Source: Patescibacteria group bacterium (lineage in GTDB: Bacteria; Patescibacteriota; Microgenomatia; JAMCZE01). From it: a stretch of 64,000 nt of DNA. The stretch covers positions 42,458 through 106,457 of the forward strand of contig JAMCRP010000002.1 of NCBI GenBank assembly GCA_023380635.1. Direction: 5' to 3'. The notes beneath the pieces were generated by a model that was not told the origin of the DNA, made no database searches, and saw nothing but the letters and a program-made list of their open reading frames with translations. Positions 1-64,000 of this stretch are shown piece by piece. Made by a program: the position numbers and the translations under genes. Numbering within the stretch: position 1 is the stretch's first letter; every line of letters starts with the position of its first letter.

Positions 1-2
1 TC

Positions 3-1166
3 TACTTCTATCTTTTGTCTGTCTTGGGAATTGCCGGGCTGGCAGTCATACTTTGGTTGACGGTTAAAATATTAATCATCACCAAAAATCATTTGTTGAC
101 CACTGATTCTCCTGTTGAGAAGGGGATCCTAGCCAGTCTGCTAATCAGCTTAATTCTTTTTGCCTTCTTTCCGGCACCGGCCGTATTAATCGTCAATTTT
201 TTTGCCGTTTTGGGGCTGTTGGCAGCCAAAATCGGTCAAAAACAAGAGTTAACTCTGGCAGCCGGCCCGGCCAAATTTGCTCCGGCGGCAGTGGCCATAA
301 TTGTGGTTATCTTTACCGGTTGGCACTTGAGCCGGTTTGTTTTGGCGGATTACTACTTTGCTCAGAGTCTGGCGGCGGCGGCGAAGAATCAAGGGACTCA
401 GACATATAACGACCAGATTAAGGCCATAAATTTAAACCCGGCCAACGATATTTATCATTTGTCTTATTCCCAAACTAATCTAGCCTTGGCGGACAGCTTG
501 GCGGGACAGCCAAATTTAACGGATCAGCAAAAGCAGGCTGTCGTTCAGTTGGTCCAGCAGTCGATCCGGGAGGGGAGAGCGGCGGTTACCCTGGCGCCTA
601 ACCGGGCAGCTAACTGGGAAAACCTGGCAGCTATTTACCAGGGGATAATTAATTTTGCTCAGGGAGCGGACCAGTGGAGTTTAACCAGTCTGAACCAGGC
701 TATTGCCCTAGACCCAACTAATCCGCGCATCCGGTTAGATCTGGGGGGACTCTATTTTGCCGGCAAAGACTACGCGACGGCAGCTCAGGTTTTCAATCAG
801 GCTATCAGTTTGAAATCGGATTTAGCCAATGCTCACTACAACCTGGCTGAGTCTCTTAAAAGTTTAAACCTGAAAGACCAGGCGCTTAAAGAACTGCAAC
901 TAACCGCCGGGCTGGTTTGTTCCGCCGGTCAGAAATCGGGGGCCAATACTGATTGCGACAAGGTTAACCAGGAAATTTCTGATCTTAATGCTGATCTGGC
1001 CAAAAATACGGCGACGCCGTCAGCCACCACCACACAGGGAGCTGCGCTGAATCCTGCGGCTCAACCTAAGCTAGCGACCCAATCGGCTCAGGATAAAAAT
1101 CTCCAGAATACCAAAATTACGCCCCCGGTGAAAATTGCTACCCCGTCAGGCAATATCCAGCCATAG
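3..1166 (+). CDS. TPR-repeat membrane protein, 5'-partial (reading frame open to the window edge)
   Basis: The ORF frame has no stop back to position 3 (the listed start at 15 is TTG). The N-terminal half has several hydrophobic helices and the C-terminal half has TPR-like repeats (e.g. AHYNLAESLKSLNLKDQALKEL). Possibly the tail of a Wzy/O-antigen-ligase-like protein. Confidence 0.55.
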   Translation, partial: YFYLLSVLGIAGLAVILWLTVKILIITKNHLLTTDSPVEKGILASLLISLILFAFFPAPAVLIVNFFAVLGLLAAKIGQKQELTLAAGPAKFAPAAVAIIVVIFTGWHLSRFVLADYYFAQSLAAAAKNQGTQTYNDQIKAINLNPANDIYHLSYSQTNLALADSLAGQPNLTDQQKQAVVQLVQQSIREGRAAVTLAPNRAANWENLAAIYQGIINFAQGADQWSLTSLNQAIALDPTNPRIRLDLGGLYFAGKDYATAAQVFNQAISLKSDLANAHYNLAESLKSLNLKDQALKELQLTAGLVCSAGQKSGANTDCDKVNQEISDLNADLAKNTATPSATTTQGAALNPAAQPKLATQSAQDKNLQNTKITPPVKIATPSGNIQP

Positions 1167-1189
1167 TAAACAGCAATTCAGGTTCCACA

Positions 1190-1224
1190 AAAAAGAGACC
1201 TGTGTTTCAAGGTCTCCTTTTTTA
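1190..1224. terminator. bidirectional rho-independent terminator hairpin between convergent genes
   Basis: aaaaagagacc-tgtgtttca-aggtctcctttttt: an 8-bp GC-containing stem with an A-run upstream and a T-run downstream. It sits between the stop of the TPR gene (1166) and the stop of the minus-strand zinc-ribbon gene (1237). Confidence 0.7.
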
Positions 1225-1236
1225 CGAAGGCCCGTT

Positions 1237-1566
1237 TTATTGGGCTTTCATCTGCTTAAAGCAATTGTTGCAGTAAATCGGTTTAACGGGTTCGCCGTTT
1301 TCGTTCAGTCTTGGCTGAAACGGAACCTGGCAATCCTGTCCGCAGTTGCTGCATTTTGCGGCGTACATCTGGCGCGGGCCAGCGTTGTAACCACCGCGGA
1401 AATTGCCGCCGCCCATCTGGGCTTTCTTGGCGGCGCGGCAGGCCGGGCAACGCACAGGGGCGTTAGCAAAGCCTTTTTCGGCGTAAAACTTCTGTTCAGA
1501 AGCTGTCCACACGAAAGAATTGCCGCAGTCGCGACAGGTTAGGGTTTGATCTTGGAAATTATCCAT
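1237..1566 (-). CDS. tandem zinc-ribbon (CxxC...CxxC) domain protein
   Basis: Two CxxC...CxxC units (CRDCGNSF...CPACR and CSNCGQDC...CNNCF) with FxW/EQKFY-type motifs typical of small duplicated zinc-ribbon proteins. Confidence 0.6.
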   Translation of the reverse strand: MDNFQDQTLTCRDCGNSFVWTASEQKFYAEKGFANAPVRCPACRAAKKAQMGGGNFRGGYNAGPRQMYAAKCSNCGQDCQVPFQPRLNENGEPVKPIYCNNCFKQMKAQ

Positions 1567-1593
1567 TTAGAGTTTCACCACCTTCCGTTGTTG

Positions 1594-1627
1594 ATTCCAG
1601 TGGTCTCAATCGCGCCTCCACTGGAAT
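1594..1627. promoter_or_regulatory. inverted repeat in the divergent leuS / zinc-ribbon promoter region (operator candidate)
   Basis: attccagtgg(1594-1603) ... ccactggaat(1618-1627) form perfect 10-bp arms with a 14-bp spacer; the flanks extend the palindrome (gaattcc). Confidence 0.35.
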
Positions 1628-1694
1628 TCCAGGAATAGGTCGAAAACGAGGACTGGTAGGTTAATTATGGCATAGAATATAATAGAATGCAAAC

Positions 1695-4319
1695 ATGACT
1701 AAATACGACCCGGCAAAAATTGAAGGGAAATGGCGGGAAGAGTGGGAAAAGACAGGTTTGTATCAGGCAATTGATTTTGATAAAAAGCCCAAATACTACG
1801 CTTTAACCGAATTTCCGTATCCTTCCGGCGAGGGCTTGCACATGGGCCATGTCTTTAGTTATGGCACCCCGGATATCTTTGCCCGCAAGAAGCGGATGGA
1901 AAGGTTTAATGTTCTTTTTCCGATCGGTTGGGATGCCTTTGGATTACCGACGGAAAACTACGCTGTCAAAACCGGGATTCAGCCGGTAGTCGTCACCAAA
2001 AATAACACTGATCGCTTCCGAGAGCAGATGAAATCGCTGGGTCTGTCCTTTGATTGGAGCCGGGAAATTAACACTACCGACCCCAACTATTATAAATGGA
2101 CCCAGTGGATTTTTACTCAGCTGTTTAAAAACGGTCTGGCCTACAAAAGCGAGACGCCGGTGGGGTGGTGCCCGTCATGCAAGATTATTCTGGCCAACGA
2201 GGAAATCGTTAACGGCAAGTGCGAGCGCTGCGGAACTGTTGCTCAGCAGCGAAAGCAGAGTCAATGGGTCCTGCGCATCACCTCCTACGCGGACAGGCTG
2301 GACAAGGAACTGGATCTGGTGGATTACCCGGACATGGTCAAAGCTTCCCAGCGCAACTGGATCGGGAGAAAAGAAGGTGCCAAGATAAGCTTTAAGATAC
2401 AAGATACAAGAAACAAGACACACGAGATAATGATCTTCACCACGCGGCCGGACACCATCTATGGCGCGACTTTTATTGTCTTGGCCCCCGAGCATCCTTT
2501 GGCCATTGAGCTCGCGAAAACCGATCAGAAGATCGCAGACTATATCAAAACGGTTAATCGGGAAGAAGTTAGTCTGGTAAAAACAGGGGTAGAAACAGAA
2601 CTAAAAGCCGTTAATCCGGCCAGCGATAAAGAAATTCCCGTTTGGGTTTCGGACTATGTTTTGGCCGAAGCGGGCACCGGAGCGATCATGGGAGTGCCGG
2701 CTCATGACGAGCGGGACTACGAGTTTGCCGGGAAATTTAATTTACCGATAATCAGGGTTGTAACTGGTCCGGATGGAAGTAACGCTCCAATTAACCAAGT
2801 GTCTGAGGTTTTCACGGGAACCGGGGAGATGATTAATTCAGATGATTATAACGGGCTGGAATCTCCTGTCGCTTTTGAGAAAATTGTGGAAGACTTAAAA
2901 AAGCGCGGTCTGGCGACATTTTCAACCACTTATCATTTGCGTGACTGGATTTTTTCCCGGCAGCATTACTGGGGAGAACCTATCCCCATGGTTTATTGCG
3001 AGAAATGCGCCAAGGGAGGAATTTCCTGGTGGGACACAAAGGAAGGTAAGGCCTTTAAGCCTCTGTTTAACCCTCTCGAGCCGGAGCATTTTGATAGCAG
3101 GGGGGTGCTGGTTAATTTGGCCGGCTGGTTCCCGGTCCCGGAGTCCAAACTGCCGGTGACGCTTCCGGAAGTGGAATACTATCAGCCCACGGATACCGGC
3201 GAATCTCCTCTGGCAAAGATCAAGAATTGGGTTGAAGTAGCTTGCCCTGAGTGTGGAGGACCTGCACGAAGGGAGACGGACACCATGCCCAACTGGGCCG
3301 GTTCCAGCTGGTATTATTTGCGCTTTTCCGACCCGACTGCTAAGACGGAATTGGCTGATCCGAAGAAGCTGAATTATTGGCAGCCGGTCGATGTTTATTT
3401 TGGTGGAGCAGAGCACAATACCTTACACTTGCTGTATTCCCGGTTCTGGCACAAATTTCTTAATGACCTAGGGAGAGTTCCGGGAAAAGAACCCTACAAA
3501 GCTCGCCGCCAGCATGGGCTTATCCTGGCCGAGGATGGAACGAAGATGAGTAAATCCAAAGGAAATGTGATCAATCCCGATCAAATGGTTTCAAAGTATG
3601 GCGCAGATGCGGTGCGCACCTTTCTGTCTTTTGTCGGACCCTACGACCAAACCTTGCCCTGGAGCACGGCCGGGGTCGAAGGTGTCCGGCGCTTCCTGAA
3701 TAGGGTCTGGACCATCTATCAAAACGACCAAAAGATTGCTAATTCGAGCTCACCGGAACTTATTGCCAAACTTAACTGGGCGATTAAGCGGACAGGCGAG
3801 GGGATTGATAACCTGAAGCAGAATACGGGAGTAGCGGCCTTGATGGAGTTTCTTAATCTTTGGGAAAAGACAGGAGCTTTAAGCCGAGAGGACGCCGGGA
3901 AATTCCTGCGGCTCCTGGCTCCTTTCGCTCCGTTTTTGGCGGAAGAGCTCTGGCAAAGATATGTTGCGGGTCCTGTCCCGCTTTATCCCTCCCGCCAGTG
4001 CTCGCCCGAAGAGCTGCGCGCTGTCGGGAGCCCTTCCAAGCGTGCCACCCGCATAAAGAAAATAAAATCTATACATCTCGAGCCTTGGCCTGAGGTCGAA
4101 GAAGGCGGCCTAGAGGAAAAAGAAGCGACGATCGCCATCTCAATTAACGGCAAAACCCGGGCAACTTTGCAAATTAGCGCTCCACAGGCTCAAGCGTTAG
4201 ATGAAGCACGGGTTGTCGCCATGGCCAAATCGGTCGAAAAGATCGCAGAATACCTAAAAGGTAAGAGCATTAAGAGGACCGTGTATGTCCCCGGCAAAAT
4301 TTTAAACTTCGTCGTCTAA
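1695..4319 (+). CDS. leuS: leucyl-tRNA synthetase
   Basis: Class I HIGH motif (HMGH) and KMSKS are present, with collinear LeuS architecture and an editing-domain region. Residues ~757-795 (YVAGPVPLYPSRQCSPEELRAVGSPSKRATRIKKIK) are an extra segment between the conserved EELWQR and SIHLEPWPEV blocks. Confidence 0.95.
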   Translation: MTKYDPAKIEGKWREEWEKTGLYQAIDFDKKPKYYALTEFPYPSGEGLHMGHVFSYGTPDIFARKKRMERFNVLFPIGWDAFGLPTENYAVKTGIQPVVVTKNNTDRFREQMKSLGLSFDWSREINTTDPNYYKWTQWIFTQLFKNGLAYKSETPVGWCPSCKIILANEEIVNGKCERCGTVAQQRKQSQWVLRITSYADRLDKELDLVDYPDMVKASQRNWIGRKEGAKISFKIQDTRNKTHEIMIFTTRPDTIYGATFIVLAPEHPLAIELAKTDQKIADYIKTVNREEVSLVKTGVETELKAVNPASDKEIPVWVSDYVLAEAGTGAIMGVPAHDERDYEFAGKFNLPIIRVVTGPDGSNAPINQVSEVFTGTGEMINSDDYNGLESPVAFEKIVEDLKKRGLATFSTTYHLRDWIFSRQHYWGEPIPMVYCEKCAKGGISWWDTKEGKAFKPLFNPLEPEHFDSRGVLVNLAGWFPVPESKLPVTLPEVEYYQPTDTGESPLAKIKNWVEVACPECGGPARRETDTMPNWAGSSWYYLRFSDPTAKTELADPKKLNYWQPVDVYFGGAEHNTLHLLYSRFWHKFLNDLGRVPGKEPYKARRQHGLILAEDGTKMSKSKGNVINPDQMVSKYGADAVRTFLSFVGPYDQTLPWSTAGVEGVRRFLNRVWTIYQNDQKIANSSSPELIAKLNWAIKRTGEGIDNLKQNTGVAALMEFLNLWEKTGALSREDAGKFLRLLAPFAPFLAEELWQRYVAGPVPLYPSRQCSPEELRAVGSPSKRATRIKKIKSIHLEPWPEVEEGGLEEKEATIAISINGKTRATLQISAPQAQALDEARVVAMAKSVEKIAEYLKGKSIKRTVYVPGKILNFVV

Positions 4320-4705
4320 AGTCGGAGTTACCTCGGAGTAATTACTATCACCAAAAGCGTCTGAGCAGGAATAATCACATTTAGCGACGCCAGGCAGGAA
4401 TAGAGATCCGCGAAAAGAGGTCCCGAGAAGCCTGAGCAAAACCAATCAAAATGCATCAATAGTTAGCTTCACGGATGGTTTCACAAAATAGAGCGGAGTA
4501 GGCAGGGAATTTTTCACGGATAGCGGGATAGAACATGGGGCATAGTACTATTATGGTGCGCCGAATGGTGCGAAAACCCAAGCAATTAACGCAAAGTAAT
4601 CGAGCGTATTTCCGCAAGATTACTGATGGCGAAAACAGGGCGAATAACCCTATCCAACCAGAACAATACCGATCAACGAAAGATTTTTAGGTCGGAGAGA
4701 TAAAA

Positions 4706-5962
4706 GTGTGCTACATTAGTCTTATGACCCGTTTTTATTTCCTGCTTTTGGGTCTTCTCCTTTTGCGGCTGGGTCTGTTCTTTACAGTTACGAGGTCACA
4801 GCAGACTTTACCGGTAGGAACCAAAGTCAGGCTTATAGGAATGCTGGAAGCCGAGCCGAAGGTGTCGGGGAGCCAGGCTAAGTATAGTCTCGGTGGTTAC
4901 ACAATCTTGACAGCGAAGGAGCCGGAAGTGCATTTCGGCGACCAGGTTGAACTTATCGGCAAAGTTGGCAACCAGGGCAGACTTTATTATCCGGAGGTCA
5001 AAATAGTTACTCCCGGCGCGACCGGTTTTTGGTGGAAGATAGCCGCTCAGATCCGTTCAAAAGTCATCAGAATATATCAACAAACCATGCCAAAAGCGGA
5101 AGCAGACCTGTTATCCGGCATTGTCCTGGGCAGTCAGTCACTGGACCGCAGCTTTAAGGCCAAACTGGCTCTGGTCGGGTTAACCCATGTGGTTGCTGCC
5201 TCAGGAATGAATGTCAGCTTCTTTTCGGTTGCCGTTTCCGGCCTGCTAAGCGGGATTTGTCCGGGAAAGAAGCTTAAGTTTCTACTTTCAGAGGTCTTTA
5301 TTCTTTTTTATACCACAATGACCGGGTTTGAACCGCCGATAGTGCGCGCGGCGCTTATGGCCGCCTTTTCTCATGTTCAGATTTTGACCGGGCGGAGTTC
5401 GAGCTCATTTGCCGGTTTGGGCGTAGCCGCCTTTCTAATGTTATGGGCCAGCCCGGATCTGGTTGTCAATCCGAGTTTTTTGCTCTCATTTTCCGCCATG
5501 ACGGGCCAGATTTGCCTTAGCAGCCTCAGGCTCAACCTGCCAAAAATTGCCGCTTCAATTACATCTGTAATTCTCCAGAGTTTAGCGGCCCTGGTGGCTA
5601 CTTTCCCTATAGTTTTAATCTTTTTTGCCAATTTTTCACTGATCGCTCTTTTCACAAACGCCGTGGTGCTTTGGACAATTGAGCCGCTAATGGTCCTCGG
5701 AACTGCCATTGCCACGCTCGGAATTTTTTTCATGCCGATTTCACAAGCGTTAGGCGTGCCTGCCCAGGGTCTGCTGGATTTTTTCCTTTGGGTCGTCAAC
5801 ACTTTCGGTCAGTCAGACCTGACCCAGCGGCTGCAGATAAGTTACACCTTCCAAGATAATCTCTCCGCCTTCTTCTTTGCCGCTGGATATTATACTTTAC
5901 TCGTAGGGGGTATTTGGTTCTGGCGCCAGAGAAGGGTACTCACTATAATAAAAATGAAATGA
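4706..5962 (+). CDS. comEC: ComEC/Rec2-like DNA-internalisation channel protein (competence domain only; no C-terminal metallo-beta-lactamase domain)
   Basis: Polytopic membrane protein with the ComEC competence-domain signature LLSGIVLGSQSLDRSFKAKLALVGLTHVVAASGMNVSF. The stop TGA (5960-5962) overlaps the argS start. Confidence 0.6.
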   Translation: MCYISLMTRFYFLLLGLLLLRLGLFFTVTRSQQTLPVGTKVRLIGMLEAEPKVSGSQAKYSLGGYTILTAKEPEVHFGDQVELIGKVGNQGRLYYPEVKIVTPGATGFWWKIAAQIRSKVIRIYQQTMPKAEADLLSGIVLGSQSLDRSFKAKLALVGLTHVVAASGMNVSFFSVAVSGLLSGICPGKKLKFLLSEVFILFYTTMTGFEPPIVRAALMAAFSHVQILTGRSSSSFAGLGVAAFLMLWASPDLVVNPSFLLSFSAMTGQICLSSLRLNLPKIAASITSVILQSLAALVATFPIVLIFFANFSLIALFTNAVVLWTIEPLMVLGTAIATLGIFFMPISQALGVPAQGLLDFFLWVVNTFGQSDLTQRLQISYTFQDNLSAFFFAAGYYTLLVGGIWFWRQRRVLTIIKMK

Positions 5963-7650
5963 TTACTCTCGACATAAGAAAAAAGATCCTTCAAGCTGCT
6001 AAGCAAGCATTTCCCCAAACAGAGATTAATGAGGAAGATATTAATCTCGAACATCCGGGACTGGATGAACATGGGGACTACAGCACCAATATTGCCCTGA
6101 GGCTGGGTAAGCAAGTCGGCATGAAACCGGTGGAAGTGGCAAAAAGAATTGTCCAGACCTTGTCAGACGCTGACAGGCTCTGGCAGAAAGTGGAGATTGC
6201 CGGGCCGGGATTTATTAACTTCACTCTATCTACCGCTACTCTTGTCGATCAAATGGAACAAGCGCTAAAGGGCGGCGAGCGCTACGGGAGTTCAGAGCAT
6301 GGGCAGGGGCTAACCATGGTAATAGACTATTCCGCTCCTAACATTGCCAAGCGGTTTGGGATCGGCCATCTGCGCTCTACAATCATTGGCCATGCCCTCT
6401 ATAACCTCTACCAATTCCAGGGCTACAAAACCATCGGCGACAACCATCTGGGCGACTGGGGGACACAGTTTGGCAAGATTTTATACATGATTGAAACGGA
6501 GAAGCCGAAAGAGCTAACAGTGGATAAACTAGAAGAACTGTATGTTAAGTTCCATCAACTAGCGGAAGCTGATCCGAAGCTGGAAGAAAAAGGGCGCGAG
6601 TGGTTTAAAAAGTTGGAAGATGGAGAGCCGAAGGCCAGAGAGTTATGGAAAAAATGCGTCGAAGTTTCCATGGCGGAATTTAACCGGATTTATGCTCTGC
6701 TCGGCGTCAAAATTGACTATGCCTACGGCGAAAGCTTTTACGAAAAAGAGATGCCGGGAGTCATTGCTGACGCCAAGGCTAAAGGATTGGCCAAACAAAG
6801 CGACGGGGCTACTATAATCGAAATTCCCGGACTGAAGGCGCCGTTGCTTCTGGTGAAAAGCGACGGAACCACTACCTACGCTACCAGAGACCTGGCGACC
6901 CTAAAATTCCGCAAAGAGACCTGGAACCCGGACCTAGTGATTTATGAAGTTGGGGCCGAGCAGGCGCTCCATTTTCAGCAGGTCTTTGTCGCGGCAAAAA
7001 TGTTGGGCTACCTTAAACCCGGTGAAGAGCTGAGGCACACCAAACACGGCTTGTACCGGTTGCCTTCCGGAAAATTTAGTACCCGCAAAGGCAACACTCC
7101 CAAGCTCGAAGAAATTTTAGACGAAGCGATCGACCGGGCGAAAAAACTGGGCAGCCAGGATCAAAAAACGGCCGAAGCCGTCGGTATCGGAGCAATAAAG
7201 TATTTTGACCTGATGCATAGTGTCCAAAGTGATATTATTTTTGATTGGGAAAAAATGTTTAATCTGCAAGGCGACTCGGGGCCATACCTTCAATACTCCT
7301 ACGCACGGGCAAGAAGCGTGCTGCGCAAAGCCGGACTACAGACTACGGACTACCGACTACAGAAAAATAATAAAACTGTAGACAGTAGTCAGTGGTCAGT
7401 AGTCAATGAAGAGCTGGCTGTTTTGCGCTACCTTTATCGTTTTCCCGAGGTGGTGGAGGCGGCGGCGCGAAGCTACAGTCCGAACCTGGTGGCCGGGTAT
7501 CTGTTTGAACTGGCCAAGCGCTACAATAATTTTTACAACAGCCAACCAATAATTGGTAATGACTTCAGGCTAGCCTTGACCGCGGCCACCGCCATTGTCC
7601 TCAAAAACGGCCTGAATTTATTGGGGATCGAGGTGCTTGACAAAATGTAA
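5959..7650 (+). CDS. argS: arginyl-tRNA synthetase
   Basis: DYSAPNIAKRFGIGHLRSTIIGHALYNLY (class I HIGH region of ArgS), with an anticodon-binding C-terminus. The proposed start ATG at 5959 (MITLDIRKK) forms an ATGA overlap with the comEC stop; the longest ORF starts at 5914. It contains an extra low-complexity segment (RLQKNNKTVDSSQWSVVN) encoded by an imperfect inverted repeat. Confidence 0.93.
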   Translation: MITLDIRKKILQAAKQAFPQTEINEEDINLEHPGLDEHGDYSTNIALRLGKQVGMKPVEVAKRIVQTLSDADRLWQKVEIAGPGFINFTLSTATLVDQMEQALKGGERYGSSEHGQGLTMVIDYSAPNIAKRFGIGHLRSTIIGHALYNLYQFQGYKTIGDNHLGDWGTQFGKILYMIETEKPKELTVDKLEELYVKFHQLAEADPKLEEKGREWFKKLEDGEPKARELWKKCVEVSMAEFNRIYALLGVKIDYAYGESFYEKEMPGVIADAKAKGLAKQSDGATIIEIPGLKAPLLLVKSDGTTTYATRDLATLKFRKETWNPDLVIYEVGAEQALHFQQVFVAAKMLGYLKPGEELRHTKHGLYRLPSGKFSTRKGNTPKLEEILDEAIDRAKKLGSQDQKTAEAVGIGAIKYFDLMHSVQSDIIFDWEKMFNLQGDSGPYLQYSYARARSVLRKAGLQTTDYRLQKNNKTVDSSQWSVVNEELAVLRYLYRFPEVVEAAARSYSPNLVAGYLFELAKRYNNFYNSQPIIGNDFRLALTAATAIVLKNGLNLLGIEVLDKM

Positions 7651-7675
7651 ATATAAGCCCTAATATTTAAGGCGT

Positions 7676-8002
7676 ATGAATGAACCAAAGGCTGATTCCA
7701 ACTTGAAACCCGGTGAACATCCCTTGCCTGACCTTAAAGCGGAATATCTGAGGATGACCAGAAAACAGACCGGGAGTGAGCCTTGGACGGAGGATGATGC
7801 CAAGTATCTTAATAATTTGAGAGCGGCGATGGAAACACCAACGGCCACTAGTCTTACCCCCCAAGAGCAGAGTGCGCTGAACCGACAAGGGGGAGCTTCC
7901 TTGGACAAGAATGTGGTCTGGAGTAAGGAAGATTTAGCGGCTGCGGGCCGGGCACACGATAAGCTAAACCAAGAGAAAAAAATAAGCCTCAAAGCTTCTT
8001 AG
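7676..8002 (+). CDS. hypothetical protein
   Basis: 108-aa ORF in a gene-dense co-directional context; charged, no recognisable motif. Confidence 0.4.
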   Translation: MNEPKADSNLKPGEHPLPDLKAEYLRMTRKQTGSEPWTEDDAKYLNNLRAAMETPTATSLTPQEQSALNRQGGASLDKNVVWSKEDLAAAGRAHDKLNQEKKISLKAS

Positions 8003-8040
8003 TCTTGACATACGAGCCTATAGTCTGCTAAGATACTGGT

Positions 8041-8346
8041 ATGAATTCTTTCAAAAATCACGAACTAATTCGTCTCTATCCTGACGCAATTTCAGTCCGG
8101 AAGGTTTCCGGTTTAAAAATGTTTTTTCGGGAACACCGGGAAGCAATTGGAAATACGGCGTTGGCAGGTTGCTTAATCTTAGGCTTCCTGGCCGGAGAAG
8201 GAATGTTGCATGTGAGTGTCGAAAACAACGCCCTTTTAACCGGTTTTCCGGAACTTAAGACACTGGCGCCGATTGTTCTTGGCTTAATGGCAGGAGCATT
8301 TACCGGCGGATCGATCCGTCAGGCTATTATTAAAAAAGATTCTTAA
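8041..8346 (+). CDS. hypothetical small membrane protein
   Basis: 101 aa with two hydrophobic helices (LAGCLILGFLAGEG, LAPIVLGLMAGAFTGG). Confidence 0.4.
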   Translation: MNSFKNHELIRLYPDAISVRKVSGLKMFFREHREAIGNTALAGCLILGFLAGEGMLHVSVENNALLTGFPELKTLAPIVLGLMAGAFTGGSIRQAIIKKDS

Positions 8347-8415
8347 AAGTAATAACTGCGTAACAACTTCGTTATCAGGATTGTAATTCTCATAAATGGC
8401 CGTTAAAATGGCGGC

Positions 8416-9675
8416 ATGTACTCCAAAACGGTACTTCCGACGGGACTTCGCTTAGTCTCTATTCCCATGCCCGCGGTCAAAACGGCCACGGCTTTAATTA
8501 TGGTCGAAGCCGGGAGCCGCTACGAAACGGCCCGAATCAACGGCATTTCCCATTTTCTGGAACACATGATTTTTAAGGGGACGAAAAACCGGCCCAACTC
8601 TTTGGCTATTAGCTCTCTGATTGACGGCATCGGCGGTTCGTTTAATGCTTTCACTTCCAAGGAATACACCGGTTTTTATGTGAAGGCGGAAAGCGCCCAT
8701 CTGCCGCTGGTTCTTGATGTCCTGTCAGATATGCTCCTGAACTCTTTATATAATCCTGAAGAACTGAACCGGGAACGGGGTGTCATTATTGAAGAAATAA
8801 ACATGTACGAAGACCAGCCCCAGGCTCGGGTCGGGGAATATTTTGAGGAGTTGCTTTATGACAACCATCCGCTGGCCCGCCAGGTGGTCGGAACCAAGGA
8901 AGTTATCGAAAAAGTGAGCCGGCAAGACATGGTGGATTATGTCAAAAAGATGTACCACAGCAAGGCGATTGTTGTGGGACTGGCAGGAGATATTGCTTCA
9001 AGTTCCAAACTGGCAGAGAAGTACTTTGACAATGTCCCGAAAGGAAATGAGAACGAATACCTGGCCGTGGAAGAAAACCAGACGAAGCCGGGCAGTCTAG
9101 TACATTACAAAAAAACTGACCAGGCGCATATGTGCGTGGGAGTGCGCGCATACGACATGAACCACCCGGACCGGTATGTGGTCGAAGTGCTGGCGACAAT
9201 TTTAGGCGGAAACATGAGCAGCCGAATGTTTATTGAAGTCCGGGAAAAACGAGGTTTGGCCTATTATGTCCACACGGATAACGAAGAATTTCATGATGCC
9301 GGGTACCTTATGACCCAGGCGGGAATCAGATTAAACAATGTCGACGAGGCGGTAAAAGTGATACTGGAGCAATATGGGAAGATCAGGGACATTAAAGTTA
9401 AAGAAGAAGAATTAAAAAGGGCGAAAGACTACGCGAAAGGCAAAATGGCTCTGGCTTTGGAGGATTCCTTCCGGGTGGCCAGCTTCTATACTTCCCAGGA
9501 ACTCCTGCGCAAGGAAATTGAAACGCCGGAAGAGGTTTTAAAAAAGATCGAAGCGGTGACGGCAGAAGACATTCAAAGGGTCGCAAAAGATATCTTTGTG
9601 AATCAAAAACTGAACCTGGCTATAATTGGACCTTTTGAAGACTCCAAACGCTTCGATTTGCTCTTGAAACTCTAA
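8416..9675 (+). CDS. M16-family (pitrilysin/insulinase-like) zinc peptidase
   Basis: Inverted zinc-binding motif HFLEHMIFKGT (HxxEH) near the N-terminus; ~420-aa two-domain M16 layout. Confidence 0.85.
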   Translation: MYSKTVLPTGLRLVSIPMPAVKTATALIMVEAGSRYETARINGISHFLEHMIFKGTKNRPNSLAISSLIDGIGGSFNAFTSKEYTGFYVKAESAHLPLVLDVLSDMLLNSLYNPEELNRERGVIIEEINMYEDQPQARVGEYFEELLYDNHPLARQVVGTKEVIEKVSRQDMVDYVKKMYHSKAIVVGLAGDIASSSKLAEKYFDNVPKGNENEYLAVEENQTKPGSLVHYKKTDQAHMCVGVRAYDMNHPDRYVVEVLATILGGNMSSRMFIEVREKRGLAYYVHTDNEEFHDAGYLMTQAGIRLNNVDEAVKVILEQYGKIRDIKVKEEELKRAKDYAKGKMALALEDSFRVASFYTSQELLRKEIETPEEVLKKIEAVTAEDIQRVAKDIFVNQKLNLAIIGPFEDSKRFDLLLKL

Positions 9676-9677
9676 CT

Positions 9678-9717
9678 TAAGTATCTTAAGATACTTAAGT
9701 TACTTAAGATTCGTAAG
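9678..9717. repeat. tandem 9-bp 'nnnCTTAAG' array (4 units) immediately upstream of ndk
   Basis: tatcttaag atacttaag ttacttaag attcgtaag; period 9; ends 1 bp before the ndk ATG. Confidence 0.8.
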
Positions 9718-10299
9718 ATGGAACGGACTGTAGTTCTTGTCAAACCTGATGGCGTCAAGCGTGGCCTCGTGGGGGAAATTGTGGGCCGCTTCGAGAAAGT
9801 CGGCCTCAAAATCGTGGCGATGAAAATGGTGTGGGTGGATGAGGAATTAGCTGGTAAACATTATCCCACCAGCCGGGCCGATTGGGTTAAAAAGGTCGGT
9901 GACAGGACTTTGGGTTCCTATAAAGAATACGGCCAGGACGCCAACGAGTTGTTGGGGACTATGGATCCGGTAGAAGTGGGGAAATTGGTTTGTAAGTGGT
10001 TGGTGGGATTTTTGACCGGCGGCCCGGTCGTGGCCATGGTTTTGGAAGGCCCGCACGCAGTGGAAATAGTTCGCAAAATGGTTGGACATACGTATCCGCT
10101 TAAAGCAAATCCTGGGACAATCCGCGGGGATTTAATGATCGACAGTCCGGCGGTTTCCAACACTAAAAAACGTGCCATCCAAAATCTGGTTCATGCATCC
10201 GGAAGCCCGGAAGAAGCGAAGTTTGAAATGGAACTGTGGTTCCATAAAAACGAGATTCACGACTACAAACGCGTTGATGAAGAATTAATGTTTGGCTAA
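9718..10299 (+). CDS. ndk: nucleoside diphosphate kinase (long form with a ~45-aa insertion)
   Basis: MERTVVLVKPDGVKRGLVGEIVGRFEKVGLKIVAMKM and the later NxxHASGS-type region; 193 aa versus ~140 aa in a typical Ndk. Confidence 0.9.
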   Translation: MERTVVLVKPDGVKRGLVGEIVGRFEKVGLKIVAMKMVWVDEELAGKHYPTSRADWVKKVGDRTLGSYKEYGQDANELLGTMDPVEVGKLVCKWLVGFLTGGPVVAMVLEGPHAVEIVRKMVGHTYPLKANPGTIRGDLMIDSPAVSNTKKRAIQNLVHASGSPEEAKFEMELWFHKNEIHDYKRVDEELMFG

Positions 10300-10305
10300 C
10301 TTTTG

Positions 10306-10377
10306 TCGGGGTGCCGAGAATTGGACTCGGTGCCTCTCGGTCCCGAACCGAGCGTTCTACCGATGAACTACACCCCG
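10306..10377 (-). tRNA. tRNA-Pro (anticodon CGG), CCA not encoded, atypical T-loop (TCCAATT)
   Basis: Hand fold of the minus strand: perfect 7-bp acceptor stem (cggggtg/caccccg), U8, 4-bp D-stem gttc/gaac with a GG-containing D-loop, 5-bp anticodon stem ctcgg/ccgag, loop ttCGGga (U33, G37), 5-bp T-stem ccgag/ctcgg with G53-C61. The T-loop has C at position 55 instead of the usual T/psi. Confidence 0.6.
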
Positions 10378-10395
10378 TGAGGACTAATTTTAGCA

Positions 10396-10446
10396 CAAAA
10401 CTTGCTTAAGAGTCTTAAGTGCCTTAAGATACTTAAGGAGCTTAGG
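10396..10446. repeat. tandem 9-bp 'nnnCTTAAG' array (5 units) upstream of an avd-like gene
   Basis: ttgcttaag agtcttaag tgccttaag atacttaag gagcttagg; period 9. Confidence 0.8.
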
Positions 10447-10454
10447 TTCGATTT

Positions 10455-11027
10455 ATGGTCTCCAAACTGCCGCCACACAAGTATCTTCTTTCTTACCGTT
10501 ACACAGAATTGACTCATGACGGGACAGTGCAGTTCACGGCAAGGTTTTTAAGCGATATTATCCATCGGCGGACGCGCGAACAGATGGACCAGGCAGCCCG
10601 TTCCGGTAAACAAAATATTGTTGAGGGTTTTGGGCGCGACCTGACTTCGAAAAAAAGCGAGATTACCTTGCTTGATGTTGCCCGGATGTCACTTGAGGAG
10701 CTGACAACTGATTATGAAGATTTTCTAAGACAGAGAAACTTGGCCATTTGGCCAAAAAATGACCCGCGGATAATGAGATTTCGGGAGCTTGGTTTTCGTC
10801 TAAGCAACGAGATAAATTTGGATAAATCAGGCACTTTTAAAGAGAAACTGGCTTTACCTGCTGATTCTGAAGTAGCTGCTAATTTAATGCTAACCTTGTG
10901 CCACCAAGCTTCTTATTTGCTTTTTCGTCAGATCAAGGCGGTGGAAAACCGGCTGATTCAGGAAGGGGGTTATTCGGAAAACCTGTATCGCCGGCGCGAA
11001 GAATTTCGTAGAAATAACCTTAAGTGA
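10455..11027 (+). CDS. four-helix-bundle protein (23S rRNA IVS protein / DGR Avd-like family), long form
   Basis: AARSGKQNIVEGFGRDLTSKKSEITLLDVARMSLEEL matches the family core (R-S-x-SI-x-NI-x-EG-x-GR ... FL-x-IA-x-GS-x-EL). Paralogous to 37211..37813. Confidence 0.7.
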   Translation: MVSKLPPHKYLLSYRYTELTHDGTVQFTARFLSDIIHRRTREQMDQAARSGKQNIVEGFGRDLTSKKSEITLLDVARMSLEELTTDYEDFLRQRNLAIWPKNDPRIMRFRELGFRLSNEINLDKSGTFKEKLALPADSEVAANLMLTLCHQASYLLFRQIKAVENRLIQEGGYSENLYRRREEFRRNNLK

Positions 11028-11084
11028 TAAAATGAGCGTAGCGAATTTTACTAACCGAACGAAAGTGAGGTGTTTAAAATTCAC

Positions 11085-11110
11085 TTAAGGAACTTAAGGC
11101 ACTTAAGTTG
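11085..11110. repeat. tandem 9-bp 'nnnCTTAAG' array (3 units) upstream of tRNA-Arg
   Basis: tcacttaag gaacttaag gcacttaag; ends 6 bp before the tRNA. Confidence 0.75.
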
Positions 11111-11115
11111 GATTT

Positions 11116-11191
11116 GCCCCCATAGCTCAAATGGAAAGAGCAATCCCGTCCTAAGGGAAAGATCTCCGTTCAATTCGGAGTGGGGGTACCA
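11116..11191 (+). tRNA. tRNA-Arg (anticodon CCT), CCA encoded
   Basis: Acceptor gccccca/tgggggt (G1-U72 wobble), D-stem gctc/gagc with loop aaatggaaa, anticodon stem tccc/ggga with loop gtCCTaa, T-stem ctccg/cggag with canonical T-loop ttcaatt, discriminator A plus CCA. Confidence 0.85.
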
Positions 11192-11869
11192 ATGAAAGCA
11201 GAAGTCTTCAAGGTTTTTGTCCTTCGCTGGATCGGAAATTTTCTGGTCCTCTCGGCAGTGGCGGCGGTGGTGCTCACTTTTGCTCCGGCGGTTCAGGCGG
11301 AAATTACTTACCGCGTCAACGTCGCCAGGAATGTTCATTATGTGGTGGCCGGAGATCTACCCCCGGCAAAGTTTGAAACGACCTCTACAAACCTTCTGGC
11401 AAAGTCAGAGACAATTTTAGAAATTAATCCGCTGTCAACAGAGTTTGGAATTGTGATTCCCAAAATCGGGGCCAATGCCAAGGTCATCCCGAATGTCGAT
11501 CCGGGAAACGAAACTGAATACTTGGCCGCCCTAAAAGAGGGTGTGGCCCACGCTGCCGGCACTGTCTTTCCTGGCCAGGTCGGCAACTCTTATCTTTTTG
11601 CCCATTCGGTCGGCAATTTCTGGGAAGTGTCCCGCTGGAACGCAGTGTTTTATTTATTAAAGGAACTGGAGCCGGGTGACGAAGTGGATTTGTTTTACAA
11701 AAATGTCCGTTATGTGTATGTTGTGTATGACAAAAAGGTGGTTGAGCCCGATGATACGCAATATCTTACGACCCAGGCTAACTTTCCGATGCTAACTCTT
11801 CAAACCTGCTGGCCGCCGGGGACAACTCTCAAAAGACTCCTGGTTTTTGGGAGACTGAAGAATATTTAA
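11192..11869 (+). CDS. sortase (transpeptidase) with N-terminal membrane anchor
   Basis: Catalytic LFAHS (His) and TLQTC (sortase TLxTC Cys motif) plus a downstream Arg. The start at 11192 (MKAEVFKV) lies just past the tRNA 3' end; the listed ORF start at 11180 overlaps the tRNA. Confidence 0.8.
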   Translation: MKAEVFKVFVLRWIGNFLVLSAVAAVVLTFAPAVQAEITYRVNVARNVHYVVAGDLPPAKFETTSTNLLAKSETILEINPLSTEFGIVIPKIGANAKVIPNVDPGNETEYLAALKEGVAHAAGTVFPGQVGNSYLFAHSVGNFWEVSRWNAVFYLLKELEPGDEVDLFYKNVRYVYVVYDKKVVEPDDTQYLTTQANFPMLTLQTCWPPGTTLKRLLVFGRLKNI

Positions 11870-11970
11870 GTTACGATAGTAACAATAGTTACGTTAGAGA
11901 AGAAGTTACGAAAGAAATTGTCTTAAAACTTATTGTCACTAATGTAACTGTTGTAACTTTGAGTTTGCCT

Positions 11971-13185
11971 TTATCGCAGATTAACAGTATAAAGATTCTG
12001 CGCCTGGGAATCTGTAGAGCCTAAATTCGTGAGGATAACCACCTTGCTCCAATTGGGCCAGACAAAGACGCTGGCCGGGCTAAAAGTGCCGTTAAACAGA
12101 ACAGCTTTGTTGGTGCCGTCGTATTCCATAACCGAAATCTGATTATTGTCGACTTCTAAAAGATGACGGCTGGAAGGAAACCAGCTAATCGGAGGGATTC
12201 CGGCAGGAACGGGGATTAAATAATTTCTATCTTCTTTCAGATCATATACATATGTGTTTCCCGGCTGGAGATTGCGGGTTTCGGGCGTCGGATCTGTCCC
12301 GGGTAAGTAAGTTAGCAGGTAAGCGGGCAAGTGAGCGGAAGCAGTGGCGGTGTACAAAATTTTAGTTTCGTCGGGGCTGAATTCCAAGGTGGCGGCACTG
12401 GTGGCCAATGTTGCCCGCAAGTTTTCCGGGAGCTTGGCCAGTTGGGCGGCATAACGCGCGGCAGTCAGAGCTTTCCAGCTGTCAAACAGGCTGGTTAACT
12501 GATTACTGGTTTCAGGAGTGGGATTGTCGTTTAACCTATCCGTATCCAGCAAGTAGGCAGCTGACGGAGTGGCCAAACTGCCGTAATAAGCCAAAACCTG
12601 CTTGCTGTCTGCCGACCAGGCAAAATTGGCGTCAGAGAGCGAAAGAGCCGGGGAGTTTATGAAAACCTGGCGGAAATCACCGCCGCCGGGAATAGGGGCC
12701 GGCAGAGTGCGGCTGGTGTCCATGACCCAAACACCATTACCGTCTCCGCCGTTAAGCCGGGCTGAAGCCGAAGCCACGCCGTAAACGATTTTAGTTTGGT
12801 CCGGCGAGACGACCGGATTAAGACTTCCGGTAAAAGTCAGCGGGCGCAAATCAGCCAGAGCCGGAAAGAGAAAGGCGTTGGTTTTAAACACTTCTTCTTT
12901 TTTAATTTCGACCTGTTTTTCCCAGGGACTGAAGCCGTCTTTTTGGATGCGGACCAGGTATTTACCGGGAGCGAGATTAATGGTGTTATTGGTGGCGGTT
13001 TCCAGTTTCCCGTTGATTAGGACTTCCGCGCCGTCGGGATCGGAAGTGGCCACGAGAATTCCAGTGGGAAGCAGGGTGCGGTTGGCAAAATCCGGCCGGT
13101 ACCCGCGGGCCAGAGCCACGGCAACTGCCAACCCGGCTAAAATAAAGAAAAAGGCCGTCAGAACAGCCAGTGTCGCCTTATTCAT
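11971..13185 (-). CDS. exported PEGA-domain / TolB-like beta-propeller protein
   Basis: N-terminal signal anchor; PEGA-like segment (GAEVLINGK...PGKYLVRIQKDGFSPWEKQVEIK); repeated SPD-x-TKI-xY motifs typical of TolB-type propeller blades. Confidence 0.55.
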   Translation of the reverse strand: MNKATLAVLTAFFFILAGLAVAVALARGYRPDFANRTLLPTGILVATSDPDGAEVLINGKLETATNNTINLAPGKYLVRIQKDGFSPWEKQVEIKKEEVFKTNAFLFPALADLRPLTFTGSLNPVVSPDQTKIVYGVASASARLNGGDGNGVWVMDTSRTLPAPIPGGGDFRQVFINSPALSLSDANFAWSADSKQVLAYYGSLATPSAAYLLDTDRLNDNPTPETSNQLTSLFDSWKALTAARYAAQLAKLPENLRATLATSAATLEFSPDETKILYTATASAHLPAYLLTYLPGTDPTPETRNLQPGNTYVYDLKEDRNYLIPVPAGIPPISWFPSSRHLLEVDNNQISVMEYDGTNKAVLFNGTFSPASVFVWPNWSKVVILTNLGSTDSQAQNLYTVNLR

Positions 13186-13236
13186 GGTATCCTGATTTTA
13201 TCACAGTTGCTATAATGTTCCTAATCGACCCTCTCA

Positions 13237-13345
13237 ATTTGAAATTTACAATTTACAATTTGAAATAAATATCAAATTTGAATTTTTTGAATTTGAAGAA
13301 TTGAAATTTCATTGAAAATTTCAAAGTTCAAATTTCAAATTTTGT
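13237..13345. repeat. A/T-rich 8-bp periodic 'AATTT(G/C)AA' array immediately upstream of mreB
   Basis: caatttgaaatttacaatttacaatttgaaat...gaatttgaagaattgaaatttcattgaaaatttcaaagttcaaatttcaaatttt. Confidence 0.8.
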
Positions 13346-13347
13346 GT

Positions 13348-14481
13348 ATGTTTGGTAAGCGCCTTGGTATCGATCTCGGCACCGCTAACTCTCTGGTTTA
13401 TGTCGTGGACCAGGGAGTTGTGGTTAATGAGCCGACGGTGGTGGCCGTGGCCGTTGACGACGGCAAAGTGCTGGCGGTTGGCAACGAAGCCAAGCAGATG
13501 ATGGGCCGAACCCCAGGAAATATCCGGGCGTCCCGGCCGATGCGCGACGGCGTCATTGCCGATTATATTGTTACCGAGGCAATGCTGCGCTATTTTCTCG
13601 ATCGGGTCTGCGGTTCGACGCGCTTTTTTAAGCCGGAAGTCATGATTTGCGTTCCGGCGGGGGTTACCCAGGTGGAGCGGCGGGCGGTGCTCGACGCGAC
13701 TTTAAGCGCCGGGGCCAAGGTGGCTTATTTAATTGACGAACCGCTGGCAGCGGCCATCGGCGCCAAAATTCCTATTGCCAACCCGAACGGGAACATGATC
13801 GTCGATATTGGCGGGGGCAGCACGGAAGCGGCGGTAATTTCCCTGGGTGGGGTGGTGGTTCACAAAAGTGCTCGGGTGGCCGGAAACAAAATTGACGAGG
13901 CGATTGCCAACTTCATTAAAAAAAAATATAACCTCTTAATCGGGGACACGACAGCGGAGGATATCAAGATTCAGATCGGGACAGCTGTGCCGCTTGGGAA
14001 GTCTCAGTCATCAGTTCTCGGTGGTCGGTTTTCGGAATCTGGTTCGTCAGTTAACCAGTTTTCAGTCCACAAAACTGAAAACAGAAAGACTGAAAAACCG
14101 GAAACTGAAGACAGACAACTGAAAACCGATAGCCGGACCATGGAAGTCCGGGGCCGGGACGCCGCGAGCGGCCTTCCAAGGATCATTGAATTCACTTCTG
14201 ATGAGGTAGTTGAGGCCGTCACACCAATACTTTCGCAAATTGTCACTGCTGTGAAGGGAGTGCTAGAGGAAACGCCCCCGGAATTGGCTTCAGACATAAT
14301 CGATAGGGGAATCGTGCTCAGCGGAGGTACTTCACTCCTTCGAAATTTGGATAAACTGATGACCCATACTATTGGTGTTCCGGTTCATACAGCCGATGAC
14401 CCTCTGTTTTGTGTGGTTAAGGGGTGCGGCATCGCCATGGAGAACATCGATTTATACAAACGGAGCATTAGCAAGAGGTAA
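13348..14481 (+). CDS. mreB: rod-shape-determining protein MreB (actin-like ATPase) with a low-complexity insertion
   Basis: GIDLGTANSLVYV, GVIADY and IDIGGGSTE actin-fold motifs. The listed ORF starts at 13312 inside the A/T repeat; the MreB-like start MFGKRLGIDLG is at 13348. A ~45-aa insertion (SQSSVLGGRFSESGSSVNQFSVHKTENRKTEKPETEDRQLKTDSRT) is encoded by an imperfect palindrome at ~14000-14140. Confidence 0.9.
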   Translation: MFGKRLGIDLGTANSLVYVVDQGVVVNEPTVVAVAVDDGKVLAVGNEAKQMMGRTPGNIRASRPMRDGVIADYIVTEAMLRYFLDRVCGSTRFFKPEVMICVPAGVTQVERRAVLDATLSAGAKVAYLIDEPLAAAIGAKIPIANPNGNMIVDIGGGSTEAAVISLGGVVVHKSARVAGNKIDEAIANFIKKKYNLLIGDTTAEDIKIQIGTAVPLGKSQSSVLGGRFSESGSSVNQFSVHKTENRKTEKPETEDRQLKTDSRTMEVRGRDAASGLPRIIEFTSDEVVEAVTPILSQIVTAVKGVLEETPPELASDIIDRGIVLSGGTSLLRNLDKLMTHTIGVPVHTADDPLFCVVKGCGIAMENIDLYKRSISKR

Positions 14482-14554
14482 CCCATAAGAATCTTCAGTC
14501 GCATTAGAAATTCTAGTTCTATAAACGGCATATTCACGCACGACAAAATGTACT

Positions 14555-14592
14555 CATTTTTGAAAATTTCGAATTTCAAATTTCAAATTGCG
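14555..14592. repeat. A/T-rich 8-bp periodic 'AATTT(G/C)AA' array downstream of mreB
   Basis: gaaaatttcgaatttcaaatttcaaattgcg. Confidence 0.7.
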
Positions 14593-15551
14593 ACTGGCCG
14601 ATAGCCGCGTGGTGGGGGAATGCGGGAAAATTTACCGGAAACTAGATCAAAATGTAGCAAGGGCAAAATTGAAAAAAACGCTTTTTGACCAGAAACCGGT
14701 AATAATTCCCAAAAATCTTCTAAACCCTATAATCTTTTGAAAAATTAAACGCTCTTTTTTGGCTTTTGAAACACCCGGTGGCAGATCTTCCGGCCGGTTT
14801 TGTTTCCTGTCTTTGGCAAAAATCGGAAAACAAAATGAAACAGTGGCAGGGAAGTGTCACAAACATTTAAGAACTGGCGAGAGTCAAGGCCGGTAAAGTA
14901 ACCTTCAAAGACAAAATGTCGAAATCCCTACATTGCCGTCGGTAATGACGGCTTTTCGAAATTAATTTCTCTCTTGCCGAGCCGAAGTTTCGAACGACGG
15001 CCGGCGGGCCACGGTTTTAGACTTCCAATAATTTGGAACCAAGCTTTAAAGCAAGGGGAAGACCTTATAGGACTATCGGTCTATTGTACAGGCGAAATAG
15101 AATTGTCTGTTTGGTGGCTAAAAAACTGCCGGAAAAGGGTTCCAGGTTAAAAGCGGTGACCAAAAAACAACTGAGATAGCCTTAAGATACTCTGATGCAC
15201 TACCATATATTAATATGTGGTCTGTTGCTTTGTCATCCGGCTTAAGGAATTTTTAACTCCAAACTCCAAAAAGACCTGGAACATGATATTTGAAATTTCC
15301 GATTTCCAGGGAATATGGGAGTTCTTTAATTTTTCACGGCTTTTCAGGACCAAGGTTTTTTGCCCGGAAACCCGGGAAAATTTTTCACTGAAGTCAATTG
15401 CTTCTTGACAGTAATCATTATTGTATGACTATACTTAATTAGGTCCCCGGAAGTCCCGGGAAGTCATCGAAAAGCTTGGCCTGAGAAGCTAAAAGCCATA
15501 AACGACGAAAAATTAATCTCTGTCTCAGAACTGATCGTTAAAGCCCGGTTA

Positions 15552-18500
15552 ATGGGTTTTGATTTTGGTTTCGGCAAGCCGGAACATGTTCTTCAATATT
15601 TTGGCAAGCTCGGTCTAATTCCCAAAACTGTCCGGATGCGCGTCGAGGGGATTAAGGGCCACACTGTCGGCTGCTACCCGGTCAGCACTCTGGACACCTT
15701 ACTGAAAATTCAAAAACTACGCCGCGAAGGGCGGTCTATGGCCCAGGTTCGAACCGAGATCACCGGAGAGCCGAATCCGCCAACTTTTGATCAGGAACAG
15801 CTTCAGTTGCCAAGCACGGAACTTGTCAGACGAGCTCAAGCCGCCGGTTTTGATTTTGGTCCGGGTAAGCCGGTTCATGTTCTCCAGTATTACAGCAAGC
15901 TTGGTCTCTTACCTAAAACGGTCAGACTCCGTCTAAACGGTATCAAAGGACATACAGTAGGCTGCTATCCGGCGGAAGCAGTAGAGACCCTGCTAAAAAT
16001 CCAGAAACTGCGCCGGGAAGGAGTGGCGGTTAAGGATATCGCCCAAACGCTGGGCAACGAAGGGATTAAGCCGGCAGCCCGGCGGGAGGAAGCCGAAACT
16101 TTGGAAATTCTCCGGGTCGCGGCCCAAGCCCCGGTCCGCTATCAAGCCGAAACCGAAGCCGGCAGGCTGGCCGGATATTTCCAACCCCCACCGCCAGAGA
16201 GACAAGAAACAAGATACAAGATACAAGAAACAAAGAAAACACAAGATGCAAAAGAAACAAAAGAGAAGAGAAGCTGGAAAAGCTTTGCTTACACTCTTCC
16301 GGCAGTTTTAGCTACTATCCTTCTGCTGTTAACTACCGGCCTGAATATATATATTACTTCCTATCAGAAGAAAGTGGCTTCTGACCGGAATTTGCAGGCG
16401 GTCTTGGCCGAAAGCAGCAGCCAAAACTTTTTAGACATCCGGGCGGATACCGATGTTTCCGGAAGACTGACCGTGTGGGGGAAAGATGTCTTAACAGAAG
16501 CGACTTTAGCTTCTTCTTCCCCCTACCTTAGCAACTTAAACCAAAGCCTCAGCACGACGGCCACTCCTACTTTTGCCAACCTTACCTTAACCGCCGGCAA
16601 GATTGTCCTGGAAGACAAAACGCAAACTTTAAAAAACAAATCGCTTTCGGGATCGGATAACACTTTTTCTAATATTCCCAACTCCGCTTTGGCTAACTCC
16701 AAAGTCACCGTGACGGCCGGCACCAACCTGACCGGGGGCGGGGATGTCGTCTTAGGTGACAGCACCACGATTGGTTTGAAGGACAACATTGCCTTAACGA
16801 CAGCGACTTTTTCTGGTCTACTGGGAGTGGGCGGGGACGCTTCTCTTTCAGCCGGATTGTACTTTTCCCTTGCCAGCCCAGTCATTGCCACGACAGACAT
16901 GCAATCCTTAACCTTAGGTAACAGCAATACCGGCAATATCCAGTTCTTTAACGCCTCAAACTATATTAATTCCGCCGGCAATTTAACTTTAGCTAATTCT
17001 TTGACGGTTAACACCACCACCAACTACACCGGCCTGGTTTTGCCAAACGGGGCCGGAATTAATTATGTCTTAACCACCGATGCTTTAGGCCATTCTTCCT
17101 GGACCAACCCCAACGGCCCGGGGACTTCCTTTAGCGGCTGGACCCTAACCGGCAACACCATTTACCCCAACGAAACCGCTTACGATCTGCTTTTAGGCAG
17201 CAGTAATGTTGTGGATGATGTGGCCAAATTCACCAACCTGGGCAGCACCCTGTTTAAGCCTTCAAATATTGCCAACCTAGCTAGCGGGGGAGATATCGGC
17301 ACGGCCGCAACCACGGTGGACATTTACACCACTTTTAATTTAAACCAGACAACATCCGGGCAAACAATCACTTTGCCCAACCCCACTAACACTACGGCCG
17401 GCCGCTTAGTCTATTTAGCCAACACCGGAACCACGCCTTTTAATTTCTTAAACAGTACGGTTTTAACCGGAACGACCACTCAAGCCATATGGAACGGGAC
17501 GGCCTGGACACTGGCTGGCTCCATGGCTGGTCTTCCGGCCGGAACTGTTGATAATTCAACGATGTATTGGGATAACGCCACTTCCCGGTGGCTGGAAAAC
17601 TCGAAACTTCTTTCCAACCCCTTGGGCACCATGCCGGTGGCTTCCGTAGCCGGAACCACTTCTTTTGCCGGGCTGGTAGTCGACAACACCATTGGGGACC
17701 TGTTTACGGCCAGTTCTTCAGGGAAGTCCCGCTTTACGATCACTCAAAACGGGAATGTCGGCGTGGGGATGGTTACTCCGACCGCTTTGTGGCAGGTTTT
17801 TGGCAATTCGACTGTCCAGGTGGCCAGTGTCTCGGCTTCTACCGGGAACGCGGCTCTTCTGGTTGACAACACCATTGGCGACCTCTTTACCGCGTCTTCT
17901 TCCGGAATGTCCCGGTTTGTGATTACGCAAAGCGGCAATGTCGGCATCGGAACGACGAATCCGGGCAATTTATTAGAAGTTGACGCAAACAGTAGCAATT
18001 ATGGCATAACCGTCAATGCGAATAATAGCGCGTTATCTCAAGCTGGGCTGAGACTTATTGCCGGTAACGGAAGTACTTCCCGGGCTGCTCGTTTGGATTT
18101 TCTTAACGTTCCGGCAAGCACATCCGTGCCACGGTGGACTTTTATTAATGACTATGACCAAAACGGTACAAATGACTTTAGATTTGTGAATAGTGATGGT
18201 TCAACGTCGGTCTTAACTTTATTGCAGGGCGGCAACGTCGGCATCGGGACGACGGGACCGGCGGCAACTTTGCAAGTTAACGCACCATATACTACCGCAG
18301 CACCACTGACGTGGGGCGCAACCGCTGGTCAAATTTTCAGAAATGAAAATTCGGAACTGGCCGTGGGACTGCTCAACAGTTCTCCATACCCGCTGTATTT
18401 ACAAGGTCGTACCAATACCAGTACTGCTCGTGACATTGTCATGAATCCAAGTGGTGGCAGCGTCGGCATCGGGACGACGGGGCCAAATTCGAAACTGACG

Positions 18501-20261
18501 GTAAACAACACAGGTTCTTATACAAATTTATCCTCGGCTTTCTCTGTTTGGGGCGGATCGACTACCTATACTATCGGCTCCTATTCCTATCCTGCCGAGA
18601 TACAGACAACTAGTAATAATCTTGGCCGCCTGCAATTTGCCGGCTACCGGAAATACAACCCGTATTATGACTGGGGAGGAACCGGGTTCAGAATTCAATA
18701 TGCTGTAGATAATTCGTTTACTGACGGTTCTTTGGCTTATCTATATTTAGGCACGGCGAATAATTACGCTGGACAGATATCCTTTGGAGTAGGCGGAGCG
18801 GATCGGGTAACGATAGACAACAGCGGCAATGTTTCTCTCAACACGGGAAATATTAACATGATTTCCGGAAATTCTAATACGACCATTATGGCCGACGGCA
18901 GCAATTATCTTTACCACACTTTTGCGGCAGGTAACGGGACCACGGGCGGTTATTATTTTTGTACCACCAACAATATAAGTCTCTGCCAAACCACTGGAAA
19001 CAACAACCGGGTTGCCTTCATAGATTCAATAGGAGACTTCTTTATCCGGAAAACTCTGACTCAGAATTGGGGCAGCGATTTGGCTGAAGGCGTTAAGGTA
19101 AACGACCCGGTTATTAATGAAGGCGATCTTTTGGTATTGCCGGTTACTCCAGCGAGTCCGGCCGGCCAGTTTGTGGCTACCAGAACGACCCGGGCCTACC
19201 AGGGTAATATCGCGGGCGTGGTTTCAACCAAACCGGGGATATACATGAATTCCCCAATACTGCCGGGCGATAAAGAGCCTAGTATGCCGGATATTCGGCC
19301 CCTGGCGCTATCCGGCCGGGTGCCGGTAAAAGTTTCCACCATAAACGGGCCGGTAACTGCCGGCGATTTGGTCACATCCTCAGAACTTGCCGGGATCGGT
19401 ATGAAAGCCAGCGTTCCCGGAGTGGTTGTGGGAAGAGCCTTACAGAGTCTGGATGTTTCCGCCTGCCAGCCGGTAGCTTCAGCTGCTGACATTGTCTGGC
19501 CTTCCGGAGATGACGGGAGCGATACTTTCAAGCGGCCTTGTTTCGAACTGCCGGACGGAACATATATCGGCAAAGTCATGGTGCTTGTTAACCTTGGTTG
19601 GCAGGATCCAACAAACGCTCAGCAAACGGAAATTGCTTCCCAGTCAGTTGATATTGCCACCATATCCGCGACTTTAGCTTCCTGGAATGATCTTTTGGGC
19701 ACCCCGTCAGCAACTTTGGCGGATTCGGTGGCCCACCTGGACGGTTTATCCCAGGATATTTCCTCTCTTATGGCCGATAACCTCCAGATTAAGTCCGATA
19801 TCCAGCTTCTTAAAGACCAGATGGCTTCGGTTTCGGCTAATCTTGCCCAGGTCCAAAGCCAAACGGCGTCTAATTCTGCCCAGTTGGCTTTGGGGTTAGG
19901 GGGTAACTTAACCATTACTTCGGATTTGGAAGTCTCGACTGTCAGTGCTTCCTTTGCCAACTTTTCTGATACCTTAAAAGTGGTCGGCAAGACCGAACTA
20001 GCTGAGACCAACATTGGAGGGAGTTTGACTGTCGGGCTATTAAGGTTTGACGATTTGAAAGCGGAGATCTCTTCCTTAACCGGAACGGTCACCGTTAACA
20101 GTAATTTGCAGGTGGCCGGAGATGCCACCGTGTCGGGAACGCTGCAGTCGGATAAGGTTAAAACTGGGGGGATTACCATCAAAGATAAGGTGACCGGCGA
20201 GCCATACTGCGTTACCGTCGAAAACGGAGTATTATTGAATACTAAAGGAGAATGTCAGTAA
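15552..20261 (+). CDS. giant membrane-anchored fibre-like protein (1569 aa): tandem divergent MerR-type HTH modules, single TM helix, large extracellular region with tail-fibre-like repeats
   Basis: The N-terminus has two copies of GFDFG-x-GKP-x-HVLQY(Y/F)-x-KLGL(L/I)PKTVR-x-R-x-GIKGHTVGCYP ... LLKIQKLRREG, matching MerR TLRYYE-GLL ... recognition-helix/wing layout. Then KKRSWKS, a TM helix (FAYTLPAVLATILLLLTTGLNIYITSY), and a S/T/N/G-rich region with four GNVGIGTT(N/G)P motifs. The N-terminal (~180 aa) and C-terminal (~210 aa) modules are shared with the 4697-aa paralogue. The first HTH helix appears to be encoded upstream of this ATG (see findings). Confidence 0.8.
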   Translation: MGFDFGFGKPEHVLQYFGKLGLIPKTVRMRVEGIKGHTVGCYPVSTLDTLLKIQKLRREGRSMAQVRTEITGEPNPPTFDQEQLQLPSTELVRRAQAAGFDFGPGKPVHVLQYYSKLGLLPKTVRLRLNGIKGHTVGCYPAEAVETLLKIQKLRREGVAVKDIAQTLGNEGIKPAARREEAETLEILRVAAQAPVRYQAETEAGRLAGYFQPPPPERQETRYKIQETKKTQDAKETKEKRSWKSFAYTLPAVLATILLLLTTGLNIYITSYQKKVASDRNLQAVLAESSSQNFLDIRADTDVSGRLTVWGKDVLTEATLASSSPYLSNLNQSLSTTATPTFANLTLTAGKIVLEDKTQTLKNKSLSGSDNTFSNIPNSALANSKVTVTAGTNLTGGGDVVLGDSTTIGLKDNIALTTATFSGLLGVGGDASLSAGLYFSLASPVIATTDMQSLTLGNSNTGNIQFFNASNYINSAGNLTLANSLTVNTTTNYTGLVLPNGAGINYVLTTDALGHSSWTNPNGPGTSFSGWTLTGNTIYPNETAYDLLLGSSNVVDDVAKFTNLGSTLFKPSNIANLASGGDIGTAATTVDIYTTFNLNQTTSGQTITLPNPTNTTAGRLVYLANTGTTPFNFLNSTVLTGTTTQAIWNGTAWTLAGSMAGLPAGTVDNSTMYWDNATSRWLENSKLLSNPLGTMPVASVAGTTSFAGLVVDNTIGDLFTASSSGKSRFTITQNGNVGVGMVTPTALWQVFGNSTVQVASVSASTGNAALLVDNTIGDLFTASSSGMSRFVITQSGNVGIGTTNPGNLLEVDANSSNYGITVNANNSALSQAGLRLIAGNGSTSRAARLDFLNVPASTSVPRWTFINDYDQNGTNDFRFVNSDGSTSVLTLLQGGNVGIGTTGPAATLQVNAPYTTAAPLTWGATAGQIFRNENSELAVGLLNSSPYPLYLQGRTNTSTARDIVMNPSGGSVGIGTTGPNSKLTVNNTGSYTNLSSAFSVWGGSTTYTIGSYSYPAEIQTTSNNLGRLQFAGYRKYNPYYDWGGTGFRIQYAVDNSFTDGSLAYLYLGTANNYAGQISFGVGGADRVTIDNSGNVSLNTGNINMISGNSNTTIMADGSNYLYHTFAAGNGTTGGYYFCTTNNISLCQTTGNNNRVAFIDSIGDFFIRKTLTQNWGSDLAEGVKVNDPVINEGDLLVLPVTPASPAGQFVATRTTRAYQGNIAGVVSTKPGIYMNSPILPGDKEPSMPDIRPLALSGRVPVKVSTINGPVTAGDLVTSSELAGIGMKASVPGVVVGRALQSLDVSACQPVASAADIVWPSGDDGSDTFKRPCFELPDGTYIGKVMVLVNLGWQDPTNAQQTEIASQSVDIATISATLASWNDLLGTPSATLADSVAHLDGLSQDISSLMADNLQIKSDIQLLKDQMASVSANLAQVQSQTASNSAQLALGLGGNLTITSDLEVSTVSASFANFSDTLKVVGKTELAETNIGGSLTVGLLRFDDLKAEISSLTGTVTVNSNLQVAGDATVSGTLQSDKVKTGGITIKDKVTGEPYCVTVENGVLLNTKGECQ
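16270..16790. repeat. 521-bp block 100% identical to 21964..22484 (shared TM plus proximal ectodomain module of the two giant genes)
   Basis: Direct base-by-base comparison of the two regions (constant offset 5694) shows no mismatch from gaagctggaaaag to ggacaacatt. Confidence 0.9.
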
Positions 20262-20300
20262 AATTTTCAATTTGAAATTTAAAATTTGAAATTAGGTTTG
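20262..20300. repeat. A/T-rich 8-bp periodic 'AATTT(G/C)AA' array between the giant gene 1 stop and the tagA-like start
   Basis: aaattttcaatttgaaatttaaaatttgaaattaggtttgaatt. Confidence 0.75.
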
Positions 20301-20302
20301 AA

Positions 20303-21097
20303 TTGTCTCTAATGAGAAAAGTTGTCTTGGGCGTTAATATTGATGATATTTCGAAAGAAGAAGCCCTTAGTCTGGTCAGTAGTTGGTTAACTGGTAAACT
20401 AGAGACTAGTAAACCAGCGACCAGCAAACTGGTGTTCACTCCCGGGCCGGAGTTTTTAGTAACGGCGGACAAAGACGCGGAATTTAAAAAAGTTTTAAAC
20501 TCTTCAGACTTGAATCTTCCGGACGGTTTTGGGTTAAAACTTTTGGGTGGCGTGGAGCATACCATTGCCGGGGTCGACTTTGTCAGAGTTCTTTGCCAAC
20601 TGGCAGCTAAAAACGGCTGGACTGTCGGCCTGCTGGGCGGACAAACCGGCATTGCCCGGCTGGCGGCTAAAAATTTGCAAAAAAGCTATCCCGGGTTAAA
20701 AGTTACTTTCGCTTTTGACGGGCCCGCAGCTGACAAAATCCTGACACATTCCGACACATTGCCATATAGTGATATTCTGTTTGTAGCCTTTGGACACCCT
20801 GCTCAAGAAAAATTTCTCGCAGAGCAGAAAGCGTCAAGCGTAAAGCGTAAAGAAGGAAGACTTGACGCTAAACGCTTTCCGCTAAACGCCATCCCGTTCC
20901 GCATCGGTATAGGTGTCGGCGGCAGCTTTGATTTTATTTCCGGGACTGTGCCCGAACCGCCGGTTATGTTAAAGAGATTAGGACTAAAATGGTTAGGCCG
21001 GCTTCTGAGCAGGCCGGCTTATATGGCCCCTAAAGTTTTCCGGGCCATTGTTTCTTACCCCCTTTTGATATTGAATTCCCGTCTCTGTAGCCGTTAA
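20303..21097 (+). CDS. WecB/TagA/CpsF-family glycosyltransferase (N-acetylmannosaminyltransferase-like)
   Basis: GVNIDDISKEEALSLV...TPGPEF...DLNLPDGFGLKLLGG...RVLGVDFV...GWTVGLLGGQTGIA...YPGLKV: collinear with the WecB/TagA fold family. Carries an extra SSVKRKEGRLDAKRFPLNAIPFR segment. Confidence 0.7.
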   Translation: MSLMRKVVLGVNIDDISKEEALSLVSSWLTGKLETSKPATSKLVFTPGPEFLVTADKDAEFKKVLNSSDLNLPDGFGLKLLGGVEHTIAGVDFVRVLCQLAAKNGWTVGLLGGQTGIARLAAKNLQKSYPGLKVTFAFDGPAADKILTHSDTLPYSDILFVAFGHPAQEKFLAEQKASSVKRKEGRLDAKRFPLNAIPFRIGIGVGGSFDFISGTVPEPPVMLKRLGLKWLGRLLSRPAYMAPKVFRAIVSYPLLILNSRLCSR

Positions 21098-21227
21098 AAG
21101 TAAAAAGCCTCAGTTTTTTTGGATAGAGCTTTAATGCTTGATGCCTTTGGTTTAGCACTCAAAAAGTGAGAGTGATAGATGGTGTTTTCAGGCTCGAAAA
21201 AATCTATACATTCACCTCATTTTCCCC

Positions 21228-24200
21228 TTGACAAATCTGTTCAAATCTCCGCATACTGATTATGCTGTGAAAAAAAGCACTGACGCCGGACTTTTAAAAA
21301 TTGGTGACGCTGCAAAGTTTCTTAATGTTTCTATCCAGACTCTTCGTCGTTGGGATGAGAGCGGAAAACTGAAACCGGTGGTGACTCCTGGAGGAACAAG
21401 ATTCTACGAAAAACAGGCCTTAAAAAATATCCGGGTCGGAAACGGAGTAAGGGAAACAGATGGTACGGGAGAAATGAAGTCGGAGCAGCAAGTAACAAAA
21501 AAGACGGGGAAATTCAGTAAGCGAGGACTGGTGAAGATTGGGACGGCAGCAAAACTACTGGGGATTTCAATTCCTACCTTGCGACGCTGGGACGAGATGG
21601 GCAAACTCCGGGCTGTGGTCAGCCCTGGCGGGACGCGTCTGTATTCTAAAGATTCCCTGGCGGCAATCAACCCGGCTTTATCCGAATATAAAATTCTCAA
21701 GAGCGAGGAACCCGAGATTAAACCAGCCAAACAATTTATTAAGGAAGTCGTATCTGAGGTTCTCCACCAGCAAAAGGCGGTTTTGCAGCTGCCGCCACCG
21801 GTTAATCCCATTCAAACTATCTCAGAGTGGAGCCAAGAGCCGGTACACTATCGGGCAGAAACGGAAGCAGGGAGAATAGCCGGATACTTCCAAAAACCGC
21901 CCCCGGAAGATACAAGAAACAAGATACAAGAAACAAGAGAAACACCGAATACAAGAAAGAAGCGAAGCTGGAAAAGCTTTGCTTACACTCTTCCGGCAGT
22001 TTTAGCTACTATCCTTCTGCTGTTAACTACCGGCCTGAATATATATATTACTTCCTATCAGAAGAAAGTGGCTTCTGACCGGAATTTGCAGGCGGTCTTG
22101 GCCGAAAGCAGCAGCCAAAACTTTTTAGACATCCGGGCGGATACCGATGTTTCCGGAAGACTGACCGTGTGGGGGAAAGATGTCTTAACAGAAGCGACTT
22201 TAGCTTCTTCTTCCCCCTACCTTAGCAACTTAAACCAAAGCCTCAGCACGACGGCCACTCCTACTTTTGCCAACCTTACCTTAACCGCCGGCAAGATTGT
22301 CCTGGAAGACAAAACGCAAACTTTAAAAAACAAATCGCTTTCGGGATCGGATAACACTTTTTCTAATATTCCCAACTCCGCTTTGGCTAACTCCAAAGTC
22401 ACCGTGACGGCCGGCACCAACCTGACCGGGGGCGGGGATGTCGTCTTAGGTGACAGCACCACGATTGGTTTGAAGGACAACATTAGCGTTACTTCGGTCA
22501 CCAGTTCCGCTCTAACAGTTAATGGAGACGCGGCTATTACCGGAAATTTGAATGTGGGCGGAGGCTTGCAATTTTCTAGCCTGGCGGTGACGGGGACAAG
22601 CGGAACAGCTCCGGTGGCTTCCATTTCCGGTAAAACGTCCTTTGCCGCCGTGGTGGTGGATAATTCCGGCTCAGGTGACTTGTTCACCGCTTCCACTGCC
22701 GGCCAGCCCCGCTTTACGGTTAATTCCAACGGCGACCTTTTACCCGGCATAACCAGTCATCAAAGTATCGGTTCTCCCACTCAGGTCTGGGACACCATCT
22801 ATGCCAATAATCTTTCCGGCACAAACTGGTCAGGAAACATCATCGGTACTCAATATGGCGGCACGGGTCAAGATTGGCACCTGACGGCTCAGGGCAATGT
22901 GCCTTATTTTTCAGCTTCCGGAACCATGAACACCCTGGCGCCCGGCACCAACCATCAGGTTTTTGTGACCCAGGGGGTTGGCGCCAATCCCAAATGGGAA
23001 GACCTGGTCAATTTGTTGACGCCGGGGACGGACATCACTCTGGGGGGAACTAATGTGGTCACTATTAATGACGCTTCCACTTTACAATCGGTTACCGGTC
23101 GGGGGGCGGCAACAACTAATCCCATCACTTTGAATTTAACCGGAGGTAATGCCTATTTTGGTTCCGGTAATGCTTCAGCCCTGGTCGATCTAAGTTCTAC
23201 CTCCAAGGGGTTCTTGACGCCACGCATGACTCAGGCCCAACGGGATGCAATTAGCACTCCGGCACCGGGGTTGCTAATCTATAATACTGATACAAACCAA
23301 TTCAATGTGTATAACAGTTCTACTTGGGGGGCTATTGCTGGAGCGGGGGCGGCGTACTGGGGAGATAATATCGGCGCGTTATATCCGCTATACCTCAACA
23401 GTGATTTATTAATCGGATCTGACGCCACGGCTTCCGCTTTAATCCGGCTTGAGGGCACCACGGGCTATATAACGGCTAACCGGATCAACGGCAACAAAAT
23501 CGCGACCGGATCAGGGAATGTGGCGGTTTCGGCGACTTTGCCTTTGGCCGTCGATACCAACGGCAACATGACTTTGGCCTATACCTCAAACCTGAAAGTG
23601 ACCTCAAGCCAACTGGATACGGCGCAAAACATTGGCCCGAGCGCCTCGCCGCAATTCGTCAGTCTGACGCTCGGGTCAGGAACTACCGGCACTCTCCAAA
23701 CAGCAGCGCTGACTGGCAGTCGCACTTGGACATTGCCAGACAACACCGGAGAAATATGCACGACCTATGGCAATTGTATCGGGGGCGTCGGGGGATCCGT
23801 TGGCGGTTCCGGTACCAATACCAAAATTGCCATGTTCACTCCTGACGGAACCCATATCGGCGATTCCCACATTACCGACACCGGAACTCAGATCCAGTTT
23901 TTTAATACTAGCAATTACATTGATTCCAGCGGCAATTTCTATTTAAACGGTTCATTATTTGCCTCCGGTAACGAGGCGGGTTTTTGGCAGCGGCAGAGTG
24001 GAGTGTTAGCTCCTAAGAATATCACCGATTCTTTGATAATTGGTGGTAACGCGACTGGATCCGGACAGCTACAGGTTTATGGTTTGAACTCGCAAATGCC
24101 GGTGGCGTCAATTTCCGCCCAGACACCCTGGGCAGCCCTGGTCGTGGATAATGCGACCGGTGACCTTTTCACAGCCAGTTCATCAGGAATGACCCGTTTC

Positions 24201-27200
24201 ACGGTTGGTAATACCGGTAATTTGACGGCCGGGACCTATAACACTGCCACTATCACCGGGGGGTCGCTCTCGGCCACGGCCGTAAATGGCGTGGCCACGG
24301 CCAACATTTTAACCACCGGCACCACTTTTGCCGGGGATGTTGGCGGCAGTTACAACAATTTGGCTATCGGGACGGGGAAGGTAACTAACCCCATGCTTTC
24401 CGGGCCGGTGGACACAACCCACGGAGGAACGGGCAATGACTGGCATCTGACGGCTCAGGGCAATGTGCCTTATTTCTCCGCGGCCGGAACGATGGGTCTC
24501 CTGGCGCCCGGGACAGCGTCGCAGGTTTTAACTACCGGTGGGGGCGGCGCGGATCCAGCTTGGACTAACATGGCCAGTTTGGTTACCGGAGCTGGTAACA
24601 TCACTGTCACAGGAACACAAACTCTATCAATTAACACGGTTAACAACCCCACTTTTAGCACTTCGGTCACGACACCGCTTTTGACAAACTCCGGTAATTT
24701 ATTAATTAACCCTACCGGTAATGTTGGGATCGGAACCACCAGCCCGGCGGCTTTGCTTTCGGTGGGGACAAATTCTGATTTACGGGTAAACGGCACCGGG
24801 GACATTGTCGCCCGGACTTACAACGGCAATATTATTGCCACCGGTTCCGGGACTTTAACTTTGGGATCCGCCTCGTTAAACATTGGTACCGGCGGAACAT
24901 TGAATACGGGCGCTTACGCCGATATTTCTTTGTACGCGCCCTTGGCCAGCCCGACTTTTACCGGCACCGTGACGATTCCCACTTCATTTGTTTTGGGCGC
25001 CACGACGGTCACCACGACCGGGACCCAACTGAACTACTTAAACGCTGCCACGGGAACCACGGGAAACACCAACTCCAACCTGGTTTTTTCCAACGGGCCG
25101 ACCTTAACTTCGCCGGCCTTTTCTACCATCGTCAATGTCGGCACTTTAACCCTGCCAACTACTTCTGATACGCTGGTTGGCCGGGCCACGACCGATACTT
25201 TTACCAACAAAACTTTTGACACGGCCGGGACCGGGAATATCCTGAGGATTAACGGCACCCAAGTCTCCGCCGTCACCGGCACGGGTTCCGTGGTTTTAGC
25301 TTCGGCGCCCACCATTAGCAACCCGATTATTACCAATATTAACCCCGGAGCCGATTTCACTTTAACCCAAAACAGCGTGACTCCTTTTATTTCCTATAAT
25401 TCCGGGGCGTTGGCCAACACTTTGGTCTTAAGCGCCGGCAGTGTGGGCATCGGGGTAACGAATCCGGGGGCTAAATTGGATGTGGCCGGCGCCGCTTCGA
25501 TTTCCGGCATTCTTACCTTAAACAACGGAGTGACCACCCAAATTAACGCTACCAATGACCGCAGTCTCGATTTGGGTTTTGCCAACACCGGCCGGGTCAA
25601 CTTTTTAACCACGAGCAGCTATATTGATGCTAACGGCAATTTTTCAACCAACGGCCAAATCCAGGTGGGAAGTTTTGCCAGTGCCCCGACGGCCCTCGGA
25701 GCCGGGAGCATGTATTACAACTCCACCGAAAACCGTCTTTACGCTTATAACGGCACGAACTGGAGCCCGCTGGGGGAGCAAAGCACGGTGGTGGTCACCA
25801 ATAATTCCGGCACCACTTTAAATCCAAAAGACCTGGTCATTTTTGACTCTTCGGCAAACAATGCGGTCACGACAACCACGACTGCCTACAAAAAGGGTGT
25901 GGTTTATGGTGTGGTGGTTGATGCCTCATGCGCCAGCGGGGCGACCAACTGTAAAGTCCAGATTTCCGGCAAGGTAGATGTCTCGGTCACAAATTCTAAC
26001 GCCGCCAAGGGGGATTATGTTTTCACCTCGACAACCGCGGCCAAAGGCGTCACTTCGGCCAAACTTTTTGACGGGTTGATCGGGATTGTGACCGATAACA
26101 CCAATGCCGGATCAGGCTATGTGACGATCATTTTCCAGCCGCAGGCCCAGGTGTTGGCCGGAGTGGTGATGGACAAAATCAGCAGACATAATGACTATAA
26201 AATTTATTCCAATATCTACACTCCCATCAATGAGGGTTCGGTTTTTAGTCCCAATTTAACCGCCCGGGGAATTTCTTTTGACAACTTTTTAGACCAGACC
26301 AAGGTTGATGCTGCTTTAACAACGGTCGGATCAACCATGTCTGCCCAGATCCAGTCACCAACAGCCCAGACCAGTGCGCCGTTTAGAATGGGGCTAACGG
26401 GCGGGCAAACCTACAATACCACTAACACCGATAACGCCGGTAACGCCTATTTAGGCTCCAACACGGTCAACAAAGTCTTTTATTACGACCGGACCCGCGA
26501 TTCCATCCCGCAAGTTCAAGTAGAGTTAGGAATTGACCCGAACTGGTACAACGGTGTCACTTTGTCCGTCGCTTCTACTTCAGCCCAATTCTCGCAAGCG
26601 GATACGATCACTAAACCCAATCCCAATCTTTCCACGGCTTACAACGGAAGTTTGGTCAAGGTTTCCGGAACCTATCCGACCCAGGCGGCGACCAGAACCA
26701 TCTATTTGACGATTACCTCGCCGACGCAATTCACCTGGTCCGACGGCGCCGTCGGCGCTAACAATGTCTCCATTAATCCCGGTGTTTCTCAGGCTTTGGG
26801 CACGACGGGTGTTTCCGTGACTTTCACCAATGTTAAATATAACCCCGGTGATGTCTTCCGGATTGCCTCCTGGGTCGTCGAGCCGGCCTCATCAACCCGC
26901 GGTTCCAAAGCCCAGTTCCCGGAAAGAAGCTATGTGATCGGGACAGCTTCCTCTGTCGATATTATTGACGCGGATACGAATAAACTTTGGATGCGCTTTA
27001 CCATAAATGCGACATCCTGGGCCGTCACTACCATGCTTATTGACGCTTCGTCAAGCGTGACTGCCCTGAATGGAACAATCTATTCTTCCCAAGGAGCCAG
27101 CGGTCTTTTGAAAATAGTTTTTGACCGAGATACCGGTTTTGGTTTTACAACCGACTGGACCAATTACGGCGGAACATTTAGAGGCGGTATCGCCCAGAGA

Positions 27201-30200
27201 AACACCCAGAATGGTTACGCTCAAAATGTCCCTCTAAACATTGTCAATAACACTGTTAACGATATCTCTGCCGCCGTCATTCCCAACCAGCCGACCCAAA
27301 CCGTGACGACAAGCGGGTGGGGATATATGTACCTTAATGCTGCGGGCTCGAATTACGAAGTCGTAAATCTTCCGTATAAATTTAACGATATACCGAAAGT
27401 GGTTATATCCGCATCAGCCGAACGGGCCACAGCACCAACTAATTACGGTGATTGTTCGTGGGGTATATCAACCAACTTTGTTGCCAACACCTATTCGGCT
27501 ACCACCAGTAACTTCGGGGCAACAATAGCTACTCCGGGCAGCGGAACCACCACCGGCTATATTTGTTACACCTGGACCGCCACCGGCGTTGTTTCCCCGA
27601 GACAATATGTGGCGGTGGGAACTAATCAAGGCGTTACCGTGATTAATGAGACGGATCAAAGTGGTGTGAACTATAGTACAGTAAGTTCTGGGGACCATAA
27701 TGTAGGAAGTGTTTTCTTAACCTCTAATGACAACCTTTACTTTAGTTATCCCTGGTCTTACCCAACAGACGTAAAAGTTGCTGTCCAATATGGCGTTGCG
27801 GGGGTTACTTCAAATGTCGCCTGGGACAGTTGGAGCGGAAATTATGCGTCAATTGGAAATAGCTGGAGCAATAAAGGTCCAACGCCATTACAGAGCTCAA
27901 CAAACTATCAGATTTTCGTTACTTCTGGAACTTCAACCATTGATGGAAAGAGCAATACAATTTATGTATCCGGTTCCAATGGTTTGACGGTTATCCAAGA
28001 AAAACAAGCCGGACGTTTTGGTACTGCTGAATCCTATGTTCCGTCAGATGAAAATAATGGCTCTGTTAAATACTACACCAAAGACTACATTTCCGAAGAA
28101 ATGGTCGGGGACATTCGGGGCATGTGGCCGCTTAATGGAACGCTTTCTGATGCTTCAGTTAAAGGCAATACGCTAACAGATGGTGGCATAGCTTTTGGAA
28201 CTGGTGTTCGGGGCCAAGGAGCGGTCATTTCCGGATTGAGCTTTCTTTACTGCACGGATGCCAGTTGCGGCGGGACGAGTAAGTTGGATTCTGGAGGTAC
28301 TGCCTGGAGTTTTGGAGCCTGGTTTAAGACTACTTCGACAGGAGGGACAATTATTTCTAAATATAACGGCGGAGTTAGCGGCGCATATTTTTTAGCAGTT
28401 GACGGTAGCGGAAAACTCTCCGGAGATATCGAACAAAGTCCATATACTTTCACCGGAAACAAAATTGTGAATGACGGTAATTGGCATTTTGGTGTCGTGA
28501 CATACGACGGAGTGTCGGCAAAGATTTACGCTGATGGTCAACTTGACAGTTTGGTCGCCATGACAGGAAACATTCCTGACACTACTGCTAACTTTGCGAT
28601 TGGCGCTCGATATACCGGCGGCAGCGTTTCTAACATTTTACTCGGTTCTATTGATGAACCCTTTGTTTCCGCTACAGCTTTAACGGCCAACCAGATTAAA
28701 CACATGTACGAAGTCGGCGCCCGGGCGCTTCAATCACATAGTGCTTCTTTGGGTGGCGGGGCGGCAGACGCTAATCAAAAGCTAGGGACAAATGTGGCTT
28801 CCGTGTCAGCCGCAGCGGTTGATTACAACAACCAGTTTATGTATGTTGGGGCTAATGACTCGACCAATGGCGGCGTTTCTAAAATTGATTTAAACAGCGA
28901 CACAAATATCCGGACTATCCAAACCGCCAACACTCCGGTCGGCGGCACGGTCTTGCCGGCCAAAACCGTCTCTTCTCTTGCTGCCGGGTACAATTTGGAA
29001 GTTGTGGGCACGGGAACCGGGGCTATCGGCATGGCTCCGGATGACAACGCCAACAACCTGAGTGGGACTCTTTACAGCAAAACTTTAACGACTCCGGAAA
29101 GTTTCTCCCAAGCCTATATCTGGAGCCAACAGGTGACGGACGCGGCCGACGCAGCCAACACGGTCACCGTCTGGGCATCTAATGACGGCGGGTCAAACTA
29201 TTACCAATGCAACCAAACGAATACAGATTCTACCCAGACGCCAACGGAATATGAGTATTTTTGCCAGTTTAATGCCGTTGGAAGTTCTTTAAAGATTAAG
29301 GAGGTTTTTGCCAGGGGTTCGACGAAAACGAACACTTATGTCACCAGGTATGGCGTGGCTTGGATTGATAGTAGTAACGCTATCGGGTCTAATCCTTTGG
29401 GTAACGGAATGTATACCAATAACGCGACCGTGGCGGACAGTTCGTACCTTGAGGTGGCCCACAACCAAAACACCGCCGACGCCGTGGCTAATGCCTGGAT
29501 TTCTTCGGAGTCAAAGTGGAAACAGTTGGATGCCACCTATAAACCGGTCGCCGCTTATGACGGACTTTCCGGCGTCTTAAGTGAGTACCATGATCTAGCC
29601 GCAAACTACAAAACCGGGGATTTAGTTTCCACCCCTTCGGGAATACTTTTTGATACTTTTAAGGACATTACCAAAACCGCTTCGGCCGCCAGCACCTTGT
29701 CTTTGGATTTTGGCAAAAACCGGGTAGGCCTAATGGGCGGACAAACTTTTAACACCACCAATACCGACTCTGACGGCAACGCATTGTTGGGCTCCAACAC
29801 GGTTAACAAGGTTTTCTATTATGACCGGATAAACAAAGATTCCTCGCCCCAAGTGCAGGTGGAACTGGGCGTTGATCCGAACTGGTATAACGGGGTAACC
29901 TTGTCAGTTGCCACCACCTCTGCCCAGATGAGCCAGTCGGAAACAACTGTTCCTGCCGGCAAGAATCCCAACCTTTCAACCACCTATAACGGCTCTCTGG
30001 TTAAAGTCACCGGGACTTACGCTACGACAGCCGCGGCCAGGCCAATTTGGATTACGATTTCTGACAACTCTTCGTTTGTTTGGACAGACTATAACGGCAA
30101 CGGCGGGACAGCCAGCCTTCAGCAGGGTGTCACGCAGGCTTTGGGATCAACCGGCGTTTCCGTGACCTTCACGGGGACAAAATATAACATCGGCGATGTC

Positions 30201-33200
30201 TTTAAGATTGCCTCCTGGTTCGTCGAAAAACCTTCCGCCACCAGAGGCTCAAAACAGCAATTCCCAGAGAGAAGTTATGTCGTTGCTACCGCCGCCTCAG
30301 TAGACATTATTGACGCCGATACCAACAAGTTATGGATGAGATTTACTGGGGCAGACGGCAATATTATCCATTTCCCAACAGGATTTACATATAATGTCCC
30401 ATCTGTCACAGCGCTTAACGGAACTTTGTATGCAGGCATACAACGGACGAATGGAGCTTGGGGTAACTTAACTAGTGTCTACTTCTCACGGGATTCTTCT
30501 TCTGGAATAACTAGCGGCAGTACTTTCCCCTATCCTGGCGTGATTTCTCAGAGAAACAGCGCACTCGGATATCCGCTAGCCTTGAGCACTGTAACCATAG
30601 CCAACAGTTACGTTAACGATGTCTCCGCCGCGGTCATTCCCAACCAGCCGACCCAGACGGTAACTGTGAGCGGGTGGGGGTATATCCAAGGAAACGGGTC
30701 CACGCCTTATGTATCCGAAACAGTCAATTTCCCTTATAAATTCAACAATCTTCCCGTTGTAAATATTAATTTTTCCGGAGGCACCAGCACTACCGCTCCG
30801 ACAAAATTATCGGATTGTGCTGCAAACTGGCGAGTCGAAGCACATGCTGAAAGTATAGGAAATAATAGCTTTACGGCTAAGACAGCACTCACGGAAACCG
30901 GCGACGGCAATACCAGCGCTACCGGTTATTACTGTTACACCTGGACCGCGACAGGGCAAGTTTCGCCGAGACAATATGTAGGGGTAGCAACTAACGGCGG
31001 AGCGACTTTAATTAACGAGACGGACCAAAGTGCGGTTAATTACGGCGACACGGCTCAGTTTAGCCGGATCGCCTTAACCTCCAAGAGCCATATGTATATT
31101 GCCAGAGATAGTAATGTGGGAGAAATAAGAGTCTTTAATAATGCCGCCGGATTGGGGGCTGGTTTTAGCTCAGATATGCTGCTTTTTCCCACAAGTAGTT
31201 GCACAAACCAGCCTTGTTATTTGGCTGAAGCCGCCGGCGGTAATGGTCATGGTCCAACCAGCTTGTTTGTTACTGACGGAACTTCAACGGTAAATGGGAG
31301 TGCCGATACAGTTTATGTCGGTACTGCTGTTGGACTCTCGGTATTTCAATTAAATAATACGAACGCTAATTTAGGTGACGGCCAGGGGGAAATCCAAAGT
31401 TCTTCAGTAAAATATTACACCAAAGACTACATTTCCGAAGAAATGGTCGGGGACATTCGGGGCATGTGGCCGTTTAATGGCAGCGGGGCCATAACTCAAA
31501 ACAGCACAACCTTTACTGATGCCTCAGTAAAGGCCGATCCTTTGGTTTCTAAAGGCACCGGGGCGGCATACGCCAGCGGTGTTCGGGGGACTGGTGTTTC
31601 GCTTAACGGCACTAATGATTATTTCTGCCCGAATGGAGGCAGCGGATCGACCTGTACGGATGTTTCTTCTTTAAAGATTACCGGAAACAGCATATCCGTC
31701 GGAGCCTGGATGAAATCCTCGGCAACTTGCTCTGTCTTTCAGGATGTCATAAGCAAGGAAGATAATACTACTGGAAATTCCTGGCGGATTACAATGGACA
31801 GTGGTAACCACGCAAGATTTGATACTACCTTTGCGCCGGTATATGGTGTGGCCGCAACGGGAACAACAAATATTTGTGACGGCAAGTGGCATTACCTTGT
31901 GGGAGTCTATAACAATGGTGACACACAAAAAATCTATGTTGACGGCAGACTGGAAGGGACCGGGGCCGCACAATCAGCGACAGTCAGAGATGTGACGGCT
32001 CCGGTAGCAGTTGGTGCTGAATTTAATAACGGTACGCCAGGGAATTATTTTAAGGGGACAATCGACGAACCGTTTGTGACAGCCACGACTCTTTCGGCCA
32101 ACCAGATTAAGCATATGTATGAAGTCGGCGCCCGGGCGCTTCAGAGCCATTCCGCCTCTTTAGGCGGCGGGGCGGCGGACAAAAACCAGCAACTGGCCGG
32201 AGCTGCCGGTAACCCCACAAATTTAGTCAAAGCAGTAGGGGTGGATTACAACAACCAATACATGTATGTTTCCAACTCCGAAGCCGGGCTTAACCAAAAC
32301 AACGGCGGAGTTTCCAAGATCGATCTTAATTCTGATACCAATGTTTACACTTATAAAAACGGTTCCACCCCGGCCCAGTTGGATAGTGAGATATCCTCTC
32401 TGGCAGTTGGTTACAACCTTGAAGCCATGTCTTCGACAGCTTCCGGCGTCCTCAACCCCGGTATTGACGCTTTTGCCAGTGCTACTTCCGGTTCCTTCTT
32501 CTCAAATACTTATGTTTTACCAAAGCCCATTGCCTCGGCCGTCATCTGGACCAGCGCTTACAAAGACACTGCCGATTCCGGTTCGACGCAGACGATTAAA
32601 GCCAGTGTTGACGGCGGGAGTACATACGCCACCTGTAATTTGCTTAGTACTGACTACAATCCGGCCACCCCTGAACGGGCCTATGGTTGCGAATTTGCCG
32701 CTTCCGGTCAAAACTTGAAAGTCGAGTTTGATTTAGCCCGAACCAGCGTCAAGTCCAACAATTATGTTTCACAATACGGGATTACCTGGCTGGGACAAAA
32801 CGGGTTCAGAGTGGAACAGACCAATAACAACACAGTCAGACTGTATAACTATTCCGGCGAATCGGCTAATGTCCGGTTGGATGTCATTACCGGCGGCCTG
32901 GGGAGAAATGCCGGGACGATTTCTCTGGCCCCCAGCGCGGCAGATGTTGATGCCCAGAATAATTCCAATTCCCTGTGGATAAACAAAACGGGGGCGGGAG
33001 GGAATTTATTAAAACTTCAGGTCAGCGGGGCTGACAAACTCACCTTGGATGCTAACGGCCTGATGACCTTGACTGGGAACTTTGTTCCGGGAGCGGACAA
33101 CACCTATGATTTGGGCGCCTCGTCATCAGCCAGGTTTAGAAACTTGTATCTTGGACCCGGCTCGCTTCATATTCAGTCAAAATCCACAGACACGGGTTAC

Positions 33201-35321
33201 CCGGCGCTGGGGCTGGATTATGCCCTAGGCATTAACCCTGCCGGGAGCTTGGTGACCAGTCTGAACGGGACCTCGAACGCCTTGATGGCTATTACCCAGG
33301 ATGGTAAAGTCGGCATCGGGACAACTGCGCCCACGGCTCTTCTTCAGGTTTTTGGTAACGGCACCACTCAGGTGGCCAGTGTCTCGGCTTCTACCGGGAA
33401 AGCGGCTCTTTTGGTTGACAACACCGTTGGCGACCTCTTTACCGCGTCTTCTTCCGGAATGTCCCGGTTTGTGATTACGCAAAGCGGCAACGTCGGCATC
33501 GGGACAACGGGGCCAGGAGATAAACTCCATGTCGCAGGGGGCAATATTATAATTGAAGGATCTGGAGCTGGTGCAAGTCCTCGTGGTATTAAAACCCGTT
33601 ACACATCAAGTGACTCTTATTCTGGTAGTTTAGGTTGGAATGGTCTACAGCTTGGCAATAATGGACCAAATTATATTGTCGCTGGTAATTCAGCAACAGG
33701 TGGAAGTCTGAATTTCATTGTAAATAATTCTAATAGCTTGGGGACTGGAACAGATTATGGGACTGCTAATGGAACAAATGCAATGACAATATTAAGCAGT
33801 GGTAATGTCGGCATCGGGACAACGGGGCCAAATAAATTACTTGATGTATATAAATCTCAAAGCAGTGTCACCGACGAGTCGCAAGCGGCAGCGGCTTTCG
33901 GTGTCACTACGACGGGAGGTATCTATGGATATATCACTCCTAATCAGACTGGAAAAACAGTCACATTCGCTGGAGTTCGAGGCGGTCAGGCTAACGACGT
34001 ATCGCTGCTCTTTAACCCAGCTGGCGGCAACGTCGGCATCGGGACGACGGGACCTTTGGGCAAGTTAGATGTCGGCAACCAAATGTATGTTCAGTCAAAC
34101 GGAACCATCGAGAGTCCAGGCAGCAAGAACACGACTAACGGAATGATTGAAACATACTATAATGCTGGTGACAGATATGGTTTAGGTCAACTTTCCAATG
34201 GAGTAACAGCTTTGTACACATCCGATGCTTACAGCCCCAGCTCAATACAGTTTGGAAGAATAGACAGCAGCAACAATTTCATCTCTCTGATGGATATTAC
34301 CCATGGTGGCAATGTCGGCATCGGGACGACGAGTCCGGGCTATCTTTTAACCGTTAACTCCAGCACCCCAGGCTGCAACGGGTGTACCGCCTGGACAAAC
34401 TACTCTGATATCCGCCTAAAGGAAAACATTGCTTCCGTCTCCGGGGGAATTTTAGACAAAATTTTGCAACTAAACCCGGTGACTTTTAACTACAACGACA
34501 CCTACTATACCCAAACGGGTTATTCCCGCCCTGATGGCCAAACACCAACTTACACTGGCTTTATTGCCCAGCAGTTGCAAACGATTTTTCCGGAAATGGT
34601 TTCCACCTCCAGTAATGGTTATCTTGACACCAACCTTTCCAACTTGCAGATCTATCTGGTTAAAGGTATGCAGGAACAACAGGGAGAAATTGCTTCCCAG
34701 TCAGCCCAAATTGCCACCATGTCGGCCACACTTTCGGCCTGGAACGACCTTCTGGGGACCCCCTCAGCCTCTTTAGCCGAGTCTGTCGCCCGCCTAGACG
34801 GGTTATCAGCCGATATTTCCTCTTTAATGGCCGATAACCTCCAGATTAAATCCGATATCCAGCTTCTTAAAGAGCAAATGGCCACAGTTTCGGCTAACTT
34901 GGCTCAGGTTTCTTCCCAAACCGCTTCCAATTCCGCTTCTCTGGCTTCCTTAAGTCCCTTAAGTAACTTAAGCATCTTAAGTGATCTGGAAGTCTCGACG
35001 GTTTCGGCTTCCTTTGCCAACTTTTCTGACACTCTCAAGGTCGTGGGCAAGACCCAGCTGGCTGATACTAACATCGGGGGCAGCTTGACCGTGGGGTTGC
35101 TGCACTTTGACGATTTGAAAGCGGAGATATCCAGCTTAACCGGCACGGTTACCATTAACAGCAATTTGCAGGTGGCCGGAGACGCCACGGTGTCGGGAAC
35201 GCTCAAAACCGCCACGGCAGAAACTGACGGAATCAGTCTTAAAGATGAGGTGACGGGGGATTACTATTGTATTCGGATGCACAGTGGCGAGATTGCCAAA
35301 ACCCCCGGGAAATGCCAGTAG
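21228..35321 (+). CDS. giant membrane-anchored fibre-like protein (4697 aa): 2x MerR-type HTH, single TM, tail-fibre-like repeats, 2x ConA/LamG-like lectin domains, C-terminal peptidase-S74 intramolecular-chaperone domain
   Basis: Two N-terminal copies of LLKIGDAAKFLNVSIQTLRRWDESGKLKPVVTPGGTRFYEKQAL (MerR/HTH_17 pattern IGExAKxxGVSxxTLRxYExxGLLxPxRxxxGYRxY). TM helix identical to giant gene 1. Seven GNVGIGTT(S/G)P-type motifs. LamG/ConA-like jelly-roll domains at ~28.12-28.73 kb and ~31.46-32.15 kb (AWSFGAWFKTT...NWHFGVVTYDG...KIYADGQL). S74 domain at ~34.40-34.69 kb (SDIRLKENI...LNPVTFNYN...TGFIAQQLQTIFPEMV...YLDTNLSNLQIYLVKGMQEQQ). The start is ambiguous: TTG at 21228 or GTG at 21267. Confidence 0.85.
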   Translation: MTNLFKSPHTDYAVKKSTDAGLLKIGDAAKFLNVSIQTLRRWDESGKLKPVVTPGGTRFYEKQALKNIRVGNGVRETDGTGEMKSEQQVTKKTGKFSKRGLVKIGTAAKLLGISIPTLRRWDEMGKLRAVVSPGGTRLYSKDSLAAINPALSEYKILKSEEPEIKPAKQFIKEVVSEVLHQQKAVLQLPPPVNPIQTISEWSQEPVHYRAETEAGRIAGYFQKPPPEDTRNKIQETRETPNTRKKRSWKSFAYTLPAVLATILLLLTTGLNIYITSYQKKVASDRNLQAVLAESSSQNFLDIRADTDVSGRLTVWGKDVLTEATLASSSPYLSNLNQSLSTTATPTFANLTLTAGKIVLEDKTQTLKNKSLSGSDNTFSNIPNSALANSKVTVTAGTNLTGGGDVVLGDSTTIGLKDNISVTSVTSSALTVNGDAAITGNLNVGGGLQFSSLAVTGTSGTAPVASISGKTSFAAVVVDNSGSGDLFTASTAGQPRFTVNSNGDLLPGITSHQSIGSPTQVWDTIYANNLSGTNWSGNIIGTQYGGTGQDWHLTAQGNVPYFSASGTMNTLAPGTNHQVFVTQGVGANPKWEDLVNLLTPGTDITLGGTNVVTINDASTLQSVTGRGAATTNPITLNLTGGNAYFGSGNASALVDLSSTSKGFLTPRMTQAQRDAISTPAPGLLIYNTDTNQFNVYNSSTWGAIAGAGAAYWGDNIGALYPLYLNSDLLIGSDATASALIRLEGTTGYITANRINGNKIATGSGNVAVSATLPLAVDTNGNMTLAYTSNLKVTSSQLDTAQNIGPSASPQFVSLTLGSGTTGTLQTAALTGSRTWTLPDNTGEICTTYGNCIGGVGGSVGGSGTNTKIAMFTPDGTHIGDSHITDTGTQIQFFNTSNYIDSSGNFYLNGSLFASGNEAGFWQRQSGVLAPKNITDSLIIGGNATGSGQLQVYGLNSQMPVASISAQTPWAALVVDNATGDLFTASSSGMTRFTVGNTGNLTAGTYNTATITGGSLSATAVNGVATANILTTGTTFAGDVGGSYNNLAIGTGKVTNPMLSGPVDTTHGGTGNDWHLTAQGNVPYFSAAGTMGLLAPGTASQVLTTGGGGADPAWTNMASLVTGAGNITVTGTQTLSINTVNNPTFSTSVTTPLLTNSGNLLINPTGNVGIGTTSPAALLSVGTNSDLRVNGTGDIVARTYNGNIIATGSGTLTLGSASLNIGTGGTLNTGAYADISLYAPLASPTFTGTVTIPTSFVLGATTVTTTGTQLNYLNAATGTTGNTNSNLVFSNGPTLTSPAFSTIVNVGTLTLPTTSDTLVGRATTDTFTNKTFDTAGTGNILRINGTQVSAVTGTGSVVLASAPTISNPIITNINPGADFTLTQNSVTPFISYNSGALANTLVLSAGSVGIGVTNPGAKLDVAGAASISGILTLNNGVTTQINATNDRSLDLGFANTGRVNFLTTSSYIDANGNFSTNGQIQVGSFASAPTALGAGSMYYNSTENRLYAYNGTNWSPLGEQSTVVVTNNSGTTLNPKDLVIFDSSANNAVTTTTTAYKKGVVYGVVVDASCASGATNCKVQISGKVDVSVTNSNAAKGDYVFTSTTAAKGVTSAKLFDGLIGIVTDNTNAGSGYVTIIFQPQAQVLAGVVMDKISRHNDYKIYSNIYTPINEGSVFSPNLTARGISFDNFLDQTKVDAALTTVGSTMSAQIQSPTAQTSAPFRMGLTGGQTYNTTNTDNAGNAYLGSNTVNKVFYYDRTRDSIPQVQVELGIDPNWYNGVTLSVASTSAQFSQADTITKPNPNLSTAYNGSLVKVSGTYPTQAATRTIYLTITSPTQFTWSDGAVGANNVSINPGVSQALGTTGVSVTFTNVKYNPGDVFRIASWVVEPASSTRGSKAQFPERSYVIGTASSVDIIDADTNKLWMRFTINATSWAVTTMLIDASSSVTALNGTIYSSQGASGLLKIVFDRDTGFGFTTDWTNYGGTFRGGIAQRNTQNGYAQNVPLNIVNNTVNDISAAVIPNQPTQTVTTSGWGYMYLNAAGSNYEVVNLPYKFNDIPKVVISASAERATAPTNYGDCSWGISTNFVANTYSATTSNFGATIATPGSGTTTGYICYTWTATGVVSPRQYVAVGTNQGVTVINETDQSGVNYSTVSSGDHNVGSVFLTSNDNLYFSYPWSYPTDVKVAVQYGVAGVTSNVAWDSWSGNYASIGNSWSNKGPTPLQSSTNYQIFVTSGTSTIDGKSNTIYVSGSNGLTVIQEKQAGRFGTAESYVPSDENNGSVKYYTKDYISEEMVGDIRGMWPLNGTLSDASVKGNTLTDGGIAFGTGVRGQGAVISGLSFLYCTDASCGGTSKLDSGGTAWSFGAWFKTTSTGGTIISKYNGGVSGAYFLAVDGSGKLSGDIEQSPYTFTGNKIVNDGNWHFGVVTYDGVSAKIYADGQLDSLVAMTGNIPDTTANFAIGARYTGGSVSNILLGSIDEPFVSATALTANQIKHMYEVGARALQSHSASLGGGAADANQKLGTNVASVSAAAVDYNNQFMYVGANDSTNGGVSKIDLNSDTNIRTIQTANTPVGGTVLPAKTVSSLAAGYNLEVVGTGTGAIGMAPDDNANNLSGTLYSKTLTTPESFSQAYIWSQQVTDAADAANTVTVWASNDGGSNYYQCNQTNTDSTQTPTEYEYFCQFNAVGSSLKIKEVFARGSTKTNTYVTRYGVAWIDSSNAIGSNPLGNGMYTNNATVADSSYLEVAHNQNTADAVANAWISSESKWKQLDATYKPVAAYDGLSGVLSEYHDLAANYKTGDLVSTPSGILFDTFKDITKTASAASTLSLDFGKNRVGLMGGQTFNTTNTDSDGNALLGSNTVNKVFYYDRINKDSSPQVQVELGVDPNWYNGVTLSVATTSAQMSQSETTVPAGKNPNLSTTYNGSLVKVTGTYATTAAARPIWITISDNSSFVWTDYNGNGGTASLQQGVTQALGSTGVSVTFTGTKYNIGDVFKIASWFVEKPSATRGSKQQFPERSYVVATAASVDIIDADTNKLWMRFTGADGNIIHFPTGFTYNVPSVTALNGTLYAGIQRTNGAWGNLTSVYFSRDSSSGITSGSTFPYPGVISQRNSALGYPLALSTVTIANSYVNDVSAAVIPNQPTQTVTVSGWGYIQGNGSTPYVSETVNFPYKFNNLPVVNINFSGGTSTTAPTKLSDCAANWRVEAHAESIGNNSFTAKTALTETGDGNTSATGYYCYTWTATGQVSPRQYVGVATNGGATLINETDQSAVNYGDTAQFSRIALTSKSHMYIARDSNVGEIRVFNNAAGLGAGFSSDMLLFPTSSCTNQPCYLAEAAGGNGHGPTSLFVTDGTSTVNGSADTVYVGTAVGLSVFQLNNTNANLGDGQGEIQSSSVKYYTKDYISEEMVGDIRGMWPFNGSGAITQNSTTFTDASVKADPLVSKGTGAAYASGVRGTGVSLNGTNDYFCPNGGSGSTCTDVSSLKITGNSISVGAWMKSSATCSVFQDVISKEDNTTGNSWRITMDSGNHARFDTTFAPVYGVAATGTTNICDGKWHYLVGVYNNGDTQKIYVDGRLEGTGAAQSATVRDVTAPVAVGAEFNNGTPGNYFKGTIDEPFVTATTLSANQIKHMYEVGARALQSHSASLGGGAADKNQQLAGAAGNPTNLVKAVGVDYNNQYMYVSNSEAGLNQNNGGVSKIDLNSDTNVYTYKNGSTPAQLDSEISSLAVGYNLEAMSSTASGVLNPGIDAFASATSGSFFSNTYVLPKPIASAVIWTSAYKDTADSGSTQTIKASVDGGSTYATCNLLSTDYNPATPERAYGCEFAASGQNLKVEFDLARTSVKSNNYVSQYGITWLGQNGFRVEQTNNNTVRLYNYSGESANVRLDVITGGLGRNAGTISLAPSAADVDAQNNSNSLWINKTGAGGNLLKLQVSGADKLTLDANGLMTLTGNFVPGADNTYDLGASSSARFRNLYLGPGSLHIQSKSTDTGYPALGLDYALGINPAGSLVTSLNGTSNALMAITQDGKVGIGTTAPTALLQVFGNGTTQVASVSASTGKAALLVDNTVGDLFTASSSGMSRFVITQSGNVGIGTTGPGDKLHVAGGNIIIEGSGAGASPRGIKTRYTSSDSYSGSLGWNGLQLGNNGPNYIVAGNSATGGSLNFIVNNSNSLGTGTDYGTANGTNAMTILSSGNVGIGTTGPNKLLDVYKSQSSVTDESQAAAAFGVTTTGGIYGYITPNQTGKTVTFAGVRGGQANDVSLLFNPAGGNVGIGTTGPLGKLDVGNQMYVQSNGTIESPGSKNTTNGMIETYYNAGDRYGLGQLSNGVTALYTSDAYSPSSIQFGRIDSSNNFISLMDITHGGNVGIGTTSPGYLLTVNSSTPGCNGCTAWTNYSDIRLKENIASVSGGILDKILQLNPVTFNYNDTYYTQTGYSRPDGQTPTYTGFIAQQLQTIFPEMVSTSSNGYLDTNLSNLQIYLVKGMQEQQGEIASQSAQIATMSATLSAWNDLLGTPSASLAESVARLDGLSADISSLMADNLQIKSDIQLLKEQMATVSANLAQVSSQTASNSASLASLSPLSNLSILSDLEVSTVSASFANFSDTLKVVGKTQLADTNIGGSLTVGLLHFDDLKAEISSLTGTVTINSNLQVAGDATVSGTLKTATAETDGISLKDEVTGDYYCIRMHSGEIAKTPGKCQ
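26270..32790. repeat. diverged internal tandem duplication (~3.1-3.4 kb unit x2) within giant gene 2
   Basis: Copy A ~26270-29390 and copy B ~29640-32790 are collinear at protein level (G(I/L)(S/L)FD-x-F-x-D-x-TK ... NTVNKVFYYDR ... QVQVELG(I/V)DPNWYNGVTLSVA ... SSVKYYTKDYISEEMVGDIRGMWP ... HMYEVGARALQSHSASLGGGAAD ... VDYNNQ-x-MYV ... GGVSKIDLNSDTN). There is a 56-nt exact DNA match at 28075-28130 versus 31417-31472. Confidence 0.85.
34938..34985. repeat. in-frame tandem 9-bp 'nnnCTTAAG' array inside giant gene 2
   Basis: tcccttaag taacttaag catcttaag tgatctgga encoding SLSPLSNLSILSDLE; the same unit family as the intergenic arrays at 9.7, 10.4, 11.1 and 38.8 kb. Confidence 0.7.
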
Positions 35322-35365
35322 AATTTGAAATTTGAAATTTACAATTTGAACTGAATTTGCAATTT
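35322..35365. repeat. A/T-rich 8-bp periodic 'AATTT(G/C)AA' array between the giant gene 2 stop and an avd-like gene
   Basis: gaatttgaaatttgaaatttacaatttgaactgaatttgcaatttaaatg. Confidence 0.75.
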
Positions 35366-35367
35366 AA

Positions 35368-35733
35368 ATGCCTCAATTTAAAAATAACTATGATTTAGAA
35401 GAGAGGACGGTTCGGTTCTCCGAGAGTCTTGTAGATTTTCTGAAGGCGTGTCCAAAAACAGTAATTACTATTCCTTTAATTGATCAAGGACTGCGAGCGG
35501 GAACCAGTATTGGGGCTAACTATCGGGAAGCAAACGGAGCTTCTTCTAAAAAGGATTTTAAAAACAAAATATTTATTTGTAAAAAGGAGGCAAAAGAGAC
35601 AATCTATTGGTTAAGATTGTTAGGCAGAGTGCTAGGTGATGGTAATCTGAAACAAAAGTGCAGAAACTTATACCAAGAAGCCAGCGAATATGTCTTAATT
35701 TTCGGAAAAATTGCCAGTAGTTGTAGAGAATAG
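35368..35733 (+). CDS. four-helix-bundle protein (Avd-like / 23S rRNA IVS protein family), canonical short form
   Basis: LRAGTSIGANYREANGASSKKDFKNKIFICKKEAKETIYWLRLL is the textbook family signature (R-x-G-x-SI-x-AN-x-x-EA ... KDF ... KEA-x-ET-x-YWL-x-LL). Confidence 0.8.
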   Translation: MPQFKNNYDLEERTVRFSESLVDFLKACPKTVITIPLIDQGLRAGTSIGANYREANGASSKKDFKNKIFICKKEAKETIYWLRLLGRVLGDGNLKQKCRNLYQEASEYVLIFGKIASSCRE

Positions 35734-35754
35734 TTTAAAAACTTAAAATTGATT

Positions 35755-35800
35755 AAGTGAATATTAATTTCAAATTTTAAATTGTAAATTTCAAATTGGA
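35755..35800. repeat. A/T-rich 8-bp periodic 'AATTT(G/C)AA' array upstream of the GalT-like gene
   Basis: attaatttcaaattttaaattgtaaatttcaaattgg. Confidence 0.75.
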
Positions 35801-35802
35801 GT

Positions 35803-36672
35803 ATGGCCAAATTTGTTCCCGATATTAAAACCAACCGCTGGGTGGTGATTGCCCCGGCCAGAATTTCCCGGCCGCATGACAACACTCCGTTTGCCGTCCA
35901 GGCGCCTCAGGCGCCGGTCTGTCCCTTTTGCCCGGGGCAGGAAAGTCTGAACAAAGAACTATTTAGAGTCGGCGATCCTTGGAAAGTCCGGGTCATTGCT
36001 AATAAGTATCCGATAACCGATTATCACGAGGTCATTATCCATTCTCCGGATCATACTCACGACCTGGATACTTTGCCCATCAACCAGGTGGAGTTAATCC
36101 TAACCACCTACCGGCAGCGTTATAACTTCCATAAAAATTCGGAGCATGACGGCCAGGTGATGATTTTTAATAATCATGACATTCACGCCGGGGCGAGTCT
36201 CGCGCACCCACATTCCCAAATTGTGGTTGTTCCCAAGCAAATTAACCTGGATACCGTTCAGAAGGAGCCGGTCCAAAATGAAGTGGTCAGAACAAACTTT
36301 TTTGTGGCTTATTGTCCGGATTTTTCCCAGTGGCCCTACGAAATTTGGATTGCGCCATTAATCGAAGGCAAAAATTACGGCGAAATTTCCGACGAGGAAA
36401 TCAAGGATCTGGCGCCATTAATGCAAAAGCTTATCGGGTTTATTAATAATAAATTCAAAGAAGAGGTTAAGCTTCACCAGCCGATGGAAAAGTCGGACGA
36501 AACGGGGGAGACGCCTTACAATTATTATATTTACCACGGCCAGGACTGGTATCTGCGTATTATTCCCAGACTGGTTCACCGGGCGGGATTTGAGTTGGGA
36601 ACAGGGCTCTCTGTAAATATAATTGACCCGAGTGTTGCGGCGCGGGAGTACCGAGAGGGAATTGCGTCCTGA
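35803..36672 (+). CDS. GalT-like HIT-superfamily nucleotidyltransferase (galactose-1-phosphate uridylyltransferase-like)
   Basis: N-terminal zinc knuckle CPFCPG and His-x-His motif AHPHSQIVVVP (GalT HPH-type active site); ~290-aa two-half HIT-like layout. Confidence 0.6.
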   Translation: MAKFVPDIKTNRWVVIAPARISRPHDNTPFAVQAPQAPVCPFCPGQESLNKELFRVGDPWKVRVIANKYPITDYHEVIIHSPDHTHDLDTLPINQVELILTTYRQRYNFHKNSEHDGQVMIFNNHDIHAGASLAHPHSQIVVVPKQINLDTVQKEPVQNEVVRTNFFVAYCPDFSQWPYEIWIAPLIEGKNYGEISDEEIKDLAPLMQKLIGFINNKFKEEVKLHQPMEKSDETGETPYNYYIYHGQDWYLRIIPRLVHRAGFELGTGLSVNIIDPSVAAREYREGIAS

Positions 36673-36828
36673 TTGCGAGCGAATGAAATGAGCATGGCAA
36701 TCTCATAAGATTGGGGCACTACAGATTGTCAGTACAGCATTGATAGCAGTAAATGTTACTCGGATTTAAGAGGCCTCTTATTCTATGAGATCGCCACACT
36801 CTTCGGGCTCGCGATAACGAAGTAGCTA

Positions 36829-36858
36829 TTGACAAGCCGTGTACACCTTTGATATAAC
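36829..36858 (+). promoter_or_regulatory. sigma-70-type promoter for the excisionase-like HTH gene
   Basis: TTGACA(36829-36834), an 18-nt spacer, then an extended -10 TGaTATAAC(36850-36858), about 24 nt upstream of the ATG at 36882. Confidence 0.55.
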
Positions 36859-36881
36859 CGGACACAGTAAATCATATTCTC

Positions 36882-37088
36882 ATGCCTGGGCTTAATCAAA
36901 ATATCTCAATCGAAAACTTACCCGATCTTCTGACCGTCAAAGAAGTCGCCCAACTTCTTCGCGTTTCTGTCCTTACCATCAAACGCTGGGGCAAAAGAGG
37001 AAAATTGCCCGCCATCCGCATTAATTCAAGAGGGGACAGACGATATAAGAAAGAGGCGGTTTTGTGGCTATTGGGAATGGGTAAATAA
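36882..37088 (+). CDS. excisionase/MerR-superfamily HTH (HTH_17-type) DNA-binding protein
   Basis: LLTVKEVAQLLRVSVLTIKRWGKRGKLPAIRINSRGDRRYKKEAV is the same HTH type as the N-terminal modules of giant gene 2. Confidence 0.7.
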   Translation: MPGLNQNISIENLPDLLTVKEVAQLLRVSVLTIKRWGKRGKLPAIRINSRGDRRYKKEAVLWLLGMGK

Positions 37089-37191
37089 TCCAACTCTTCA
37101 CGCAAGCTCTTTCTTGCGATCCTCCTTCACTTTGCTCAGTCCGGGTCTAAAAAAGGAGGCGGTTCTTTGGTTGCTCGGTATGGGTAAGTAA
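37047..37191. repeat. duplicated gene 3' end: the last 13 codons plus stop of the HTH gene recur ~65 bp downstream with synonymous changes only
   Basis: aag aaa gag gcg gtt ttg tgg cta ttg gga atg ggt aaa taa (37047-37088) versus aaa aag gag gcg gtt ctt tgg ttg ctc ggt atg ggt aag taa (~37150-37191). Both translate to KKEAVLWLLGMGK*. The spacer carries the hairpin cgcaag-ctcttt-cttgcg (37101-37118). Confidence 0.8.
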
Positions 37192-37210
37192 AACCTGCTA
37201 CTATAAATTA

Positions 37211-37813
37211 GTGGCAAAAGCTGGTTTCGAATATCTTCTTGCCTACAAAATCACGGTGCCGATCTACGATTACACTGTGGCTTTCTGCAATTGTTACCCG
37301 CCGTTAGCTCCTAATCATCCTAATTTCTCCAATTTTTCCTATCCTCGTCTCTCTTCAACCCGAACCTATGACCAAATGATTCAGTCGGCACGGTCGGGGA
37401 TGACTAATTTGGCTGAAGGTCATCAGCAGCAAAGCCTTGAAGGCTATATTAAACTTTCAGGAGTTAACAGAGCCTCATTAGAAGAACTTTTAAAAGATTA
37501 TTTAGCTTTTGCCAGACAGAACCATCTAGAGGTCTGGCCAAAAGAGAGATCAAGAAGAGAAATTCGAGAAATTGGAGAAATATGGGGAATCTTAACAAGA
37601 ACTTCGACACTGCCGGACAACCCAAATTTTCCGCCGCTTCCAAACGACCCAACCAAAGCGGCGAATTTTATGATTACTCTGATTAATCAAGCCAATTACC
37701 TGCAGGATCGTTTGAATCTTGCTTTAGAAGACAAATTTGTTAAGGAAGGCGGTTTTCGGGAGAATCTTTTCAAAAAACGGATGGCTTACCGCAATAAAAA
37801 AAGTCCCGCTTAA
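37211..37813 (+). CDS. four-helix-bundle protein (Avd-like family), long form; paralogue of 10455..11027
   Basis: MIQSARSGMTNLAEGHQQQSLEGYIKLSGVNRASLEELLKDYLAF and C-terminal EGGFRENLFKKRMAYRNKK; collinear with the 10455 gene (EGGYSENLYRRREEFRRN). Confidence 0.7.
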   Translation: MAKAGFEYLLAYKITVPIYDYTVAFCNCYPPLAPNHPNFSNFSYPRLSSTRTYDQMIQSARSGMTNLAEGHQQQSLEGYIKLSGVNRASLEELLKDYLAFARQNHLEVWPKERSRREIREIGEIWGILTRTSTLPDNPNFPPLPNDPTKAANFMITLINQANYLQDRLNLALEDKFVKEGGFRENLFKKRMAYRNKKSPA

Positions 37814-37826
37814 GCGGGACTTTCTC
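37795..37826. terminator. bidirectional rho-independent terminator between the convergent avd-like gene and rplL; the loop contains the TAA stop of the avd-like gene
   Basis: aaaaaaagtcccgc-ttaa-gcgggactttctc: a perfect 9-bp stem (aagtcccgc/gcgggactt) flanked by A- and T-runs. Confidence 0.75.
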
Positions 37827-37853
37827 TAATTACTCTTATTGCTCTAATTGCTC

Positions 37854-38237
37854 TTATTTCAATTCTGCAGTGGCTCCGGCAGCCTCCAGTTTTTTCTTAG
37901 CTTCTTCTGCAGTGGCTTTGTTCACTCCTTCGACGACATTCTTGGGAGCGGATTCCACCAAAGTCTTCGCTTCAGCCAGGCCCAGGGTCGGGACGACTTC
38001 GCGAACGGCTTTAATGACGGAAATCTTGTTGGCACCGGCGTTAGTCAGAACAACATTGAAAGTTGTCTGTTCCTCAGCGGGACCCGCCTCCGCTGAAGCT
38101 CCGGCGGGCGAAGCCGCTACTGAAACCGCGGCAGCGCTCACACCAAACTTTTCCTCGAGAGCTTTGACGAGCTCAGCCACCTCGAGAACAGTCATTTTTT
38201 CGACTTCGTCAACGATTTTTTGAGTTTTATCAGACAT
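37854..38237 (-). CDS. rplL: 50S ribosomal protein L7/L12
   Basis: [33 protein letters not shown]...Ala-rich hinge...[31 protein letters not shown]...ELK. Confidence 0.95.
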
Positions 38238-38239
38238 TT

Positions 38240-38320
38240 ATAGTCACCTCCAGGAAAATTTGAAATTTACAATTTTAAATTTGAAAATTCAATTCAAATT
38301 TCGAATTTCAAATTGAGAAT
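38240..38320. repeat. A/T-rich 8-bp periodic 'AATTT(G/C)AA' array between rplJ and rplL (upstream of rplL)
   Basis: ggaaaatttgaaatttacaattttaaatttgaaaattcaattcaaatttcgaatttcaaattgagaatt. Confidence 0.8.
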
Positions 38321-38784
38321 TATTTTTTAACTTGTGTCAGTAAGTATGCTAGTTTCTGAGTATTCGCGTTAAGAGTAAACATGAGCTGGGCGATTAAGCC
38401 TTCTTTTGACGGCAAACTGGCGATCCGGGTAGTTTCAGCCGCGTCATATTCAGTCCCGCCCAAAACGCTCATTTTGACCGCCGGTTTGGAATTAGTTTTA
38501 ATAAATTTGACCAATTCCCGAAGCGGAGCAAATTCGTCTTCATAAGCTAACAGGACAGCAGTCGGGCCGACGCTGGTGACTGGTTTCTGGTTTCTGGTAG
38601 AGGCAATGTTTAGCAGGCTGTTTTTGACCACAACATATTCCGCGCCGGCTTTTTTGACGCTTTTGTGCAGGTCTTCCATCTGTTTGTGGGTGAGACCCTG
38701 ATAGTCGGTTAAAACCAGGCCCTTGGCTTTTTTGAGCTTTTCTTCCAGTTTTCCGACGGTTTCGATGTTTTTAGCTTTAGGCAT
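38320..38784 (-). CDS. rplJ: 50S ribosomal protein L10 (short form)
   Basis: N-terminal KxxxxVxxLxExLxKAxGxVLTDYQGLT...MxxLRxxVKKAGAEYxVVKNSL pattern; position between rplA and rplL. Confidence 0.9.
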   Translation of the reverse strand: MPKAKNIETVGKLEEKLKKAKGLVLTDYQGLTHKQMEDLHKSVKKAGAEYVVVKNSLLNIASTRNQKPVTSVGPTAVLLAYEDEFAPLRELVKFIKTNSKPAVKMSVLGGTEYDAAETTRIASLPSKEGLIAQLMFTLNANTQKLAYLLTQVKK

Positions 38785-38810
38785 TAAAAAACTCGGTCAA
38801 AGACCGAGCG

Positions 38811-38850
38811 AAACTTAAGTAACTTAAAATTCTTAAGAAACTTATGATGC
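38811..38850. repeat. tandem 9-bp 'nnnCTTAAG' array in the rplJ leader region
   Basis: aaacttaag taacttaaa attcttaag aaacttatg; ~30 bp upstream of the rplJ start on the minus strand. Confidence 0.75.
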
Positions 38851-38931
38851 TCCTGGGTGGGTCTTAGCTTTGTGCCCACTGTCTTTGGAACTGATACTAT
38901 TATATAGGTTCTGCCTCCGGTTCGTCAATAA

Positions 38932-39759
38932 CTAAACGGCCACTTTCACTGCCGGACCCATGGTGGGTTTGACGAAGGCGGTTTTAATTTTGTCTTTGCC
39001 GACGGCTTTAGTCAGGGCGGCAAAGTTGTCCTCGAGCTTTTTGGGTTCGAAAGAGACCTTACCGATAATCGTATGGATAATCGGGAAGTCAGCTTCGGTT
39101 TTCCAGTTAATCTGGCCCTTGGACAAAGTTTCCACTAATTTTTCCGGATTTTCGCCTATCGTGCCGGTTTTGGGGTTGGGCATCAAACCTTTTGGTCCCA
39201 GGATCTTGGCCACTCGGGCCAATTTGGGCATCATGCTCGGATGGGCCACCAAAATATCAAAATCGATCGAACCGCCCTTAGATAAATTCTCGATTAGGGC
39301 GTCATCAGCAACTTTTACTTTGATTTGTTTGCCGGTGCCGTGGGGCAAAGCCACCATCCCGCGCAGGCCCTTTTCGGTGACATTAAGATGCAATTCTACT
39401 GTGCCGTCGAACTTCGAATAAGAAGTTTTCTTGACTAAATCGAGAGCCTCTTTAAGAGAGTAAACCTTTTTCTTGTCAACTAAACCCCGAACTTCGAGAT
39501 ATTTTTTACCTCGGATATTCTTGACGGCGGAAAGCGGATTTTTTTGATCTTGATGTTTTAATGTCTTGATCTCTTGATCTGATTTTTCTGCTTTCAAGGG
39601 TTCCTGGTCAAGAGTTCTGTCTTCTGTCTTCAAAACATCCTTTTTAGGAACTTTGGCAGCTTTCTCGGCTTTTTTTTGAGCGCGTTTGGCTTCCGCCTTT
39701 TTGCGGGCGGCTTCTTCAGCTTCAATATCTCCCATGATGGCGGTTTTTACTTTACCCAT
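38932..39759 (-). CDS. rplA: 50S ribosomal protein L1 with a ~65-aa Lys/Ala/Glu-rich N-terminal extension
   Basis: GKKYLEVRGLVDKKKVYSLKEALDLVKKTSYSKFDGTVELHLNV aligns with the canonical L1 N-terminus. It is preceded by MGKVKTAIMGDIEAEEAARKKAEAKRAQKKAEKAAKVPKK... with no alternative in-frame ATG before the L1 core. Confidence 0.9.
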   Translation of the reverse strand: MGKVKTAIMGDIEAEEAARKKAEAKRAQKKAEKAAKVPKKDVLKTEDRTLDQEPLKAEKSDQEIKTLKHQDQKNPLSAVKNIRGKKYLEVRGLVDKKKVYSLKEALDLVKKTSYSKFDGTVELHLNVTEKGLRGMVALPHGTGKQIKVKVADDALIENLSKGGSIDFDILVAHPSMMPKLARVAKILGPKGLMPNPKTGTIGENPEKLVETLSKGQINWKTEADFPIIHTIIGKVSFEPKKLEDNFAALTKAVGKDKIKTAFVKPTMGPAVKVAV

Positions 39760-39760
39760 A

Positions 39761-40195
39761 TTATTCGTTTTTAATACCCATACTGCGGGCGGTGCCTTGG
39801 ACTATTTTAGTGGCGGCATCGACATCGGTGGTATTCAAATCTTCCAGTTTGGTTTCCGCGATTTTACGGGCCTGGGCGGCAGTTAGGGTTCCGGCAGACT
39901 CTCTTCCGGCAAAGCCTGCGCCATGCTCGAGTTTGAGCTCTTTCTTGATAAGTTCTGAAACGGGGGGAAGCTTGGTGATAAATGAGAAAGTTCTATCCTC
40001 AAAAACCGTGATAACAGCAGGAATAACCTGGCCTTTCTTGTCCGCGGTTTTTTCATTGTAGGCCCGGACAAAGTCCATAATCGGCAGACCGTGCTGACCA
40101 AGAGCGGGACCAACCGGCGGAGCAGGAGTTGCTTCGCCCGCGGGAAGATTTAACTTAATAACGGTTTTAATCTTTTTAGCCATACGCTTTTTCAA
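39761..40195 (-). CDS. rplK: 50S ribosomal protein L11
   Basis: MAKKIKTVIKLNLPAGEATPAPPVGPALGQHGLPIMDFVRAYN (the L11 PPVGPALG motif). Confidence 0.95.
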   Translation of the reverse strand: MKKRMAKKIKTVIKLNLPAGEATPAPPVGPALGQHGLPIMDFVRAYNEKTADKKGQVIPAVITVFEDRTFSFITKLPPVSELIKKELKLEHGAGFAGRESAGTLTAAQARKIAETKLEDLNTTDVDAATKIVQGTARSMGIKNE

Positions 40196-40274
40196 GCTCC
40201 CACCCAGCCAAATGCTGCTTGGTAAGTTAATTTTATCTGATATCGGTAAGAAAGTAAAGTCGCAGTAGTCGAGT

Positions 40275-40556
40275 CTACTCCTGAGATTTGGCGGGTCCGG
40301 AGTAAAGTGACGGCATCGGGGCCTTTAGGCTATTAGCATCGGGCCGGCGCTCCGGTACGACTTGCTGACCGAAAAAGTTCAACCGGCCTTTTGTGGGGGC
40401 ACGCAGATTGGTCAGGGTTTCCTGGCTAATTTCATCATCGGGGGAAGCCGGGATGGGCTTGGGATCACCGGTCGGAACGGCAGGAAGCTGGTTATTCCTA
40501 ACCATGACCGGAATTATTAATCCGAAAATATCAGCAAATTCTTTGGTCTTGGCCAT
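40275..40556 (-). CDS. hypothetical protein between nusG and rplK
   Basis: 93-aa ORF in-operon on the correct strand; no recognisable motif. Confidence 0.3.
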   Translation of the reverse strand: MAKTKEFADIFGLIIPVMVRNNQLPAVPTGDPKPIPASPDDEISQETLTNLRAPTKGRLNFFGQQVVPERRPDANSLKAPMPSLYSGPAKSQE

Positions 40557-40636
40557 ACTCTTTAAAGCTTCCGGCTAGGCCCGGTAGATTTCGGGTAAAA
40601 TGGTAGATGAACTATACTAATTTTCATTAAAATCTT

Positions 40637-40861
40637 CTATTCGCAAGTCGATCTGGCCTGAGAATGCCTGGCACTATCGACACCTTCCCAAGGGTAGGGT
40701 CCGTGGTTATTAGATCTTTTTGTGACCCAATGCCTGGTCTCTCTTGGCTTATCCCGGCGTATTTGAATTTCCAGTCTGACCTCATCTTCGTCGCTTAGCG
40801 GTTCAAGACCTTCTAATAACTGATCAATACCGGCATCATGAGTAATTTCTGATTTGGTCAT
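40637..40861 (-). CDS. possible small ORF (74 aa from internal ATG) downstream of nusG
   Basis: The listed 163-aa ORF overlaps nusG in another frame; only the part beyond the nusG stop, starting at MTKSEITHDAGIDQLLEG, could be real. It may instead be the L11 mRNA leader. Confidence 0.2.
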   Translation of the reverse strand: MTKSEITHDAGIDQLLEGLEPLSDEDEVRLEIQIRRDKPRETRHWVTKRSNNHGPYPWEGVDSARHSQARSTCE

Positions 40862-40865
40862 ATTT

Positions 40866-41423
40866 TTAAAGCTTGCTAACCTGGAGGAAATCGAGCTCAA
40901 CCGGAGTTTCCCGGCCAAAGATGCTGACCAGGACTTTGATCTTGCCGCGGGCTTCATCAACAGATTCCACACTGCCCAGGAAGTCGGCAAACGGCCCGTC
41001 AACAATCTTGACAGCTTCACCGACAGAGATACTGGTCTTGAACTTTGGCGCGGCCAGCTGCGAGAATTTGGTAATGGCGTCAACTTCTTTGGGAGATAGA
41101 GGGGTCGGACGGTTGCCGATACCCACAAAAGAAGTAACTCCGGGAGTAGTGCGAACGATTAACCACGAGTCGTCGTCTAAAATCATTCTCACCAAAATAT
41201 ACCCCGGAAATATTTTCTCTTTTATTTCTTCTTTCTTGCCTCTTTTGACGGTGACAGTATCCCGGGTGGGAACGAGGACATCAAATACCCGGTTGGCGAT
41301 GTTCATCGCCTCCGAGCGCTGTTTAATCGCCGCGGCCACTTTGTTCTCATGGCCGGAGTAGGTATGCAGAACATACCACTTGGCGTTTTCCGGAACATTT
41401 TGCTGAGTTGTTTGATCGTCCAT
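40866..41423 (-). CDS. nusG: transcription termination/antitermination factor NusG
   Basis: NGN domain (KWYVLHTYSGHENKV) and C-terminal KOW (VGEAVKIVDGPFADFLGSVESVD...KVLVSIFGRETPVELDF). Confidence 0.9.
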   Translation of the reverse strand: MDDQTTQQNVPENAKWYVLHTYSGHENKVAAAIKQRSEAMNIANRVFDVLVPTRDTVTVKRGKKEEIKEKIFPGYILVRMILDDDSWLIVRTTPGVTSFVGIGNRPTPLSPKEVDAITKFSQLAAPKFKTSISVGEAVKIVDGPFADFLGSVESVDEARGKIKVLVSIFGRETPVELDFLQVSKL

Positions 41424-41437
41424 GTGATAAATCTAAT

Positions 41438-41656
41438 TTACTGTTTTAATAAAAGTTCTATCAGTCTGGTAAAAACATAATCCAAACCCCCAAGATACAC
41501 GCCGACTATTATAGAGACCCCAATAACGACCCCTGTCAGTCTGACCACTTCCGGTCGAGTTGGCCAAGCTACTTTGGCTAGTTCCGAGCGGACTTCTTTA
41601 ATAAAGACGACCGGATTTTTGCCAAAGTCCGGAGCCGTGATCGTAAAGTCTTTCAT
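41438..41656 (-). CDS. secE: preprotein translocase subunit SecE
   Basis: 72 aa with FIKEVRSELAKVAWPTRPEVVRLTGVVIGVSIIVGVYLGGLD (the SecE KVxWP motif plus a single TM); located directly upstream of nusG. Confidence 0.85.
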   Translation of the reverse strand: MKDFTITAPDFGKNPVVFIKEVRSELAKVAWPTRPEVVRLTGVVIGVSIIVGVYLGGLDYVFTRLIELLLKQ

Positions 41657-41860
41657 GAAACTAGCTTAGCACAAAAAAGACATTGTAACTACAAAAAAAC
41701 AGTCTTCGCCGGACTGTCAAGGGGATTGTAGCAAACTTATCTATTCTTTGTAAAGGGGAAGCTTCAGCCTTATCTGCGGCTGGAGCAGCTTGATCCTTCA
41801 CAGGTCGGAAGTTCTGACTGCAGACTTAGGGGTTACAAGGCTATTTTTTAAAGAAAGGGT

Positions 41861-41892
41861 CGTTCTTATAAAGAATCGTTCTTGTAAAGAAT
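41861..41892. promoter_or_regulatory. tandem 16-bp near-palindromic repeat in the divergent secE / 41976-gene promoter region (operator candidate)
   Basis: cgttcttataaagaat cgttcttgtaaagaat; each unit contains the palindrome ttcttNtaaagaa. Confidence 0.4.
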
Positions 41893-41975
41893 TATTCTTT
41901 TTGTCCTTTGGTGTTTTTAGGTTTTTTGGGGCCGGACCAGCCCTTGCAATTGGCGCGGCTAATTTATTACACTGA

Positions 41976-43241
41976 ATGTGTATGCCCTTCGGGAAGAAGA
42001 AGCTTTTGGTGGTATTTCTGGAGAAAGATAATCTCAAACTCCTGTCTTATGAAGTTGGTGGGTTGAAGTCGGCGGCGACGCGGTTGTTTGCCGGCCAGAT
42101 TACCTTTTCTCCGGAAGTGCTAAGGGATGGGTTTATTGCTGATGCCGCCAAATTTTCCGGGCAAGTGAAGATGGCGTTTGCCCAGAAAGACCAGCTTCGC
42201 GACGCGGCAGAGGTTTTGCTTTTTGTCAGTCCGGACAAAGTTTTTACCAAGACCTTGCCGGCAGCCGATTCCGTTGACATTTTTATTCACGGCCTGCCAT
42301 ATTTTAAGGAAGAACTGGTTATCAACACGGAAGAGTCCAAGGTAAAAGGGAAGGGCGACAGAGTTACCTACACGGCTTTTGAGAAGAAGCTGGTAGAGGA
42401 TTTAGAGCGTCCGTTTCAGGAGCTGGGTAAAAAAATAATCGGGGTCAAAAGCCCGGCTAACGCTCTGGTAGAAAAGTTTCCTCAGGCGGGAAAATACCTC
42501 TTTTTAATTCCTCAGGAACGCGAAATAGTGATGGTGGCGGCGGAAAATGGAGAGATTTTGGATTTAGCGGTGGTCAAAAACGATGTTTTTGTGGCCCGGC
42601 TGGAAGAGTTCCGGGCGAATCATGATCTGGGAAACGCTCCAACCTATTCTGTTGGGGTCTTCCCATCGCACTTCAATTTGCAGACCGTTAATTTGGCCCA
42701 AACCGACATTTATGATCTCATTGTTAACTCATCTTCAACCACAAAAGCGGGTTTCGAGCTGCCGCTATTTTTAAATCGTCTGAACCCCCGTTATCTTTTC
42801 CTGATAGGAGCGGCAACTGTGGGTATTCTTTTAGTATTATTAATAGTCAAAAATCTCCACCGCCTGCCGGGTTTAGGCAGACCGGCCAAAACAGAAATTA
42901 CCTCGCCCGTGGCACCAACTCCACCCCCGCCGCCCGCGCCGGAGCCAAAGCCGGCTGATTATCCTGTGGAGATACTAAACGGAACCCTCATCACCGGCGA
43001 GGCCGGGAAGTTAGCAGACAAGCTTAAAGCTGAAGGCTTTGATATTACCGACACGAAAAATGCTACCTCGGCCGGGTTTGCGGCAACGCGCCTGCGGGCG
43101 ACCAAAGAGGTGCCGGATAAGATTTTGACCGAACTTAAAACAACTCTTCTGGAGACTTATGAATCTGTCACTGACGAGCTTCTGGCCACCCCTTCCGGTA
43201 AAGCTGACATCCAAATAATTATCGGGAAAAAGAAAACATAA
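41976..43241 (+). CDS. membrane protein with a C-terminal LytR_C (LytR/CpsA/Psr C-terminal) domain and a Pro-rich linker
   Basis: TM at ~aa 270-290, then PTPPPPPAPEPKP, then YPVEILNGTLITGEAGKLADKLKAEGFDITDTKNAT...ADIQIIIGKK (LytR_C-like pattern V-x-V-LNGTG-x-GLA ... GF). Confidence 0.5.
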   Translation: MCMPFGKKKLLVVFLEKDNLKLLSYEVGGLKSAATRLFAGQITFSPEVLRDGFIADAAKFSGQVKMAFAQKDQLRDAAEVLLFVSPDKVFTKTLPAADSVDIFIHGLPYFKEELVINTEESKVKGKGDRVTYTAFEKKLVEDLERPFQELGKKIIGVKSPANALVEKFPQAGKYLFLIPQEREIVMVAAENGEILDLAVVKNDVFVARLEEFRANHDLGNAPTYSVGVFPSHFNLQTVNLAQTDIYDLIVNSSSTTKAGFELPLFLNRLNPRYLFLIGAATVGILLVLLIVKNLHRLPGLGRPAKTEITSPVAPTPPPPPAPEPKPADYPVEILNGTLITGEAGKLADKLKAEGFDITDTKNATSAGFAATRLRATKEVPDKILTELKTTLLETYESVTDELLATPSGKADIQIIIGKKKT

Positions 43242-43305
43242 ACTAATTGCTAAATTGTTTCATTGTTACATTGTTAAATTATTAGCAATGTAGCCATGTA
43301 GCAAT

Positions 43306-44586
43306 ATGACAATGGAGGGATTGGCTAATAAAAAAATCTTAGCGGCAATAGCTATCAGCCTTATTTTGGTTGCGGGTTTGGTGGCGGGGGTTGTTCTGGT
43401 GAAGCGTCAGCAGGATATCCGGTCCAAAGCGGCGTCGGCCGGTTGTACTAATGCCCGCTGGCCGGCTGACCCGAATACTGCCTGTGGTAAAAGCACTCAG
43501 CAACCAGCCCAAAGTGCCACCGGAGTTTCCTTAACTCCGGACTTTGCTTGGGGTTATGGCGGCTATCGTCCTGAAGATAATGGGCAGTGTACCACGGATT
43601 TTGGTTGTTCCCACCAAAATTACGGCGTTTCTGTTTACCTATTTGAAGGTAACCAGGCGACGACAGCTTTTGCCCGGGCCGACAGTATGAATGTTCCCAT
43701 ACTGCCAACTTCAATGAGTTTTAGCAAGTTCAAAAAGTGCGACGGTTCGCCGTCTTGTCATACTGACGGCCAACCGGCTATCACCGCTTTAAAGGCCAAT
43801 ACCGTTTATACCTGGCGAGTAACGCCTTATTATGAAGATGCAAACGGACAATTAATTGTCCATGCGGAACAGACTTATAATTACAACTTTACTACCGGAG
43901 CTCCCCAACCGCCAAATTGCGTCAGTTTAACTACCACGGCTGATCTGACTAATTTGCAGGTTGGCAGTCAGTACACTTTCTCGCTGACAGCCAGCGGGAC
44001 AGTGACGGACGTTTCTTTGAGTGCTTATACCGGCAGCTGTCCTAGTTCGCCGCCGGAAATTGACAAGCAGTCAGCCAGTGCCGGAACTTATTCCTTAAAG
44101 TGGACGCCGACGGCGGCCGGAACGTACACCGTTTTTGGCCGGGTCTGGAATGACAGCCAGGTCGAATGCCGCGCCGACTGTGTTGACGGGCCGCCACGGA
44201 TTCTTTGTGATGGCGCATCTGCCTGCAAACTGACGGCGACGGTTAAAACTCCTCCGGTCCCGCCGGCAGTGACCGCCGCTTGCCAAAATGTCCAGGCTGA
44301 TAAGGATTTATCTACCCTCAAAGTCGGTGACACAGTTACTTTTACCGGTCGGGGAACGCTTACTAACAATCAGACAGCTGGCAGCGCCATTGACAAAATT
44401 AAATTTATTGTCCTTAAGGACGGAACGGAAGTTTTAAACACTGATGTAAATACGACTCAGGAAACAGGTGCTAATGATGTCGTTCAGACTTGGAAAGCGA
44501 GCCAAGCCTACACGATTACTGCTGCCGGAACTTACTCAGTTCGCATCAAAGTCCATTGGAATACACAAGATATTTGGCTCGAATAA
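43306..44586 (+). CDS. exported/membrane-anchored hypothetical protein (Ig/Fn3-like beta-rich, Cys-containing)
   Basis: N-terminal signal anchor (ILAAIAISLILVAGLVAGVVLV); T/S/G-rich beta-strand-like repeats; paired cysteines. Confidence 0.45.
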   Translation: MTMEGLANKKILAAIAISLILVAGLVAGVVLVKRQQDIRSKAASAGCTNARWPADPNTACGKSTQQPAQSATGVSLTPDFAWGYGGYRPEDNGQCTTDFGCSHQNYGVSVYLFEGNQATTAFARADSMNVPILPTSMSFSKFKKCDGSPSCHTDGQPAITALKANTVYTWRVTPYYEDANGQLIVHAEQTYNYNFTTGAPQPPNCVSLTTTADLTNLQVGSQYTFSLTASGTVTDVSLSAYTGSCPSSPPEIDKQSASAGTYSLKWTPTAAGTYTVFGRVWNDSQVECRADCVDGPPRILCDGASACKLTATVKTPPVPPAVTAACQNVQADKDLSTLKVGDTVTFTGRGTLTNNQTAGSAIDKIKFIVLKDGTEVLNTDVNTTQETGANDVVQTWKASQAYTITAAGTYSVRIKVHWNTQDIWLE

Positions 44587-44598
44587 GACTTTGTCTTA

Positions 44599-45618
44599 AT
44601 GAACAATAAAGTTTCGTTTATCGCCGGAATTTTGATAACCGCTATTATTGCGGTCGGAGCGGTCCTGGCTATTACGATTGCTATTCGGACTAATACCACA
44701 GCCCCGGTTGCCCCAACTGTGCCACAGGCGAAACCCAAAGCAGCCGAGCCGACGACCCCCACAACAACCAGTGCCTGCAGCCTAAGTTTTACGGTCGCCG
44801 CTCTGCCGGTCACGCCGCTAAGTTGTGACTCGATTACGCTTAGCCCCAACGATTTAATAGCGACAGCAGCGGCTGCCAAGACCTTAACAGTTACCGGTAC
44901 CGGGAGTGGAACACTGACATATAGCTGGAGCGTGACCAGCAGCGGGACGAATGTGGGAACTCTTTCCTCGCCAACCAGCCAGACAACTACCTGGACGGCT
45001 CCGGCTACCCTTTCTGCTGACCAAACCTGGACGATTTCGGCGGGGGTAGGAGACAGCTCCGGCAAAGTCGCTGGCGGAGATAAATGTGTCGTAACTTTGA
45101 CTTATACAGCCCAGCCGAAACCGAGTCCGACCTGCAACACCTCCTGCACGAATTCTGCTGATTGTCCCAATGATCTGGCCTGTGTGGATGGTCGGTGCCG
45201 CAATGCCGCCTGTACCAACCAGTCAGATTGCCAATGCCCACCACCGCTTAAGACCTGTAACCAGTCCTGCGTTAAGACGGAGGAGTGCGGTAATGGCCTG
45301 ATCTGCGCCGGGGGAAATTGCCGTAATTCCGCTTGTATTACTGAGCCGAGTTGCTCCTGTCCGGCGCCAGCACCTGCCCCGACACCGGCGCCCGCGCCAG
45401 CACCTGCCCCAGTAGTGGTCGCAATGCATAAAACTTGCCAGAATAATGCCTGTGTCACTGTAAACGGAGCGGGAAGGAATACCTGCACTTCGGATGTCAG
45501 CTGTCAGCCGAAAGCTGCCCCACCGCCGATTCCTAAATCCGGTGTGGAACTGCCGACAATCGCGGCGATTGTGGGAGGAATAGGCTTGATTCTGCTGGGG
45601 TTGTTGGCCATCTTTTAA
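44599..45618 (+). CDS. secreted Cys-rich repeat protein with a C-terminal TM anchor
   Basis: Signal anchor; a four-fold C-x(3)-C-x(n)-C-x-DG-x-C-R-N-(A/S)-AC module (CNTSCTNSADCPNDLACVDGRCRNAAC ... CNQSCVKTEECGNGLICAGGNCRNSAC); (AP)n linker; C-terminal hydrophobic tail GVELPTIAAIVGGIGLILLGLLAIF. Confidence 0.5.
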   Translation: MNNKVSFIAGILITAIIAVGAVLAITIAIRTNTTAPVAPTVPQAKPKAAEPTTPTTTSACSLSFTVAALPVTPLSCDSITLSPNDLIATAAAAKTLTVTGTGSGTLTYSWSVTSSGTNVGTLSSPTSQTTTWTAPATLSADQTWTISAGVGDSSGKVAGGDKCVVTLTYTAQPKPSPTCNTSCTNSADCPNDLACVDGRCRNAACTNQSDCQCPPPLKTCNQSCVKTEECGNGLICAGGNCRNSACITEPSCSCPAPAPAPTPAPAPAPAPVVVAMHKTCQNNACVTVNGAGRNTCTSDVSCQPKAAPPPIPKSGVELPTIAAIVGGIGLILLGLLAIF

Positions 45619-46241
45619 CTTTCTTTTGATAAAGCTTCCTGGTAGTTTTTTTCTGCCTGGGCCCAGTTGACCAGATACCACCAATTCTTCACATAATCCG
45701 TTCGCTTGTTCTGGTACTTCAGATAATATGCGTGTTCCCAGACATCCAGGCCGATAATGGGTGTGTGTCCGAGGGTAAGCGGCGAGTCCTGATTAGCGGT
45801 TTCGGTAATCATGATTCCTTCCGCAGTATTTACCAGCCAAGCGTAACCGGAACCAAAGTGTGAAGTAGCGACCTTGCTAAACCGTTCCTGGAAAGCGGTA
45901 AAACTGTCAAAGACTTTATCGATAGCGGCCGCTAATTTTCCGGTTGGCAGCGGCAGGACATCTTCATGGTTGGGAGCCATCACTTCCCAATATAATTCGT
46001 GATTAACCACGCCCCCGGCATTATTACGGATTTTGGTTTTAATGTCCGCCGGAATGTCTTCCAAATTTATTAATAAATCTTCAGGACTTTGGGCTTCCAG
46101 ATCAGGATAACTCGCCACGGCCTCGTTCAGGTTTTTAACATAAGTTGCCTGATGGCCGTCATGGTGGATCCGCACGGTTTTTTCGTCAATGTAGGGTTCC
46201 AGTGCGGCAAAATCATATGGCAGCGGTTTTAAGATATACAT
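45615..46241 (-). CDS. Fe/Mn-family superoxide dismutase
   Basis: LPYDFAALEPYIDEKTVRIHHDGHQATYV and C-terminal DVWEHAYYLKYQNKR (metal ligands). Confidence 0.92.
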   Translation of the reverse strand: MYILKPLPYDFAALEPYIDEKTVRIHHDGHQATYVKNLNEAVASYPDLEAQSPEDLLINLEDIPADIKTKIRNNAGGVVNHELYWEVMAPNHEDVLPLPTGKLAAAIDKVFDSFTAFQERFSKVATSHFGSGYAWLVNTAEGIMITETANQDSPLTLGHTPIIGLDVWEHAYYLKYQNKRTDYVKNWWYLVNWAQAEKNYQEALSKES

Positions 46242-46247
46242 ATTAAT

Positions 46248-46700
46248 TTACCCCCGCGGGTACTCCGGGGAATAGAGTCCGACCAGTTCAGCCCGGGCAA
46301 TGACGGCATTTTTTATCGCTTCTTCGAGTTCGTCGCGGTCGGCGCCCGGTTCCAGAGTTAAAAGTTTATTTAACGCGGACAACATGAAACGATAATGATG
46401 AACGCCTTCCGGCGGGCAAGGGGGGATATATCCGGTTTTTCGGGCGGAATTGGTGCCGGCTACCGCTTCGGCCGGAGTAGTTCCTTCAGGAATTTCCGTG
46501 ATCGTGGGGTTAATATTCCAGAGCAGCCAGTGGTCAAAAGTGCCGTTAGGCGCGTCAGGGTCGTCAACAATCAGGACCAGACTTTGGGCTTCGGCCGGGA
46601 CATCGGAAATTTCCAAGGGAGGATTAATACCGTCACCGTCGCAGGTGTAGATGGGGGGAATTGCTTCCTGGTTAGCAAAAGCCGGAGAGCTTATTTGCAT
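46248..46700 (-). CDS. PEBP-family protein (YbhB/YbcL-like)
   Basis: IPPIYTCDGDGINPPLEI...LVLIVDDPDAPNGTFDHWLLWNI...PPCPPEGVHHYRFMLSAL. Confidence 0.85.
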   Translation of the reverse strand: MQISSPAFANQEAIPPIYTCDGDGINPPLEISDVPAEAQSLVLIVDDPDAPNGTFDHWLLWNINPTITEIPEGTTPAEAVAGTNSARKTGYIPPCPPEGVHHYRFMLSALNKLLTLEPGADRDELEEAIKNAVIARAELVGLYSPEYPRG

Positions 46701-46755
46701 ATTCTTACGATTTTATCTTTAAATTGTAAAAACATAAACGGAGAATGGTTAAGAT

Positions 46756-47220
46756 ATGGATTTAGTTTTGGCCGCAATTCTGGCCGCTGCGATTATTTTT
46801 TCCGCCTGGAAAGGAGGAACTCCGTTGCAGAAATTTTTTGAAGCGCCGCTGACAGACATTGCCAATAATCAAAGTCCTACGCTTCCCGGCGGGGCGCCGC
46901 TGGCTAATCCCTGGATTTATCCCGGAGCCACGCAAATTGATAATTCTAGCGGAGTAGTGACTTACGAAACTACCGACGAACCTTCCGCCGTAACTTCGTG
47001 GTACCAGGACCAGATTGCCAGAGGGGGGATGACCGTCACCTCGTACATTGTTACTAACACCAATGACAATGTGATCAACCGCCTGGTTGGCGCCAGTGCG
47101 GATGGCAGTGAAATTGAAGTGGAAATTGTCCGCCTGGCGGGAAGCAGTTACACGACGATTAGCCTTGGTGGAAGCGGAAACAGTACTACTATTCCGGGGC
47201 AAAATGCCCAGTCTATTTAA
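46756..47220 (+). CDS. hypothetical exported protein
   Basis: N-terminal TM/signal (LVLAAILAAAIIFSAW); 154 aa. Confidence 0.4.
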   Translation: MDLVLAAILAAAIIFSAWKGGTPLQKFFEAPLTDIANNQSPTLPGGAPLANPWIYPGATQIDNSSGVVTYETTDEPSAVTSWYQDQIARGGMTVTSYIVTNTNDNVINRLVGASADGSEIEVEIVRLAGSSYTTISLGGSGNSTTIPGQNAQSI

Positions 47221-47229
47221 CCACCCGTT

Positions 47230-47781
47230 ATGATGCGCAAATTAATAATCGTGGCAGCAGTCCTCGGACTATTAGTAATAGCCGGGGGTAAATGGCTTAG
47301 CAGCCGCGCCAAACAAACTACGGTCGCCGATGCCACCAGCGTTACCGCTCAAGCCTCCGATGCTCCACTAAAATCAACCGAGATTAACCGGGAGTTTAGT
47401 TTTCCCATGCTGGATGCCAGCGGAAACGAAATTACCAAATTAAGCTATACGATCCAGTCGGCAGAGTTGCGAAATAATATTATCCTGCGCGGCCAGGAAG
47501 CGACAGCGGCTCCGGGCAAGGTGTTCTTAATTTTTAATTTGAAACTGCGCAATGGCTCTCCGGCCGGCGTGCAGCTTAACACGGCCGACTATTTGCGCTT
47601 AAATGTGAACGACAGTTCTGACTGGGTAGCTGCCGAAATTACCAACGATCCGGTAACGGTGCCGGCGATTTCCACTAAATTCACCCGGGTCGGTTTTCCC
47701 ATCAGTACTTCCGATAAAGATTACAAATTACAGGCTGGGGAAATAAAGGGCAGCAAAACCGTTATTCCCGTGAACTTCTAA
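47230..47781 (+). CDS. hypothetical exported protein (DUF4352-like beta-sandwich suspected)
   Basis: Signal anchor; GKVFLIFNLKLRNGSPAGVQLNTADYLRLNV resembles a DUF4352-type core. Inference only. Confidence 0.4.
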   Translation: MMRKLIIVAAVLGLLVIAGGKWLSSRAKQTTVADATSVTAQASDAPLKSTEINREFSFPMLDASGNEITKLSYTIQSAELRNNIILRGQEATAAPGKVFLIFNLKLRNGSPAGVQLNTADYLRLNVNDSSDWVAAEITNDPVTVPAISTKFTRVGFPISTSDKDYKLQAGEIKGSKTVIPVNF

Positions 47782-47921
47782 ATATAAATTCCCGTTCCTT
47801 CTTACATCTTCTTACTTTCCTTTCAACCGGTTCTCGTCAGAATCAGTTACTATCGGCCTCGAAGTGTCCTCGGTAGTTTAAGGCTACCGATTGCATTCTC
47901 AAAAAGGGAGGGGGTGAAATA

Positions 47922-49181
47922 ATGATTAAAGCAAAAATAGGAGCTATCCTCGCTTCAGGAGCCCTGCTTCTTTCCACTGCTATGCCAGCTTTTGCTCAGG
48001 GAACAACCAATCTAACGGTCTCTGATAATGGGGCTGACACGAACAATGTTATCAACAGTGATGTTACCAAGACCAATACTGTCGTGCAAAATAATACCGC
48101 GACAGTGACTAACGCGGTAACAGTAACCGGCGATACCGGCGGCAATGATGCCAACAAAAACACCGGCGGGTCCGTTTCCATTCAAACCGGAGACGCGACT
48201 TCCCGGGTTACCTTGAGCACTAAAGCCAATGTGAATGTGGCGACAACGCCGGATTGTAACGGATGCAGCGGGACTCTTAACGGATCAATTTCCGGAAATG
48301 GAGCAGACTCATATAACCATATTAATGCCAGTCAGACGACCACCAATTCGGTCTTCCAGAATAATCTGGCGGATATTACTAATGCCGTGACCACGGATTT
48401 GACGACCGGTGACAACCGGGCGAATGAAAATACCGGAGGAACTAGCGGCAAAGATGTGGCCATTATGACCGGCAATGCCGGATCAGAAGTAACCGTCAAT
48501 AACCGGGCTAATGCCAATCTGGCTAATCTCGGCGGCGGAACCGGGGCGGGCGGCAGTTCGACGACCAATTTGACGATTAGTCAAAACGGCGCGGACAGCA
48601 ACAGCACGATTAACCGTTCCAACATGCGGACAGACACGATTACCCAGAGCAATCTGGCGGATATTTCTAACGCCTTGACCCTTAGTGGCGGTACCGGCGG
48701 AAACCGGGCTGACGAAAATACCAATGACAGTGTTTTTGTCGGAACCGGAGACACGGCAGCTATCGCTACGGTCATGAACCGAGCCAATTTCAACGCGGCG
48801 ACGACCGATTGTGGCTGTCTTCTGACGGACAACAAAACAATTTCCGGAAATGGGGCAGACTCGTATAACCAGGTGAACCAAAGCCTTGCTGACAGTTTAA
48901 TGCTGTTTCAGGGCAGTGGTGACGAGCATCAAGCCGGCAACGGGGCCATGTTTAGTAATGCACTAACTATTGATCCTGTCACCGGGACAAACCACACTAA
49001 CGAGAATACCGGCACGACCGGGGCTAACGGAGTGGCGGTTTTAACCGGTAATTCCGGCAGTTTGGCGACGATTAACAATACGACCGGCGCCAATGTTTTC
49101 GGAAGTCTGACTCTACCCAACGGAACCGACCTGGGTCTTTCCTTTGACATGGGCGGTCTCTTTGGTTTTTTAGGGGTCTAA
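47922..49181 (+). CDS. secreted repeat protein (4x ~95-aa N/T/G-rich repeats)
   Basis: Signal peptide (ASGALLLSTAMPAFAQG). Repeats of the form SxNGADxNxxINxSxxxTxxVxQxNxAxxTNAxTxxxxTGxNxAxxNTGG...xTGxA. RBS agggaggggg upstream. Confidence 0.6.
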   Translation: MIKAKIGAILASGALLLSTAMPAFAQGTTNLTVSDNGADTNNVINSDVTKTNTVVQNNTATVTNAVTVTGDTGGNDANKNTGGSVSIQTGDATSRVTLSTKANVNVATTPDCNGCSGTLNGSISGNGADSYNHINASQTTTNSVFQNNLADITNAVTTDLTTGDNRANENTGGTSGKDVAIMTGNAGSEVTVNNRANANLANLGGGTGAGGSSTTNLTISQNGADSNSTINRSNMRTDTITQSNLADISNALTLSGGTGGNRADENTNDSVFVGTGDTAAIATVMNRANFNAATTDCGCLLTDNKTISGNGADSYNQVNQSLADSLMLFQGSGDEHQAGNGAMFSNALTIDPVTGTNHTNENTGTTGANGVAVLTGNSGSLATINNTTGANVFGSLTLPNGTDLGLSFDMGGLFGFLGV

Positions 49182-49242
49182 GTTTTTCCGGGTAGGTCTC
49201 CCGGTGTGCGGCACTTCCGCCGGGAGCCTGCCAGAAATAAAA

Positions 49243-51444
49243 ATGATTAAATTTTCAATTAAAAAGAAAATAGCCGTCATCTTTTTAGCAATACTTTTAT
49301 TAGTACCGAGCAGTTATCCGGTATTGGCTGAAGAGACCAGTCCGGCGGCTCCGACAGCACCGAGTGCTCCTTCAGCTCCAACCGCGCCGTCTGAACCAAG
49401 TGCCCCGTCTGCACCGTCAACGCCCAGCGCACCCACTGCTCCGTCAACGCCCGAATCTCCGGCAGCAACAACGCCGGCTCCGGCCACAGATACCGTTTCT
49501 GCTAATCCCTCACCAGCCGCCGATCCGGCGCCGGCGACGCCAACTCAGCCACCGGCAACAACAACCCCGGTCCCGACTACCACGGCTGCCTCTACTGATC
49601 CGGCTCCAACAGCGAATACTACAAGTTCCGGAAGTCAGATTGCCACCGGCGGGACAGGTGAAACCAATTTAACAACCGCGCCGGCAACCACAACCGTAAC
49701 CGGAGTAGTTGACGGAAATACAAATTTAGCAAATCCCTCGTCCGGTAACTCGGCAACAGGAAGCGCAGACGATCCGGCAAACACGAATAACGGAGCGGGG
49801 TCCAATAACACCGCCAACGATACCAGTACTGCAACTAATAATGCTACCCAAACAAATACGGCGGCGGTTGATAATACCGTGACCGCCGCTTCAGTGACCG
49901 GGAACAATATCGCTTCCAAAAATACCGGCGGCGATACCAACTTAACCACCGGTGACGCCAATGTTTCCGGAACTCTTTTAACCACTGTCAACACGAATGC
50001 GGCCGGGGCGACAGTGGCGACTTTTAATGTGGCGGACAATCACACCGGGGATATTATTCTTGATCCCGGCAATGCCAGTGTTGTCAGTAACGGCAGTAAC
50101 CAAAGTAGCCTCAGTAACCAAAGTAACGGCGGCGGCTCGACAAATACCGTGGGGGCAGCTTCTACTGACACGGCAAATACTTTCCAAAACAATGTCGCCA
50201 CAGTCGGCGGCAGTTTAATTCTCACCGCCAATTCCGGTACCAACCAGGCGAATCTCAACACTGACGGGAATACCGGCGTAACAACGGGCAATGCCAATGT
50301 CGCCGGCAATGTTTTAAATTTCGTGAACAACAACATTGCGGGGAATGTTCTTTATAATGTCGTTAATATTTACGGCAAGTTAACCGGCGATATTATTTTG
50401 CCCGCATTGGCAGGCAGCAGTAACAACAGTGACCAAAGTAACCTCAGTAACCAAAGTAACGGCGATGGTTCGACAAATTCGGCAACAACCTCGGCAGAAA
50501 CTTCTGACGCGACTTTCCAAAATAATTCCGCAGACATTACCAATAATTTAGTATTAACCGCCACGACCGGCAGCAACAATAATAACCTCAATACCGGGGG
50601 CGACACGGCGGTTAAAAGCGGCACAGCGTCTGTCGATGCCAAAACGGTGACGGTGGCCAACACTAATGTGTCGGCCGGACAAACTGTTTGGCTGGTCCTG
50701 GTAAATGAAGCCGGCAAATGGGTGGGGCATATTTTGGGGATGGATCCGGGAACCAATGTCGCTGCTTCTTCAGGAACCACGGTAACCAATTCCGGAAACG
50801 GAGCAGACAGCATCAATGTGACCAACAGCAGTAACACCAGTAACAATTTAGTTGAACAAACCAACCTGTCAAAAGTGGTAAACAATCTTTTATTGTCGGC
50901 CAATACCGGCGGTAACCAGGCTAATAAAAACACCGGAGGAAACTCCACGATTTCCACGGGAAATGCCCAAATTATTGCCAATGTGGTGAATTTTGTGAAT
51001 GACAATATTGCCGGCGACGCCCGGCTGGTAGTCACTGTCGTGAATGTCTTTGGCAGCTGGTTCGGGGACTTTGTGACGCCGGGACAAACCAAAGAAAAAC
51101 CGACCGATCCGCCGGCGCCCGCGGAAAACAACCAGGAACAAATTACCGCTCAAAATACAGAAAGCCAAAACCAGCAGCCGCAAACAACCACGACGGTTAC
51201 TCAGACAGAAGAGAGTGTCACCCAGTTCGTCCATTCAGTCTTTTCTTCGCAGAACTTTCAGTCGGTCGCCGGAGCTAACACGGCGGAGCAGTCGGGACCA
51301 AATCTGGTAGCGGCGGCGCACGCTCTGTCTCTGCCGGCCAACTCCACCGCCCGGCGGATGGTAACAATTAATCTGGCTTATCTTCTGGGGTTAATTCCGC
51401 TAATTCTTGCAGGATTATGGCTAAAGCGCTATGCTCGAAAATAA
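49243..51444 (+). CDS. secreted repeat surface protein with a P/S/T/A linker and a C-terminal hydrophobic anchor plus basic tail
   Basis: Signal peptide MIKFSIKKKIAVIFLAILLLVPSSYPVLA (the longest ORF starts at 49204); (PSAPxAPS)n linker; the same N-x-A-x-I-x-N ... NTGG ... TGNA repeat family as 47922; C-terminal SLPANSTARRMVTINLAYLLGLIPLILAGLWLKRYARK. Confidence 0.6.
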   Translation: MIKFSIKKKIAVIFLAILLLVPSSYPVLAEETSPAAPTAPSAPSAPTAPSEPSAPSAPSTPSAPTAPSTPESPAATTPAPATDTVSANPSPAADPAPATPTQPPATTTPVPTTTAASTDPAPTANTTSSGSQIATGGTGETNLTTAPATTTVTGVVDGNTNLANPSSGNSATGSADDPANTNNGAGSNNTANDTSTATNNATQTNTAAVDNTVTAASVTGNNIASKNTGGDTNLTTGDANVSGTLLTTVNTNAAGATVATFNVADNHTGDIILDPGNASVVSNGSNQSSLSNQSNGGGSTNTVGAASTDTANTFQNNVATVGGSLILTANSGTNQANLNTDGNTGVTTGNANVAGNVLNFVNNNIAGNVLYNVVNIYGKLTGDIILPALAGSSNNSDQSNLSNQSNGDGSTNSATTSAETSDATFQNNSADITNNLVLTATTGSNNNNLNTGGDTAVKSGTASVDAKTVTVANTNVSAGQTVWLVLVNEAGKWVGHILGMDPGTNVAASSGTTVTNSGNGADSINVTNSSNTSNNLVEQTNLSKVVNNLLLSANTGGNQANKNTGGNSTISTGNAQIIANVVNFVNDNIAGDARLVVTVVNVFGSWFGDFVTPGQTKEKPTDPPAPAENNQEQITAQNTESQNQQPQTTTTVTQTEESVTQFVHSVFSSQNFQSVAGANTAEQSGPNLVAAAHALSLPANSTARRMVTINLAYLLGLIPLILAGLWLKRYARK

Positions 51445-52025
51445 TTATTCTCCTCCTCTTAATCGTTGGGTCTGGCCCTGGTTTCGCGCTGGCGGAATCT
51501 AATTCTGATATTTCCGGCAATGGGACCGGCACCACTAACGACATTTCTTCGGCGGTGACTTCGCAAACAACAGTGGTTCAGGCGTCGCCGGTAACTAAAA
51601 TTGAAAATATAATAAGTTTGGGCGCGGATACCGGCGGAAACAAGGCCAGCAAAAATATCGGTGAGGTTTCGATTGAAACGGGGAGTATTACGCAGGAAGT
51701 AAAAATTGAAAATAAAGCCAACGCCAATGTTACTGTTACTCCGCCCTGTCCGCCGTCTCCACCTCCGCCCGGACCACCGCCTCCTGGTCCGCCTCAGCCC
51801 CCAATCCTCCCTTCCGGAGGAGGGGAAAATAATAACAATACCAGTAGCAACACGACAGTAACGGAAACCAGCAGTTCCGGCAATAATACCGGTTCGTCTC
51901 CAAATAGCCCTGAAGTTCTTGGAGCCAGTACCGGGGAAATTTTGCCGGCAACCGGAAACAACTGGTACCCTGCGGTAGTTTTGCTATGGTTCGTTTTAAT
52001 CTCACTTGGCTTGGCAATTCGCTGA
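51417..52025 (+). CDS. LPXTG-type (LPATG) cell-wall-sorting-signal surface protein
   Basis: Signal peptide; the same repeat family; C-terminal EILPATG + NNWYPAVVLLWFVLISLGLAI + R is a canonical sortase sorting signal. Confidence 0.7.
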   Translation: MAKALCSKIIILLLLIVGSGPGFALAESNSDISGNGTGTTNDISSAVTSQTTVVQASPVTKIENIISLGADTGGNKASKNIGEVSIETGSITQEVKIENKANANVTVTPPCPPSPPPPGPPPPGPPQPPILPSGGGENNNNTSSNTTVTETSSSGNNTGSSPNSPEVLGASTGEILPATGNNWYPAVVLLWFVLISLGLAIR

Positions 52026-52534
52026 TTGCCCTGGGTCTGGCAGGGATAATTTTCACTTTTTATCCGCTGTTTGCTGTTTATTTCGCCAAACCGCCTCCGG
52101 TTCCCGCTGCCGACTCGGGAATTTATTTAAGTATTCCTAAAATTAATGCGGTTGCCCCGATAGTTTTAGGAGTTAATTCTCAGAATCCCGCGGCTTATCA
52201 AAAAGCTCTAGAACACGGGGTAGCTCAAGCGGCAGGAACTGCTCTTCCGGGTCAGCCGGGGACAATATATATATTTGCCCACTCTTCAGATCTACCTTGG
52301 CGTTTGACCCGCTACAACGCCGTATTTTTGCGCCTGGGAGAACTGACTAACGGGGATAAAATCACCATTACGGATAACGGTGTCGTATACAAGTACACTG
52401 TCTTTGATAAAAAAGTCGTCTGGCCAAACCAGGGACAATACTTACATCAGACTGCGAGTCAGCTTATTCTTCAGACTTGTACACCTCCCGGCACGGCCCT
52501 GGAGCGCCTTCTCATCTTCGCTCGGCCTGATTAA
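51986..52534 (+). CDS. sortase, adjacent to and overlapping its LPATG substrate gene
   Basis: N-terminal TM; IFAHS (His) and LILQTC (TLxTC) motifs; paralogue of 11192..11869. Confidence 0.8.
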   Translation: MVRFNLTWLGNSLIALGLAGIIFTFYPLFAVYFAKPPPVPAADSGIYLSIPKINAVAPIVLGVNSQNPAAYQKALEHGVAQAAGTALPGQPGTIYIFAHSSDLPWRLTRYNAVFLRLGELTNGDKITITDNGVVYKYTVFDKKVVWPNQGQYLHQTASQLILQTCTPPGTALERLLIFARPD

Positions 52535-52966
52535 TTAAGAAGTTTTTTCTGCGATCTTACTGATCTGTCCGGCCGTAAAGTTAAATTGAAAAAGGACATG
52601 GGGATAGATGTTAACTATTGACCGATAAAGACTGGCAGGAGAAGTAAAATCCAGATTTTTGGAAAGCAGCTGGGTGTCAATTTCCACATTTTGGGAAGCC
52701 TGGCAGATTTGGTCAGTCCCGTTTGGAGCCGTCTGGCAATTTTGATTAAAAATGCCTGACGGATTATCGACCGGAGCGATTGTCATATTAACCATGGCAT
52801 TATTAAACGAGATATTTTTGATATACCCGGAAGCAACCGGCGGGATCGGCGCGGGAATTATGGCTCTGGCAGGTTCAAGAGATAACCAGCCGAACGCTGC
52901 CAGGATACCGGCAATTATTAAAACAATAAAAATTCCCAGCAAGACAAAGGTGAAGTTCTTCAGCAT
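52535..52966 (-). CDS. hypothetical membrane-anchored protein
   Basis: N-terminal TM (FVLLGIFIVLIIAGILAAFGWL); 143 aa. Confidence 0.4.
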   Translation of the reverse strand: MLKNFTFVLLGIFIVLIIAGILAAFGWLSLEPARAIIPAPIPPVASGYIKNISFNNAMVNMTIAPVDNPSGIFNQNCQTAPNGTDQICQASQNVEIDTQLLSKNLDFTSPASLYRSIVNIYPHVLFQFNFTAGQISKIAEKTS

Positions 52967-53079
52967 AGTTCCATACTATTCTCGAAAAATTAAATTTCTG
53001 AAAGAGCATGACCGAGCCTTGCCCCTTTCTTACAAAATTTTAGCCCCTTTTTTGTGCCTGAGCATTACCTTTAGACCCA

Positions 53080-53412
53080 ATGCTTGATATACCAGATAGG
53101 CAAAATATTACGGTTGACCATCAGGAGATTGCCGCTTGGGCGCAAAAGTTTAACGGCCGGCCGCAGCGAATCGGAGAAAATGGTTACAGTTCCATCCGCA
53201 TCGATTTTCCTGGTCACGGTGATGACACTTTTTTCAGTTCCGATAAACGCCCCGTGAACATCAGTTGGGACGAATTTTTCCGGATATTTGAAGAACAGCA
53301 CTTGGCTTTTATTCACGAAGACAAGGATGTTTTCGACCCCAGTCTGGCTTATCACTTCATTAAACGGGAAAACGCTTTCGAGGAAGAAACTATCGATCAC
53401 ATCTTCGGCTGA
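53080..53412 (+). CDS. hypothetical protein (ambiguous; a fully overlapping minus-strand ORF 53071..53400 exists)
   Basis: Charged, soluble-looking sequence (ISWDEFFRIFEEQHLAFIHEDKD). The antisense ORF has a GTGA overlap with the upstream phosphoesterase gene, so strand assignment is unresolved. Confidence 0.3.
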   Translation: MLDIPDRQNITVDHQEIAAWAQKFNGRPQRIGENGYSSIRIDFPGHGDDTFFSSDKRPVNISWDEFFRIFEEQHLAFIHEDKDVFDPSLAYHFIKRENAFEEETIDHIFG

Positions 53413-54122
53413 TTTTTAACCTCATACAGATAAAACGACTTCGGCGGCGACAGGTGACGCAGAACATCCAAGGCGACATTATGAACAGGAACCCCTTTTG
53501 GGGTTTTTCCCTGAAACTTTCCGTGGTGGGAATGACCGTGGAAGACGATGGTCGCGCCTAAATTATCAATGGGTTCGACTAACCGTGAGGAGCCTAAAAA
53601 TGGATAAACTTCCAACGATTCGCCTTCAATCGTCTCGGTGATCGGAGCATAGTGCAGCAGGACTATTTTTATTTTGGTCTCCAGATGGGATAGAGCCCGC
53701 TCCAGTTTTAGAGTCTCACCGATATCATCCGTGGCAAAAACTTTTATCGCCGGTTCCCCCCAGGGCGGCAGGTGGTGGGGGGCAAAGCCCCCGCCAAAGC
53801 CCTTGGCCCCGGCAAAACCCACACCGTCTTTAACGACCCAGTCGCCATCAAGAACCTGGACCCGTTCGCTTTCAATAATTTTTGTGACTTCCTCGATTTG
53901 GTCGCTCTCGAAGTCATGATTGCCTAGAACAGCCAGGACGGGGATGGAACAGTCTTTAAGCTGAGCTGCCAGGACTTTAGCCTCCGAAGGCTCGCCATGG
54001 TCGGTCAGGTCGCCGCCTAAAAGAAGAATATCCGCTTTTCCGGACACTTCCTTAAAAATTTCCCGGCAACTGTCGGGCTCGGATATTTTGGTGTGCAAAT
54101 CGGCAAGAGCAGCAATAATCAA
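53397..54122 (-). CDS. calcineurin-like metallophosphoesterase
   Basis: LLLGGDLTDHG, VLGNHD and a GHSHH-type motif in canonical order. Confidence 0.8.
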   Translation of the reverse strand: MIIAALADLHTKISEPDSCREIFKEVSGKADILLLGGDLTDHGEPSEAKVLAAQLKDCSIPVLAVLGNHDFESDQIEEVTKIIESERVQVLDGDWVVKDGVGFAGAKGFGGGFAPHHLPPWGEPAIKVFATDDIGETLKLERALSHLETKIKIVLLHYAPITETIEGESLEVYPFLGSSRLVEPIDNLGATIVFHGHSHHGKFQGKTPKGVPVHNVALDVLRHLSPPKSFYLYEVKNQPKM

Positions 54123-54222
54123 TTTGAAATTTGAACTTTGAAATTTGAAATCAATTTTAAAATTTAAAATTAATCAATTTCAAATTCAATTCAAATTTAG
54201 AATTTCAAATTAAAAATTAGTG
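54110..54222. repeat. A/T-rich 8-bp periodic 'AATTT(G/C)AA' array (largest copy), upstream of the phosphoesterase gene
   Basis: aatcaatttgaaatttgaactttgaaatttgaaatcaattttaaaatttaaaattaatcaatttcaaattcaattcaaatttagaatttcaaattaaaaatt. Confidence 0.8.
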
Positions 54223-54939
54223 TGTGATGTCTTTATATCCCCATTTTTCGATATCAATGCGGTAATCTGTTGTCGAGATAATAGACCCCCGGGTCACTCT
54301 ATTTTGCGGGGGATTGGTCCCAAACTGTTGTTCCAATCGGCTGGCCAGTTCCTTCATAACCCACTCCGGTACCAGATTGCGTTCGGAAGGGTAGATATAG
54401 CGAAACAAGATAAGGTGGATAAGCAAGATTTCCCAATTGCGTTCCAGAGTGCTCAAAAGATATTTCCAGTCAATATTTTTACTCTGTTTTAAGATTAAGT
54501 GGGCAATATCCGGACCTTCAAATTTCTCCCGTTCCACCCGGTAAATTCGGCTAATAATTAAATCGGATACCGATGGAACCCGTAAATCAAGGCCCAGGAT
54601 TTTGGCCGGTTGGGACCATTGAAACCAGCCGTCATTGACCTGCCAGGTGCCCTGAATGGAGCCGAAAACCAAATCGGCGATATTTTTGCGGCTGGTTTTG
54701 CCAAAAATTTTAGCCAGCCAACGGACATCCCAAACAGTAGTGGGAAATTTCCGGTCAGTAAATATTTTCAGAATTTTTGGGGAATCACTGGCTTTACAAA
54801 AGATGTCGATGTCTTTTGTCGGCCGCTCGATGCCGGTATAGTGCCGGACAGCAAAAGTCCCGCCGATCAGAAACGGGATGTCGGTTTTAGTCAGGATTTT
54901 CAGGACCTGCCGATAAAACCTTTCTGGTCCTTCGGCCAT
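54217..54939 (-). CDS. putative nucleotidyltransferase-fold protein
   Basis: IGGTFAVRHYTGIERPTKDIDIF (a GG/GS...D-x-D-like minimal NTase motif). Weak assignment. Confidence 0.35.
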   Translation of the reverse strand: MAEGPERFYRQVLKILTKTDIPFLIGGTFAVRHYTGIERPTKDIDIFCKASDSPKILKIFTDRKFPTTVWDVRWLAKIFGKTSRKNIADLVFGSIQGTWQVNDGWFQWSQPAKILGLDLRVPSVSDLIISRIYRVEREKFEGPDIAHLILKQSKNIDWKYLLSTLERNWEILLIHLILFRYIYPSERNLVPEWVMKELASRLEQQFGTNPPQNRVTRGSIISTTDYRIDIEKWGYKDITH

Positions 54940-54951
54940 GGGTGGAGTCTA

Positions 54952-55836
54952 CTACTTCGAAGCTTGAGTGCGAGTAAAATTCTGGTAATAATAATCTAAT
55001 ATAATCTGGGCGTTACTGATCCGGGCGCAAGTCTTTTGCAGCGCCTGATCGTCCTCAGGAGTCGGAGTAATGGTTTTGCTTTGAAAAGCATACATTAATG
55101 CCTGCGGGTCGCTCACATGGTCCATATTCAGGGCGTGTCCCAGTTCGTGAGCCAGAGTATGAATCAGTTCGTCCTTGGAATTAACATAATAAATAGAAAT
55201 AGTCTGGTTTTGGCCGTCAAACAGGCCCGATTCGGGTTTCTGAGCGATCACGGCATTAAAGGTATTCACGGTATTATTTAGTTGGTCGACCTGAAAGTTA
55301 TAATTATTGATGGAGATTTTTAAGCTGGCGGCTTCGGTCCGCAGGCTGTTTTCTTCAGTTTTCAGGGCTTGCTGACGGGAAATCAGACTGTCATAAACAT
55401 CTTTCGGAGCGCCCCCTTTGGCGTTCCAACTATCAATTTCGCTGTTTAGAGCCGCCACGCGGGCGGCAAAGTCATTCAGCTTGGCCTGAAACTGAGCTAC
55501 TTTGGAGTCTAAGGCTGTCCGGTCCGTATTGGTACCGCTTTCCATGTTTTGCACTTGAGAAGACAACTGCTGGCGCTCGTCATAAACAAAATTAATGATT
55601 AATTTCGCCTGTGGGTCTTCTTTTAAAACCGGCTTGCCCCAAGCCTGGTTCCAGATATCGGCTGCCTGAGTAATATCAGCCTCGGCAGCAGAGCTGGTTA
55701 GATTAAACCGGGGGTCAATAACGCCTAATTTATAGTCCACCGGGTGATCGCAGGGGTAATAATAGCTGTTATTCAAACACCAGATCACTCCCAACCCACT
55801 CAGCAGAGTTAAGACTAATATCCCCAAAGTTTTCAT
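54952..55836 (-). CDS. secreted zinc metalloprotease (metzincin-like HExxHxxNxxH) with a coiled-coil insertion
   Basis: Signal peptide; HELGHALNMDH; Met-turn-like ALMYAF downstream; central Q/N/S-rich coiled-coil segment. Confidence 0.6.
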   Translation of the reverse strand: MKTLGILVLTLLSGLGVIWCLNNSYYYPCDHPVDYKLGVIDPRFNLTSSAAEADITQAADIWNQAWGKPVLKEDPQAKLIINFVYDERQQLSSQVQNMESGTNTDRTALDSKVAQFQAKLNDFAARVAALNSEIDSWNAKGGAPKDVYDSLISRQQALKTEENSLRTEAASLKISINNYNFQVDQLNNTVNTFNAVIAQKPESGLFDGQNQTISIYYVNSKDELIHTLAHELGHALNMDHVSDPQALMYAFQSKTITPTPEDDQALQKTCARISNAQIILDYYYQNFTRTQASK

Positions 55837-56014
55837 GGCTATCTATATTCAAGCACTCTGCCGGCCGGGTAGCAAGATCAGATAATTTGATCCTCTTCCA
55901 TAAATGGCAACGAACAAGTAATATTTAGGCCGTAACGATTAAAAACCGGATGAACTGGAATTTCGCCGACTTTGGACACTAATTGGATTTTAATTTTTTG
56001 AGTTAGGGGGGATA

Positions 56015-57085
56015 ATGGTAACGGTGAAAAGAAAGCTACTTCTTTTTCTGGTTATCGGCTTGGCAGTGATTGCGGGAATAGTTGAATGGCGCTTTGTGGT
56101 TCGAAGCAAGCCGATCTTGCTCTCAGATAACATTTCGCAAGTGACTAGCGGAACAATCCGGGGTTACAGCTATTGGGTTTTTAACCAGGGGGATTTTCCC
56201 TGCGGGAAGCAGGGCGATCACCAGTTTATGGTGATTCAAAAAGGAGCAGCGAGGAACAATCGCAATCTTCTGGTGCGTTTTACCGGCGGTTTTGCCGGTT
56301 TTTTCTACCCCAATGGCCAAGGTAACAAGAATTATTTTCCTGATTCGGGGTTGGAATCTTTGCTTTCGGCGGATTCCTATTTTAAAGAGCCATCACTGGC
56401 CGGTTTGGACCGGCTCGTTGTTGATACTTCCGGCTGGAGGCTGGTGGCGCCCAGTTATTGCTCCCATGATTTTTACTTAGGGACAGGTCAATATAACAGC
56501 GAAGATGGTTTCGCCCGTTGGGGAAAAAGCGCGGACGAACAAGCTTTAACTTTTGTCGAAAAGAATTTTCCCACCGATAAGATCGTTACCTACGGCACTT
56601 CCGCCGGCGCCATGGGCGCGTATATCGAAGGAATTTCTCACAATAATGTCGTTGGTATTGTTATGGATTCTTTTGCCGGAGATTTAAGTTCCGTTGCTAC
56701 CGCTTGCGAAAAGGGGATTCAACCTTACCTTTCCTCCTGGCCCTGTACCTGTAATGGCCAAACCTGTGTCCGGACCCTGGCCTCCCGAATCGGGTTTAAT
56801 CTGGGCGATGAGCCTTACCGGGCGGTTTCGGCGGGTCAGATAAAAGTTCCCCTATACCTGATATGGGATCAAAACGATTATATCTATAATTCCCACACCG
56901 ATTTGCAGTTTAATCCGCTGGCCCAGGCTATAAAAAAAGCTAATCCCGGCGGCAAATCGGAAGCGGTGGAAATTTGTGTCGATAATCCCCAAACCGGGCA
57001 AAAATGCGGGATGCATTCGCCGACTCTGGCGGACAACCCCGCCACGAGGCAGGTTTATGACTGGGTTTTGTCGGTGACTAAGTAA
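56015..57085 (+). CDS. secreted alpha/beta-hydrolase-fold esterase (GxSxG)
   Basis: Signal anchor; nucleophile elbow YGTSAGAMGAY; pectin-acetylesterase/notum-like layout suspected. Confidence 0.45.
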   Translation: MVTVKRKLLLFLVIGLAVIAGIVEWRFVVRSKPILLSDNISQVTSGTIRGYSYWVFNQGDFPCGKQGDHQFMVIQKGAARNNRNLLVRFTGGFAGFFYPNGQGNKNYFPDSGLESLLSADSYFKEPSLAGLDRLVVDTSGWRLVAPSYCSHDFYLGTGQYNSEDGFARWGKSADEQALTFVEKNFPTDKIVTYGTSAGAMGAYIEGISHNNVVGIVMDSFAGDLSSVATACEKGIQPYLSSWPCTCNGQTCVRTLASRIGFNLGDEPYRAVSAGQIKVPLYLIWDQNDYIYNSHTDLQFNPLAQAIKKANPGGKSEAVEICVDNPQTGQKCGMHSPTLADNPATRQVYDWVLSVTK

Positions 57086-57800
57086 GCCTGGTCACGGCGA
57101 AGATGAGGGCGGCGCCGAGGATTGTTAATAAAATAGTCTTGTACGATGAGCGTTCACTGTGGGCTTCAGGCAAAATTTCGGCGGCGCCGATGTAAAGCAG
57201 GAATCCGGCAAAAAAGCCAAGATATAAGAGTAAAATATTCGGCGGCAGGGTAAAAAACTTGGTAGCTAAAGCCCCCAGAACCGGAGCCAGCGCGTCTAAA
57301 AATAATAACCTTAAAGCCCGGCCGCGGGAATTTTTGTGGACCAAGACTAACGATACCGTATTCAAGCCGTCGGAAAAGTCGTGGGCAATAACAGCCAGAG
57401 AAACTAATATTCCGATGGCAACGGAGACCTGAAAGCCCAGCCCGATGCCCACACCGTCAAGGAACGAGTGTCCGGATAGCGCCAGAGCTGAAAGAATTCC
57501 CACCGTCGGGTGTTTATGATGGCCATATATTTCTTCCTGTTCGTGATGAATAAGAAGGACCTTTTCGGTGATATGAAAGATGAGAAACCCCGCGACCAGG
57601 GCTAGCATGGGAAAAATGGCATCAGTTTGTAAAGCGGAAGTCAGGCGGATAATTTCCGGAAAAATGTCAAAAGTCACGACACCCAATAACACTCCGGCGG
57701 TAAAGCCAAGAATCAGATGCAATTTGTCCTGATGCCGTAAACCAAACAGGCCGCCGCAAAAGGTGGAGACAAAAGTCAGGAGGGCAATAAAAACTACCAT
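57078..57800 (-). CDS. ZIP-family metal (Zn/Fe) transporter
   Basis: His-rich loop (HHEQEEIYGHHKHP) and conserved HDFSDG / GLALSGHSFLDGVGIG motifs. Confidence 0.8.
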   Translation of the reverse strand: MVVFIALLTFVSTFCGGLFGLRHQDKLHLILGFTAGVLLGVVTFDIFPEIIRLTSALQTDAIFPMLALVAGFLIFHITEKVLLIHHEQEEIYGHHKHPTVGILSALALSGHSFLDGVGIGLGFQVSVAIGILVSLAVIAHDFSDGLNTVSLVLVHKNSRGRALRLLFLDALAPVLGALATKFFTLPPNILLLYLGFFAGFLLYIGAAEILPEAHSERSSYKTILLTILGAALIFAVTRLT

Positions 57801-57878
57801 AAATCAGCAAAAGTATATCATACAGGCCTCTTATCTTCCGTTCACTTTATTCTAACCTCTTCGAACTAGAGGTAAGAC

Positions 57879-58568
57879 ATGTTTGAGGATCGTCAGGATG
57901 CCGGACAGAAACTGGCCAAAAAACTCGCGGAATTAGATTTAAAAGACCCACTGATCATTGCTTTGCCGCGCGGCGGCGTGCCGGTGGGGTTCGAGGTGGC
58001 TAAACAGATGAGAGCGCCCCTCGAGGTCCTAATCGTGCGTAAGTTGGGGGTGCCGGGCAATCCGGAGTTTGGTTTTGGGGCGCTGGCGTCAGACGGCACT
58101 CTCATAGTTGACCAAAATATCATCGACCAGCTGGACTTAACCGGCGAAGAGATTAAATTTGTCTTGAGTCGAGAGATGGCTGAACTGGCTCGGCGCCAAA
58201 AGCTTTACCAATTGCCGGACCATTCTCCGGCTGTAGCCGGGCGGGAAGTCGTTTTGGTGGATGACGGTCTGGCGACCGGGGTTTCGATGCGGGCGGCCGT
58301 CCAGGCGGTTTTAAAGCAAAATCCTCAAAAACTGGTGGTAGCGATCCCGGTGTGCAGTCTCGACGCAACAACCGGGATTCGTAGCCAATTGCGGCCTCAG
58401 GATGAAATAATTTGCCTGGCGACGCCGCTGGACTTTTCGGCCGTCGGGATGTGGTATCAGCATTTTCCACAGACGACCGACGAAGAAGTCATTAATTTAT
58501 TAAATTTGGCGCGAAAAAGGCTTGAGGGAGGCAGGAAATATGGACATCCGGGTAAAGCGGGTTTATGA
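57879..58568 (+). CDS. phosphoribosyltransferase-domain protein
   Basis: IIALPRGGVPVGFEVA...VVLVDDGLATGVSMRAA (PRPP-binding motif). Confidence 0.7.
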   Translation: MFEDRQDAGQKLAKKLAELDLKDPLIIALPRGGVPVGFEVAKQMRAPLEVLIVRKLGVPGNPEFGFGALASDGTLIVDQNIIDQLDLTGEEIKFVLSREMAELARRQKLYQLPDHSPAVAGREVVLVDDGLATGVSMRAAVQAVLKQNPQKLVVAIPVCSLDATTGIRSQLRPQDEIICLATPLDFSAVGMWYQHFPQTTDEEVINLLNLARKRLEGGRKYGHPGKAGL

Positions 58569-58878
58569 ACCGCCGGAAGAAAGCGACGGAAGGCGGATCC
58601 TTGTGGATCGTTTATGGCCCAGAGGCTTGACTAAACAAAAAGCCAAAGTCGATTTATGGCTTAAGGATCTGGGGCCAAGCACACCGCTTCGGCAATGGTT
58701 TAATCACGAGCCGGCCAAATGGGATGAGTTTCAAAAACGCTACCGGGAGGAGCTAAAGGGCAAAAAGGATCTTTTAAACCGGATTCCCAGAGACGAAAAG
58801 GTAACTTTGATATACGGCGCCAGAGACAAATTGCATAATGAAGCTTTGGTCCTCAAGAACTTCTTGACAAAACATTAG
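58540..58878 (+). CDS. DUF488 (YeaO-like) family protein
   Basis: MDIRVKRVYEPPEESDGRRILVDRLWPRGLTK...WLKDLGPSTPLRQWFNHEPAKWDEF. Confidence 0.7.
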   Translation: MDIRVKRVYEPPEESDGRRILVDRLWPRGLTKQKAKVDLWLKDLGPSTPLRQWFNHEPAKWDEFQKRYREELKGKKDLLNRIPRDEKVTLIYGARDKLHNEALVLKNFLTKH

Positions 58879-58897
58879 TATCTGCTAATATATATTT

Positions 58898-59164
58898 ATG
58901 AAATCATCCGTTTTGTCCGCTCTGACAAATCCGGTCAGGCTGAAACTGATTAGTTGCCTTTCCAAGGGTTCAAAGAATGTGACCGAATTAATTGGTAATT
59001 GCGGCCTTTCTCAATCAGCAGTCTCCCAGCATCTGGAAAAGCTGCGGGGGGCGGGTTTGGTAAAAACCAGGCGGGACGGAAAAGAGATTTACTACCAATT
59101 AACCAGTAAAAAGACGGCTAAGGTTAGTTATTTACTCCAGAAATATTTAACGGAGGCCAGATGA
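58898..59164 (+). CDS. ArsR/SmtB-family transcriptional regulator
   Basis: LTNPVRLKLISCLSKGSKNVTELIGNCGLSQSAVSQHLEKLRGAGLV. Confidence 0.8.
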   Translation: MKSSVLSALTNPVRLKLISCLSKGSKNVTELIGNCGLSQSAVSQHLEKLRGAGLVKTRRDGKEIYYQLTSKKTAKVSYLLQKYLTEAR

Positions 59165-59406
59165 AAATAAAGCTCTATTCCACCCATACCTGTCCGTATT
59201 GCATGTTGGAAAAAGCGTGGCTGGAAGCCAACAAAGTTACTTTTGAAGTCGTCTATGTGGACACAAACCAGCAGGAGGCGATAGATATGGTCCAAAAAAC
59301 CGGCCAAATGGGAGTGCCGGTGACGGAAATCCAGCTTGAGGGTAAAGAACCGGAGTATGTTGTCGGTTTCGATCAGGCAAGACTAAGTTCCGTTTTGAGG
59401 GTATAA
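59161..59406 (+). CDS. glutaredoxin-like protein (NrdH/thioredoxin-fold, CPYC)
   Basis: MKIKLYSTHTCPYCMLEKAWLEANKVTFEVVYVD. Confidence 0.8.
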   Translation: MKIKLYSTHTCPYCMLEKAWLEANKVTFEVVYVDTNQQEAIDMVQKTGQMGVPVTEIQLEGKEPEYVVGFDQARLSSVLRV

Positions 59407-59448
59407 TATTTGCGCTTTAGATACCGTTAACCTGAGAACCAATCACGA

Positions 59449-59964
59449 GTGAAGATTAGCTGGTTAGATCCTCTTATCTTTCTCTTTGCCGCCATCGGCG
59501 GTTTTTTTCTTATTCCCCGGCATGTCTTTTTTGAAAACTTCGCGGTTCTGGCTTGGATATATCTTCCCTTTTTTGCCCTGACGATTACCTGTCTGGCCAG
59601 AAACCTTCTTGCTAGAGCCAGGGCAGCAAGAAATGCCGGCAGTTCTTTTTTGGGGATAGTTTCTACGGCGGTAGGGATTACCGCATTGCAAGCCTGTGGC
59701 TTGGGAATGCCGGCCTGCGGGTCAGCTTTGGGAGTCTTTTTTGGCTTGGCACTTGTTCCTGGTTTTGTGGCAGCTTTTGTCCGGGACTACGCCCCGCTGC
59801 TGATTTTTATCTCCATCATTTTTCAGGCAATCGCCCTATACAGTCTTGGCTGCTTTAACCGCTTCGCTCACCTGCATCCAGAAAATCGCCCAGAGCCAGA
59901 CGCCAAGAATATAAACCAGCGGTATAGGGGCCGGCATAAACCAGCCGGTAAAAGCCAGGAGTGA
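59449..59964 (+). CDS. hypothetical Cys-containing membrane protein (GTG start) in the ArsR-NrdH operon
   Basis: 4-5 TM helices; CGLGMPACG motif. Its 3' end overlaps the convergent ATPase gene by ~129 nt, so the end is uncertain. Confidence 0.35.
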   Translation: MKISWLDPLIFLFAAIGGFFLIPRHVFFENFAVLAWIYLPFFALTITCLARNLLARARAARNAGSSFLGIVSTAVGITALQACGLGMPACGSALGVFFGLALVPGFVAAFVRDYAPLLIFISIIFQAIALYSLGCFNRFAHLHPENRPEPDAKNINQRYRGRHKPAGKSQE

Positions 59965-62175
59965 AGCCACCAGCTGGGTAAGAGTGGTGGCAATAATAAC
60001 TTCATTGCTCGGTAAAAATTTCCACCAGCGCTGCTTCGTATGCGCCACATAAATCAGGAGGTGTCCGGAAACCGTCAGTTTAAGAAAATAAATTGTCTGG
60101 ACTACGGGCAGGGAAATGTGAAAAACTCCGACTAACAGGAAAAATAAAATCAGACTGTTAGCCACTCCAACCAGTCCGTATAACGAACTTAAGATAAACC
60201 GTTTCCTGATATTCAGTTTGGCCGGGCTGGTAGTGTTTTCTACCCGGTCATAGGCCAGAGAAATAATCGGAATATCATTTAACAAAGCAATAAGAATTAT
60301 CTGCAAAGGAGTCAGAGGATAGGATTTATAAATTAATCCGAGAATTACAATAGTGACAATCAGGCGAAAGCTTTCGGACAGGCGGTAGACGGAATAGGAA
60401 TAAAGCCGCGAGAAAATTTTCCGGCTTTCAATAATGGCGTCCTTAATAACGGAAATGCCGTTAGAGAGAAGGACAATGTCCGCGGCTTCCTTTAGAGCAA
60501 TGACAGCGTTCTCGACGGCAAAGCCGACATTGGCTGCTTTGACGGCCGGCAAATCGTTAACCCCGTCGCCGTTAGTGGCCACGACGAAATATTTTTTAGC
60601 ATCCTGAACCAGTCTGAGTTTATCTTCAGGGTAAATCTCGGCAAAGGCCTGAACGCTTCTGTAAAAATTAATATCCAACCCCTGCCAGTTCGTCTTCTCC
60701 AGATCGCTTCGGGTGATAATTTTGTTTCCCGGGATGGCCAGTTTTTTGGCAATTTCGCCGGCAATAACCCGGTTGTCGCCGGTGACCATCGCTACTTCAA
60801 TCTGTTCACTGGTGAGGAATTGAATAACATCGGAAGCCTCCGGCCGGAGCTCATCGGATAAGGCTAAAAGGCCGACCAAGGTCATCTCTTTTTCTTCCTT
60901 TCCGGTCGCGACAGCCAGACTTCGGTAGCCTTCCTGCCCCAAATCGGCAATGTCCTTTTCGACTTTATTTTTTTGCGTTGGCGACAAGGCGCAAAGATCA
61001 AGAATAACCTGCGAAGCTCCGGCCGTGACATAGATTTTTCCCTCGCCGTCTTTAACCTGAGCCGTCGTTCTTTTTTTGACCGAATCGCCGGGAACGAAAC
61101 TGTAAACCGTGTAGTCAACGGGTAAAGCGGCCAGCTCACCGGCCTTGCTGATAATCGCTTGACTGATTAAATTCCGGCTATCCTGATAGGAAGCCAGGTA
61201 GGCATCGGCAATAACATTTTTGTCGGTGTAGTAATTGTAGGGAATTATCCGGTCAATAACAATTTTATTTTCAGTCAGCGTCCCGGTCTTATCCGTCAGC
61301 AGTAAATTAACATTGGCTAAATCTTCCAGGGCGCTAAGCCTGCGGACCACGACCTGTTTTTTAGAAAGATCGAGAACTCCAAGAGCAATAATTAAGGTCA
61401 TAACGGTTGGCAAACTGACGGGGATCCCGGCGATAATCAGGCTAAGATCTAAGGTCAGAAGATCAATAACGGGCGCATGCTGGAGAATAAAGAAGACGCT
61501 TAAAACAGCTACGCCAATAAGGCTGAGGGCGGAAAGAAATTTAGAGATGCGGATAATATCCGTTTCCAGAAAACTTTTGCCTTTTTGGGTTTCAACGGAA
61601 AAAATCACTTTGCCGAATTTAGTGTTTTTGCCGGTGGCAGTAATTTTTAAGGTGGCAATGCCGGTAGCAATAAATGAGCCGGAATAAAGAGCGTCGTTCA
61701 GGTTCTTGTCATTGGGCAAAGATTCGCCGGTTAAGGCCGATTCGTTTACGGAGACATTTTTGTTATCAATTAAGAGGCCGTCGGCGGGAACGATTTCGCC
61801 GGCAGTCAATTGAATAATATCCTCAGGAACTAACTCCCGGGTATCAACATCTTGCCATTGTCCGTCGCGAAAAGTTCTAACCCGGCTTTTTAAATTTTCG
61901 TTGAGCTTGGCGATGGCGTTGTCTGCCTTGGCTTCCTGCCAGGCGGAGACGCCGATATTTAACAGGAGCAGGGTCAGAATAAAATAACCGTCAAAAGTTT
62001 TAGCGCTGACAAAGGATAAGCCCGAAGCCAGAAGAAGCATGAGAGAAATGGGGGAGAAGAATTGTTTAAAGATTTTTACGAATAACGGGGTCTTTTTCTC
62101 GGGAATTTCGTTGGGGCCGGTCTCCCGTAGACTTTGGGTTGCCTGGACGGAAGTCAAACCGGAAAAACTTTCCAT
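59836..62175 (-). CDS. P-type cation-transporting ATPase (type II/III-like)
   Basis: DKTGTLT phosphorylation site, TGDN, GDGVNDLPAVKAANVGFAV (GDGxNDxPAL), and an N-terminal GLT...EA...R...GPNE... actuator-region pattern. Confidence 0.9.
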   Translation of the reverse strand: MESFSGLTSVQATQSLRETGPNEIPEKKTPLFVKIFKQFFSPISLMLLLASGLSFVSAKTFDGYFILTLLLLNIGVSAWQEAKADNAIAKLNENLKSRVRTFRDGQWQDVDTRELVPEDIIQLTAGEIVPADGLLIDNKNVSVNESALTGESLPNDKNLNDALYSGSFIATGIATLKITATGKNTKFGKVIFSVETQKGKSFLETDIIRISKFLSALSLIGVAVLSVFFILQHAPVIDLLTLDLSLIIAGIPVSLPTVMTLIIALGVLDLSKKQVVVRRLSALEDLANVNLLLTDKTGTLTENKIVIDRIIPYNYYTDKNVIADAYLASYQDSRNLISQAIISKAGELAALPVDYTVYSFVPGDSVKKRTTAQVKDGEGKIYVTAGASQVILDLCALSPTQKNKVEKDIADLGQEGYRSLAVATGKEEKEMTLVGLLALSDELRPEASDVIQFLTSEQIEVAMVTGDNRVIAGEIAKKLAIPGNKIITRSDLEKTNWQGLDINFYRSVQAFAEIYPEDKLRLVQDAKKYFVVATNGDGVNDLPAVKAANVGFAVENAVIALKEAADIVLLSNGISVIKDAIIESRKIFSRLYSYSVYRLSESFRLIVTIVILGLIYKSYPLTPLQIILIALLNDIPIISLAYDRVENTTSPAKLNIRKRFILSSLYGLVGVANSLILFFLLVGVFHISLPVVQTIYFLKLTVSGHLLIYVAHTKQRWWKFLPSNEVIIATTLTQLVASLLAFTGWFMPAPIPLVYILGVWLWAIFWMQVSEAVKAAKTV

Positions 62176-62438
62176 GAAAACATTTTAGACGCTGTGGCGG
62201 AAGTTGCCAAGTTTTTTGCAGAGCTAAGAACGGGCCGGATTTTTCTTCTCCCGTTTTCTTTTGGCGGCCGCGATAGCCTCAAGAATTTGCCGTTCAGTTA
62301 AAGTTTCTGACATTAGGGATATTCTAACCGAATAGTTTACCCGAATGTGCTTCAATTAACAGTCCTCAATTTTTACGCTTAAAATCCCGCTTTCTTTACG
62401 AATGTAACCCGCAAGTTATGTGATATATTAGTTAACAA

Positions 62439-62909
62439 GTGATTAATCTGCTGATTGTTTTTACTGCCCAATATGCTTTTCTGGTTAGTGTTTTGGTTTT
62501 GTTGATTTTTCTGGTAAAAACAAGTGGTCAAACTAGAAAAAGATTAATAATTTTGGCGCTAATGTCATTTATTTTTTCCTATCTTTTGGCTAAAATTTCA
62601 GCAATGTTCATTTACGATCCCCGCCCATTTGTGACTTCGCATGTCCAACCGCTATTTCCTCACACTCCCGATAATGGTTTCCCTTCAGATCATACCCTTT
62701 TAACCACAGCCATTGCCGCCGTGATTTTTGCTTTTAACAAGAGGTTGGGGGCATTTCTTTTTGCCTTGGCTCTGGTTATTGGTTTGGCTCGGATTTTGGC
62801 TCATGTCCACCAACCATTGGATATTATTAGCTCGGTTCTTATTGCTGTTGGGATGACCTTAGTTTCAAACCGATTATTAGACCGGCTGATGAAAGCGCCA
62901 AAGCAGTAA
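62439..62909 (+). CDS. PAP2-family lipid phosphatase (undecaprenyl-diphosphatase-like)
   Basis: PSDHT and SR...H...D (ARILAHVHQPLD) phosphatase motifs; polytopic membrane protein. Confidence 0.7.
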   Translation: MINLLIVFTAQYAFLVSVLVLLIFLVKTSGQTRKRLIILALMSFIFSYLLAKISAMFIYDPRPFVTSHVQPLFPHTPDNGFPSDHTLLTTAIAAVIFAFNKRLGAFLFALALVIGLARILAHVHQPLDIISSVLIAVGMTLVSNRLLDRLMKAPKQ

Positions 62910-63339
62910 TAACTGGTCCAATGGAAGGAATTGGCAGCAGGAAAAATACATCTTTATCTAAAAGATTTCTGGGCCAGCCTGCCAAAAACCAAAGGGCGGC
63001 GTAATAAAAAATGTCCCAGAAAGAAAAAGCAATCAGGAAATTTCCCAGCCGTTCCCGAAATGTTTTTCCGCTAAGGTAAGCGAGGGAAATTAAGACTATT
63101 AAGGTAGATATTTCCCGGTAAATCTCCGCTGCCGCGATGTTAAAATCGGGAATAATTGTGACCTGTGACCGAACAAAAGCAACAAACCCTAGGTTTAAAA
63201 CGGTGGTAAACTGCGGCCAGGGAGTGTTAAAACCATAATGAAGCAGTTGACGCAGATAGTAAACTACCGCGGCTTCATCAATGGCAAAACCCAGGGAAAA
63301 TAAGAAGATAAAAAATAATTTTTTGCCAGATAATCGCAT
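62839..63339 (-). CDS. hypothetical polytopic membrane protein
   Basis: 166 aa with 4-5 TM helices; convergent ~70-nt overlap with the PAP2 gene. Confidence 0.35.
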   Translation of the reverse strand: MRLSGKKLFFIFLFSLGFAIDEAAVVYYLRQLLHYGFNTPWPQFTTVLNLGFVAFVRSQVTIIPDFNIAAAEIYREISTLIVLISLAYLSGKTFRERLGNFLIAFSFWDIFYYAALWFLAGWPRNLLDKDVFFLLPIPSIGPVITALALSSAGLIIGLKLRSSQQQ

Positions 63340-63362
63340 CTAACATATAATAACTCGAAATG

Positions 63363-64000
63363 GATTTAAAGAAAATTCTGACAACTCAACTAGCCCGTAA
63401 AGTTCCCGAGATTATTGCCCTGTTTTGGATAATTAAACTTTTAACAACAGCTCTGGGGGAATCGGTTTCTGATTATTTAGTCCACACGATTAATCCGGTT
63501 ATTGCCGTGTTATTAGGAGCGGTGGGGTTGGCTGTGGCTATTGTTCTTCAGTTCTGGGCAAAAAAGTATATTGCCGGGATTTATTGGCTGGCTGTGGTGA
63601 TGGTTGCTATTTTTGGAACCATGGCGGCGGATGTGGTCCATATTGTTTTGGGTGTGCCGTATTTAATCTCCACCATCTTTTTTTCCATCTGTCTAGTTAT
63701 CATTTTCAATATTTGGTACAAGACTGAGCATAGCTTATCCATCCACACCATTAATAACCCGGGCAGGGAAGTGTTTTATTGGACAACAGTCATGATTACT
63801 TTTGCCTTGGGAACTGCTGCCGGAGACATGACAGCGATTACGTTGGGTTGGGGCTATCTGGCATCCGGGATACTCTTTATAATACTTTTTCTTATGCCGC
63901 TATTCGCCAGAAAATTCTTTAAGGCCAACGAAACCTTGACTTTTTGGCTGGCTTACATCGTCACCCGGCCGTTGGGCGCCTCTTTTGCCGACTATTTTGG
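63363..64000 (+). CDS. hypothetical polytopic membrane protein, 3'-partial (runs off the window)
   Basis: ATG at 63363 (MDLKKILTTQLARKVPEI...) with an open frame to the window end and multiple TM helices. Confidence 0.45.

What the first reader, a model, noticed from the sequence alone, without database searches (positions are those of the whole stretch)
7320..7405. In-frame imperfect-palindrome insertions inside essential genes (argS here; mreB and possibly leuS elsewhere): RPE-like selfish elements?
argS 7328-7400 consists of gactaca-gactacg-gactacc-gactaca-g (4 tandem 7-mers), followed by ctgtagacagtagtcagtggtcagtagtc, which is approximately the reverse complement. It encodes an extra low-complexity segment (LQTTDYRLQKNNKTVDSSQWSVVN) not expected in ArgS. 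mreB 14000-14140 has the same architecture: ...cggttttcggaatctggttcgtcagttaaccagttttcagtc versus gactgaaaaaccggaaactgaagacagacaactgaaaaccg (an actgaaaacc/ggttttcagt repeat family). It encodes a ~45-aa insertion between conserved MreB blocks. leuS 3960-4065 carries a ~36-aa extra segment between EELWQR and SIHLEPWP with a weaker inverted repeat (ctcccgccag ... ctgtcgggag). Palindromic elements that insert in-frame into housekeeping genes are known from Rickettsia palindromic elements; this looks like an analogous phenomenon.
Basis: partly seen in the sequence, partly recalled or inferred. Interest (0 to 1): 0.5.

Follow-up and report, generated by a model that had tools for sequence, protein, structure and literature searches.

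The report
In-frame palindromic repeats in housekeeping genes
Several essential genes of this ultra-small (Patescibacteria/Microgenomates) bacterium carry translated, hairpin-forming DNA repeats built from 7-base units, and a sister family of such repeats lies in frame in at least 18 unrelated protein families of related bacteria, which I could not find described in the literature and which parallels the Rickettsia palindromic elements.

Summary
argS 7334-7404 is four GACTACN units, a 13-nt A-rich loop and the inverted units (fold z -7.0). mreB 14010-14130 is a 57-nt-armed imperfect palindrome (z -6.2) that adds about 43 aa. leuS 3965-4053 is a GC-rich hairpin (z -3.8) that adds about 30 aa. 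I found a fourth in a WecG/TagA gene (20823-20883). An independent assembly is identical, and the inserts are open only in the host frame (0 stops, against 15-32 in each other frame over 11 inserts). The closest syntenic relative lacks the mreB and wecG inserts. These loops are insertion hot spots across Microgenomates. The window's own elements share no sequence with each other. A sister "class A" family does: about 130-150 nt, palindromic, GA every 7 nt. It sits in mreB (5 lineages), argS and wecG, and its peptide profile hits 41 proteins, whose 19 Pfam-annotated hosts include RecF, DnaX, TopA, RNR, LeuS, ArgS, L1 and NusG. The class-A arms covary (11 of 37 pairs with double changes). Period-7 arrays are about 30 times enriched in this clade and fill intergenic spacers. 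Verdict: an RPE-like phenomenon that is not homologous to RPEs. The architecture is new and the mobilisation mechanism is unknown.

The parts
5959..7650 (+). argS (arginine--tRNA ligase), host gene
   Evidence: 100% identical to P0001, named 'arginine--tRNA ligase [Patescibacteria group bacterium]'. Pfam domains: Arg_tRNA_synt_N 6-90, tRNA-synt_1d 99-430, DALR_1 444-563.
7334..7362 (+). argS hairpin, 5' arm: four tandem GACTACN heptamers (GA-N5 type)
   Evidence: The unit array occurs nowhere else in the window or in the loci fetched up to that call, apart from L082, which is the same genome.
7363..7375 (+). argS hairpin apical loop AAAAATAATAAAA
7376..7404 (+). argS hairpin, 3' arm: inverted heptamers (NGTAGTC). 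One unit reads GTGGTC, where an unchanged unit would place a TAG in frame
   Evidence: There are 0 in-frame stops, against 2-4 in each other frame.
13351..14481 (+). mreB, host gene (true start is the ATG at 13351, not the TTG at 13312)
14004..14136 (+). mreB palindromic insert ('class B': TC-N5 units in the 5' arm 14010-14066, N5-GA units in the 3' arm 14074-14130). It is translated as ...SQSSVLGGRFSESGSSVNQFSVHKTENRKTEKPETEDRQLKTDS...
   Evidence: It is absent from L081 and from the relatives with 90-91% core identity. It is homologous to the insert of L164. AlphaFold2 predicts coil with pLDDT below 50 for residues 218-260, but the model is poor overall.
20303..21097 (+). WecG/TagA-family glycosyltransferase, host gene
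   Evidence: Pfam PF03808, E 2.5e-31.
20823..20883 (+). wecG heptamer hairpin (AAAGCGT units and their inverted copies). It adds about 18 aa relative to L081
   Evidence: (I14). Lag-7 identity is 0.59. A class-A copy sits in the same loop in P0366, and L171 has a marginal match there (nhmmer E 0.65) whose 5' arm carries the same AAGCGT units.
1695..4319 (+). leuS, host gene
   Evidence: Pfam on the called genes.
3965..4053 (+). leuS GC-rich two-tier hairpin inside an insert of about 30 aa. It is a different type, with no heptamer periodicity
   Evidence: Other lineages carry GC hairpins or a 36-nt direct repeat at the same site.
2394..2422 (+). leuS in-frame AAGATAC x4 heptamer array (KIQDTRNKTHE)
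39548..39631 (-). 7/8-mer arrays inside the N-terminal low-complexity extension of ribosomal protein L1
   Evidence: A class-A copy occupies the same N-terminal extension in L1 protein P0364.
13236..13342 (.). Intergenic dyad of (G)AAATTT(C/G) heptamer arrays upstream of mreB. It represents the intergenic members, which also lie at 14564-14589, 20262-20302, 35322-35367, 35766-35797, 38256-38321 and 54121-54218
43242..43313 (.). Intergenic hairpin of ATTGTTAC 8-mers and their inverted copies, ending at the start codon of the gene at 43306

Best explanation
The argS, mreB and wecG segments belong to a class of small palindromic repeats that is widespread in Microgenomates and that I call heptamer-array palindromes. 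They are 70-160 nt long. Each arm is a tandem array of units of about 7 nt, often GA-N5 in one arm and N5-TC in the other.

These elements populate short intergenic spacers. Where their length is a multiple of three and one frame is open, they also persist in permissive surface loops of conserved proteins. There they are translated as hydrophilic, probably disordered segments.

Shown here:
- The hairpins exist and are statistically exceptional.
- They are kept open only in the host frame.
- Their presence differs between orthologues.
- The same loops are insertion hot spots across the clade.
- One related family is dispersed in frame over many unrelated host proteins.
- Within that family the two arms co-evolve.

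Inferred:
- The elements behave as non-autonomous selfish DNA, analogous to Rickettsia palindromic elements, that occasionally seeds new sites.
- After insertion an element is inherited vertically for long periods.
- It changes quickly through slippage of the 7-nt units and through arm-to-arm templated correction (quasipalindrome template switching).
- It is often shortened or lost.
- Only copies that keep the reading frame and avoid stop codons survive inside genes.

The enzyme or process that moves the elements is unknown. The leuS insert is the same kind of event made by a different, GC-rich hairpin type.
For: Hairpins are real:
- Fold z-scores are -7.0 (argS), -6.2 (mreB) and -3.8 (leuS).
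- The argS, mreB and wecG segments are among only 16 outliers with z <= -3 in a scan of the whole window.
- An independent assembly is identical.

They are translated:
- Over 11 inserts there are 0 in-frame stops, against 15-32 in each of the other five frames.
- Lag-7 identity is 0.41-0.59, with no lag-3 (codon) signal.

Presence differs between orthologues:
- L081 lacks the mreB and wecG inserts.
- MreB loop length ranges from 5 to 63 aa among relatives with 80-91% core identity.
- Non-Microgenomates MreBs have about 8 aa in this loop.

The same architecture occurs at the same loops elsewhere:
- All eight long MreB inserts whose DNA I read (window, L163-L167, L171, L172) fold into one long hairpin; six have z <= -3.9, L164 has -1.8 and L171 has -0.3.
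- ArgS loops of L170, L012, L004 and L001 are built of tandem units and/or hairpins.

A dispersed family exists:
- The argS insert of L170 and the wecG insert of L085 align colinearly with class-A mreB inserts (z 23-34; nhmmer E 1e-18).
- The class-A peptide profile finds 41 proteins with E <= 1e-3 among 1.84e9.
- Pfam-annotated hosts include RecF (two copies in one protein), DnaX, L1, WecG, TopA, RNR, LeuS, ArgS, ClpB-type AAA+, RsmH and NusG.
- Named sources are Patescibacteria and Ca. Gottesmanbacteria.

The arms co-evolve:
- The class-A consensus hairpin has 37 pairs, with 84.9% of cells paired against 76.7% in shuffles.
- 11 pairs show changes on both sides, against 5.7 expected.
- The covariation score is 0.224 against 0.101 (0 of 500 shuffles reach it). 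Slid controls give 0.04-0.13.

Genome-wide process:
- Period-7 arrays occur at 10.1 per 100 kb in Microgenomates loci, against 0.3 in other bacteria.
- In the window they are about 6 times denser in intergenic DNA than in coding DNA.
- L081, which lacks the inserts, has no period-7 array and only four arrays in 21.7 kb.
Against: - The window's three heptamer elements share no sequence with each other or with any other place in the 64 kb, so multi-copy status in this genome is unproven for them.
- No terminal target duplications could be defined.
- No transposase, RAYT, reverse transcriptase or integrase domain occurs in any window ORF of at least 100 aa.
- L081 retains a decayed GACTAC-like left arm in a normal-length argS loop. 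This fits in-situ growth by duplication and inversion at least as well as insertion.
- Covariation together with deep conservation in mreB could instead mean that the structure is functional.
- No transcript or protein data exist to confirm translation.
Confidence: 0.62

Rival explanations
1. Purely local mutational by-product. Replication slippage on 7-nt units, plus template-switch inverted duplication, creates and reshapes low-complexity hairpins in situ wherever they are tolerated (intergenic spacers and surface loops). No element ever moves between sites.
For: - Each window element has its own unit sequence.
- L081 shares a decayed version of the argS left arm in a normal-length loop.
- The relatives' argS loops contain unrelated tandem 13/14-mers and 7-mers.
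- Heptanucleotide arrays are the commonest long simple-sequence repeats in bacteria and have been attributed to polymerase slippage (Mrazek 2007, as summarised in PMC4679880).
- Quasipalindrome template switching is an established mutational mechanism (PMC7202029).
Against: - Local origin cannot explain colinear homology of about 130 nt, with about 73% mean column identity, between inserts in three different genes.
- It cannot explain a 42-residue profile that matches full-length in 41 proteins, whose annotated hosts are unrelated families.
- Class A and class B are distributed patchily at one mreB site across lineages.
Confidence: 0.2
2. Functional nucleic-acid structure. The hairpins would be selected cis-elements, for example mRNA processing or stability sites, ribosome pausing sites, or DNA or RNA sites read by a protein that binds heptamer repeats. 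The coding copies would be maintained for that role.
For: - Significant covariation and retention of the hairpin in mreB across lineages whose MreB cores are only about 78% identical.
- GA and TC dinucleotides are invariant at 7-nt spacing.
- Intergenic arrays abut start codons, like the Beggiatoa TAACTGA arrays that have been proposed as sites for post-transcriptional regulators such as Csp or S1 proteins (PMC4679880).
Against: - Close relatives do without the inserts.
- Loop length is hypervariable.
- On the mRNA strand, transition mismatches are A.C rather than wobble G.U (26 G.T against 47 A.C, p 0.02), and the antisense strand folds as well or better in 9 of 10 coding hairpins. This is the opposite of what selection for an mRNA hairpin predicts.
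- Many double changes are A-U to U-A swaps with few G.U intermediates. This fits templated arm correction.
- REPINs, which are selfish elements, also show compensatory changes (PMC3116915).
Confidence: 0.1
3. Adaptive protein-level insertions. The segments would be lineage-specific loops selected for what the peptide does, for example disordered linkers or interaction surfaces on MreB or ArgS, and the DNA symmetry would be incidental.
For: - The inserts lie in surface loops and are hydrophilic.
- The class-A peptide is recognisably conserved.
- Tandem repeats are known to create disordered regions in Borg proteins (PMC9879509).
Against: - Selection on a peptide does not generate or maintain reverse-complementarity between two halves of the coding DNA, and it does not explain covariation of the arms.
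- The same peptide occurs in unrelated enzymes at unrelated positions.
- The same DNA architecture is abundant in non-coding spacers.
Confidence: 0.05

Closest known systems
Rickettsia palindromic elements (RPE-1 to RPE-10; Ogata et al. 2000, as summarised in PMC10969869 and PMC1779305)
   Same: - They are palindromic interspersed repeats of about 100-150 bp found in both intergenic and coding DNA.
- They are inserted in frame into unrelated housekeeping genes, including aminoacyl-tRNA synthetases.
- One frame is open and encodes a conserved peptide.
- Presence differs between orthologues.
- No associated transposase is known.
   Different: - The phylum differs: free-living or episymbiotic Patescibacteria, not obligate intracellular Alphaproteobacteria.
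- No sequence relationship is expected, and none was tested.
- The arms here are tandem arrays of 7-nt units, with conserved GA/TC at 7-nt spacing and a mismatch roughly every 7th position.
- Individual window elements are single-copy in the DNA available.
- Strong length turnover suggests slippage.
REP / REPIN elements mobilised by RAYT transposases (PMC3116915; GTAG/CGTC-tagged REPs, PMC3733652)
   Same: - Both are hairpin-forming inverted doublets.
- Both show compensatory changes between the two sides.
- Both are non-autonomous.
- Both are abundant in short intergenic spacers.
- The argS arms contain repeated GTAG/CTAC. This is a lead only.
   Different: - REPINs are strictly extragenic, built on conserved 20-40-nt REPs, and linked to a RAYT gene.
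- Here copies are translated inside genes, no RAYT was seen in the window, and the arms are heptamer arrays.
Heptanucleotide tandem arrays (cyanobacterial STRR; TAACTGA arrays of Beggiatoaceae, Cyanobacteria and Bacteroidetes, PMC4679880; the long SSRs of Mrazek 2007)
   Same: - Both are tandem 7-nt units strongly enriched in particular lineages.
- Most lie within a few nucleotides upstream of start codons, as do the window's AAATTTG and CTTAAGNNN arrays.
   Different: - The known arrays are direct repeats of one fixed heptamer and are intergenic.
- Here arrays come as inverted pairs that form long hairpins, use many different units, and occur in frame in conserved proteins.
Tandem repeats of Borg elements that create intrinsically disordered protein regions (PMC9879509)
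   Same: Rapidly evolving nucleotide repeats inside ORFs, translated into low-complexity and probably disordered segments.
   Different: Borg repeats are perfect direct repeats whose unit lengths are multiples of 3 in genes. They are not palindromic and are not a dispersed family.
Quasipalindrome template-switch mutagenesis (PMC7202029, PMC3820800)
   Same: It provides a tested mechanism by which one arm of an imperfect inverted repeat is corrected against the other. This would produce the arm co-evolution seen here.
   Different: It is a mutational process and not an element. It does not explain dispersal to new genes.

Membership tests
Rickettsia palindromic elements (RPE) | Interspersed repeat family: several copies recognisably similar in sequence | tested here: inconclusive
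   Met for the sister class-A family in related genomes. Not met for the window's own argS, mreB and wecG elements within 64 kb plus 172 loci. The rest of this genome was not available.
Rickettsia palindromic elements (RPE) | About 100-150 bp and palindromic, able to form a stable hairpin | tested here: met
   mreB is 121-133 nt (z -6.2) and class-A copies are 130-150 nt. The argS (71 nt) and wecG (61 nt) hairpins are shorter.
Rickettsia palindromic elements (RPE) | Inserted in frame in unrelated protein-coding genes, with one open frame encoding a conserved peptide | tested here: met
   There are 0 in-frame stops, against 15-32 in each other frame. The class-A peptide occurs in about 18 host families.
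Rickettsia palindromic elements (RPE) | Sequence homology to the RPE-1 to RPE-10 models; Rickettsiales host | not tested
   No RPE models or sequences were available in the tools. The host is Patescibacteria, so literal membership is not claimed.
MITE (miniature inverted-repeat transposable element) | Terminal inverted repeats flanked by target-site duplications | tested here: inconclusive
   The whole element is an inverted repeat, and class-A termini read GACGATAGA...TCTATCGTC. No target duplication could be delimited, because empty and filled orthologous sites are too diverged.
MITE (miniature inverted-repeat transposable element) | Cognate autonomous element or transposase in the genome | tested here: inconclusive
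   No transposase-type Pfam domain was found in the window ORFs of at least 100 aa that were scanned; the 4697-aa ORF was not scanned. Only 64 kb of the genome was seen.
REP / REPIN | Strictly extragenic location and association with a RAYT gene | tested here: not met
   Copies lie inside argS, mreB, wecG and leuS. No Y1-transposase domain occurs in the window.
Heptanucleotide long simple-sequence repeats (STRR / TAACTGA type) | Tandem direct repeats of a 7-nt unit, enriched far above expectation | tested here: met
   TRF finds period-7 arrays at 10.1 per 100 kb, against 0.3 in other bacteria. Lag-7 identity is 0.41-0.59 inside the inserts.
Heptanucleotide long simple-sequence repeats (STRR / TAACTGA type) | One fixed heptamer per family, intergenic, direct orientation only | tested here: not met
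   Many different units occur (GACTACN, AAAACTG, AAAGCGT, AAATTTG and others), arranged as inverted pairs that form hairpins, and they occur inside genes.

The most novel reading that the evidence does not exclude
Heptamer-array palindromes are a new class of non-autonomous genetic element specific to Patescibacteria. On this reading, a dedicated and still unknown machinery that recognises the 7-nt-periodic GA/TC hairpin makes, moves and keeps them symmetric. The machinery might be, for example, a single-strand hairpin transposase or a protein that reads heptamer repeats. The same structure would serve as a regulatory signal in the spacers in front of genes, so the copies in MreB, ArgS, RecF, TopA and other proteins would be exapted or tolerated spill-over of a genome-wide system.
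Probability: 0.2. Interest if true: 0.85.

Novelty: new variant of a known kind. Interest (0 to 1): 0.7.

Why it matters
In-frame invasion of essential genes by palindromic repeats has been regarded as a peculiarity of Rickettsia. Finding an independent and architecturally different counterpart in Microgenomates shows that the phenomenon is more general. The hosts include MreB, aminoacyl-tRNA synthetases, RecF, DnaX, topoisomerase I, ribonucleotide reductase, L1 and NusG.

It also gives a concrete source for the many unexplained insertions in CPR proteins. It links protein-loop evolution to a clade-wide excess of 7-nt arrays.

There are practical consequences. These segments inflate alignments and can mislead phylogenies and structure predictions of CPR marker proteins. 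They also provide fast-evolving markers for strain typing.

The covarying mreB element offers a natural system for asking how long palindromes are kept symmetric inside an essential gene.

Tried and rejected
1. My first reading was that the elements are not a sequence family and so are purely local slippage products. That rested, and I overturned it when the all-against-all comparison and nhmmer revealed class-A copies in argS, wecG and mreB.
It served only as a control for normal loop length.
3. NDK (9718..10299) looked like it carried an insertion, because Pfam gave a split match. It aligns end to end with the long-form NDK 1xqi, so I rejected it.
4. The AlphaFold2 model of MreB from a 33-sequence alignment was poor (mean pLDDT 55). 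I used it only to note that residues 218-260 are predicted as coil. I did not run a fold search.
5. The RNA-versus-DNA test by wobble asymmetry gave a weak signal against an mRNA-level structure in coding copies (26 against 47, p 0.02) and no signal in intergenic copies (11 against 8). It is suggestive only.
6. Rfam at gathering thresholds found only two tRNAs in the window.
7. I rejected an assembly artefact.
8. I rejected excision from the mRNA as the default, because only the host frame is kept open.
9. Four literature searches for a prior description in CPR, Patescibacteria or Microgenomates found nothing relevant.
Full report
**Context.** The window is from a Patescibacteria (CPR) genome of the Microgenomates group. 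Its ArgS and MreB are 100% identical to NCBI proteins named 'Patescibacteria group bacterium' on a 174,714-bp contig. The best relatives are Microgenomates, Woesebacteria, Levybacteria, Shapirobacteria and Gottesmanbacteria MAGs. The region encodes leuS, comEC, argS, an M16 peptidase, NDK, a sortase, a PEGA protein, mreB, two giant ORFs, a WecG/TagA glycosyltransferase, the L11-L1-L10-L7/L12 cluster, NusG and others.

**The observation.**
- At 7334-7404 the sequence is GACTACA GACTACG GACTACC GACTACA G, then AAAAATAATAAAA, then CTGTAGACAGTAGTCAGTGGTCAGTAGTC.
- TRF calls two period-7 arrays there, and a palindrome scan ranks the region among the best in the window.
- As RNA it folds at -33.1 kcal/mol (z -6.98). 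The stem is made of 6-bp blocks separated by a mismatch at every seventh position.
- In mreB, arms 14010-14066 and 14074-14130 (57 nt, 70% complementary) form the longest inverted repeat of the window, with z -6.2.
- The leuS segment 3965-4053 folds into a GC-rich two-tier hairpin (z -3.8). It has no 7-nt periodicity.
- An independent Logan assembly (L082) matches window 1-9702 without a single mismatch, so the argS and leuS structures are not assembly artefacts.

**How much is 'extra'.**
- MreB has about 43 residues where solved MreBs have about 8 and where non-Microgenomates MreBs have 8-14.
- LeuS has 53 residues where 99 of 121 homologues have 22-23.
- ArgS is different. The hairpin lies in the loop between the first two helices of the DALR domain. 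That loop exists in all ArgS proteins. E. coli is only 8 residues shorter and most CPR homologues are 9-10 shorter. The hairpin therefore overwrote and extended an existing variable loop.
- I found a fourth case. A WecG/TagA gene carries a hairpin of AAAGCGT units at 20823-20883, which adds about 18 residues relative to the relative L081.
- Heptamer or octamer arrays without a clear inverted partner also lie in leuS (2394-2422), in the N-terminal extension of ribosomal protein L1 (39548-39631) and in the giant ORFs.

**The inserts are read through.** Over 11 coding hairpins (four here, seven in relatives) the host frame contains no stop codon. Each of the other five frames contains 15-32. In the argS 3' arm, the one unit that deviates (GTGGTC instead of GTAGTC) is exactly where an unchanged unit would put TAG in frame (my reading of the sequence). 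Inside the heptamer inserts, identity at lag 7 is 0.41-0.59. There is no codon (lag-3) signal.

**Comparison with relatives.**
- L081 (GCA_964641255.1) is syntenic: leuS-comEC-argS-M16 ... PEGA-mreB-wecG.
- Its MreB is 340 aa with no insert, and its WecG lacks the hairpin segment. Its LeuS lacks about 22 of the extra residues.
- Its ArgS loop has normal length but keeps a decayed version of the left arm (GACCACT GACTATC AACTACA) followed by a mini-hairpin.
- L081 also has no period-7 array and only four tandem arrays in 21.7 kb.
- Across 120 MreB homologues, the loop between IGSA and MEVRGRD ranges from 5 to 63 residues. Long and short forms are interleaved among sequences 80-91% identical in the core.
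- I fetched DNA for seven long-insert homologues. Together with the window, all eight 144-162-nt inserts fold into a single long imperfect hairpin made of units of about 7 nt. Six have z between -3.9 and -6.6, L164 has -1.8 and L171 has -0.3.
- The ArgS loop of relatives is likewise built from tandem 13/14-mers (L001, L024), 7-mers (L004, L012), a GC hairpin (L012, L009) or a 132-nt heptamer hairpin (L170).
- The LeuS site carries GC hairpins or a 36-nt direct repeat in the few other lineages with an insert.

**A genome-wide property.**
- Period-7 tandem arrays occur at 10.1 per 100 kb in the Microgenomates loci, against 0.3 in the other bacterial loci fetched in the same scan. Period-8 arrays occur at 3.1 against 0.3. 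Periods 9 and 12 are not notably enriched.
- In the window, many short spacers consist entirely of such arrays up to the next start codon. These are (G)AAATTT(C/G) heptamers, CTTAAGNNN nonamers and ATTGTTAC octamers, often as inverted pairs that form hairpins.
- Arrays of period 7, 8, 14 or 16 are about six times denser in intergenic than in coding DNA. Even so, the coding density alone is far above the total density in other bacteria.

**Family or not.**
- The GACTACN array and the mreB motif occur nowhere else in the window or in the loci then held.
- The window's elements are not similar to each other.
- On that basis I first leaned towards a purely local origin. The all-against-all comparison changed this.
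- Five MreB inserts (L163, L165, L166, L171, L172) are mutually homologous, and I call them class A. Their peptide is [IL]EDRxxK[IL]ExExRxxK...NQxS...SS. GA is invariant every 7 nt in the 5' arm and TC every 7 nt in the 3' arm.
- The ArgS-loop insert of L170 aligns colinearly with them over its whole length (z 23-34).
- An nhmmer profile then found a full-length copy in L085 (E 1e-18) inside a WecG/TagA gene, in a genome whose MreB has no insert.
- A 42-position peptide profile of class A, searched against 1.84 billion representative proteins, returned 41 proteins with E <= 0.001. Nearly all match the whole profile once, at unrelated positions.
- Pfam identifies the 19 hosts scanned as RecF (two copies in one protein), DnaX, ribosomal protein L1 (in the same N-terminal extension as here), WecG (in the same loop as the window's hairpin), an Ndh-type oxidoreductase, topoisomerase I, ribonucleotide reductase, LeuS, ArgS, a ClpB-type ATPase, RsmH, NusG, a GH1 glycosidase, an FNR-like reductase, transketolase, a tyrosine recombinase, a GT2 and a glycogen synthase/GalT fusion.
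- The named sources are Patescibacteria and Ca. Gottesmanbacteria.
- The window's mreB insert (class B, with TC-N5 units in the 5' arm) is homologous to that of L164, whose MreB core is only 77% identical. Relatives at 90-91% have empty sites, and one at 86.5% has class A. This is a patchy distribution.
- The argS hairpin has a marginal intergenic look-alike made of the same GACTAC units in a Levybacteria locus (L009 14288-14356, E 0.015).
- A GC-rich hairpin family (CTCGCAAGGCCTNGCCTTGCGAG) occurs both intergenically and in frame in argS of Levybacteria.

**Arm co-evolution.**
- On a MAFFT alignment of the five class-A mreB inserts, which equals a protein-guided codon alignment, RNAalifold finds one hairpin of 37 pairs.
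- 84.9% of cells are paired, against 76.7% in column shuffles (0 of 500 reach it).
- 11 pairs have changes on both sides, against 5.7 expected (1 of 500).
- The covariation score is 0.224 against 0.101 (0 of 500), and slid controls give 0.04-0.13.
- Many double changes are A-U to U-A swaps, and there are few G.U cells.
- In coding hairpins, transition mismatches on the sense strand are A.C more often than G.T (47 against 26, p 0.02). The antisense strand folds as well or better in 9 of 10. Intergenic hairpins show no bias.
- I read this as evidence against selection for an mRNA hairpin. It is compatible with DNA-level arm-to-arm correction (quasipalindrome template switching, PMC7202029), with selection trimming mRNA stability. 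This step is inference.

**Interpretation.** The defining behaviour of Rickettsia palindromic elements is reproduced by class A. Those features are palindromic interspersed repeats of 100-150 bp, present in intergenic and coding DNA, each with an open frame encoding a conserved peptide, and inserted in frame into unrelated metabolic genes (PMC10969869, PMC1779305). By architecture, position and polymorphism, the window's own elements behave the same way. What differs is the host phylum, the probable absence of any sequence relationship, and the construction from 7-nt units with strong length turnover. I therefore file the finding as an RPE-like phenomenon and not as RPEs. I regard the elements as non-autonomous selfish DNA that also evolves in place by slippage and templated arm correction. 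Mobility itself, the moving enzyme and any target preference remain unshown. No transposase-type domain lies in the window. I found no description of this in the searchable literature.

**Limits.**
- Only 64 kb of this genome and short flanks of the relatives were available.
- DNA was obtained for only seven class-A copies (five in mreB, one in argS, one in wecG). The other hosts are known only as proteins.
- The covariation test rests on five sequences, two of them fairly close.
- The MreB structure model is poor.
- Translation is inferred from frame conservation and has not been observed.

Noticed in passing
window 9676-9717, 10404-10444, 11083-11107, 13236-13342, 14564-14589, 20262-20302, 35322-35367, 35766-35797, 38256-38321, 38810-38851, 43242-43313, 54121-54218: Short intergenic spacers consist almost entirely of tandem 7-, 8- or 9-nt arrays (AAATTTG/C, ATTGTTAC, CTTAAGNNN), often as inverted pairs. 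They run right up to the next start codon. This is the position described for TAACTGA arrays in Beggiatoaceae, where a translational-regulator binding role was proposed (PMC4679880). L081 keeps a CTTAAG nonamer array in front of mreB (L081 17443-17477).
   Followed up: partly
window 10455-11027, 35368-35733, 37211-37813: Three genes of the PF05635 family ('23S rRNA intervening-sequence protein', a four-helix bundle) are each bracketed by the short tandem arrays. This looks like small cassettes dropped between housekeeping genes. L165 also has one (1197-1967) surrounded by 10-mer arrays.
   Followed up: no
window 15552-20261 and 21228-35321: Two giant ORFs of 1569 aa (with a MerR-type HTH near the N-terminus) and 4697 aa, both containing in-frame 7/9-nt arrays (16198-16264, 21907-21938, 34948-34982).
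   Followed up: no
window 38932-39759 (-): Ribosomal protein L1 has an N-terminal K/E/A-rich extension of about 80 aa containing 7/8-mer arrays (39548-39631). A class-A palindromic element sits in the same extension in another Microgenomates L1 (P0364).
   Followed up: partly
L009 11520-11565 and 15850-15880; L012 4587-4618; L013 6290-6330: Levybacteria loci share a GC-rich hairpin CTCGCAAGGCCTNGCCTTGCGAG. It is found intergenically and in frame in the ArgS loop (peptide LARPxLARLE). This is a second, REP-like palindromic family that also enters coding DNA.
   Followed up: partly
L009 14288-14356: An intergenic hairpin built of GACTACA/GTCTACA/GGCTACG units, the same unit type as the window's argS hairpin (nhmmer E 0.015 in both orientations). 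The units contain GTAG/CTAC, the tetranucleotide that tags many REPs (PMC3733652). This link was not tested.
   Followed up: partly
L170 3001-5403: This ArgS (P0008, 800 aa) carries, besides the loop hairpin, an insertion of about 230 aa in its N-terminal part that has no counterpart in the other ArgS sequences. Two other ArgS homologues are also about 800 aa (P0002, P0102).
   Followed up: no
P0361 (RecF, Patescibacteria group bacterium HUD44487.1): Two class-A element copies lie in a single RecF protein (residues about 83-122 and about 305-345). This is the only direct hint of multiple copies within one genome.
   Followed up: no
window 37795-37828: A canonical bidirectional intrinsic terminator (AAAAAAAGTCCCGCTT/AAGCGGGACTTTCT) lies between the convergent genes 37211..37813 (+) and 37854..38237 (-), followed by a 9-mer array.
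   Followed up: no
window 9718-10299: NDK is the long (193-aa) form, which aligns end to end with the Pyrobaculum enzyme 1xqi. The apparent insertion relative to short NDKs is a subfamily feature and not a palindromic element.
   Followed up: yes
window 13381-13480: The strongest local folding outlier of the whole-window scan (z -5.1) lies in the conserved N-terminal coding part of mreB, outside any insert. It was not examined further.
   Followed up: no

Follow-up and report, generated by a model that had tools for sequence, protein, structure and literature searches.

The stretch of DNA analysed here, in the following called the window, comprises 64,000 nucleotides and contains five arrays of the hexamer CTTAAG with a period of 9 bp. 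All five arrays listed in an earlier sequence-only reading were found again, with slight corrections of their coordinates. The arrays and the features around them are:

9676-9717: array 1, solo, four exact CTTAAG units plus CGTAAG (5 units)
10305-10377, minus strand: tRNA-Pro(CGG), left boundary of the cassette insertion site
10405-10446: array 2, upstream (UP) cassette array, four exact units plus CTTAGG
10455-11027, plus strand: w1, four-helix-bundle "suffix" gene, 190 aa, pI 9.5, NCBI MCL4398051.1
11084-11107: array 3, downstream (DN) cassette array, three exact units
11116-11191, plus strand: tRNA-Arg(CCT), right boundary of the cassette insertion site
34949-34981: array 4, solo, in frame in ORF 21228-35321, four exact units
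35368-35733, plus strand: w2, plain four-helix-bundle gene (element with flanks 35313-35807)
35313-35356 and 35755-35807: inverted heptamer arrays flanking w2, AAATTTG and CAAATTT type, respectively
37211-37813, plus strand: w3, second suffix-type paralogue (element with arrays 37211-37869)
37307-37345 and 37543-37595: internal 9-bp arrays of w3, opposite orientation, non-CTTAAG
37814-37869: downstream 9-bp array of w3, ATTnCTC-type core
38814-38846: array 5, solo, between rplA and rplJ (minus strand), two exact and two one-mismatch units
38906-38777, minus strand: L10 leader RNA, RF00557 over the full model, 40.1 bits (under the gathering score of 44), E = 2.5e-5
38928-38899, minus strand: rplJ promoter, TTGACG-18-TATAAT, 11/12 consensus positions

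The motif CTTAAGN3CTTAAG was counted 11 times in the window and not once in 100 dinucleotide-preserving shuffles, which excludes chance as the source of the periodicity; successive CTTAAG sites are spaced by exactly 9 bp in 11 of 28 cases. Using a relaxed periodic scan (at least 14/18 core positions over three units, or at least 18/24 over four), the five array regions and a weak sixth (14484-14507) were recovered, compared to 0-0.3 hits in shuffles. CTTAAG shows no excess in the rest of the window, with 12 sites beyond the arrays versus 16.6 predicted for the window as a whole. Among the units, T occupies spacer position 7 in 60% and A occupies position 9 in 67%, which gives ACTTAAGT+N, i.e., the palindrome ACTTAAGT of 8 bp and a single free base. 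The corresponding Bacteroidales unit is TCTTAAGA+N, and arrays most often have 4 or 5 units. Neighbouring spacers are identical less often than expected (4 versus 10.5; 1989 of 2000 shuffles reach at least the observed value), which disfavours an origin of the arrays by slippage.

Arrays 2 and 3 form the ends of a single inserted cassette, consisting of array, suffix gene and array. Array 2 is followed by TTCGATTT and, after this gap of 8 nt, by the ATG of w1 at 10455; in homologous cassettes the array is found 0-9 bp ahead of the start codon. Array 3 is followed by TTGGATTT and the 5' end of tRNA-Arg, 8 nt before 11116. The label "avd-like" given to w1 in the sequence-only reading is correct at the family level (PF05635). 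The PF05635 match itself (E = 1.9e-6, 28.5 bits) falls under the Pfam cut-off of 33.8, and the matches to TIGR04258 (55.7 bits) and TIGR02436 (29.6 bits) both exceed theirs. The AF2 model of w1 reached a pLDDT of 91.7, with 2gsc and 2rld as best solved structures at a Foldseek E of only 0.06-0.5. Cassette proteins are basic (pI 9.3-9.5), and the array-encoded segments lie in loops of a confident model. In w1 the internal array site is decayed (RLSNEINLDKSG), and a single CTTAAG (11019-11024) adjoins the stop codon. The tRNA-Pro beside array 2 had been overlooked before. It has an extended -10 element of its own (TGCTAAAAT, minus strand, with TAAAAT at 10392-10387); TGnTAAAAT stands 9 nt before the tRNA-Pro 5' end in the window and in the related locus L098, and the array lies at a variable distance upstream of this conserved element.

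Comparing related loci, the tRNA-Pro/tRNA-Arg site was found empty in L119 and L102 (43-45 bp spacer without array) and occupied in the window, L098, L121, L124 and L128. DN arrays at this site are also present in L098 and L124. The tRNA-Pro/gene spacer of L124 is wholly filled by arrays, and in L121 tRNA-Arg begins 2 nt past the stop of the cassette gene. The short contig L122 carries tRNA-Pro and the cassette, with no tRNA-Arg on the contig. In L127 a cassette is located between rplA and rplJ, and other cassettes lie within operons, e.g., atpA/atpG and cas2/cas1.

A survey of 86 suffix-type and 12 plain homologues, with arrays scored within the gene +/- 100 bp, revealed at least one 9-bp-period array in 74 of the suffix-type genes. 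Arrays are placed directly upstream, in frame in one or two surface loops, and/or directly downstream. Their density is 1.97 per kb at suffix-type genes versus 0.049 per kb in the other 570 kb of these loci (~40x). The period follows the gene type: 9-bp arrays were found at 74/86 suffix-type versus 0/12 plain genes (Fisher p = 3e-9) and 7-bp arrays at 3/86 versus 8/12 (p = 5e-7), p-values that overstate significance because the sampled loci are phylogenetically non-independent. The plain 120-aa homologues are bracketed by inverted heptamer arrays, including those of cultured Nostoc, Anabaena and Planktothrix, and the layout of w2 recurs in other Patescibacteria loci and in cyanobacteria. The cores (CTTAAG, GTCnGAC, TAGGnCCTA and TnAGGG) vary with the protein clade and the paralogue, core classes forming contiguous clades in a neighbour-joining tree of 93 proteins. 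Base composition does not set the core, since loci of the TAGGnCCTA (ATAnGnC) class range from 34 to 63% GC. Two cassettes with different cores share one contig in L130, L129, L143 and the window (w1 versus w3). Non-palindromic arrays are always accompanied by an inverted partner.

Solo arrays occur in Microgenomates-type Patescibacteria and some Bacteroidales, in intergenic spacers, a leader RNA and in frame within housekeeping ORFs; outside Microgenomates they are nearly absent. Often an entire intergenic spacer is replaced by an array, and some arrays are placed at gene 3' ends. Array 1 occupies the whole 42-bp spacer directly after the TAA of an M16 peptidase gene up to the base before the ndk ATG (9718), with no Shine-Dalgarno sequence between array and ATG. 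The same junction is free of an array in L119, L122 and L121. Array 4 lies inside a 4697-aa ORF in the L-S-x phase and reads tcC TTA AGT ccC TTA AGT aaC TTA AGC atC TTA AGT (SLSPLSNLSILS); with the codon usage of the window, four consecutive TTA-AGY codon pairs have a p of about 3e-5. Coincidence, earlier considered for this copy in the giant gene, was rejected, as 19 of 54 arrays of related Patescibacteria loci are in frame inside ordinary ORFs, among them protein loops of ArgRS, a MurE-like ligase, a P-type ATPase and a glycosyltransferase. Three glycosyltransferase orthologues, only 61-64% identical, retain the TTA-AGY codons of their in-frame array, while synonymous sites on either side vary. 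The array cores are thus conserved at the DNA level, and the pattern acts via DNA (or RNA), not via the encoded peptide. Array 5 occupies the AU-rich linker of the L10 leader match, with the L10-binding stem on one side and the terminator hairpin (38809-38791) on the other. Located downstream of the rplJ promoter and inside the Rfam match, it is transcribed.

The CTTAAG nonamer arrays are a lineage-specific signature repeat of the suffix gene cassette (TIGR04258/PF05635) and no promoter family. A description of this gene-repeat partnership was not found in the searchable literature. With regard to function, we tentatively favour the explanation that the arrays are bound cooperatively by the basic protein of their cassette. 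The association with the gene, the co-variation of the core, a period that tracks gene architecture and the unit anatomy argue for it, as do the disfavoured slippage, the DNA-level constraint, the insertion polymorphism and a basic protein with array-encoded loops. We are aware of several points against it. To our knowledge, sequence-specific DNA binding has not been demonstrated for the PF05635 fold, and operators within the regulator's own ORF are unusual. The best structural matches (2gsc, 2rld) have no assigned function, co-inheritance of gene and flanking repeats could alone give the co-variation of core and period without recognition, and the constant inverted partners of non-palindromic arrays fit nucleic-acid stems equally well.

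We assign a limited probability to an RNA element resembling rRNA intervening sequences. UP and DN arrays would pair, by self-complementary palindromic cores or inverted other cores, into a long imperfect stem; RNase III would cleave it and thereby free the four-helix-bundle mRNA from the surrounding host transcript, with solo arrays as leftovers. rRNA intervening sequences are excised by RNase III at the stem of their flanks, and the family TIGR04258/PF05635 includes 23S rRNA intervening-sequence ORFs as well as the Avd of DGRs. The cassettes share with them the PF05635 ORF, stem-capable inverted-repeat brackets and insertion within transcribed units, such as the operons above. PF05635 ORFs reside in rRNA intervening sequences, Patescibacteria included (10.1101/2024.02.27.582315). 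Near-perfect inverted heptamers of ~28 bp at the plain type (window, other Patescibacteria loci, cyanobacteria), the inverted partner of every non-palindromic array and a folding of the window arrays that exceeds shuffles (z = -1.8 to -3.2) fit as well. However, the variable base shows no compensatory pattern (complementary neighbours 10/152 versus 9.8 expected), cutting at internal arrays would destroy the mRNA of the gene itself, and neither the tandem short-unit build of the flanks nor the core retention of solo in-ORF arrays in the glycosyltransferase orthologues is explained. The host site differs from that of 23S rRNA intervening sequences, being a tRNA intergenic spacer instead of an rRNA helix; tandem short repeats make up the flanks, suffix-type genes have internal repeats, and solo repeats are dispersed.

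Rather unlikely is a selfish satellite without dedicated protein, i.e., mini-satellites spread and homogenised by recombination or gene conversion, in which the four-helix-bundle ORF merely co-travels (e.g., by inter-array recombination) and conservation reflects concerted evolution. The model here is the cyanobacterial STRR (short tandemly repeated repetitive) sequences, which have no known function; the heptamer arrays at the plain genes of Nostoc, Anabaena and Planktothrix are similar to classical STRRs. Like the arrays, STRR heptamers are dispersed short tandem units, mainly intergenic but also in genes and structured RNAs; heptamer arrays exist in the window too, bracketing a plain four-helix-bundle gene as in Nostoc, Anabaena, Dolichospermum and Planktothrix. 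No published link of STRRs to a particular gene family was found in the literature. CTTAAG arrays differ by the period of 9 instead of 7 and by varied spacers around the 8-bp palindrome and free base, whereas cyanobacterial arrays are near-perfect. Gain and loss of solo arrays between relatives (as at ndk), the replacement of whole spacers, and flanks with palindromic cores that are also direct repeats, between which recombination would leave a solo array, agree with a satellite. So does the residence in permissive protein loops, comparable to Rickettsia palindromic elements, selfish-looking palindromic DNA in frame in loops of essential proteins; the cassette ends resemble eukaryotic Foldback elements, with terminal inverted repeats built of tandem subrepeats. 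In contrast to both, solo insertions measure only 24-45 bp, much less than those elements, are strictly periodic and tied to one small ORF family, and no transposase is present. A satellite is further contradicted by the 40-fold concentration on one gene family in several phyla, with arrays essentially gene-confined in most lineages, by the distinct cores kept on one contig, and by the depleted identical neighbours, which speak against recent slippage or conversion.

The sequence-only reading had favoured a transcriptional role, with promoter and UP-like elements among the options. In an extended form of this view, the arrays, possibly bidirectional as palindromes, would drive transcription of ndk, the four-helix-bundle gene, tRNA-Arg and rplJ, with decayed last units (TAAGTT, TAAGAT, CTTATAAT) as the -10 boxes of leaderless or near-leaderless transcripts. 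We consider this improbable. The pattern itself is real, but "promoter-proximal family" is the wrong frame for it given the cassette ends, the leader location, the separate tRNA-Pro -10 and the in-ORF copies. TAAGTT (11104-11109) and TAGGTT (10443-10448) each stand 6 nt ahead of the tRNA-Arg 5' end and the w1 ATG, respectively, arrays 2 and 3 share the 8-nt tail TTSGATTT, and in 4 of the 8 cassettes inspected the last core begins at -11 or -12. The array-filled spacer of L124 and the 2-nt gap of L121 require a promoter in or upstream of the arrays, and a scan detected TTGAAA-17-TAAGAT at 9664-9692. On the other hand, promoter-like hits around arrays show no excess (3 versus 1.8 plus or minus 1.5 in shuffles), the 9-bp register is generally unable to space -35-like and -10-like hexamers by 16-18 bp, and array 5 lies downstream of the rplJ promoter. 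Canonical -10 boxes of tRNA-Pro and of the L098 tRNA-Arg are separate from arrays, other parts of the window contain canonical TTGACA/TATAAT promoters, and a third of the arrays are in ORFs, others at gene 3' ends. A distribution without enrichment upstream of genes, named beforehand as speaking against a promoter role, was not observed: ORF interiors hold 35% of arrays versus 55% of random segments. Such a depletion is equally expected from any insertion tolerated mainly outside ORFs. Some cassette-end arrays may have a promoter role. As such, the arrays do not represent sigma-70 promoters; of the proposed transcriptional role, a putative factor-binding array is still the best functional guess. 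Finally, DNA roles unrelated to the cassette (AflII-type restriction-modification or methylation clusters, DNA-uptake sequences, phase-variable contingency repeats) are highly improbable: CTTAAG is the AflII recognition site, a ComEC competence gene is present in the window and nine-bp units preserve the reading frame, but isolated CTTAAG is neither avoided nor enriched, uptake sequences are numerous single copies rather than short arrays, contingency loci use identical units instead of differing spacers with depleted identical neighbours, and the tie to one gene family with clade-specific cores is left unexplained.

Two groups of known systems, besides those named above, resemble the cassette and its arrays. 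As in REP/RAYT (REP-associated tyrosine transposase), a single-copy gene is flanked by the genome's dispersed short palindromic repeat, different gene lineages have different repeat families, and several orthogonal pairs coexist per genome. Unlike a RAYT, the partner is a four-helix bundle in which profile and structure matches reveal neither HUH/Y1 motifs nor a known catalytic site; unlike REPs, the repeats are tandem arrays, not single hairpins, and also lie within the partner gene's ORF. The 8-bp met boxes of MetJ, the 7-bp heptads of the omega repressor (pSM19035) and the ParR/parC iterons are likewise gapless short units at the regulator's gene, cooperatively bound by small proteins, with two to ten units, palindromic or in either orientation, a number similar to the 3-5 found here. 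Those regulators are ribbon-helix-helix proteins with proven binding, in contrast to the PF05635 fold with its putative binding, and the cassette differs by its 9-bp period and by sites also in ORFs across the genome. A genome-wide "regulon" is not general, since solo arrays are almost missing outside Microgenomates. By analogy to MetJ and omega, the basic protein would assemble into symmetric oligomers and cooperatively occupy 3-5 contiguous units of duplex DNA, with one dimer on each unit in the 9-bp register. At its own gene the complex might serve autoregulation or pair the cassette ends for maintenance or movement, and at solo arrays it might incidentally occlude a start site, as at ndk, or act as a roadblock.

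Within the window (48.4% GC), 29 CTTAAG sites were found; of the 28 distances from one site to the next, 11 were exactly 9 bp. The composite motif CTTAAGN3CTTAAG occurred 11 times versus 0 times in 100 dinucleotide-preserving shuffles of the window, so that the arrays with a strict 9-bp period described in the sequence-only reading are real. Outside the arrays CTTAAG was not enriched (12 sites versus 16.6 expected for the whole window). Five arrays were listed when each unit was allowed one mismatch. A relaxed periodic scan recovered the same five regions plus a weak candidate at 14484-14507, while shuffles gave 0-0.3 hits.

CTTAAG nonamer arrays of the window (one mismatch per unit allowed)
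9676-9717, array 1, five units, entire 42-bp spacer before ndk
10405-10446, array 2, five units, on one side of ORF 10455-11027
11084-11107, array 3, three units, on the other side of ORF 10455-11027
34949-34981, array 4, four units, in frame within the 4697-aa ORF 21228-35321
38814-38846, array 5, four units, two of them exact, between the minus-strand genes rplA and rplJ

Array 1 runs from the first base after the TAA of the M16 peptidase gene to the last base before the ndk ATG. Array 5 lies 3' of a TTGACG-18-TATAAT promoter (38928-38899; 11 of 12 consensus positions) and inside a full-length Rfam L10 leader match (40.1 bits, gathering score 44, E = 2.5e-5), where it occupies the AU-rich linker ahead of the terminator hairpin. 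Because of this position downstream of the promoter and within the leader match, array 5 is transcribed and cannot be a promoter element.

The Patescibacteria units showed a T at spacer position 7 in 60% and an A at position 9 in 67% of the cases, and due to this bias the unit is an 8-bp palindrome, ACTTAAGT, plus one free base. The Bacteroidales unit is TCTTAAGA plus one base. Modal unit numbers were 4 and 5. Other nonamer cores were also dyad-symmetric when read by hand (GTCnGAC, TAGGnCCTA), and non-palindromic cores were present as inverted array pairs. Although the arrays form modest hairpins when folded (z = -1.8 to -3.2), selection for hairpins was rejected, as complementarity between the spacers of symmetric or neighbouring units was no more frequent than expected by chance. 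Spacers varied within every array of the window and identical neighbouring spacers were depleted (4 observed versus 10.5 expected), which also excludes a phase-variable contingency microsatellite, since this needs identical, slippage-prone units. Thus, the arrays are neither selected perfect hairpins nor fresh slippage products.

The gene flanked by arrays 2 and 3 encodes a basic protein of 190 aa (MCL4398051.1; pI 9.3-9.5) matching PF05635, TIGR02436 and the "four helix bundle suffix" domain TIGR04258; array, gene and array together are termed the cassette here. Its AlphaFold2 model is of high confidence (pLDDT 91.7) and all-helical, with the two array-encoded segments located in loops (residues 32-37 and 118-137). 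The best solved structures, 2gsc and 2rld, are both PF05635 proteins of unknown function and were matched by Foldseek with E-values of only 0.06-0.5. PF05635 is a family of thousands of members that is related to the Avd protein of diversity-generating retroelements (DGRs) and includes the ORFs of 23S rRNA intervening sequences; other members reside between genes of cas, restriction-modification and atp loci. In the literature such ORFs are recorded only as functionally uncharacterised passengers of Patescibacteria rRNA insertions and cas loci.

Among the matches listed in the array survey, homologues of this protein adjoined arrays in nine loci, one of them from Symbiothrix (Bacteroidota). 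A metagenome scan with the protein itself yielded a gene-ascertained sample of 80 loci. Close homologues (mostly >50% identity) carried CTTAAG arrays 0-9 bp before the start codon, internal ones at approximately +70-90 and +330-370 nt, and another 9-12 bp past the stop codon. Distant homologues had no CTTAAG arrays; at equivalent places they carried 9-bp-period arrays with the cores GTCnGAC, TAGGnCCTA/ATAnGnC, TnAGGG or GATCnG. Overall, 74 of 86 suffix-type genes (those of the TIGR04258/PF05635 type) had a 9-bp-period array in the gene itself or no more than 100 bp from it on either side, and array density was 1.97 per kb at these genes compared to 0.049 per kb elsewhere in the same loci. When 93 proteins were arranged in a neighbour-joining tree, core classes came out as contiguous clades. 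The core is not dictated by base composition, because the ATAnGnC class spans loci of 34-63% GC. Three contigs (L130, L129, L143) harbored two cassettes each, with different cores, and the window likewise has two, as its suffix-type paralogue at 37211-37813 possesses its own ATTnCTC-type nonamer arrays, two internal and one downstream. In cultured Prevotella nigrescens a suffix-type gene (product WP_004367454.1) is followed just 3' by a CCTAGG nonamer array. CTTAAG arrays are the signature repeat of the four-helix-bundle suffix cassette, with core and period co-varying with the protein. Insertion of the cassette into a pre-existing array was rejected, as non-palindromic flanks are inverted and not direct, and as arrays are also found inside the ORF. 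Upstream of the second suffix-type gene of the window, at 37050-37191, about 40 bp encoding the C-terminus of a small excisionase-like HTH ORF are duplicated ("KKEAVLWLLGMGK*" twice), which may mark the insertion of that cassette.

The window cassette is located between the divergent genes for tRNA-Pro(CGG) and tRNA-Arg(CCT). In the closest relative found (L119; M16 peptidase 66%, sortase 67% identical) and in L102 the tRNA-Pro/tRNA-Arg spacer measures 43-45 bp and contains neither array nor gene, while an array-gene-array unit fills this site in the window, L098, L121, L124 and L128. L122 has tRNA-Pro and the cassette on a short contig carrying no tRNA-Arg. In L121 (2963-2966) tRNA-Arg starts only 2 nt past the stop codon of the cassette gene and must therefore be co-transcribed with it. 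In L124 (4788-4838) the 50 bp separating tRNA-Pro from the gene are made up entirely of array units. The ndk array was absent in L119, L121 and L122. L127 carries a cassette between rplA and the rplJ promoter. The rplJ array of the window is not a footprint of such a cassette, since the L127 cassette lies upstream of the promoter and the window array within the leader.

The survey of related arrays used one genome per species, required three exact units and returned at least 120 matches. Among the matches listed, arrays with varied spacers recurred in two groups, i.e., many Microgenomates-type Patescibacteria (Gottesman-, Davies-, Levy-, Chisholm-, Shapiro-, Roizman- and Collierbacteria) and a few Bacteroidales MAGs from termite and rumen; perfect microsatellites occurred in scattered taxa besides. 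Solo intergenic arrays, which adjoin no cassette gene, often filled the whole spacer between co-directional genes. In the Patescibacteria loci 19 of 54 arrays among the matches listed were found inside long open frames, as decided by flank-based tests, the arrays themselves being open in two frames. These copies were invariably read in either of the two phases without stop codons, as (L-S/R-x)n or (L-K-x)n, and their hosts were ordinary proteins (MurE-like ligase, P-type ATPase, O-antigen-ligase-like proteins, ArgRS, argininosuccinate lyase, endonuclease III, family-2 glycosyltransferase). Three glycosyltransferase orthologues of just 61-64% identity kept the TTA-AGT codons of the array, while flanking synonymous sites differed. 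As TTA represents 20% of the Leu and AGY 37% of the Ser codons in the window, four consecutive TTA-AGY pairs have odds of about 3e-5. A peptide-level reason for the in-ORF copies was rejected on the basis of this codon usage, of the two different reading phases used and of the arrays of other clades, which, read by hand, encode wholly different peptides such as (SDx)n. The constraint on in-ORF arrays acts on the nucleic acid and not on the peptide. Array cores are under DNA-level constraint, and solo copies are dispersed in the lineage of the window.

Several observations on individual genomes accompany the survey. Two termite-gut Bacteroidales MAGs (Tannerellaceae Kf353_bin89, L021-L084; Symbiothrix Hs463_bin62, L008-L120) contain many CTTAAG-array loci each, with the unit TCTTAAGA+N, typically 5 units and 86% outside ORF interiors. 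In Symbiothrix, arrays flank a suffix-type gene at either end (L097 3850-4750, listed with these MAGs), and some arrays (L024, L048, L120) are part of a larger repeated element with conserved flanks. Microgenomates-style arrays were also seen in MAGs titled "uncultured Gammaproteobacteria" (L022, L050, L087, L090, L096, L098, L107, L111, L116); these labels look wrong, and L098 and L050 also carry the cassette. In a Microgenomates MAG (L064 4650-6100, minus strand) a suffix-type ORF is continuous in frame, via a long CTTAAG/CCTAAG array, with a prepilin-like ORF (FTLLELLIVV...) lacking its own start codon.

The plain type of the family, homologues of about 120 aa, behaved differently. Arrays of 9-bp period were found at 0 of 12 plain-type versus 74 of 86 suffix-type genes (Fisher p = 3e-9), and arrays of 7-bp period at 8 of 12 versus 3 of 86 (p = 5e-7), with p-values that overstate significance because the loci are phylogenetically non-independent. 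The plain-type gene of the window (35368-35733) has inverted heptamer flanks of AAATTTG (35313-35356) and CAAATTT type (35755-35807). In other Patescibacteria loci plain-type genes are also bracketed by inverted heptamers, one being inserted between atpA and atpG. The same arrangement was found on plasmids of cultured cyanobacteria, with flanks (GTCGGAR)n/(YTCCGAC)n in Nostoc punctiforme PCC 73102 (product WP_012413011.1) and (AATTCGT)4/(ACGAATT)4 in N. flagelliforme; further cases are Dolichospermum, Planktothrix and Anabaena cylindrica (gene between cas2 and cas1). These flanks look like the classical heptamers of short tandemly repeated repetitive sequences (STRRs). The CTTAAG arrays resemble STRRs in their short tandem unit and many dispersed copies, five in the 64 kb here with recurrence in many Microgenomates MAGs and single Bacteroidales MAGs. 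However, the STRR unit is heptameric, while the CTTAAG period is strictly 9 and the heptamers are a separate family of the window.

Tandem arrays of this second family are fuzzy, repeat every 7 bp with AAATTT(G/C) as their core, and fill many intergenic spacers (e.g., rplJ/rplL and before mreB; 13228-13353, 14553-14608, 15274-15307, 20256-20304, 35313-35356, 35755-35807, 38252-38324, 54107-54221). A third heptamer family, CAAGA(T/A)A, lies only inside long ORFs, i.e., LeuRS (2381-2433), ORF 15552-20261 (16191-16251) and the giant ORF (21901-21952); no cognate gene for it was seen in the window. The ArgRS ORF (5914-7650) carries near the start of its DALR domain an in-frame insert of about 90 bp (7323-7413), in which a short loop separates four GACTACN heptamers from four inverted NGTAGTC heptamers, and in L083 (5798-5821) a CTTAAG array lies about two-thirds along the ArgRS ORF. 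An inverted pair with an 8-bp period (CATTGTTn, then nGCAATGT-like) was located at 43238-43317 between ORFs 41976-43241 and 43306-44586.

How can the arrays be understood? They are possibly, though with somewhat less than an even chance, cooperative binding sites for the basic protein of the cassette, where each 8-bp palindrome would take up one symmetric dimer and dimers would follow each other every 9 bp. The layout would be comparable to MetJ met boxes or omega heptads, which are contiguous short symmetric units at the own gene, as is ACTTAAGT+N in 3-5 copies 0-9 bp before the start codon; MetJ and omega bind their sites cooperatively and sequence-specifically, as the basic cassette protein is proposed to do. 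Arrays at the protein's own gene could serve autoregulation or the pairing of cassette ends.

A broader reading is more doubtful. PF05635 four-helix bundles might be partners of dispersed tandem arrays (suffix type with nonamers, plain type with heptamers including STRRs) and form an unrecognised, foldback-like, transposase-less class of cassettes, in which the protein recognises its own array, mainly in cis, and seeds or maintains arrays. Such an activity would account for the arrays within the ORF of the protein as well as for solo arrays within housekeeping genes. REP/RAYT systems are similar, as their repeat flanks a partner gene and, as found here, the repeat family co-varies with the gene lineage. 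They differ in their HUH/Y1 (IS200/IS605-like) transposase, while the cassette partner matches only the three helical-bundle models and is an all-helical bundle.

The main rival, that the flanks are RNA stems for release of the ORF by RNase III as in rRNA intervening sequences, was judged unlikely. In its favor, an inverted partner is invariably present, and the likeness to 23S rRNA intervening sequences extends to the PF05635 ORF between pairable inverted repeats (the palindromic arrays are mutually complementary, the plain-type flanks inverted). The conservation of solo in-ORF arrays does not fit it, and intervening sequences occupy an rRNA helix site, while the cassette sits between two tRNA genes. 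Slightly less probable still is a selfish satellite without protein recognition, which keeps some credit because co-inheritance alone could yield the observed co-variation.

That the arrays are promoter elements of the adjoining genes, one of the transcriptional roles suggested in the sequence-only reading, is very unlikely, even though some features fit. A decayed end unit forms a TAnnnT box 6 nt ahead of the ATG, and another does so 6 nt ahead of the tRNA-Arg 5' end; the identical 8-nt tail TTSGATTT follows both cassette arrays, and the promoter-bearing spacer of L124 is wholly array. Promoter-like matches were not above shuffles, though: a scan of 9550-11250 gave 3 hits versus 1.8 plus or minus 1.5, one of which (TTGAAA-17-TAAGAT) overlaps array 1. 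Promoter geometry derived from the 9-bp register was rejected as well, since only 9k-3 offsets fit (spacer 18), with no excess over shuffles. The last core keeps no strict distance from the ATG, with a position of -11 or -12 in 4 of 8 cassettes. Moreover, the arrays do not keep to the location of a sigma-70 promoter or UP element: array 5 lies inside a leader, array 4 and the 19 of 54 related arrays (among the matches listed) lie inside ORFs, and others lie at 3' ends.

A DGR Avd is accompanied by an adjacent reverse transcriptase and template/variable repeats; the neighbours of the cassette are ndk, two tRNAs and a sortase, and no reverse-transcriptase domain was found in the 19 window ORFs scanned. 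Restriction sites or uptake sequences were dismissed, as single CTTAAG sites are neither avoided nor in excess, and so was a link to defence systems or phages, for which PADLOC found no match and tblastn against phages nothing. A scan of viral contigs gave no four-helix-bundle gene and 66 arrays, most of which were perfect microsatellites or a conserved LKxLKxLK coding motif of phages; plain-type relatives were not found in viral contigs either. One contig, IMGVR_UViG_2703719087_000001 (37.5 kb; L256, L265, L277, L293), holds six or more CTTAAG arrays, of which five have varied spacers, and its examined parts contain no four-helix-bundle gene; it may be a misclassified cellular contig.

The repeats first noticed from the sequence are thus genuine and more interesting than proposed, for a different reason: they expose a gene-repeat partnership. 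We could not find this partnership, or the arrays, described in the searchable literature; it extends from Patescibacteria to Bacteroidota and, in its heptamer form, to cyanobacteria. Cyanobacterial STRRs have been known since 1990, and we know of no function or origin established for them; to our knowledge, the PF05635 family has likewise been without an assigned role for decades. Annotation should not label these arrays as promoters and should take in-frame (LSx)n or (LKx)n stretches of Patescibacteria proteins for what they are, DNA-level insertions. If true, the partnership would link three puzzles, namely dispersed short tandem repeats, the role of PF05635 and the odd short inserts in housekeeping proteins and RNAs of Patescibacteria. 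Its lineage-specific, orthogonal repeat "codes" provide a directly testable hypothesis for all three, and homologous cassettes in cultured Prevotella nigrescens, Nostoc punctiforme and Anabaena cylindrica would allow it to be tested there.

What the first reader, a model, noticed from the sequence alone, without database searches (positions are those of the whole stretch)
10455..37813. Three Avd-like four-helix-bundle genes without a reverse transcriptase in the window, two of them at the 3' end of the giant gene
ORFs 35368-35733, 10455-11027 and 37211-37813 carry the four-helix-bundle signature (R-x-G-x-SI-x-AN/NI-x-EG ... KEA-x-ET / GS-x-EEL). This family includes the DGR accessory protein Avd and proteins encoded in 23S rRNA intervening sequences. 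Two copies flank the excisionase-type HTH gene directly downstream of the giant gene, a placement reminiscent of DGR target/accessory arrangements. However, no RT ORF (no YxDD motif) is present in any frame here, and the giant-gene 3' repeats do not show A-specific mismatches. These are therefore either orphan or stand-alone Avd-like proteins with another role, or part of a DGR whose RT/TR lies outside the window. The two long forms (190 and 200 aa) with conserved EGG(Y/F)(S/R)ENL(Y/F)(R/K)(R/K)R C-termini are paralogues.
Basis: partly seen in the sequence, partly recalled or inferred. Interest (0 to 1): 0.55.

Follow-up and report, generated by a model that had tools for sequence, protein, structure and literature searches.

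The report
Small helix-bundle genes with repeat arms
Three small genes first read as orphan parts of a mutagenic retroelement are stand-alone relatives of the unexplained proteins encoded inside ribosomal-RNA intervening sequences, and each sits among short tandem repeats in an arrangement that recurs across many bacteria.

Summary
The three ORFs are real and belong to the four-helix-bundle / 23S-rRNA-IVS-protein family (TIGR02436). The two long ones also carry the curated "suffix" domain (TIGR04258), and NCBI already names all three this way. Nothing points to a diversity-generating retroelement. The window has no RT domain, no YxDD frame and no adenine-biased repeat pair. No match to the BPP-1 DGR RT was found beside about 160 homologues. 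Phage Avd does not score against their profiles.

The short gene lies in a 476-bp cassette (35322-35797) bounded by inverted arrays of four to five AAATTT+N heptads. Relatives in unrelated operons keep such arms: arrays are 32-fold enriched at their flanks, arms are inverted in 63 of 72 loci, and arm units co-vary. The suffix family carries period-9 arrays, 41-fold enriched across phyla. The 190-aa copy sits between tRNA-Pro and tRNA-Arg in eight other genomes and is about as conserved as MreB.

This matches the ORF-bearing 23S rRNA IVS of Coxiella, which has a terminal stem, heptamer repeats and RNase III excision. Best reading: IVS-type cassettes outside rRNA. The mechanism (arm pairing, RNase III cleavage, the ring protein binding its repeats) is inferred, not shown.

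The parts
35322..35797 (+). Whole short-form cassette (476 bp): left heptad arm, 121-aa ORF, right heptad arm. It fits exactly between the giant gene's stop codon (35319-35321) and the GGAG ribosome-binding site of the next gene.
   Evidence: Sequence reading. Flank conservation across five copies in four unrelated contexts ends at these borders. The RNA MFE and centroid folds both pair the two arms around the ORF, z -2.59.
35322..35364 (+). Left arm: about 4 tandem heptads of AATTTGA type (palindromic AAATTT plus 1 variable nt).
   Evidence: Inverted repeat I9, 43 nt, 81% complementary to the right arm. TRF period 7, 4.1 copies.
35368..35733 (+). 121-aa four-helix-bundle protein (short form, S23p / 23S-rRNA-IVS-protein family), pI 9.3.
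   Evidence: TIGR02436 at 67.2 bits and PF05635 at 52 bits. PDB 2RLD at E 6e-13. NCBI name 'four helix bundle protein'. dN 0.22-0.45 with saturated dS.
35755..35797 (+). Right arm: about 4.6 tandem heptads of AATTTCA type, the inverse complement of the left arm.
10305..10377 (-). tRNA-Pro(CGG), the conserved upstream neighbour of the 190-aa gene.
   Evidence: ARAGORN and Rfam. Found in 7 of the 8 closest loci, upstream on the opposite strand in 6.
10404..10444 (+). Upstream nonamer array (CTTAAG + NNN, about 3.7 copies). It overlaps a possible promoter (TTGCTT-17-TAAGAT) and an AAGGAG ribosome-binding site.
   Evidence: TRF period 9. Sequence reading; the promoter and RBS are my reading only.
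10455..11027 (+). 190-aa four-helix-bundle protein with suffix domain, pI 9.5.
   Evidence: TIGR04258 at 55.7 bits and TIGR02436 at 29.6 bits. AF2 model pLDDT 90.8, with best folds 2GSC and 2RLD. 53-60% identical in 8 syntenic genomes, comparable to MreB.
11081..11109 (+). Downstream nonamer array (ACTTAAGGA type, 2.8 copies). It contains the exact reverse complement (cttaaggcacttaag) of an upstream 15-mer.
   Evidence: TRF. Sequence reading. Period-9 detector.
11116..11191 (+). tRNA-Arg(CCT), 88 nt after the stop codon on the same strand, probably co-transcribed.
   Evidence: tRNA-Arg lies 11-54 nt downstream in all 8 closest loci.
37211..37813 (+). 200-aa four-helix-bundle protein with suffix domain (paralogue of the 190-aa gene), pI 9.3.
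   Evidence: TIGR04258 at 56.0 bits and TIGR02436 at 26.3 bits. 37% identity to the 190-aa form. Orthologues at 61-77% identity sit in unrelated contexts.
37555..37584 (+). Period-9 array inside the 200-aa ORF (GAGAAATTC, 2.8 copies, encoding REIREIGEI).
   Evidence: TRF. Period-9 detector.
37803..37820 (.). GC-rich hairpin GTCCCGC-TTAA-GCGGGAC overlapping the stop codon, between the convergent 200-aa gene and rplL. Probable bidirectional terminator.
   Evidence: Sequence reading only. The consensus terminator scan did not flag it.
37824..37860 (+). Downstream nonamer array (CTCTAATTG, 3.9 copies).
   Evidence: TRF. Period-9 detector.
20262..20304 (+). ORF-less heptad array at the paralogous position: right after the stop of the 1569-aa gene, whose 3' end is homologous to the giant gene's. 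A candidate 'empty' counterpart of the short cassette.
   Evidence: Repeat families D5, D6 and D8. Pattern search.
13236..13341 (.). ORF-less inverted heptad arrays of the same AAATTT+N family (arms 20 nt apart). Similar arrays lie at 14564-14593, 38256-38322 and 54113-54219.
   Evidence: Inverted repeat I14. 29 pattern matches against 0.03 expected. The 54108-54224 hairpin has z -4.4.

Best explanation
The three ORFs are stand-alone members of the S23p / 23S-rRNA-intervening-sequence protein family. One is canonical and two carry the C-terminal suffix domain. They are not DGR Avd proteins. The short gene and the 190-aa gene are each bracketed by short-period tandem arrays with palindromic cores: AAATTT+N heptads for the short form and CTTAAG+NNN nonamers for the 190-aa form. 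The 200-aa gene has period-9 arrays only inside and downstream of its ORF. The bracketing arms lie in inverted orientation, so in a transcript they can pair into a stem about four to five repeat units long that encloses the ORF. This is the anatomy of the ORF-bearing 23S rRNA IVS of Coxiella and Leptospira, here placed between protein-coding genes and between two tRNA genes rather than inside rRNA. Proposed working: the cassette is transcribed with its host operon or with tRNA-Arg; the arms pair; RNase III cuts the duplex and frees the small mRNA without destroying the neighbouring cistrons. The basic, ring-forming protein then binds the four to five repeat units of its own arms, much as TRAP binds tandem triplets or Avd binds a stem-loop, to control that processing or its own expression. 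Over long times the cassette moves between intergenic sites. Shown here: family membership, no match to the BPP-1 DGR RT near the window or about 160 homologues, arm anatomy, arm complementarity and covariation, specificity of period 7 or 9, context diversity, and purifying selection on the protein. Inferred: RNA-level pairing in vivo, RNase III cleavage, protein-repeat binding, and any mobility mechanism.
For: Family. No DGR. Cassette: the flanks of five short-form copies in four unrelated contexts align up to sharp borders. In 72 metagenome and genome loci, 70 upstream and 71 downstream flanks hold period-7 tandems. Such arrays occur at 8.26 per kb within 110 nt of the ORF against 0.26 per kb elsewhere. 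Own-arm duplexes average -28.5 kcal/mol against -21.7 for cross pairs (0 of 10,000 permutations). Arms are inverted in 63 of 72 loci (p 1.5e-9). The 3' unit is the exact reverse complement of the 5' unit in 26 of 62 loci against 7.5 expected (0 of 5000 permutations). Copy number is narrow, with a median of 4.4. Synonymous sites are saturated while dN is 0.2-0.45, so neutral flanks should have decayed; they have not, which argues the arms are selected. The fold of 35310-35810 pairs the arms in both the MFE and the centroid structure. Contexts are diverse (81 clusters from 121 neighbour ORFs) and co-directional (54 of 58 upstream, 54 of 63 downstream). Within type IV pilus operons the cassette occupies different junctions in different genomes. 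Suffix family: period-9 arrays at 2.86 per kb in the flanks against 0.070 per kb elsewhere (41-fold). Periods 6-8 show none; period 10 rests on a single flank array. These arrays are also seen in a finished Prevotella replicon. Precedent: the Coxiella IVS is 428 nt, with a 28-bp terminal stem cut by RNase III, the S23p ORF in the loop, and tandem heptamers before the start codon; the Xanthomonas S23p is a pentameric toroid (PMC4990558). Avd is a basic pentamer that binds an RNA stem-loop (bioRxiv 10.1101/2023.10.23.563531). All three window proteins are basic, pI 9.3-9.5.
Against: There is no expression, RNA-end or binding data. The stems are almost pure A-U and thermodynamically modest: the window fold has z of only -2.6, and several ORF-less arrays do not fold better than shuffles. 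Own-arm against cross-arm differences could partly reflect genome-specific repeat dialects rather than element-specific compensation. For the suffix family, inverted pairing of the flanks is not better than direct pairing overall (31 of 75 loci, p 0.12), so there the arrays may act as tandem binding sites rather than as a stem. Only 25 of 80 loci pass the strict array detector. The 200-aa gene has arrays only inside and downstream of the ORF, and four orthologue loci show none by eye. The 190-aa gene is syntenic and about as conserved as MreB, which fits a housekeeping role better than a selfish cassette. In Coxiella the S23p ORF is thought to be untranslated and decaying, unlike here. No empty and filled orthologous site pair was recovered.
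Confidence: 0.5

Rival explanations
1. DNA-level mobile cassette. The repeat arms are transposon-like ends with multiple binding sites in inverted orientation. The four-helix-bundle protein is the element's own DNA-binding mobility factor, and ORF-less arrays are internally deleted, MITE-like derivatives.
For: The same ORF-plus-arms unit occurs in many unrelated intergenic sites. ORF-less arrays of the same family lie elsewhere in the window, including at the paralogous site after the 1569-aa gene and one in frame inside ArgRS. Multi-copy subterminal repeats in inverted orientation are typical of transposon ends (general knowledge). Ralph and McClelland proposed that the IVS ORF serves mobility (cited in PMC4990558).
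Against: The protein has no recognisable nuclease, recombinase or transposase fold. No target-site duplications were seen at the cassette borders. All copies compared have saturated synonymous divergence, so there is no sign of recent transposition. The 190-aa copy is stably syntenic.
Confidence: 0.2
2. Ordinary conserved host genes. These are small nucleic-acid-binding proteins with a housekeeping role, for example in stable-RNA metabolism. Their flanking arrays are simply their promoter, operator or terminator signals, with no cassette behaviour and no RNase III step.
For: The 190-aa protein is 53-60% identical across eight syntenic genomes, comparable to MreB and far above ArgRS or NDK. It sits 11-88 nt upstream of tRNA-Arg in all nine genomes. 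The upstream nonamer array can be read as a -35/-10 promoter plus Shine-Dalgarno. Purifying selection is strong in all three groups.
Against: This does not explain why short-form and 200-aa-type orthologues at 63-81% identity occupy unrelated operons, nor why they sit at different junctions of the same operon type. It does not explain why the 3' arm mirrors the 5' arm. No sigma-70-like promoter is predicted on the + strand in the short gene's left arm.
Confidence: 0.2
3. Accessory (Avd) genes of a diversity-generating retroelement whose RT and template repeat lie outside the window, possibly targeting the giant surface-protein gene.
For: The family is related to Avd at fold level, and PF05635 is the commonest Pfam family near DGR RTs (PMC10053308). 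DGRs are common in CPR bacteria (general knowledge). The short gene directly follows a giant surface-protein gene, and that placement recurs.
Against: The window has no RT, no YxDD frame and no A-biased repeat pair. There is no RT in 8.3 kb beyond the left edge. No match to the BPP-1 DGR RT near about 160 homologue loci. bAvd does not match either profile. Avd genes normally sit beside their RT (Wu et al. 2018, from memory).
Confidence: 0.04
4. Components of an anti-phage defence or toxin-antitoxin system.
For: Some suffix-family homologues neighbour type I R-M genes: clusters I read as HsdS and HsdM, by eye from their sequences, in 6 loci each. JGI labels two homologues 'restriction system protein'. 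Family members occur in cas loci (PMC3936711). The repeat cores are restriction-site-like palindromes (CTTAAG, AAATTT, CCTAGG).
Against: None of the three proteins has a PADLOC hit. In the window their neighbours are housekeeping genes. No partner gene is conserved, and the neighbour clusters are diverse.
Confidence: 0.05

Closest known systems
ORF-bearing 23S rRNA intervening sequences (Coxiella burnetii, Leptospira; S23p ORF)
   Same: Same protein family (PF05635 / TIGR02436). Similar element size (428 nt against 476 bp). Terminal inverted repeats that enclose the ORF. Tandem heptamer repeats next to the start codon. ORF-less short versions coexist. Embedded in, and transcribed with, a host transcription unit (PMC4990558).
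   Different: The window cassettes lie between protein-coding genes and between two tRNA genes, not in helix 25 or 45 of 23S rRNA, and the window has no rRNA. Both arms here consist of the tandem repeats. The ORFs are under strong purifying selection, whereas the Coxiella ORF is reported as decaying and probably untranslated. RNase III cleavage is shown there and only inferred here.
DGR accessory variability determinant (Avd, Bordetella phage BPP-1; PDB 4DWL)
   Same: Small, basic four-helix-bundle protein of the same superfamily. Avd is a pentamer that binds an RNA stem-loop (bioRxiv 10.1101/2023.10.23.563531). pI values are similar, 9.3-9.5 against 9.55.
   Different: No RT, TR or VR. No detectable sequence similarity to bAvd. 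bAvd lacks the conserved S and N of the R..S...N..E motif (my reading of the sequence). Avd is not known to be flanked by tandem arrays.
TIGR04258 'four helix bundle suffix domain-containing protein' (NCBIfam)
   Same: Both long ORFs match above cut-off, and NCBI names the identical proteins this way.
   Different: The held literature records no function or flanking-repeat association for this family. The period-9 array association measured here is not in the model's name or in any paper found.
TRAP (trp RNA-binding attenuation protein) and its tandem-triplet RNA site: a working analogy only
   Same: A ring-shaped homo-oligomer that recognises as many short tandem repeats, separated by variable spacers, as it has subunits (textbook knowledge). 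Here the family has a presumed pentameric ring, and the arrays hold four to five units of a 6-nt core plus 1-3 variable nt.
   Different: Unrelated fold. No binding data for any IVS-family protein. The oligomeric state of these three proteins was not tested.
REP/BIME, ERIC and MITE-type intergenic palindromes
   Same: Short palindromic repeats dispersed in intergenic regions of operons, sometimes within coding DNA. ORF-less copies are frequent.
   Different: Those elements are not built of 7- or 9-nt tandem units and do not carry a four-helix-bundle ORF in their loop.

Membership tests
Four-helix-bundle / 23S rRNA IVS protein family (TIGR02436, PF05635) | Sequence match to the family HMM above the curated cut-off | tested here: met
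   TIGR02436: 67.2, 29.6 and 26.3 bits against a cut-off of 24. PF05635: 52 bits for the short form (cut-off 33.8); the long forms are below it at 28.5 and 25.8.
Four-helix-bundle / 23S rRNA IVS protein family (TIGR02436, PF05635) | Four-helix-bundle fold like 2GSC and 2RLD | tested here: met
   The short form hits 2RLD by sequence at E 6e-13. The AF2 model of the 190-aa form (pLDDT 90.8) has 2GSC (prob 1.00, TM 0.81 on the target) and 2RLD as best PDB folds, although the Foldseek E-values are weak at 0.08-0.9.
Four-helix-bundle / 23S rRNA IVS protein family (TIGR02436, PF05635) | Homopentameric toroid | not testable with these tools
   Only monomer prediction is available. The pentamer is known for Xcc0516 and Avd (PMC4990558; bioRxiv 10.1101/2023.10.23.563531).
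TIGR04258 four-helix-bundle suffix family | C-terminal ~49-aa suffix domain above cut-off, following a TIGR02436-like region | tested here: met
   55.7 and 56.0 bits against 40 for the 190- and 200-aa ORFs; absent from the 121-aa ORF.
Classical 23S rRNA intervening sequence (IVS) element | Inserted in a 23S rRNA helix (helix 9, 25 or 45) | tested here: not met
   No rRNA in the window by Rfam or by blastn with the E. coli rrn operon. No rRNA beside 160 homologue loci.
Classical 23S rRNA intervening sequence (IVS) element | Terminal inverted repeats able to form a stem enclosing the ORF | tested here: met
   Short form: 43-nt arms, 81% complementary, paired in the MFE and centroid folds, and generalised to 63 of 72 loci. 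190-aa form: an exact 15-nt inverted match within the nonamer arrays. 200-aa form: not evident.
Classical 23S rRNA intervening sequence (IVS) element | Excision from the transcript by RNase III | not testable with these tools
   Needs RNA-end mapping or an in vitro cleavage assay.
DGR accessory protein Avd | Encoded next to a DGR-clade reverse transcriptase | tested here: not met
   No RT in the window or 8.3 kb to its left. No match to the BPP-1 DGR RT near about 160 homologues. The rest of the genome could not be searched.
DGR accessory protein Avd | Template and variable repeat pair with adenine-specific differences | tested here: not met
   Self-BLAST of the window: no repeat pair shows A-specific mismatches.
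DGR accessory protein Avd | Sequence relationship to characterised Avd | tested here: not met
   bAvd scores -1.8 bits against the long-form HMM. hhalign against the short-form profile gives probability 0.3%.
Anti-phage defence systems (PADLOC) | Match to a defence-system protein model | tested here: not met
   No hits for the three proteins. Only the neighbouring HTH protein resembles mad1.

The most novel reading that the evidence does not exclude
Four-helix-bundle (S23p / IVS-protein) genes and their flanking 7- or 9-nt tandem arrays form one widespread, so far undescribed kind of genetic cassette, of which the classical rRNA intervening sequences are only the best-known special case. In this reading a ring-shaped protein recognises the repeat units of its own arms, with subfamily-specific periodicity (heptads for the short form, nonamers for the suffix form). 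It thereby controls RNA excision or spread of the cassette through operons, tRNA spacers and rRNA genes across many bacterial phyla.
Probability: 0.3. Interest if true: 0.8.

Novelty: new variant of a known kind. Interest (0 to 1): 0.6.

Why it matters
The purpose of the ORFs inside bacterial rRNA intervening sequences, and of the thousands of 'four helix bundle protein' genes scattered through bacterial genomes, has been open since the early 1990s. The only characterised relative is the DGR protein Avd. If these genes generally travel with subfamily-specific tandem-repeat arms, the question becomes testable in two ways: does the protein bind its own repeats, and are the arms cut out of operon transcripts? 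It would also explain why the same family turns up in rRNA, in tRNA spacers, in cas and restriction operons and behind giant surface-protein genes. In CPR bacteria, one paralogue is about as conserved as MreB and fixed between two tRNA genes, which flags a probable core function in a lineage with very few characterised genes. For annotation, the practical lesson is that an Avd-like hit without an RT should not be read as a DGR remnant.

Tried and rejected
1. DGR. I searched for RT domains by Pfam on 31 further ORFs (including the giant gene), by a YxDD motif scan and by tblastn with bRT. I searched for TR/VR pairs by self-BLAST with per-base mismatch counts. All were negative, so this is rejected for the window.

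2. rRNA-embedded IVS. No rRNA was found in the window or beside the homologues.

3. Defence or phage origin. PADLOC and PHROGs gave no hits for the three proteins, and the phage collection gave no tblastn match.

4. Direct sequence link among short form, long form and bAvd. BLASTP and hhalign were not significant, probably because my alignments have low diversity (Neff about 2). The link rests on the curated HMMs and the fold.

5. General tRNA association. Only the closest orthologue group of the 190-aa gene is tRNA-flanked. The other suffix-family loci sit near background.

6. Conserved HTH and 4HB gene pair. None of the four orthologue contexts of the 200-aa gene has the HTH neighbour.

7. 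Arm pairing for the suffix family as a whole. It was not better than the direct-orientation control, so the stem model is claimed only for the short family and the CPR 190-aa group.

8. dN/dS ratios. They could not be computed because dS is saturated; only the qualitative conclusion is used.

9. Extending the window. The right-edge protein is not on record, and the 174.7-kb NCBI contig could not be fetched.

10. A column-wise covariation count on an alignment of the arms was not attempted. Tandem units make the register ambiguous, so I used permutation tests on duplex energy and on unit identity instead.

Full report
**What is there**

The window is a housekeeping chromosomal stretch of a Patescibacteria (CPR, Microgenomates-like) bacterium. 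It holds LeuRS, ComEC, ArgRS, an M16 peptidase, NDK, sortase, MreB, the NusG-L11-L1-L10-L7/L12 cluster, SOD and others. The three ORFs named in the finding exist as described. NCBI already holds identical proteins from a 174,714-bp contig, named 'four helix bundle protein' (121 aa) and 'four helix bundle suffix domain-containing protein' (190 and 200 aa).

**Family membership**

All three pass the curated cut-off of TIGR02436. Only the short one passes Pfam PF05635. The long forms are 37% identical paralogues. The short form is tied to them only through the family models.

The short form matches PDB 2RLD by sequence. A confident AlphaFold model of the 190-aa form (pLDDT 90.8) has the IVS-family structures 2GSC and 2RLD as best folds, and no Avd entry appears among the 50 hits listed. 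No further copy is hidden in the window.

**No DGR**

- Pfam scans of 31 further ORFs, including the giant gene, show no reverse transcriptase.
- No [YF]xDD motif lies in any open frame of 150 aa or more, and no internal repeat pair has adenine-biased mismatches.
- tblastn with the Bordetella phage RT finds nothing in the window. It also finds nothing in 80 suffix-family loci with 10-kb flanks or about 80 short-form loci with 2.5-kb flanks. That query is a single divergent RT and was run without a positive control.
- 8.3 kb beyond the left edge holds only metabolic genes.
- Phage Avd itself does not score against either profile.
- The proteins match no PADLOC or PHROG family.

'Avd-like' is true only at superfamily level.

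**The short-form cassette**

The new information is in the flanks. The short gene lies between two 43-nt arms (35322-35364 and 35755-35797) that are inverted repeats of each other. Each is made of about four tandem heptads: a palindromic AAATTT plus one variable base. The unit fills the whole gap between the giant gene's stop codon and the next gene's ribosome-binding site.

Close homologues (63-81% identical) sit in quite different places: after another giant LamG gene, twice in a type IV secretion operon, and between pilB and pilT. The spacing is about the same in each case. An alignment of these copies shows that the flanks are conserved up to sharp borders and not beyond.

A metagenome scan gave 80 more loci. 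The measurements on them are:

- Of 72 loci with both flanks, 70 have period-7 tandems upstream and 71 have them downstream.
- Such arrays are 32 times denser within 110 nt of the ORF than in the rest of the same loci.
- The heptad unit differs between loci, but the 3' arm follows the 5' arm. Own-arm duplexes are more stable than cross-locus pairs (-28.5 against -21.7 kcal/mol; 0 of 10,000 permutations).
- Arms are inverted rather than direct in 63 of 72 loci (p 1.5e-9).
- The 3' unit is the exact reverse complement of the 5' unit in 26 of 62 loci against 7.5 expected.
- Arrays hold a narrow four to five units.
- Neighbouring genes fall into 81 clusters and are nearly always co-directional. 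Within pilus operons the cassette sits at different junctions in different genomes. Thirteen neighbour ORFs (in about 12 of the 72 loci), mostly upstream, are a C-terminus homologous to the window's giant protein.
- Synonymous sites between copies are saturated while dN is 0.2-0.45. The protein is therefore under strong purifying selection and the copies are old, which implies that the arms too are maintained by selection or homogenisation.
- As RNA, the window cassette folds with the arms paired around the ORF in both the MFE and centroid structures (z -2.6).

**The long forms**

The 190-aa gene lies between tRNA-Pro (opposite strand) and tRNA-Arg (same strand, 88 nt downstream). All eight closest genomic relatives have tRNA-Arg 11-54 nt downstream. 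Seven also have a nearby tRNA-Pro, upstream on the opposite strand in six.

Across those genomes the protein is 53-60% identical. That is comparable to MreB (61-68%) and far more conserved than ArgRS (26-33%), NDK or the PEGA protein from the same syntenic blocks.

It is bracketed by CTTAAG+NNN nonamer arrays that include an exact 15-nt inverted match, and most of its closest orthologues show similar nonamer arrays next to the start or stop codon.

Across 80 suffix-family loci from many phyla, period-9 arrays are 41-fold enriched in the 100-nt flanks and 7-fold enriched inside the ORF. Periods 6-8 are not enriched, and period 10 rests on one flank array. The units vary by lineage: CTTAAG-type in CPR, and GGACCTATA, GGTCCTTTA or CCTAGG-type elsewhere. 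A finished Prevotella replicon shows seven such nonamers after its annotated suffix-domain gene.

For this family the flanks do not pair better in inverted than in direct orientation overall. The arrays may therefore act as tandem sites rather than a stem.

The 200-aa gene has a nonamer array inside the ORF and one downstream. Its orthologues (61-77% identical) lie in unrelated contexts: between giant LamG genes next to a GIY-YIG gene, after a giant gene, after topA, and after a DUF3276 gene.

**Comparison with what is known**

The Coxiella burnetii 23S rRNA IVS is described as follows (PMC4990558):

- an S23p ORF of this same family in the loop;
- tandem heptameric repeats just before the start codon;
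- ORF-less IVSs are common elsewhere, and a homologous S23p (Xanthomonas Xcc0516) is a pentameric toroid.

In CPR bacteria, family members are scattered among rRNA insertion sites (bioRxiv 10.1101/2024.02.27.582315). Elsewhere they interrupt cas operons (PMC3936711). Avd is a basic pentamer that binds an RNA stem-loop (bioRxiv 10.1101/2023.10.23.563531). The window proteins are similarly basic.

The window cassettes therefore have the anatomy of ORF-bearing IVSs but sit outside rRNA. No paper in the searchable library describes the repeat association or any function for the suffix family. That is absence from this library, not proof of novelty.

**Best explanation and its limits**

I read these as IVS-type cassettes. 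They are co-transcribed with the host unit. Their arms can pair into an RNase III-type duplex that would release the small mRNA. Their ring-forming basic protein probably recognises the four to five repeat units of the arms.

The anatomy, statistics and family placement are shown. RNA pairing in vivo, cleavage, protein-repeat binding and mobility are inferred.

Against the model:

- The stems are A-U rich and modest, and several ORF-less arrays do not fold better than shuffles.
- Part of the arm covariation could be a genome-specific repeat dialect.
- The suffix family does not show a stem signal.
- The 190-aa gene behaves like a fixed core gene.

The rivals are a DNA-level mobile cassette, an ordinary host gene with array-type regulatory signals, a remote DGR, and a defence role. 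They are scored in their own section.

**Verdict**

The genes themselves are already known and named, so the finding as written is ordinary. The subfamily-specific tandem-repeat arms and the IVS-like cassette anatomy outside rRNA are a new variant of a known kind. They make an old question experimentally approachable.

Noticed in passing
window 7334-7405 (inside the ArgRS gene, 5914-7650): An in-frame palindrome built of heptads: GACTACN x4, a 14-nt loop, then NGTAGTC x4. It encodes GLQTTDYRLQKNNKTVDSSQWSVV. As RNA it forms a near-perfect hairpin (-33.1 kcal/mol, z -6.98). The encoded linker is about 10 residues longer than in four syntenic ArgRS homologues. It looks like an ORF-less repeat-arm element tolerated inside a coding region.
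   Followed up: partly
window 37050-37088 and 37150-37190: The last 13 codons plus the stop of the excisionase-type HTH gene (KKEAVLWLLGMGK*) recur as a diverged second copy 60 nt downstream, ending 20 nt before the 200-aa gene's start. This suggests a past rearrangement or insertion at this junction. The HTH and 4HB adjacency is not conserved in four orthologue loci.
   Followed up: partly
window 21228-35321 and 15552-20261: The 4697-aa giant protein has two N-terminal MerR/HTH_17 domains, two Laminin_G_3 domains and a C-terminal Peptidase_S74 (endosialidase chaperone) domain. Its 5' part (93% identical over 667 nt) and its 3' part (77%) are shared with the upstream 1569-aa gene. Homologous C-termini are the commonest neighbour of short-form cassettes elsewhere (13 neighbour ORFs, in about 12 of the 72 loci).
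   Followed up: partly
window 13236-13341, 14564-14593, 20262-20304, 38256-38322, 54113-54219; also 43246-43305: ORF-less arrays of the same AAATTT+N heptad family lie in other intergenic spacers, including between rplJ and rplL. There are 29 pattern matches against 0.03 expected by chance. The array at 54108-54224 folds as a hairpin (z -4.4). A separate inverted pair of 8-mers (ATTGTTAC / TAGCAATG) lies at 43246-43305 (z -4.15). Their function is unknown.
   Followed up: partly
window 2386-2427 (LeuRS), 14071-14126 (MreB 3' part), 16197-16264 and 21906-21942 (both giant genes), 34946-34974 (giant gene, CTTAAG nonamers): Period-7 and period-9 tandem arrays also occur inside coding sequences. 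The 'LSNLSNLS' stretches in CPR suffix-family proteins are plausibly the in-frame translation of CTTAAG-type nonamers (my reading, not checked at DNA level).
   Followed up: no
window 9675-9719; locus L177: A five-copy CTTAAG nonamer array lies between the M16 peptidase and NDK genes. An independent short-read assembly of the same organism (Logan SRR10278331) ends at window position about 9702, inside this array, so these arrays may fragment assemblies.
   Followed up: no
L084 4679-4969: A 96-aa GIY-YIG (homing-endonuclease-type) gene sits 32 nt upstream of a 200-aa-type homologue. The pair is wedged between two giant Laminin_G_3 genes in a 1.23-Mb contig.
   Followed up: no
L003-L082 (suffix-family loci from many phyla): Recurrent same-strand neighbours outside CPR, named by eye from representative sequences rather than by HMM, include DnaK-like (12 loci), UvrA-like (11), and HsdS- and HsdM-like type I restriction genes (6 each). 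The family is 40-60% identical between distant phyla, which suggests horizontal spread.
   Followed up: partly
window 36882-37088: The 68-aa HTH_17/excisionase-type protein scores 42.6 bits against the PADLOC mad1 model, and it matches BldC-family and MerR models. It is preceded by a good sigma-70-like promoter by my reading (TTGACA-17-TATAAC at about 36830-36858).
   Followed up: no
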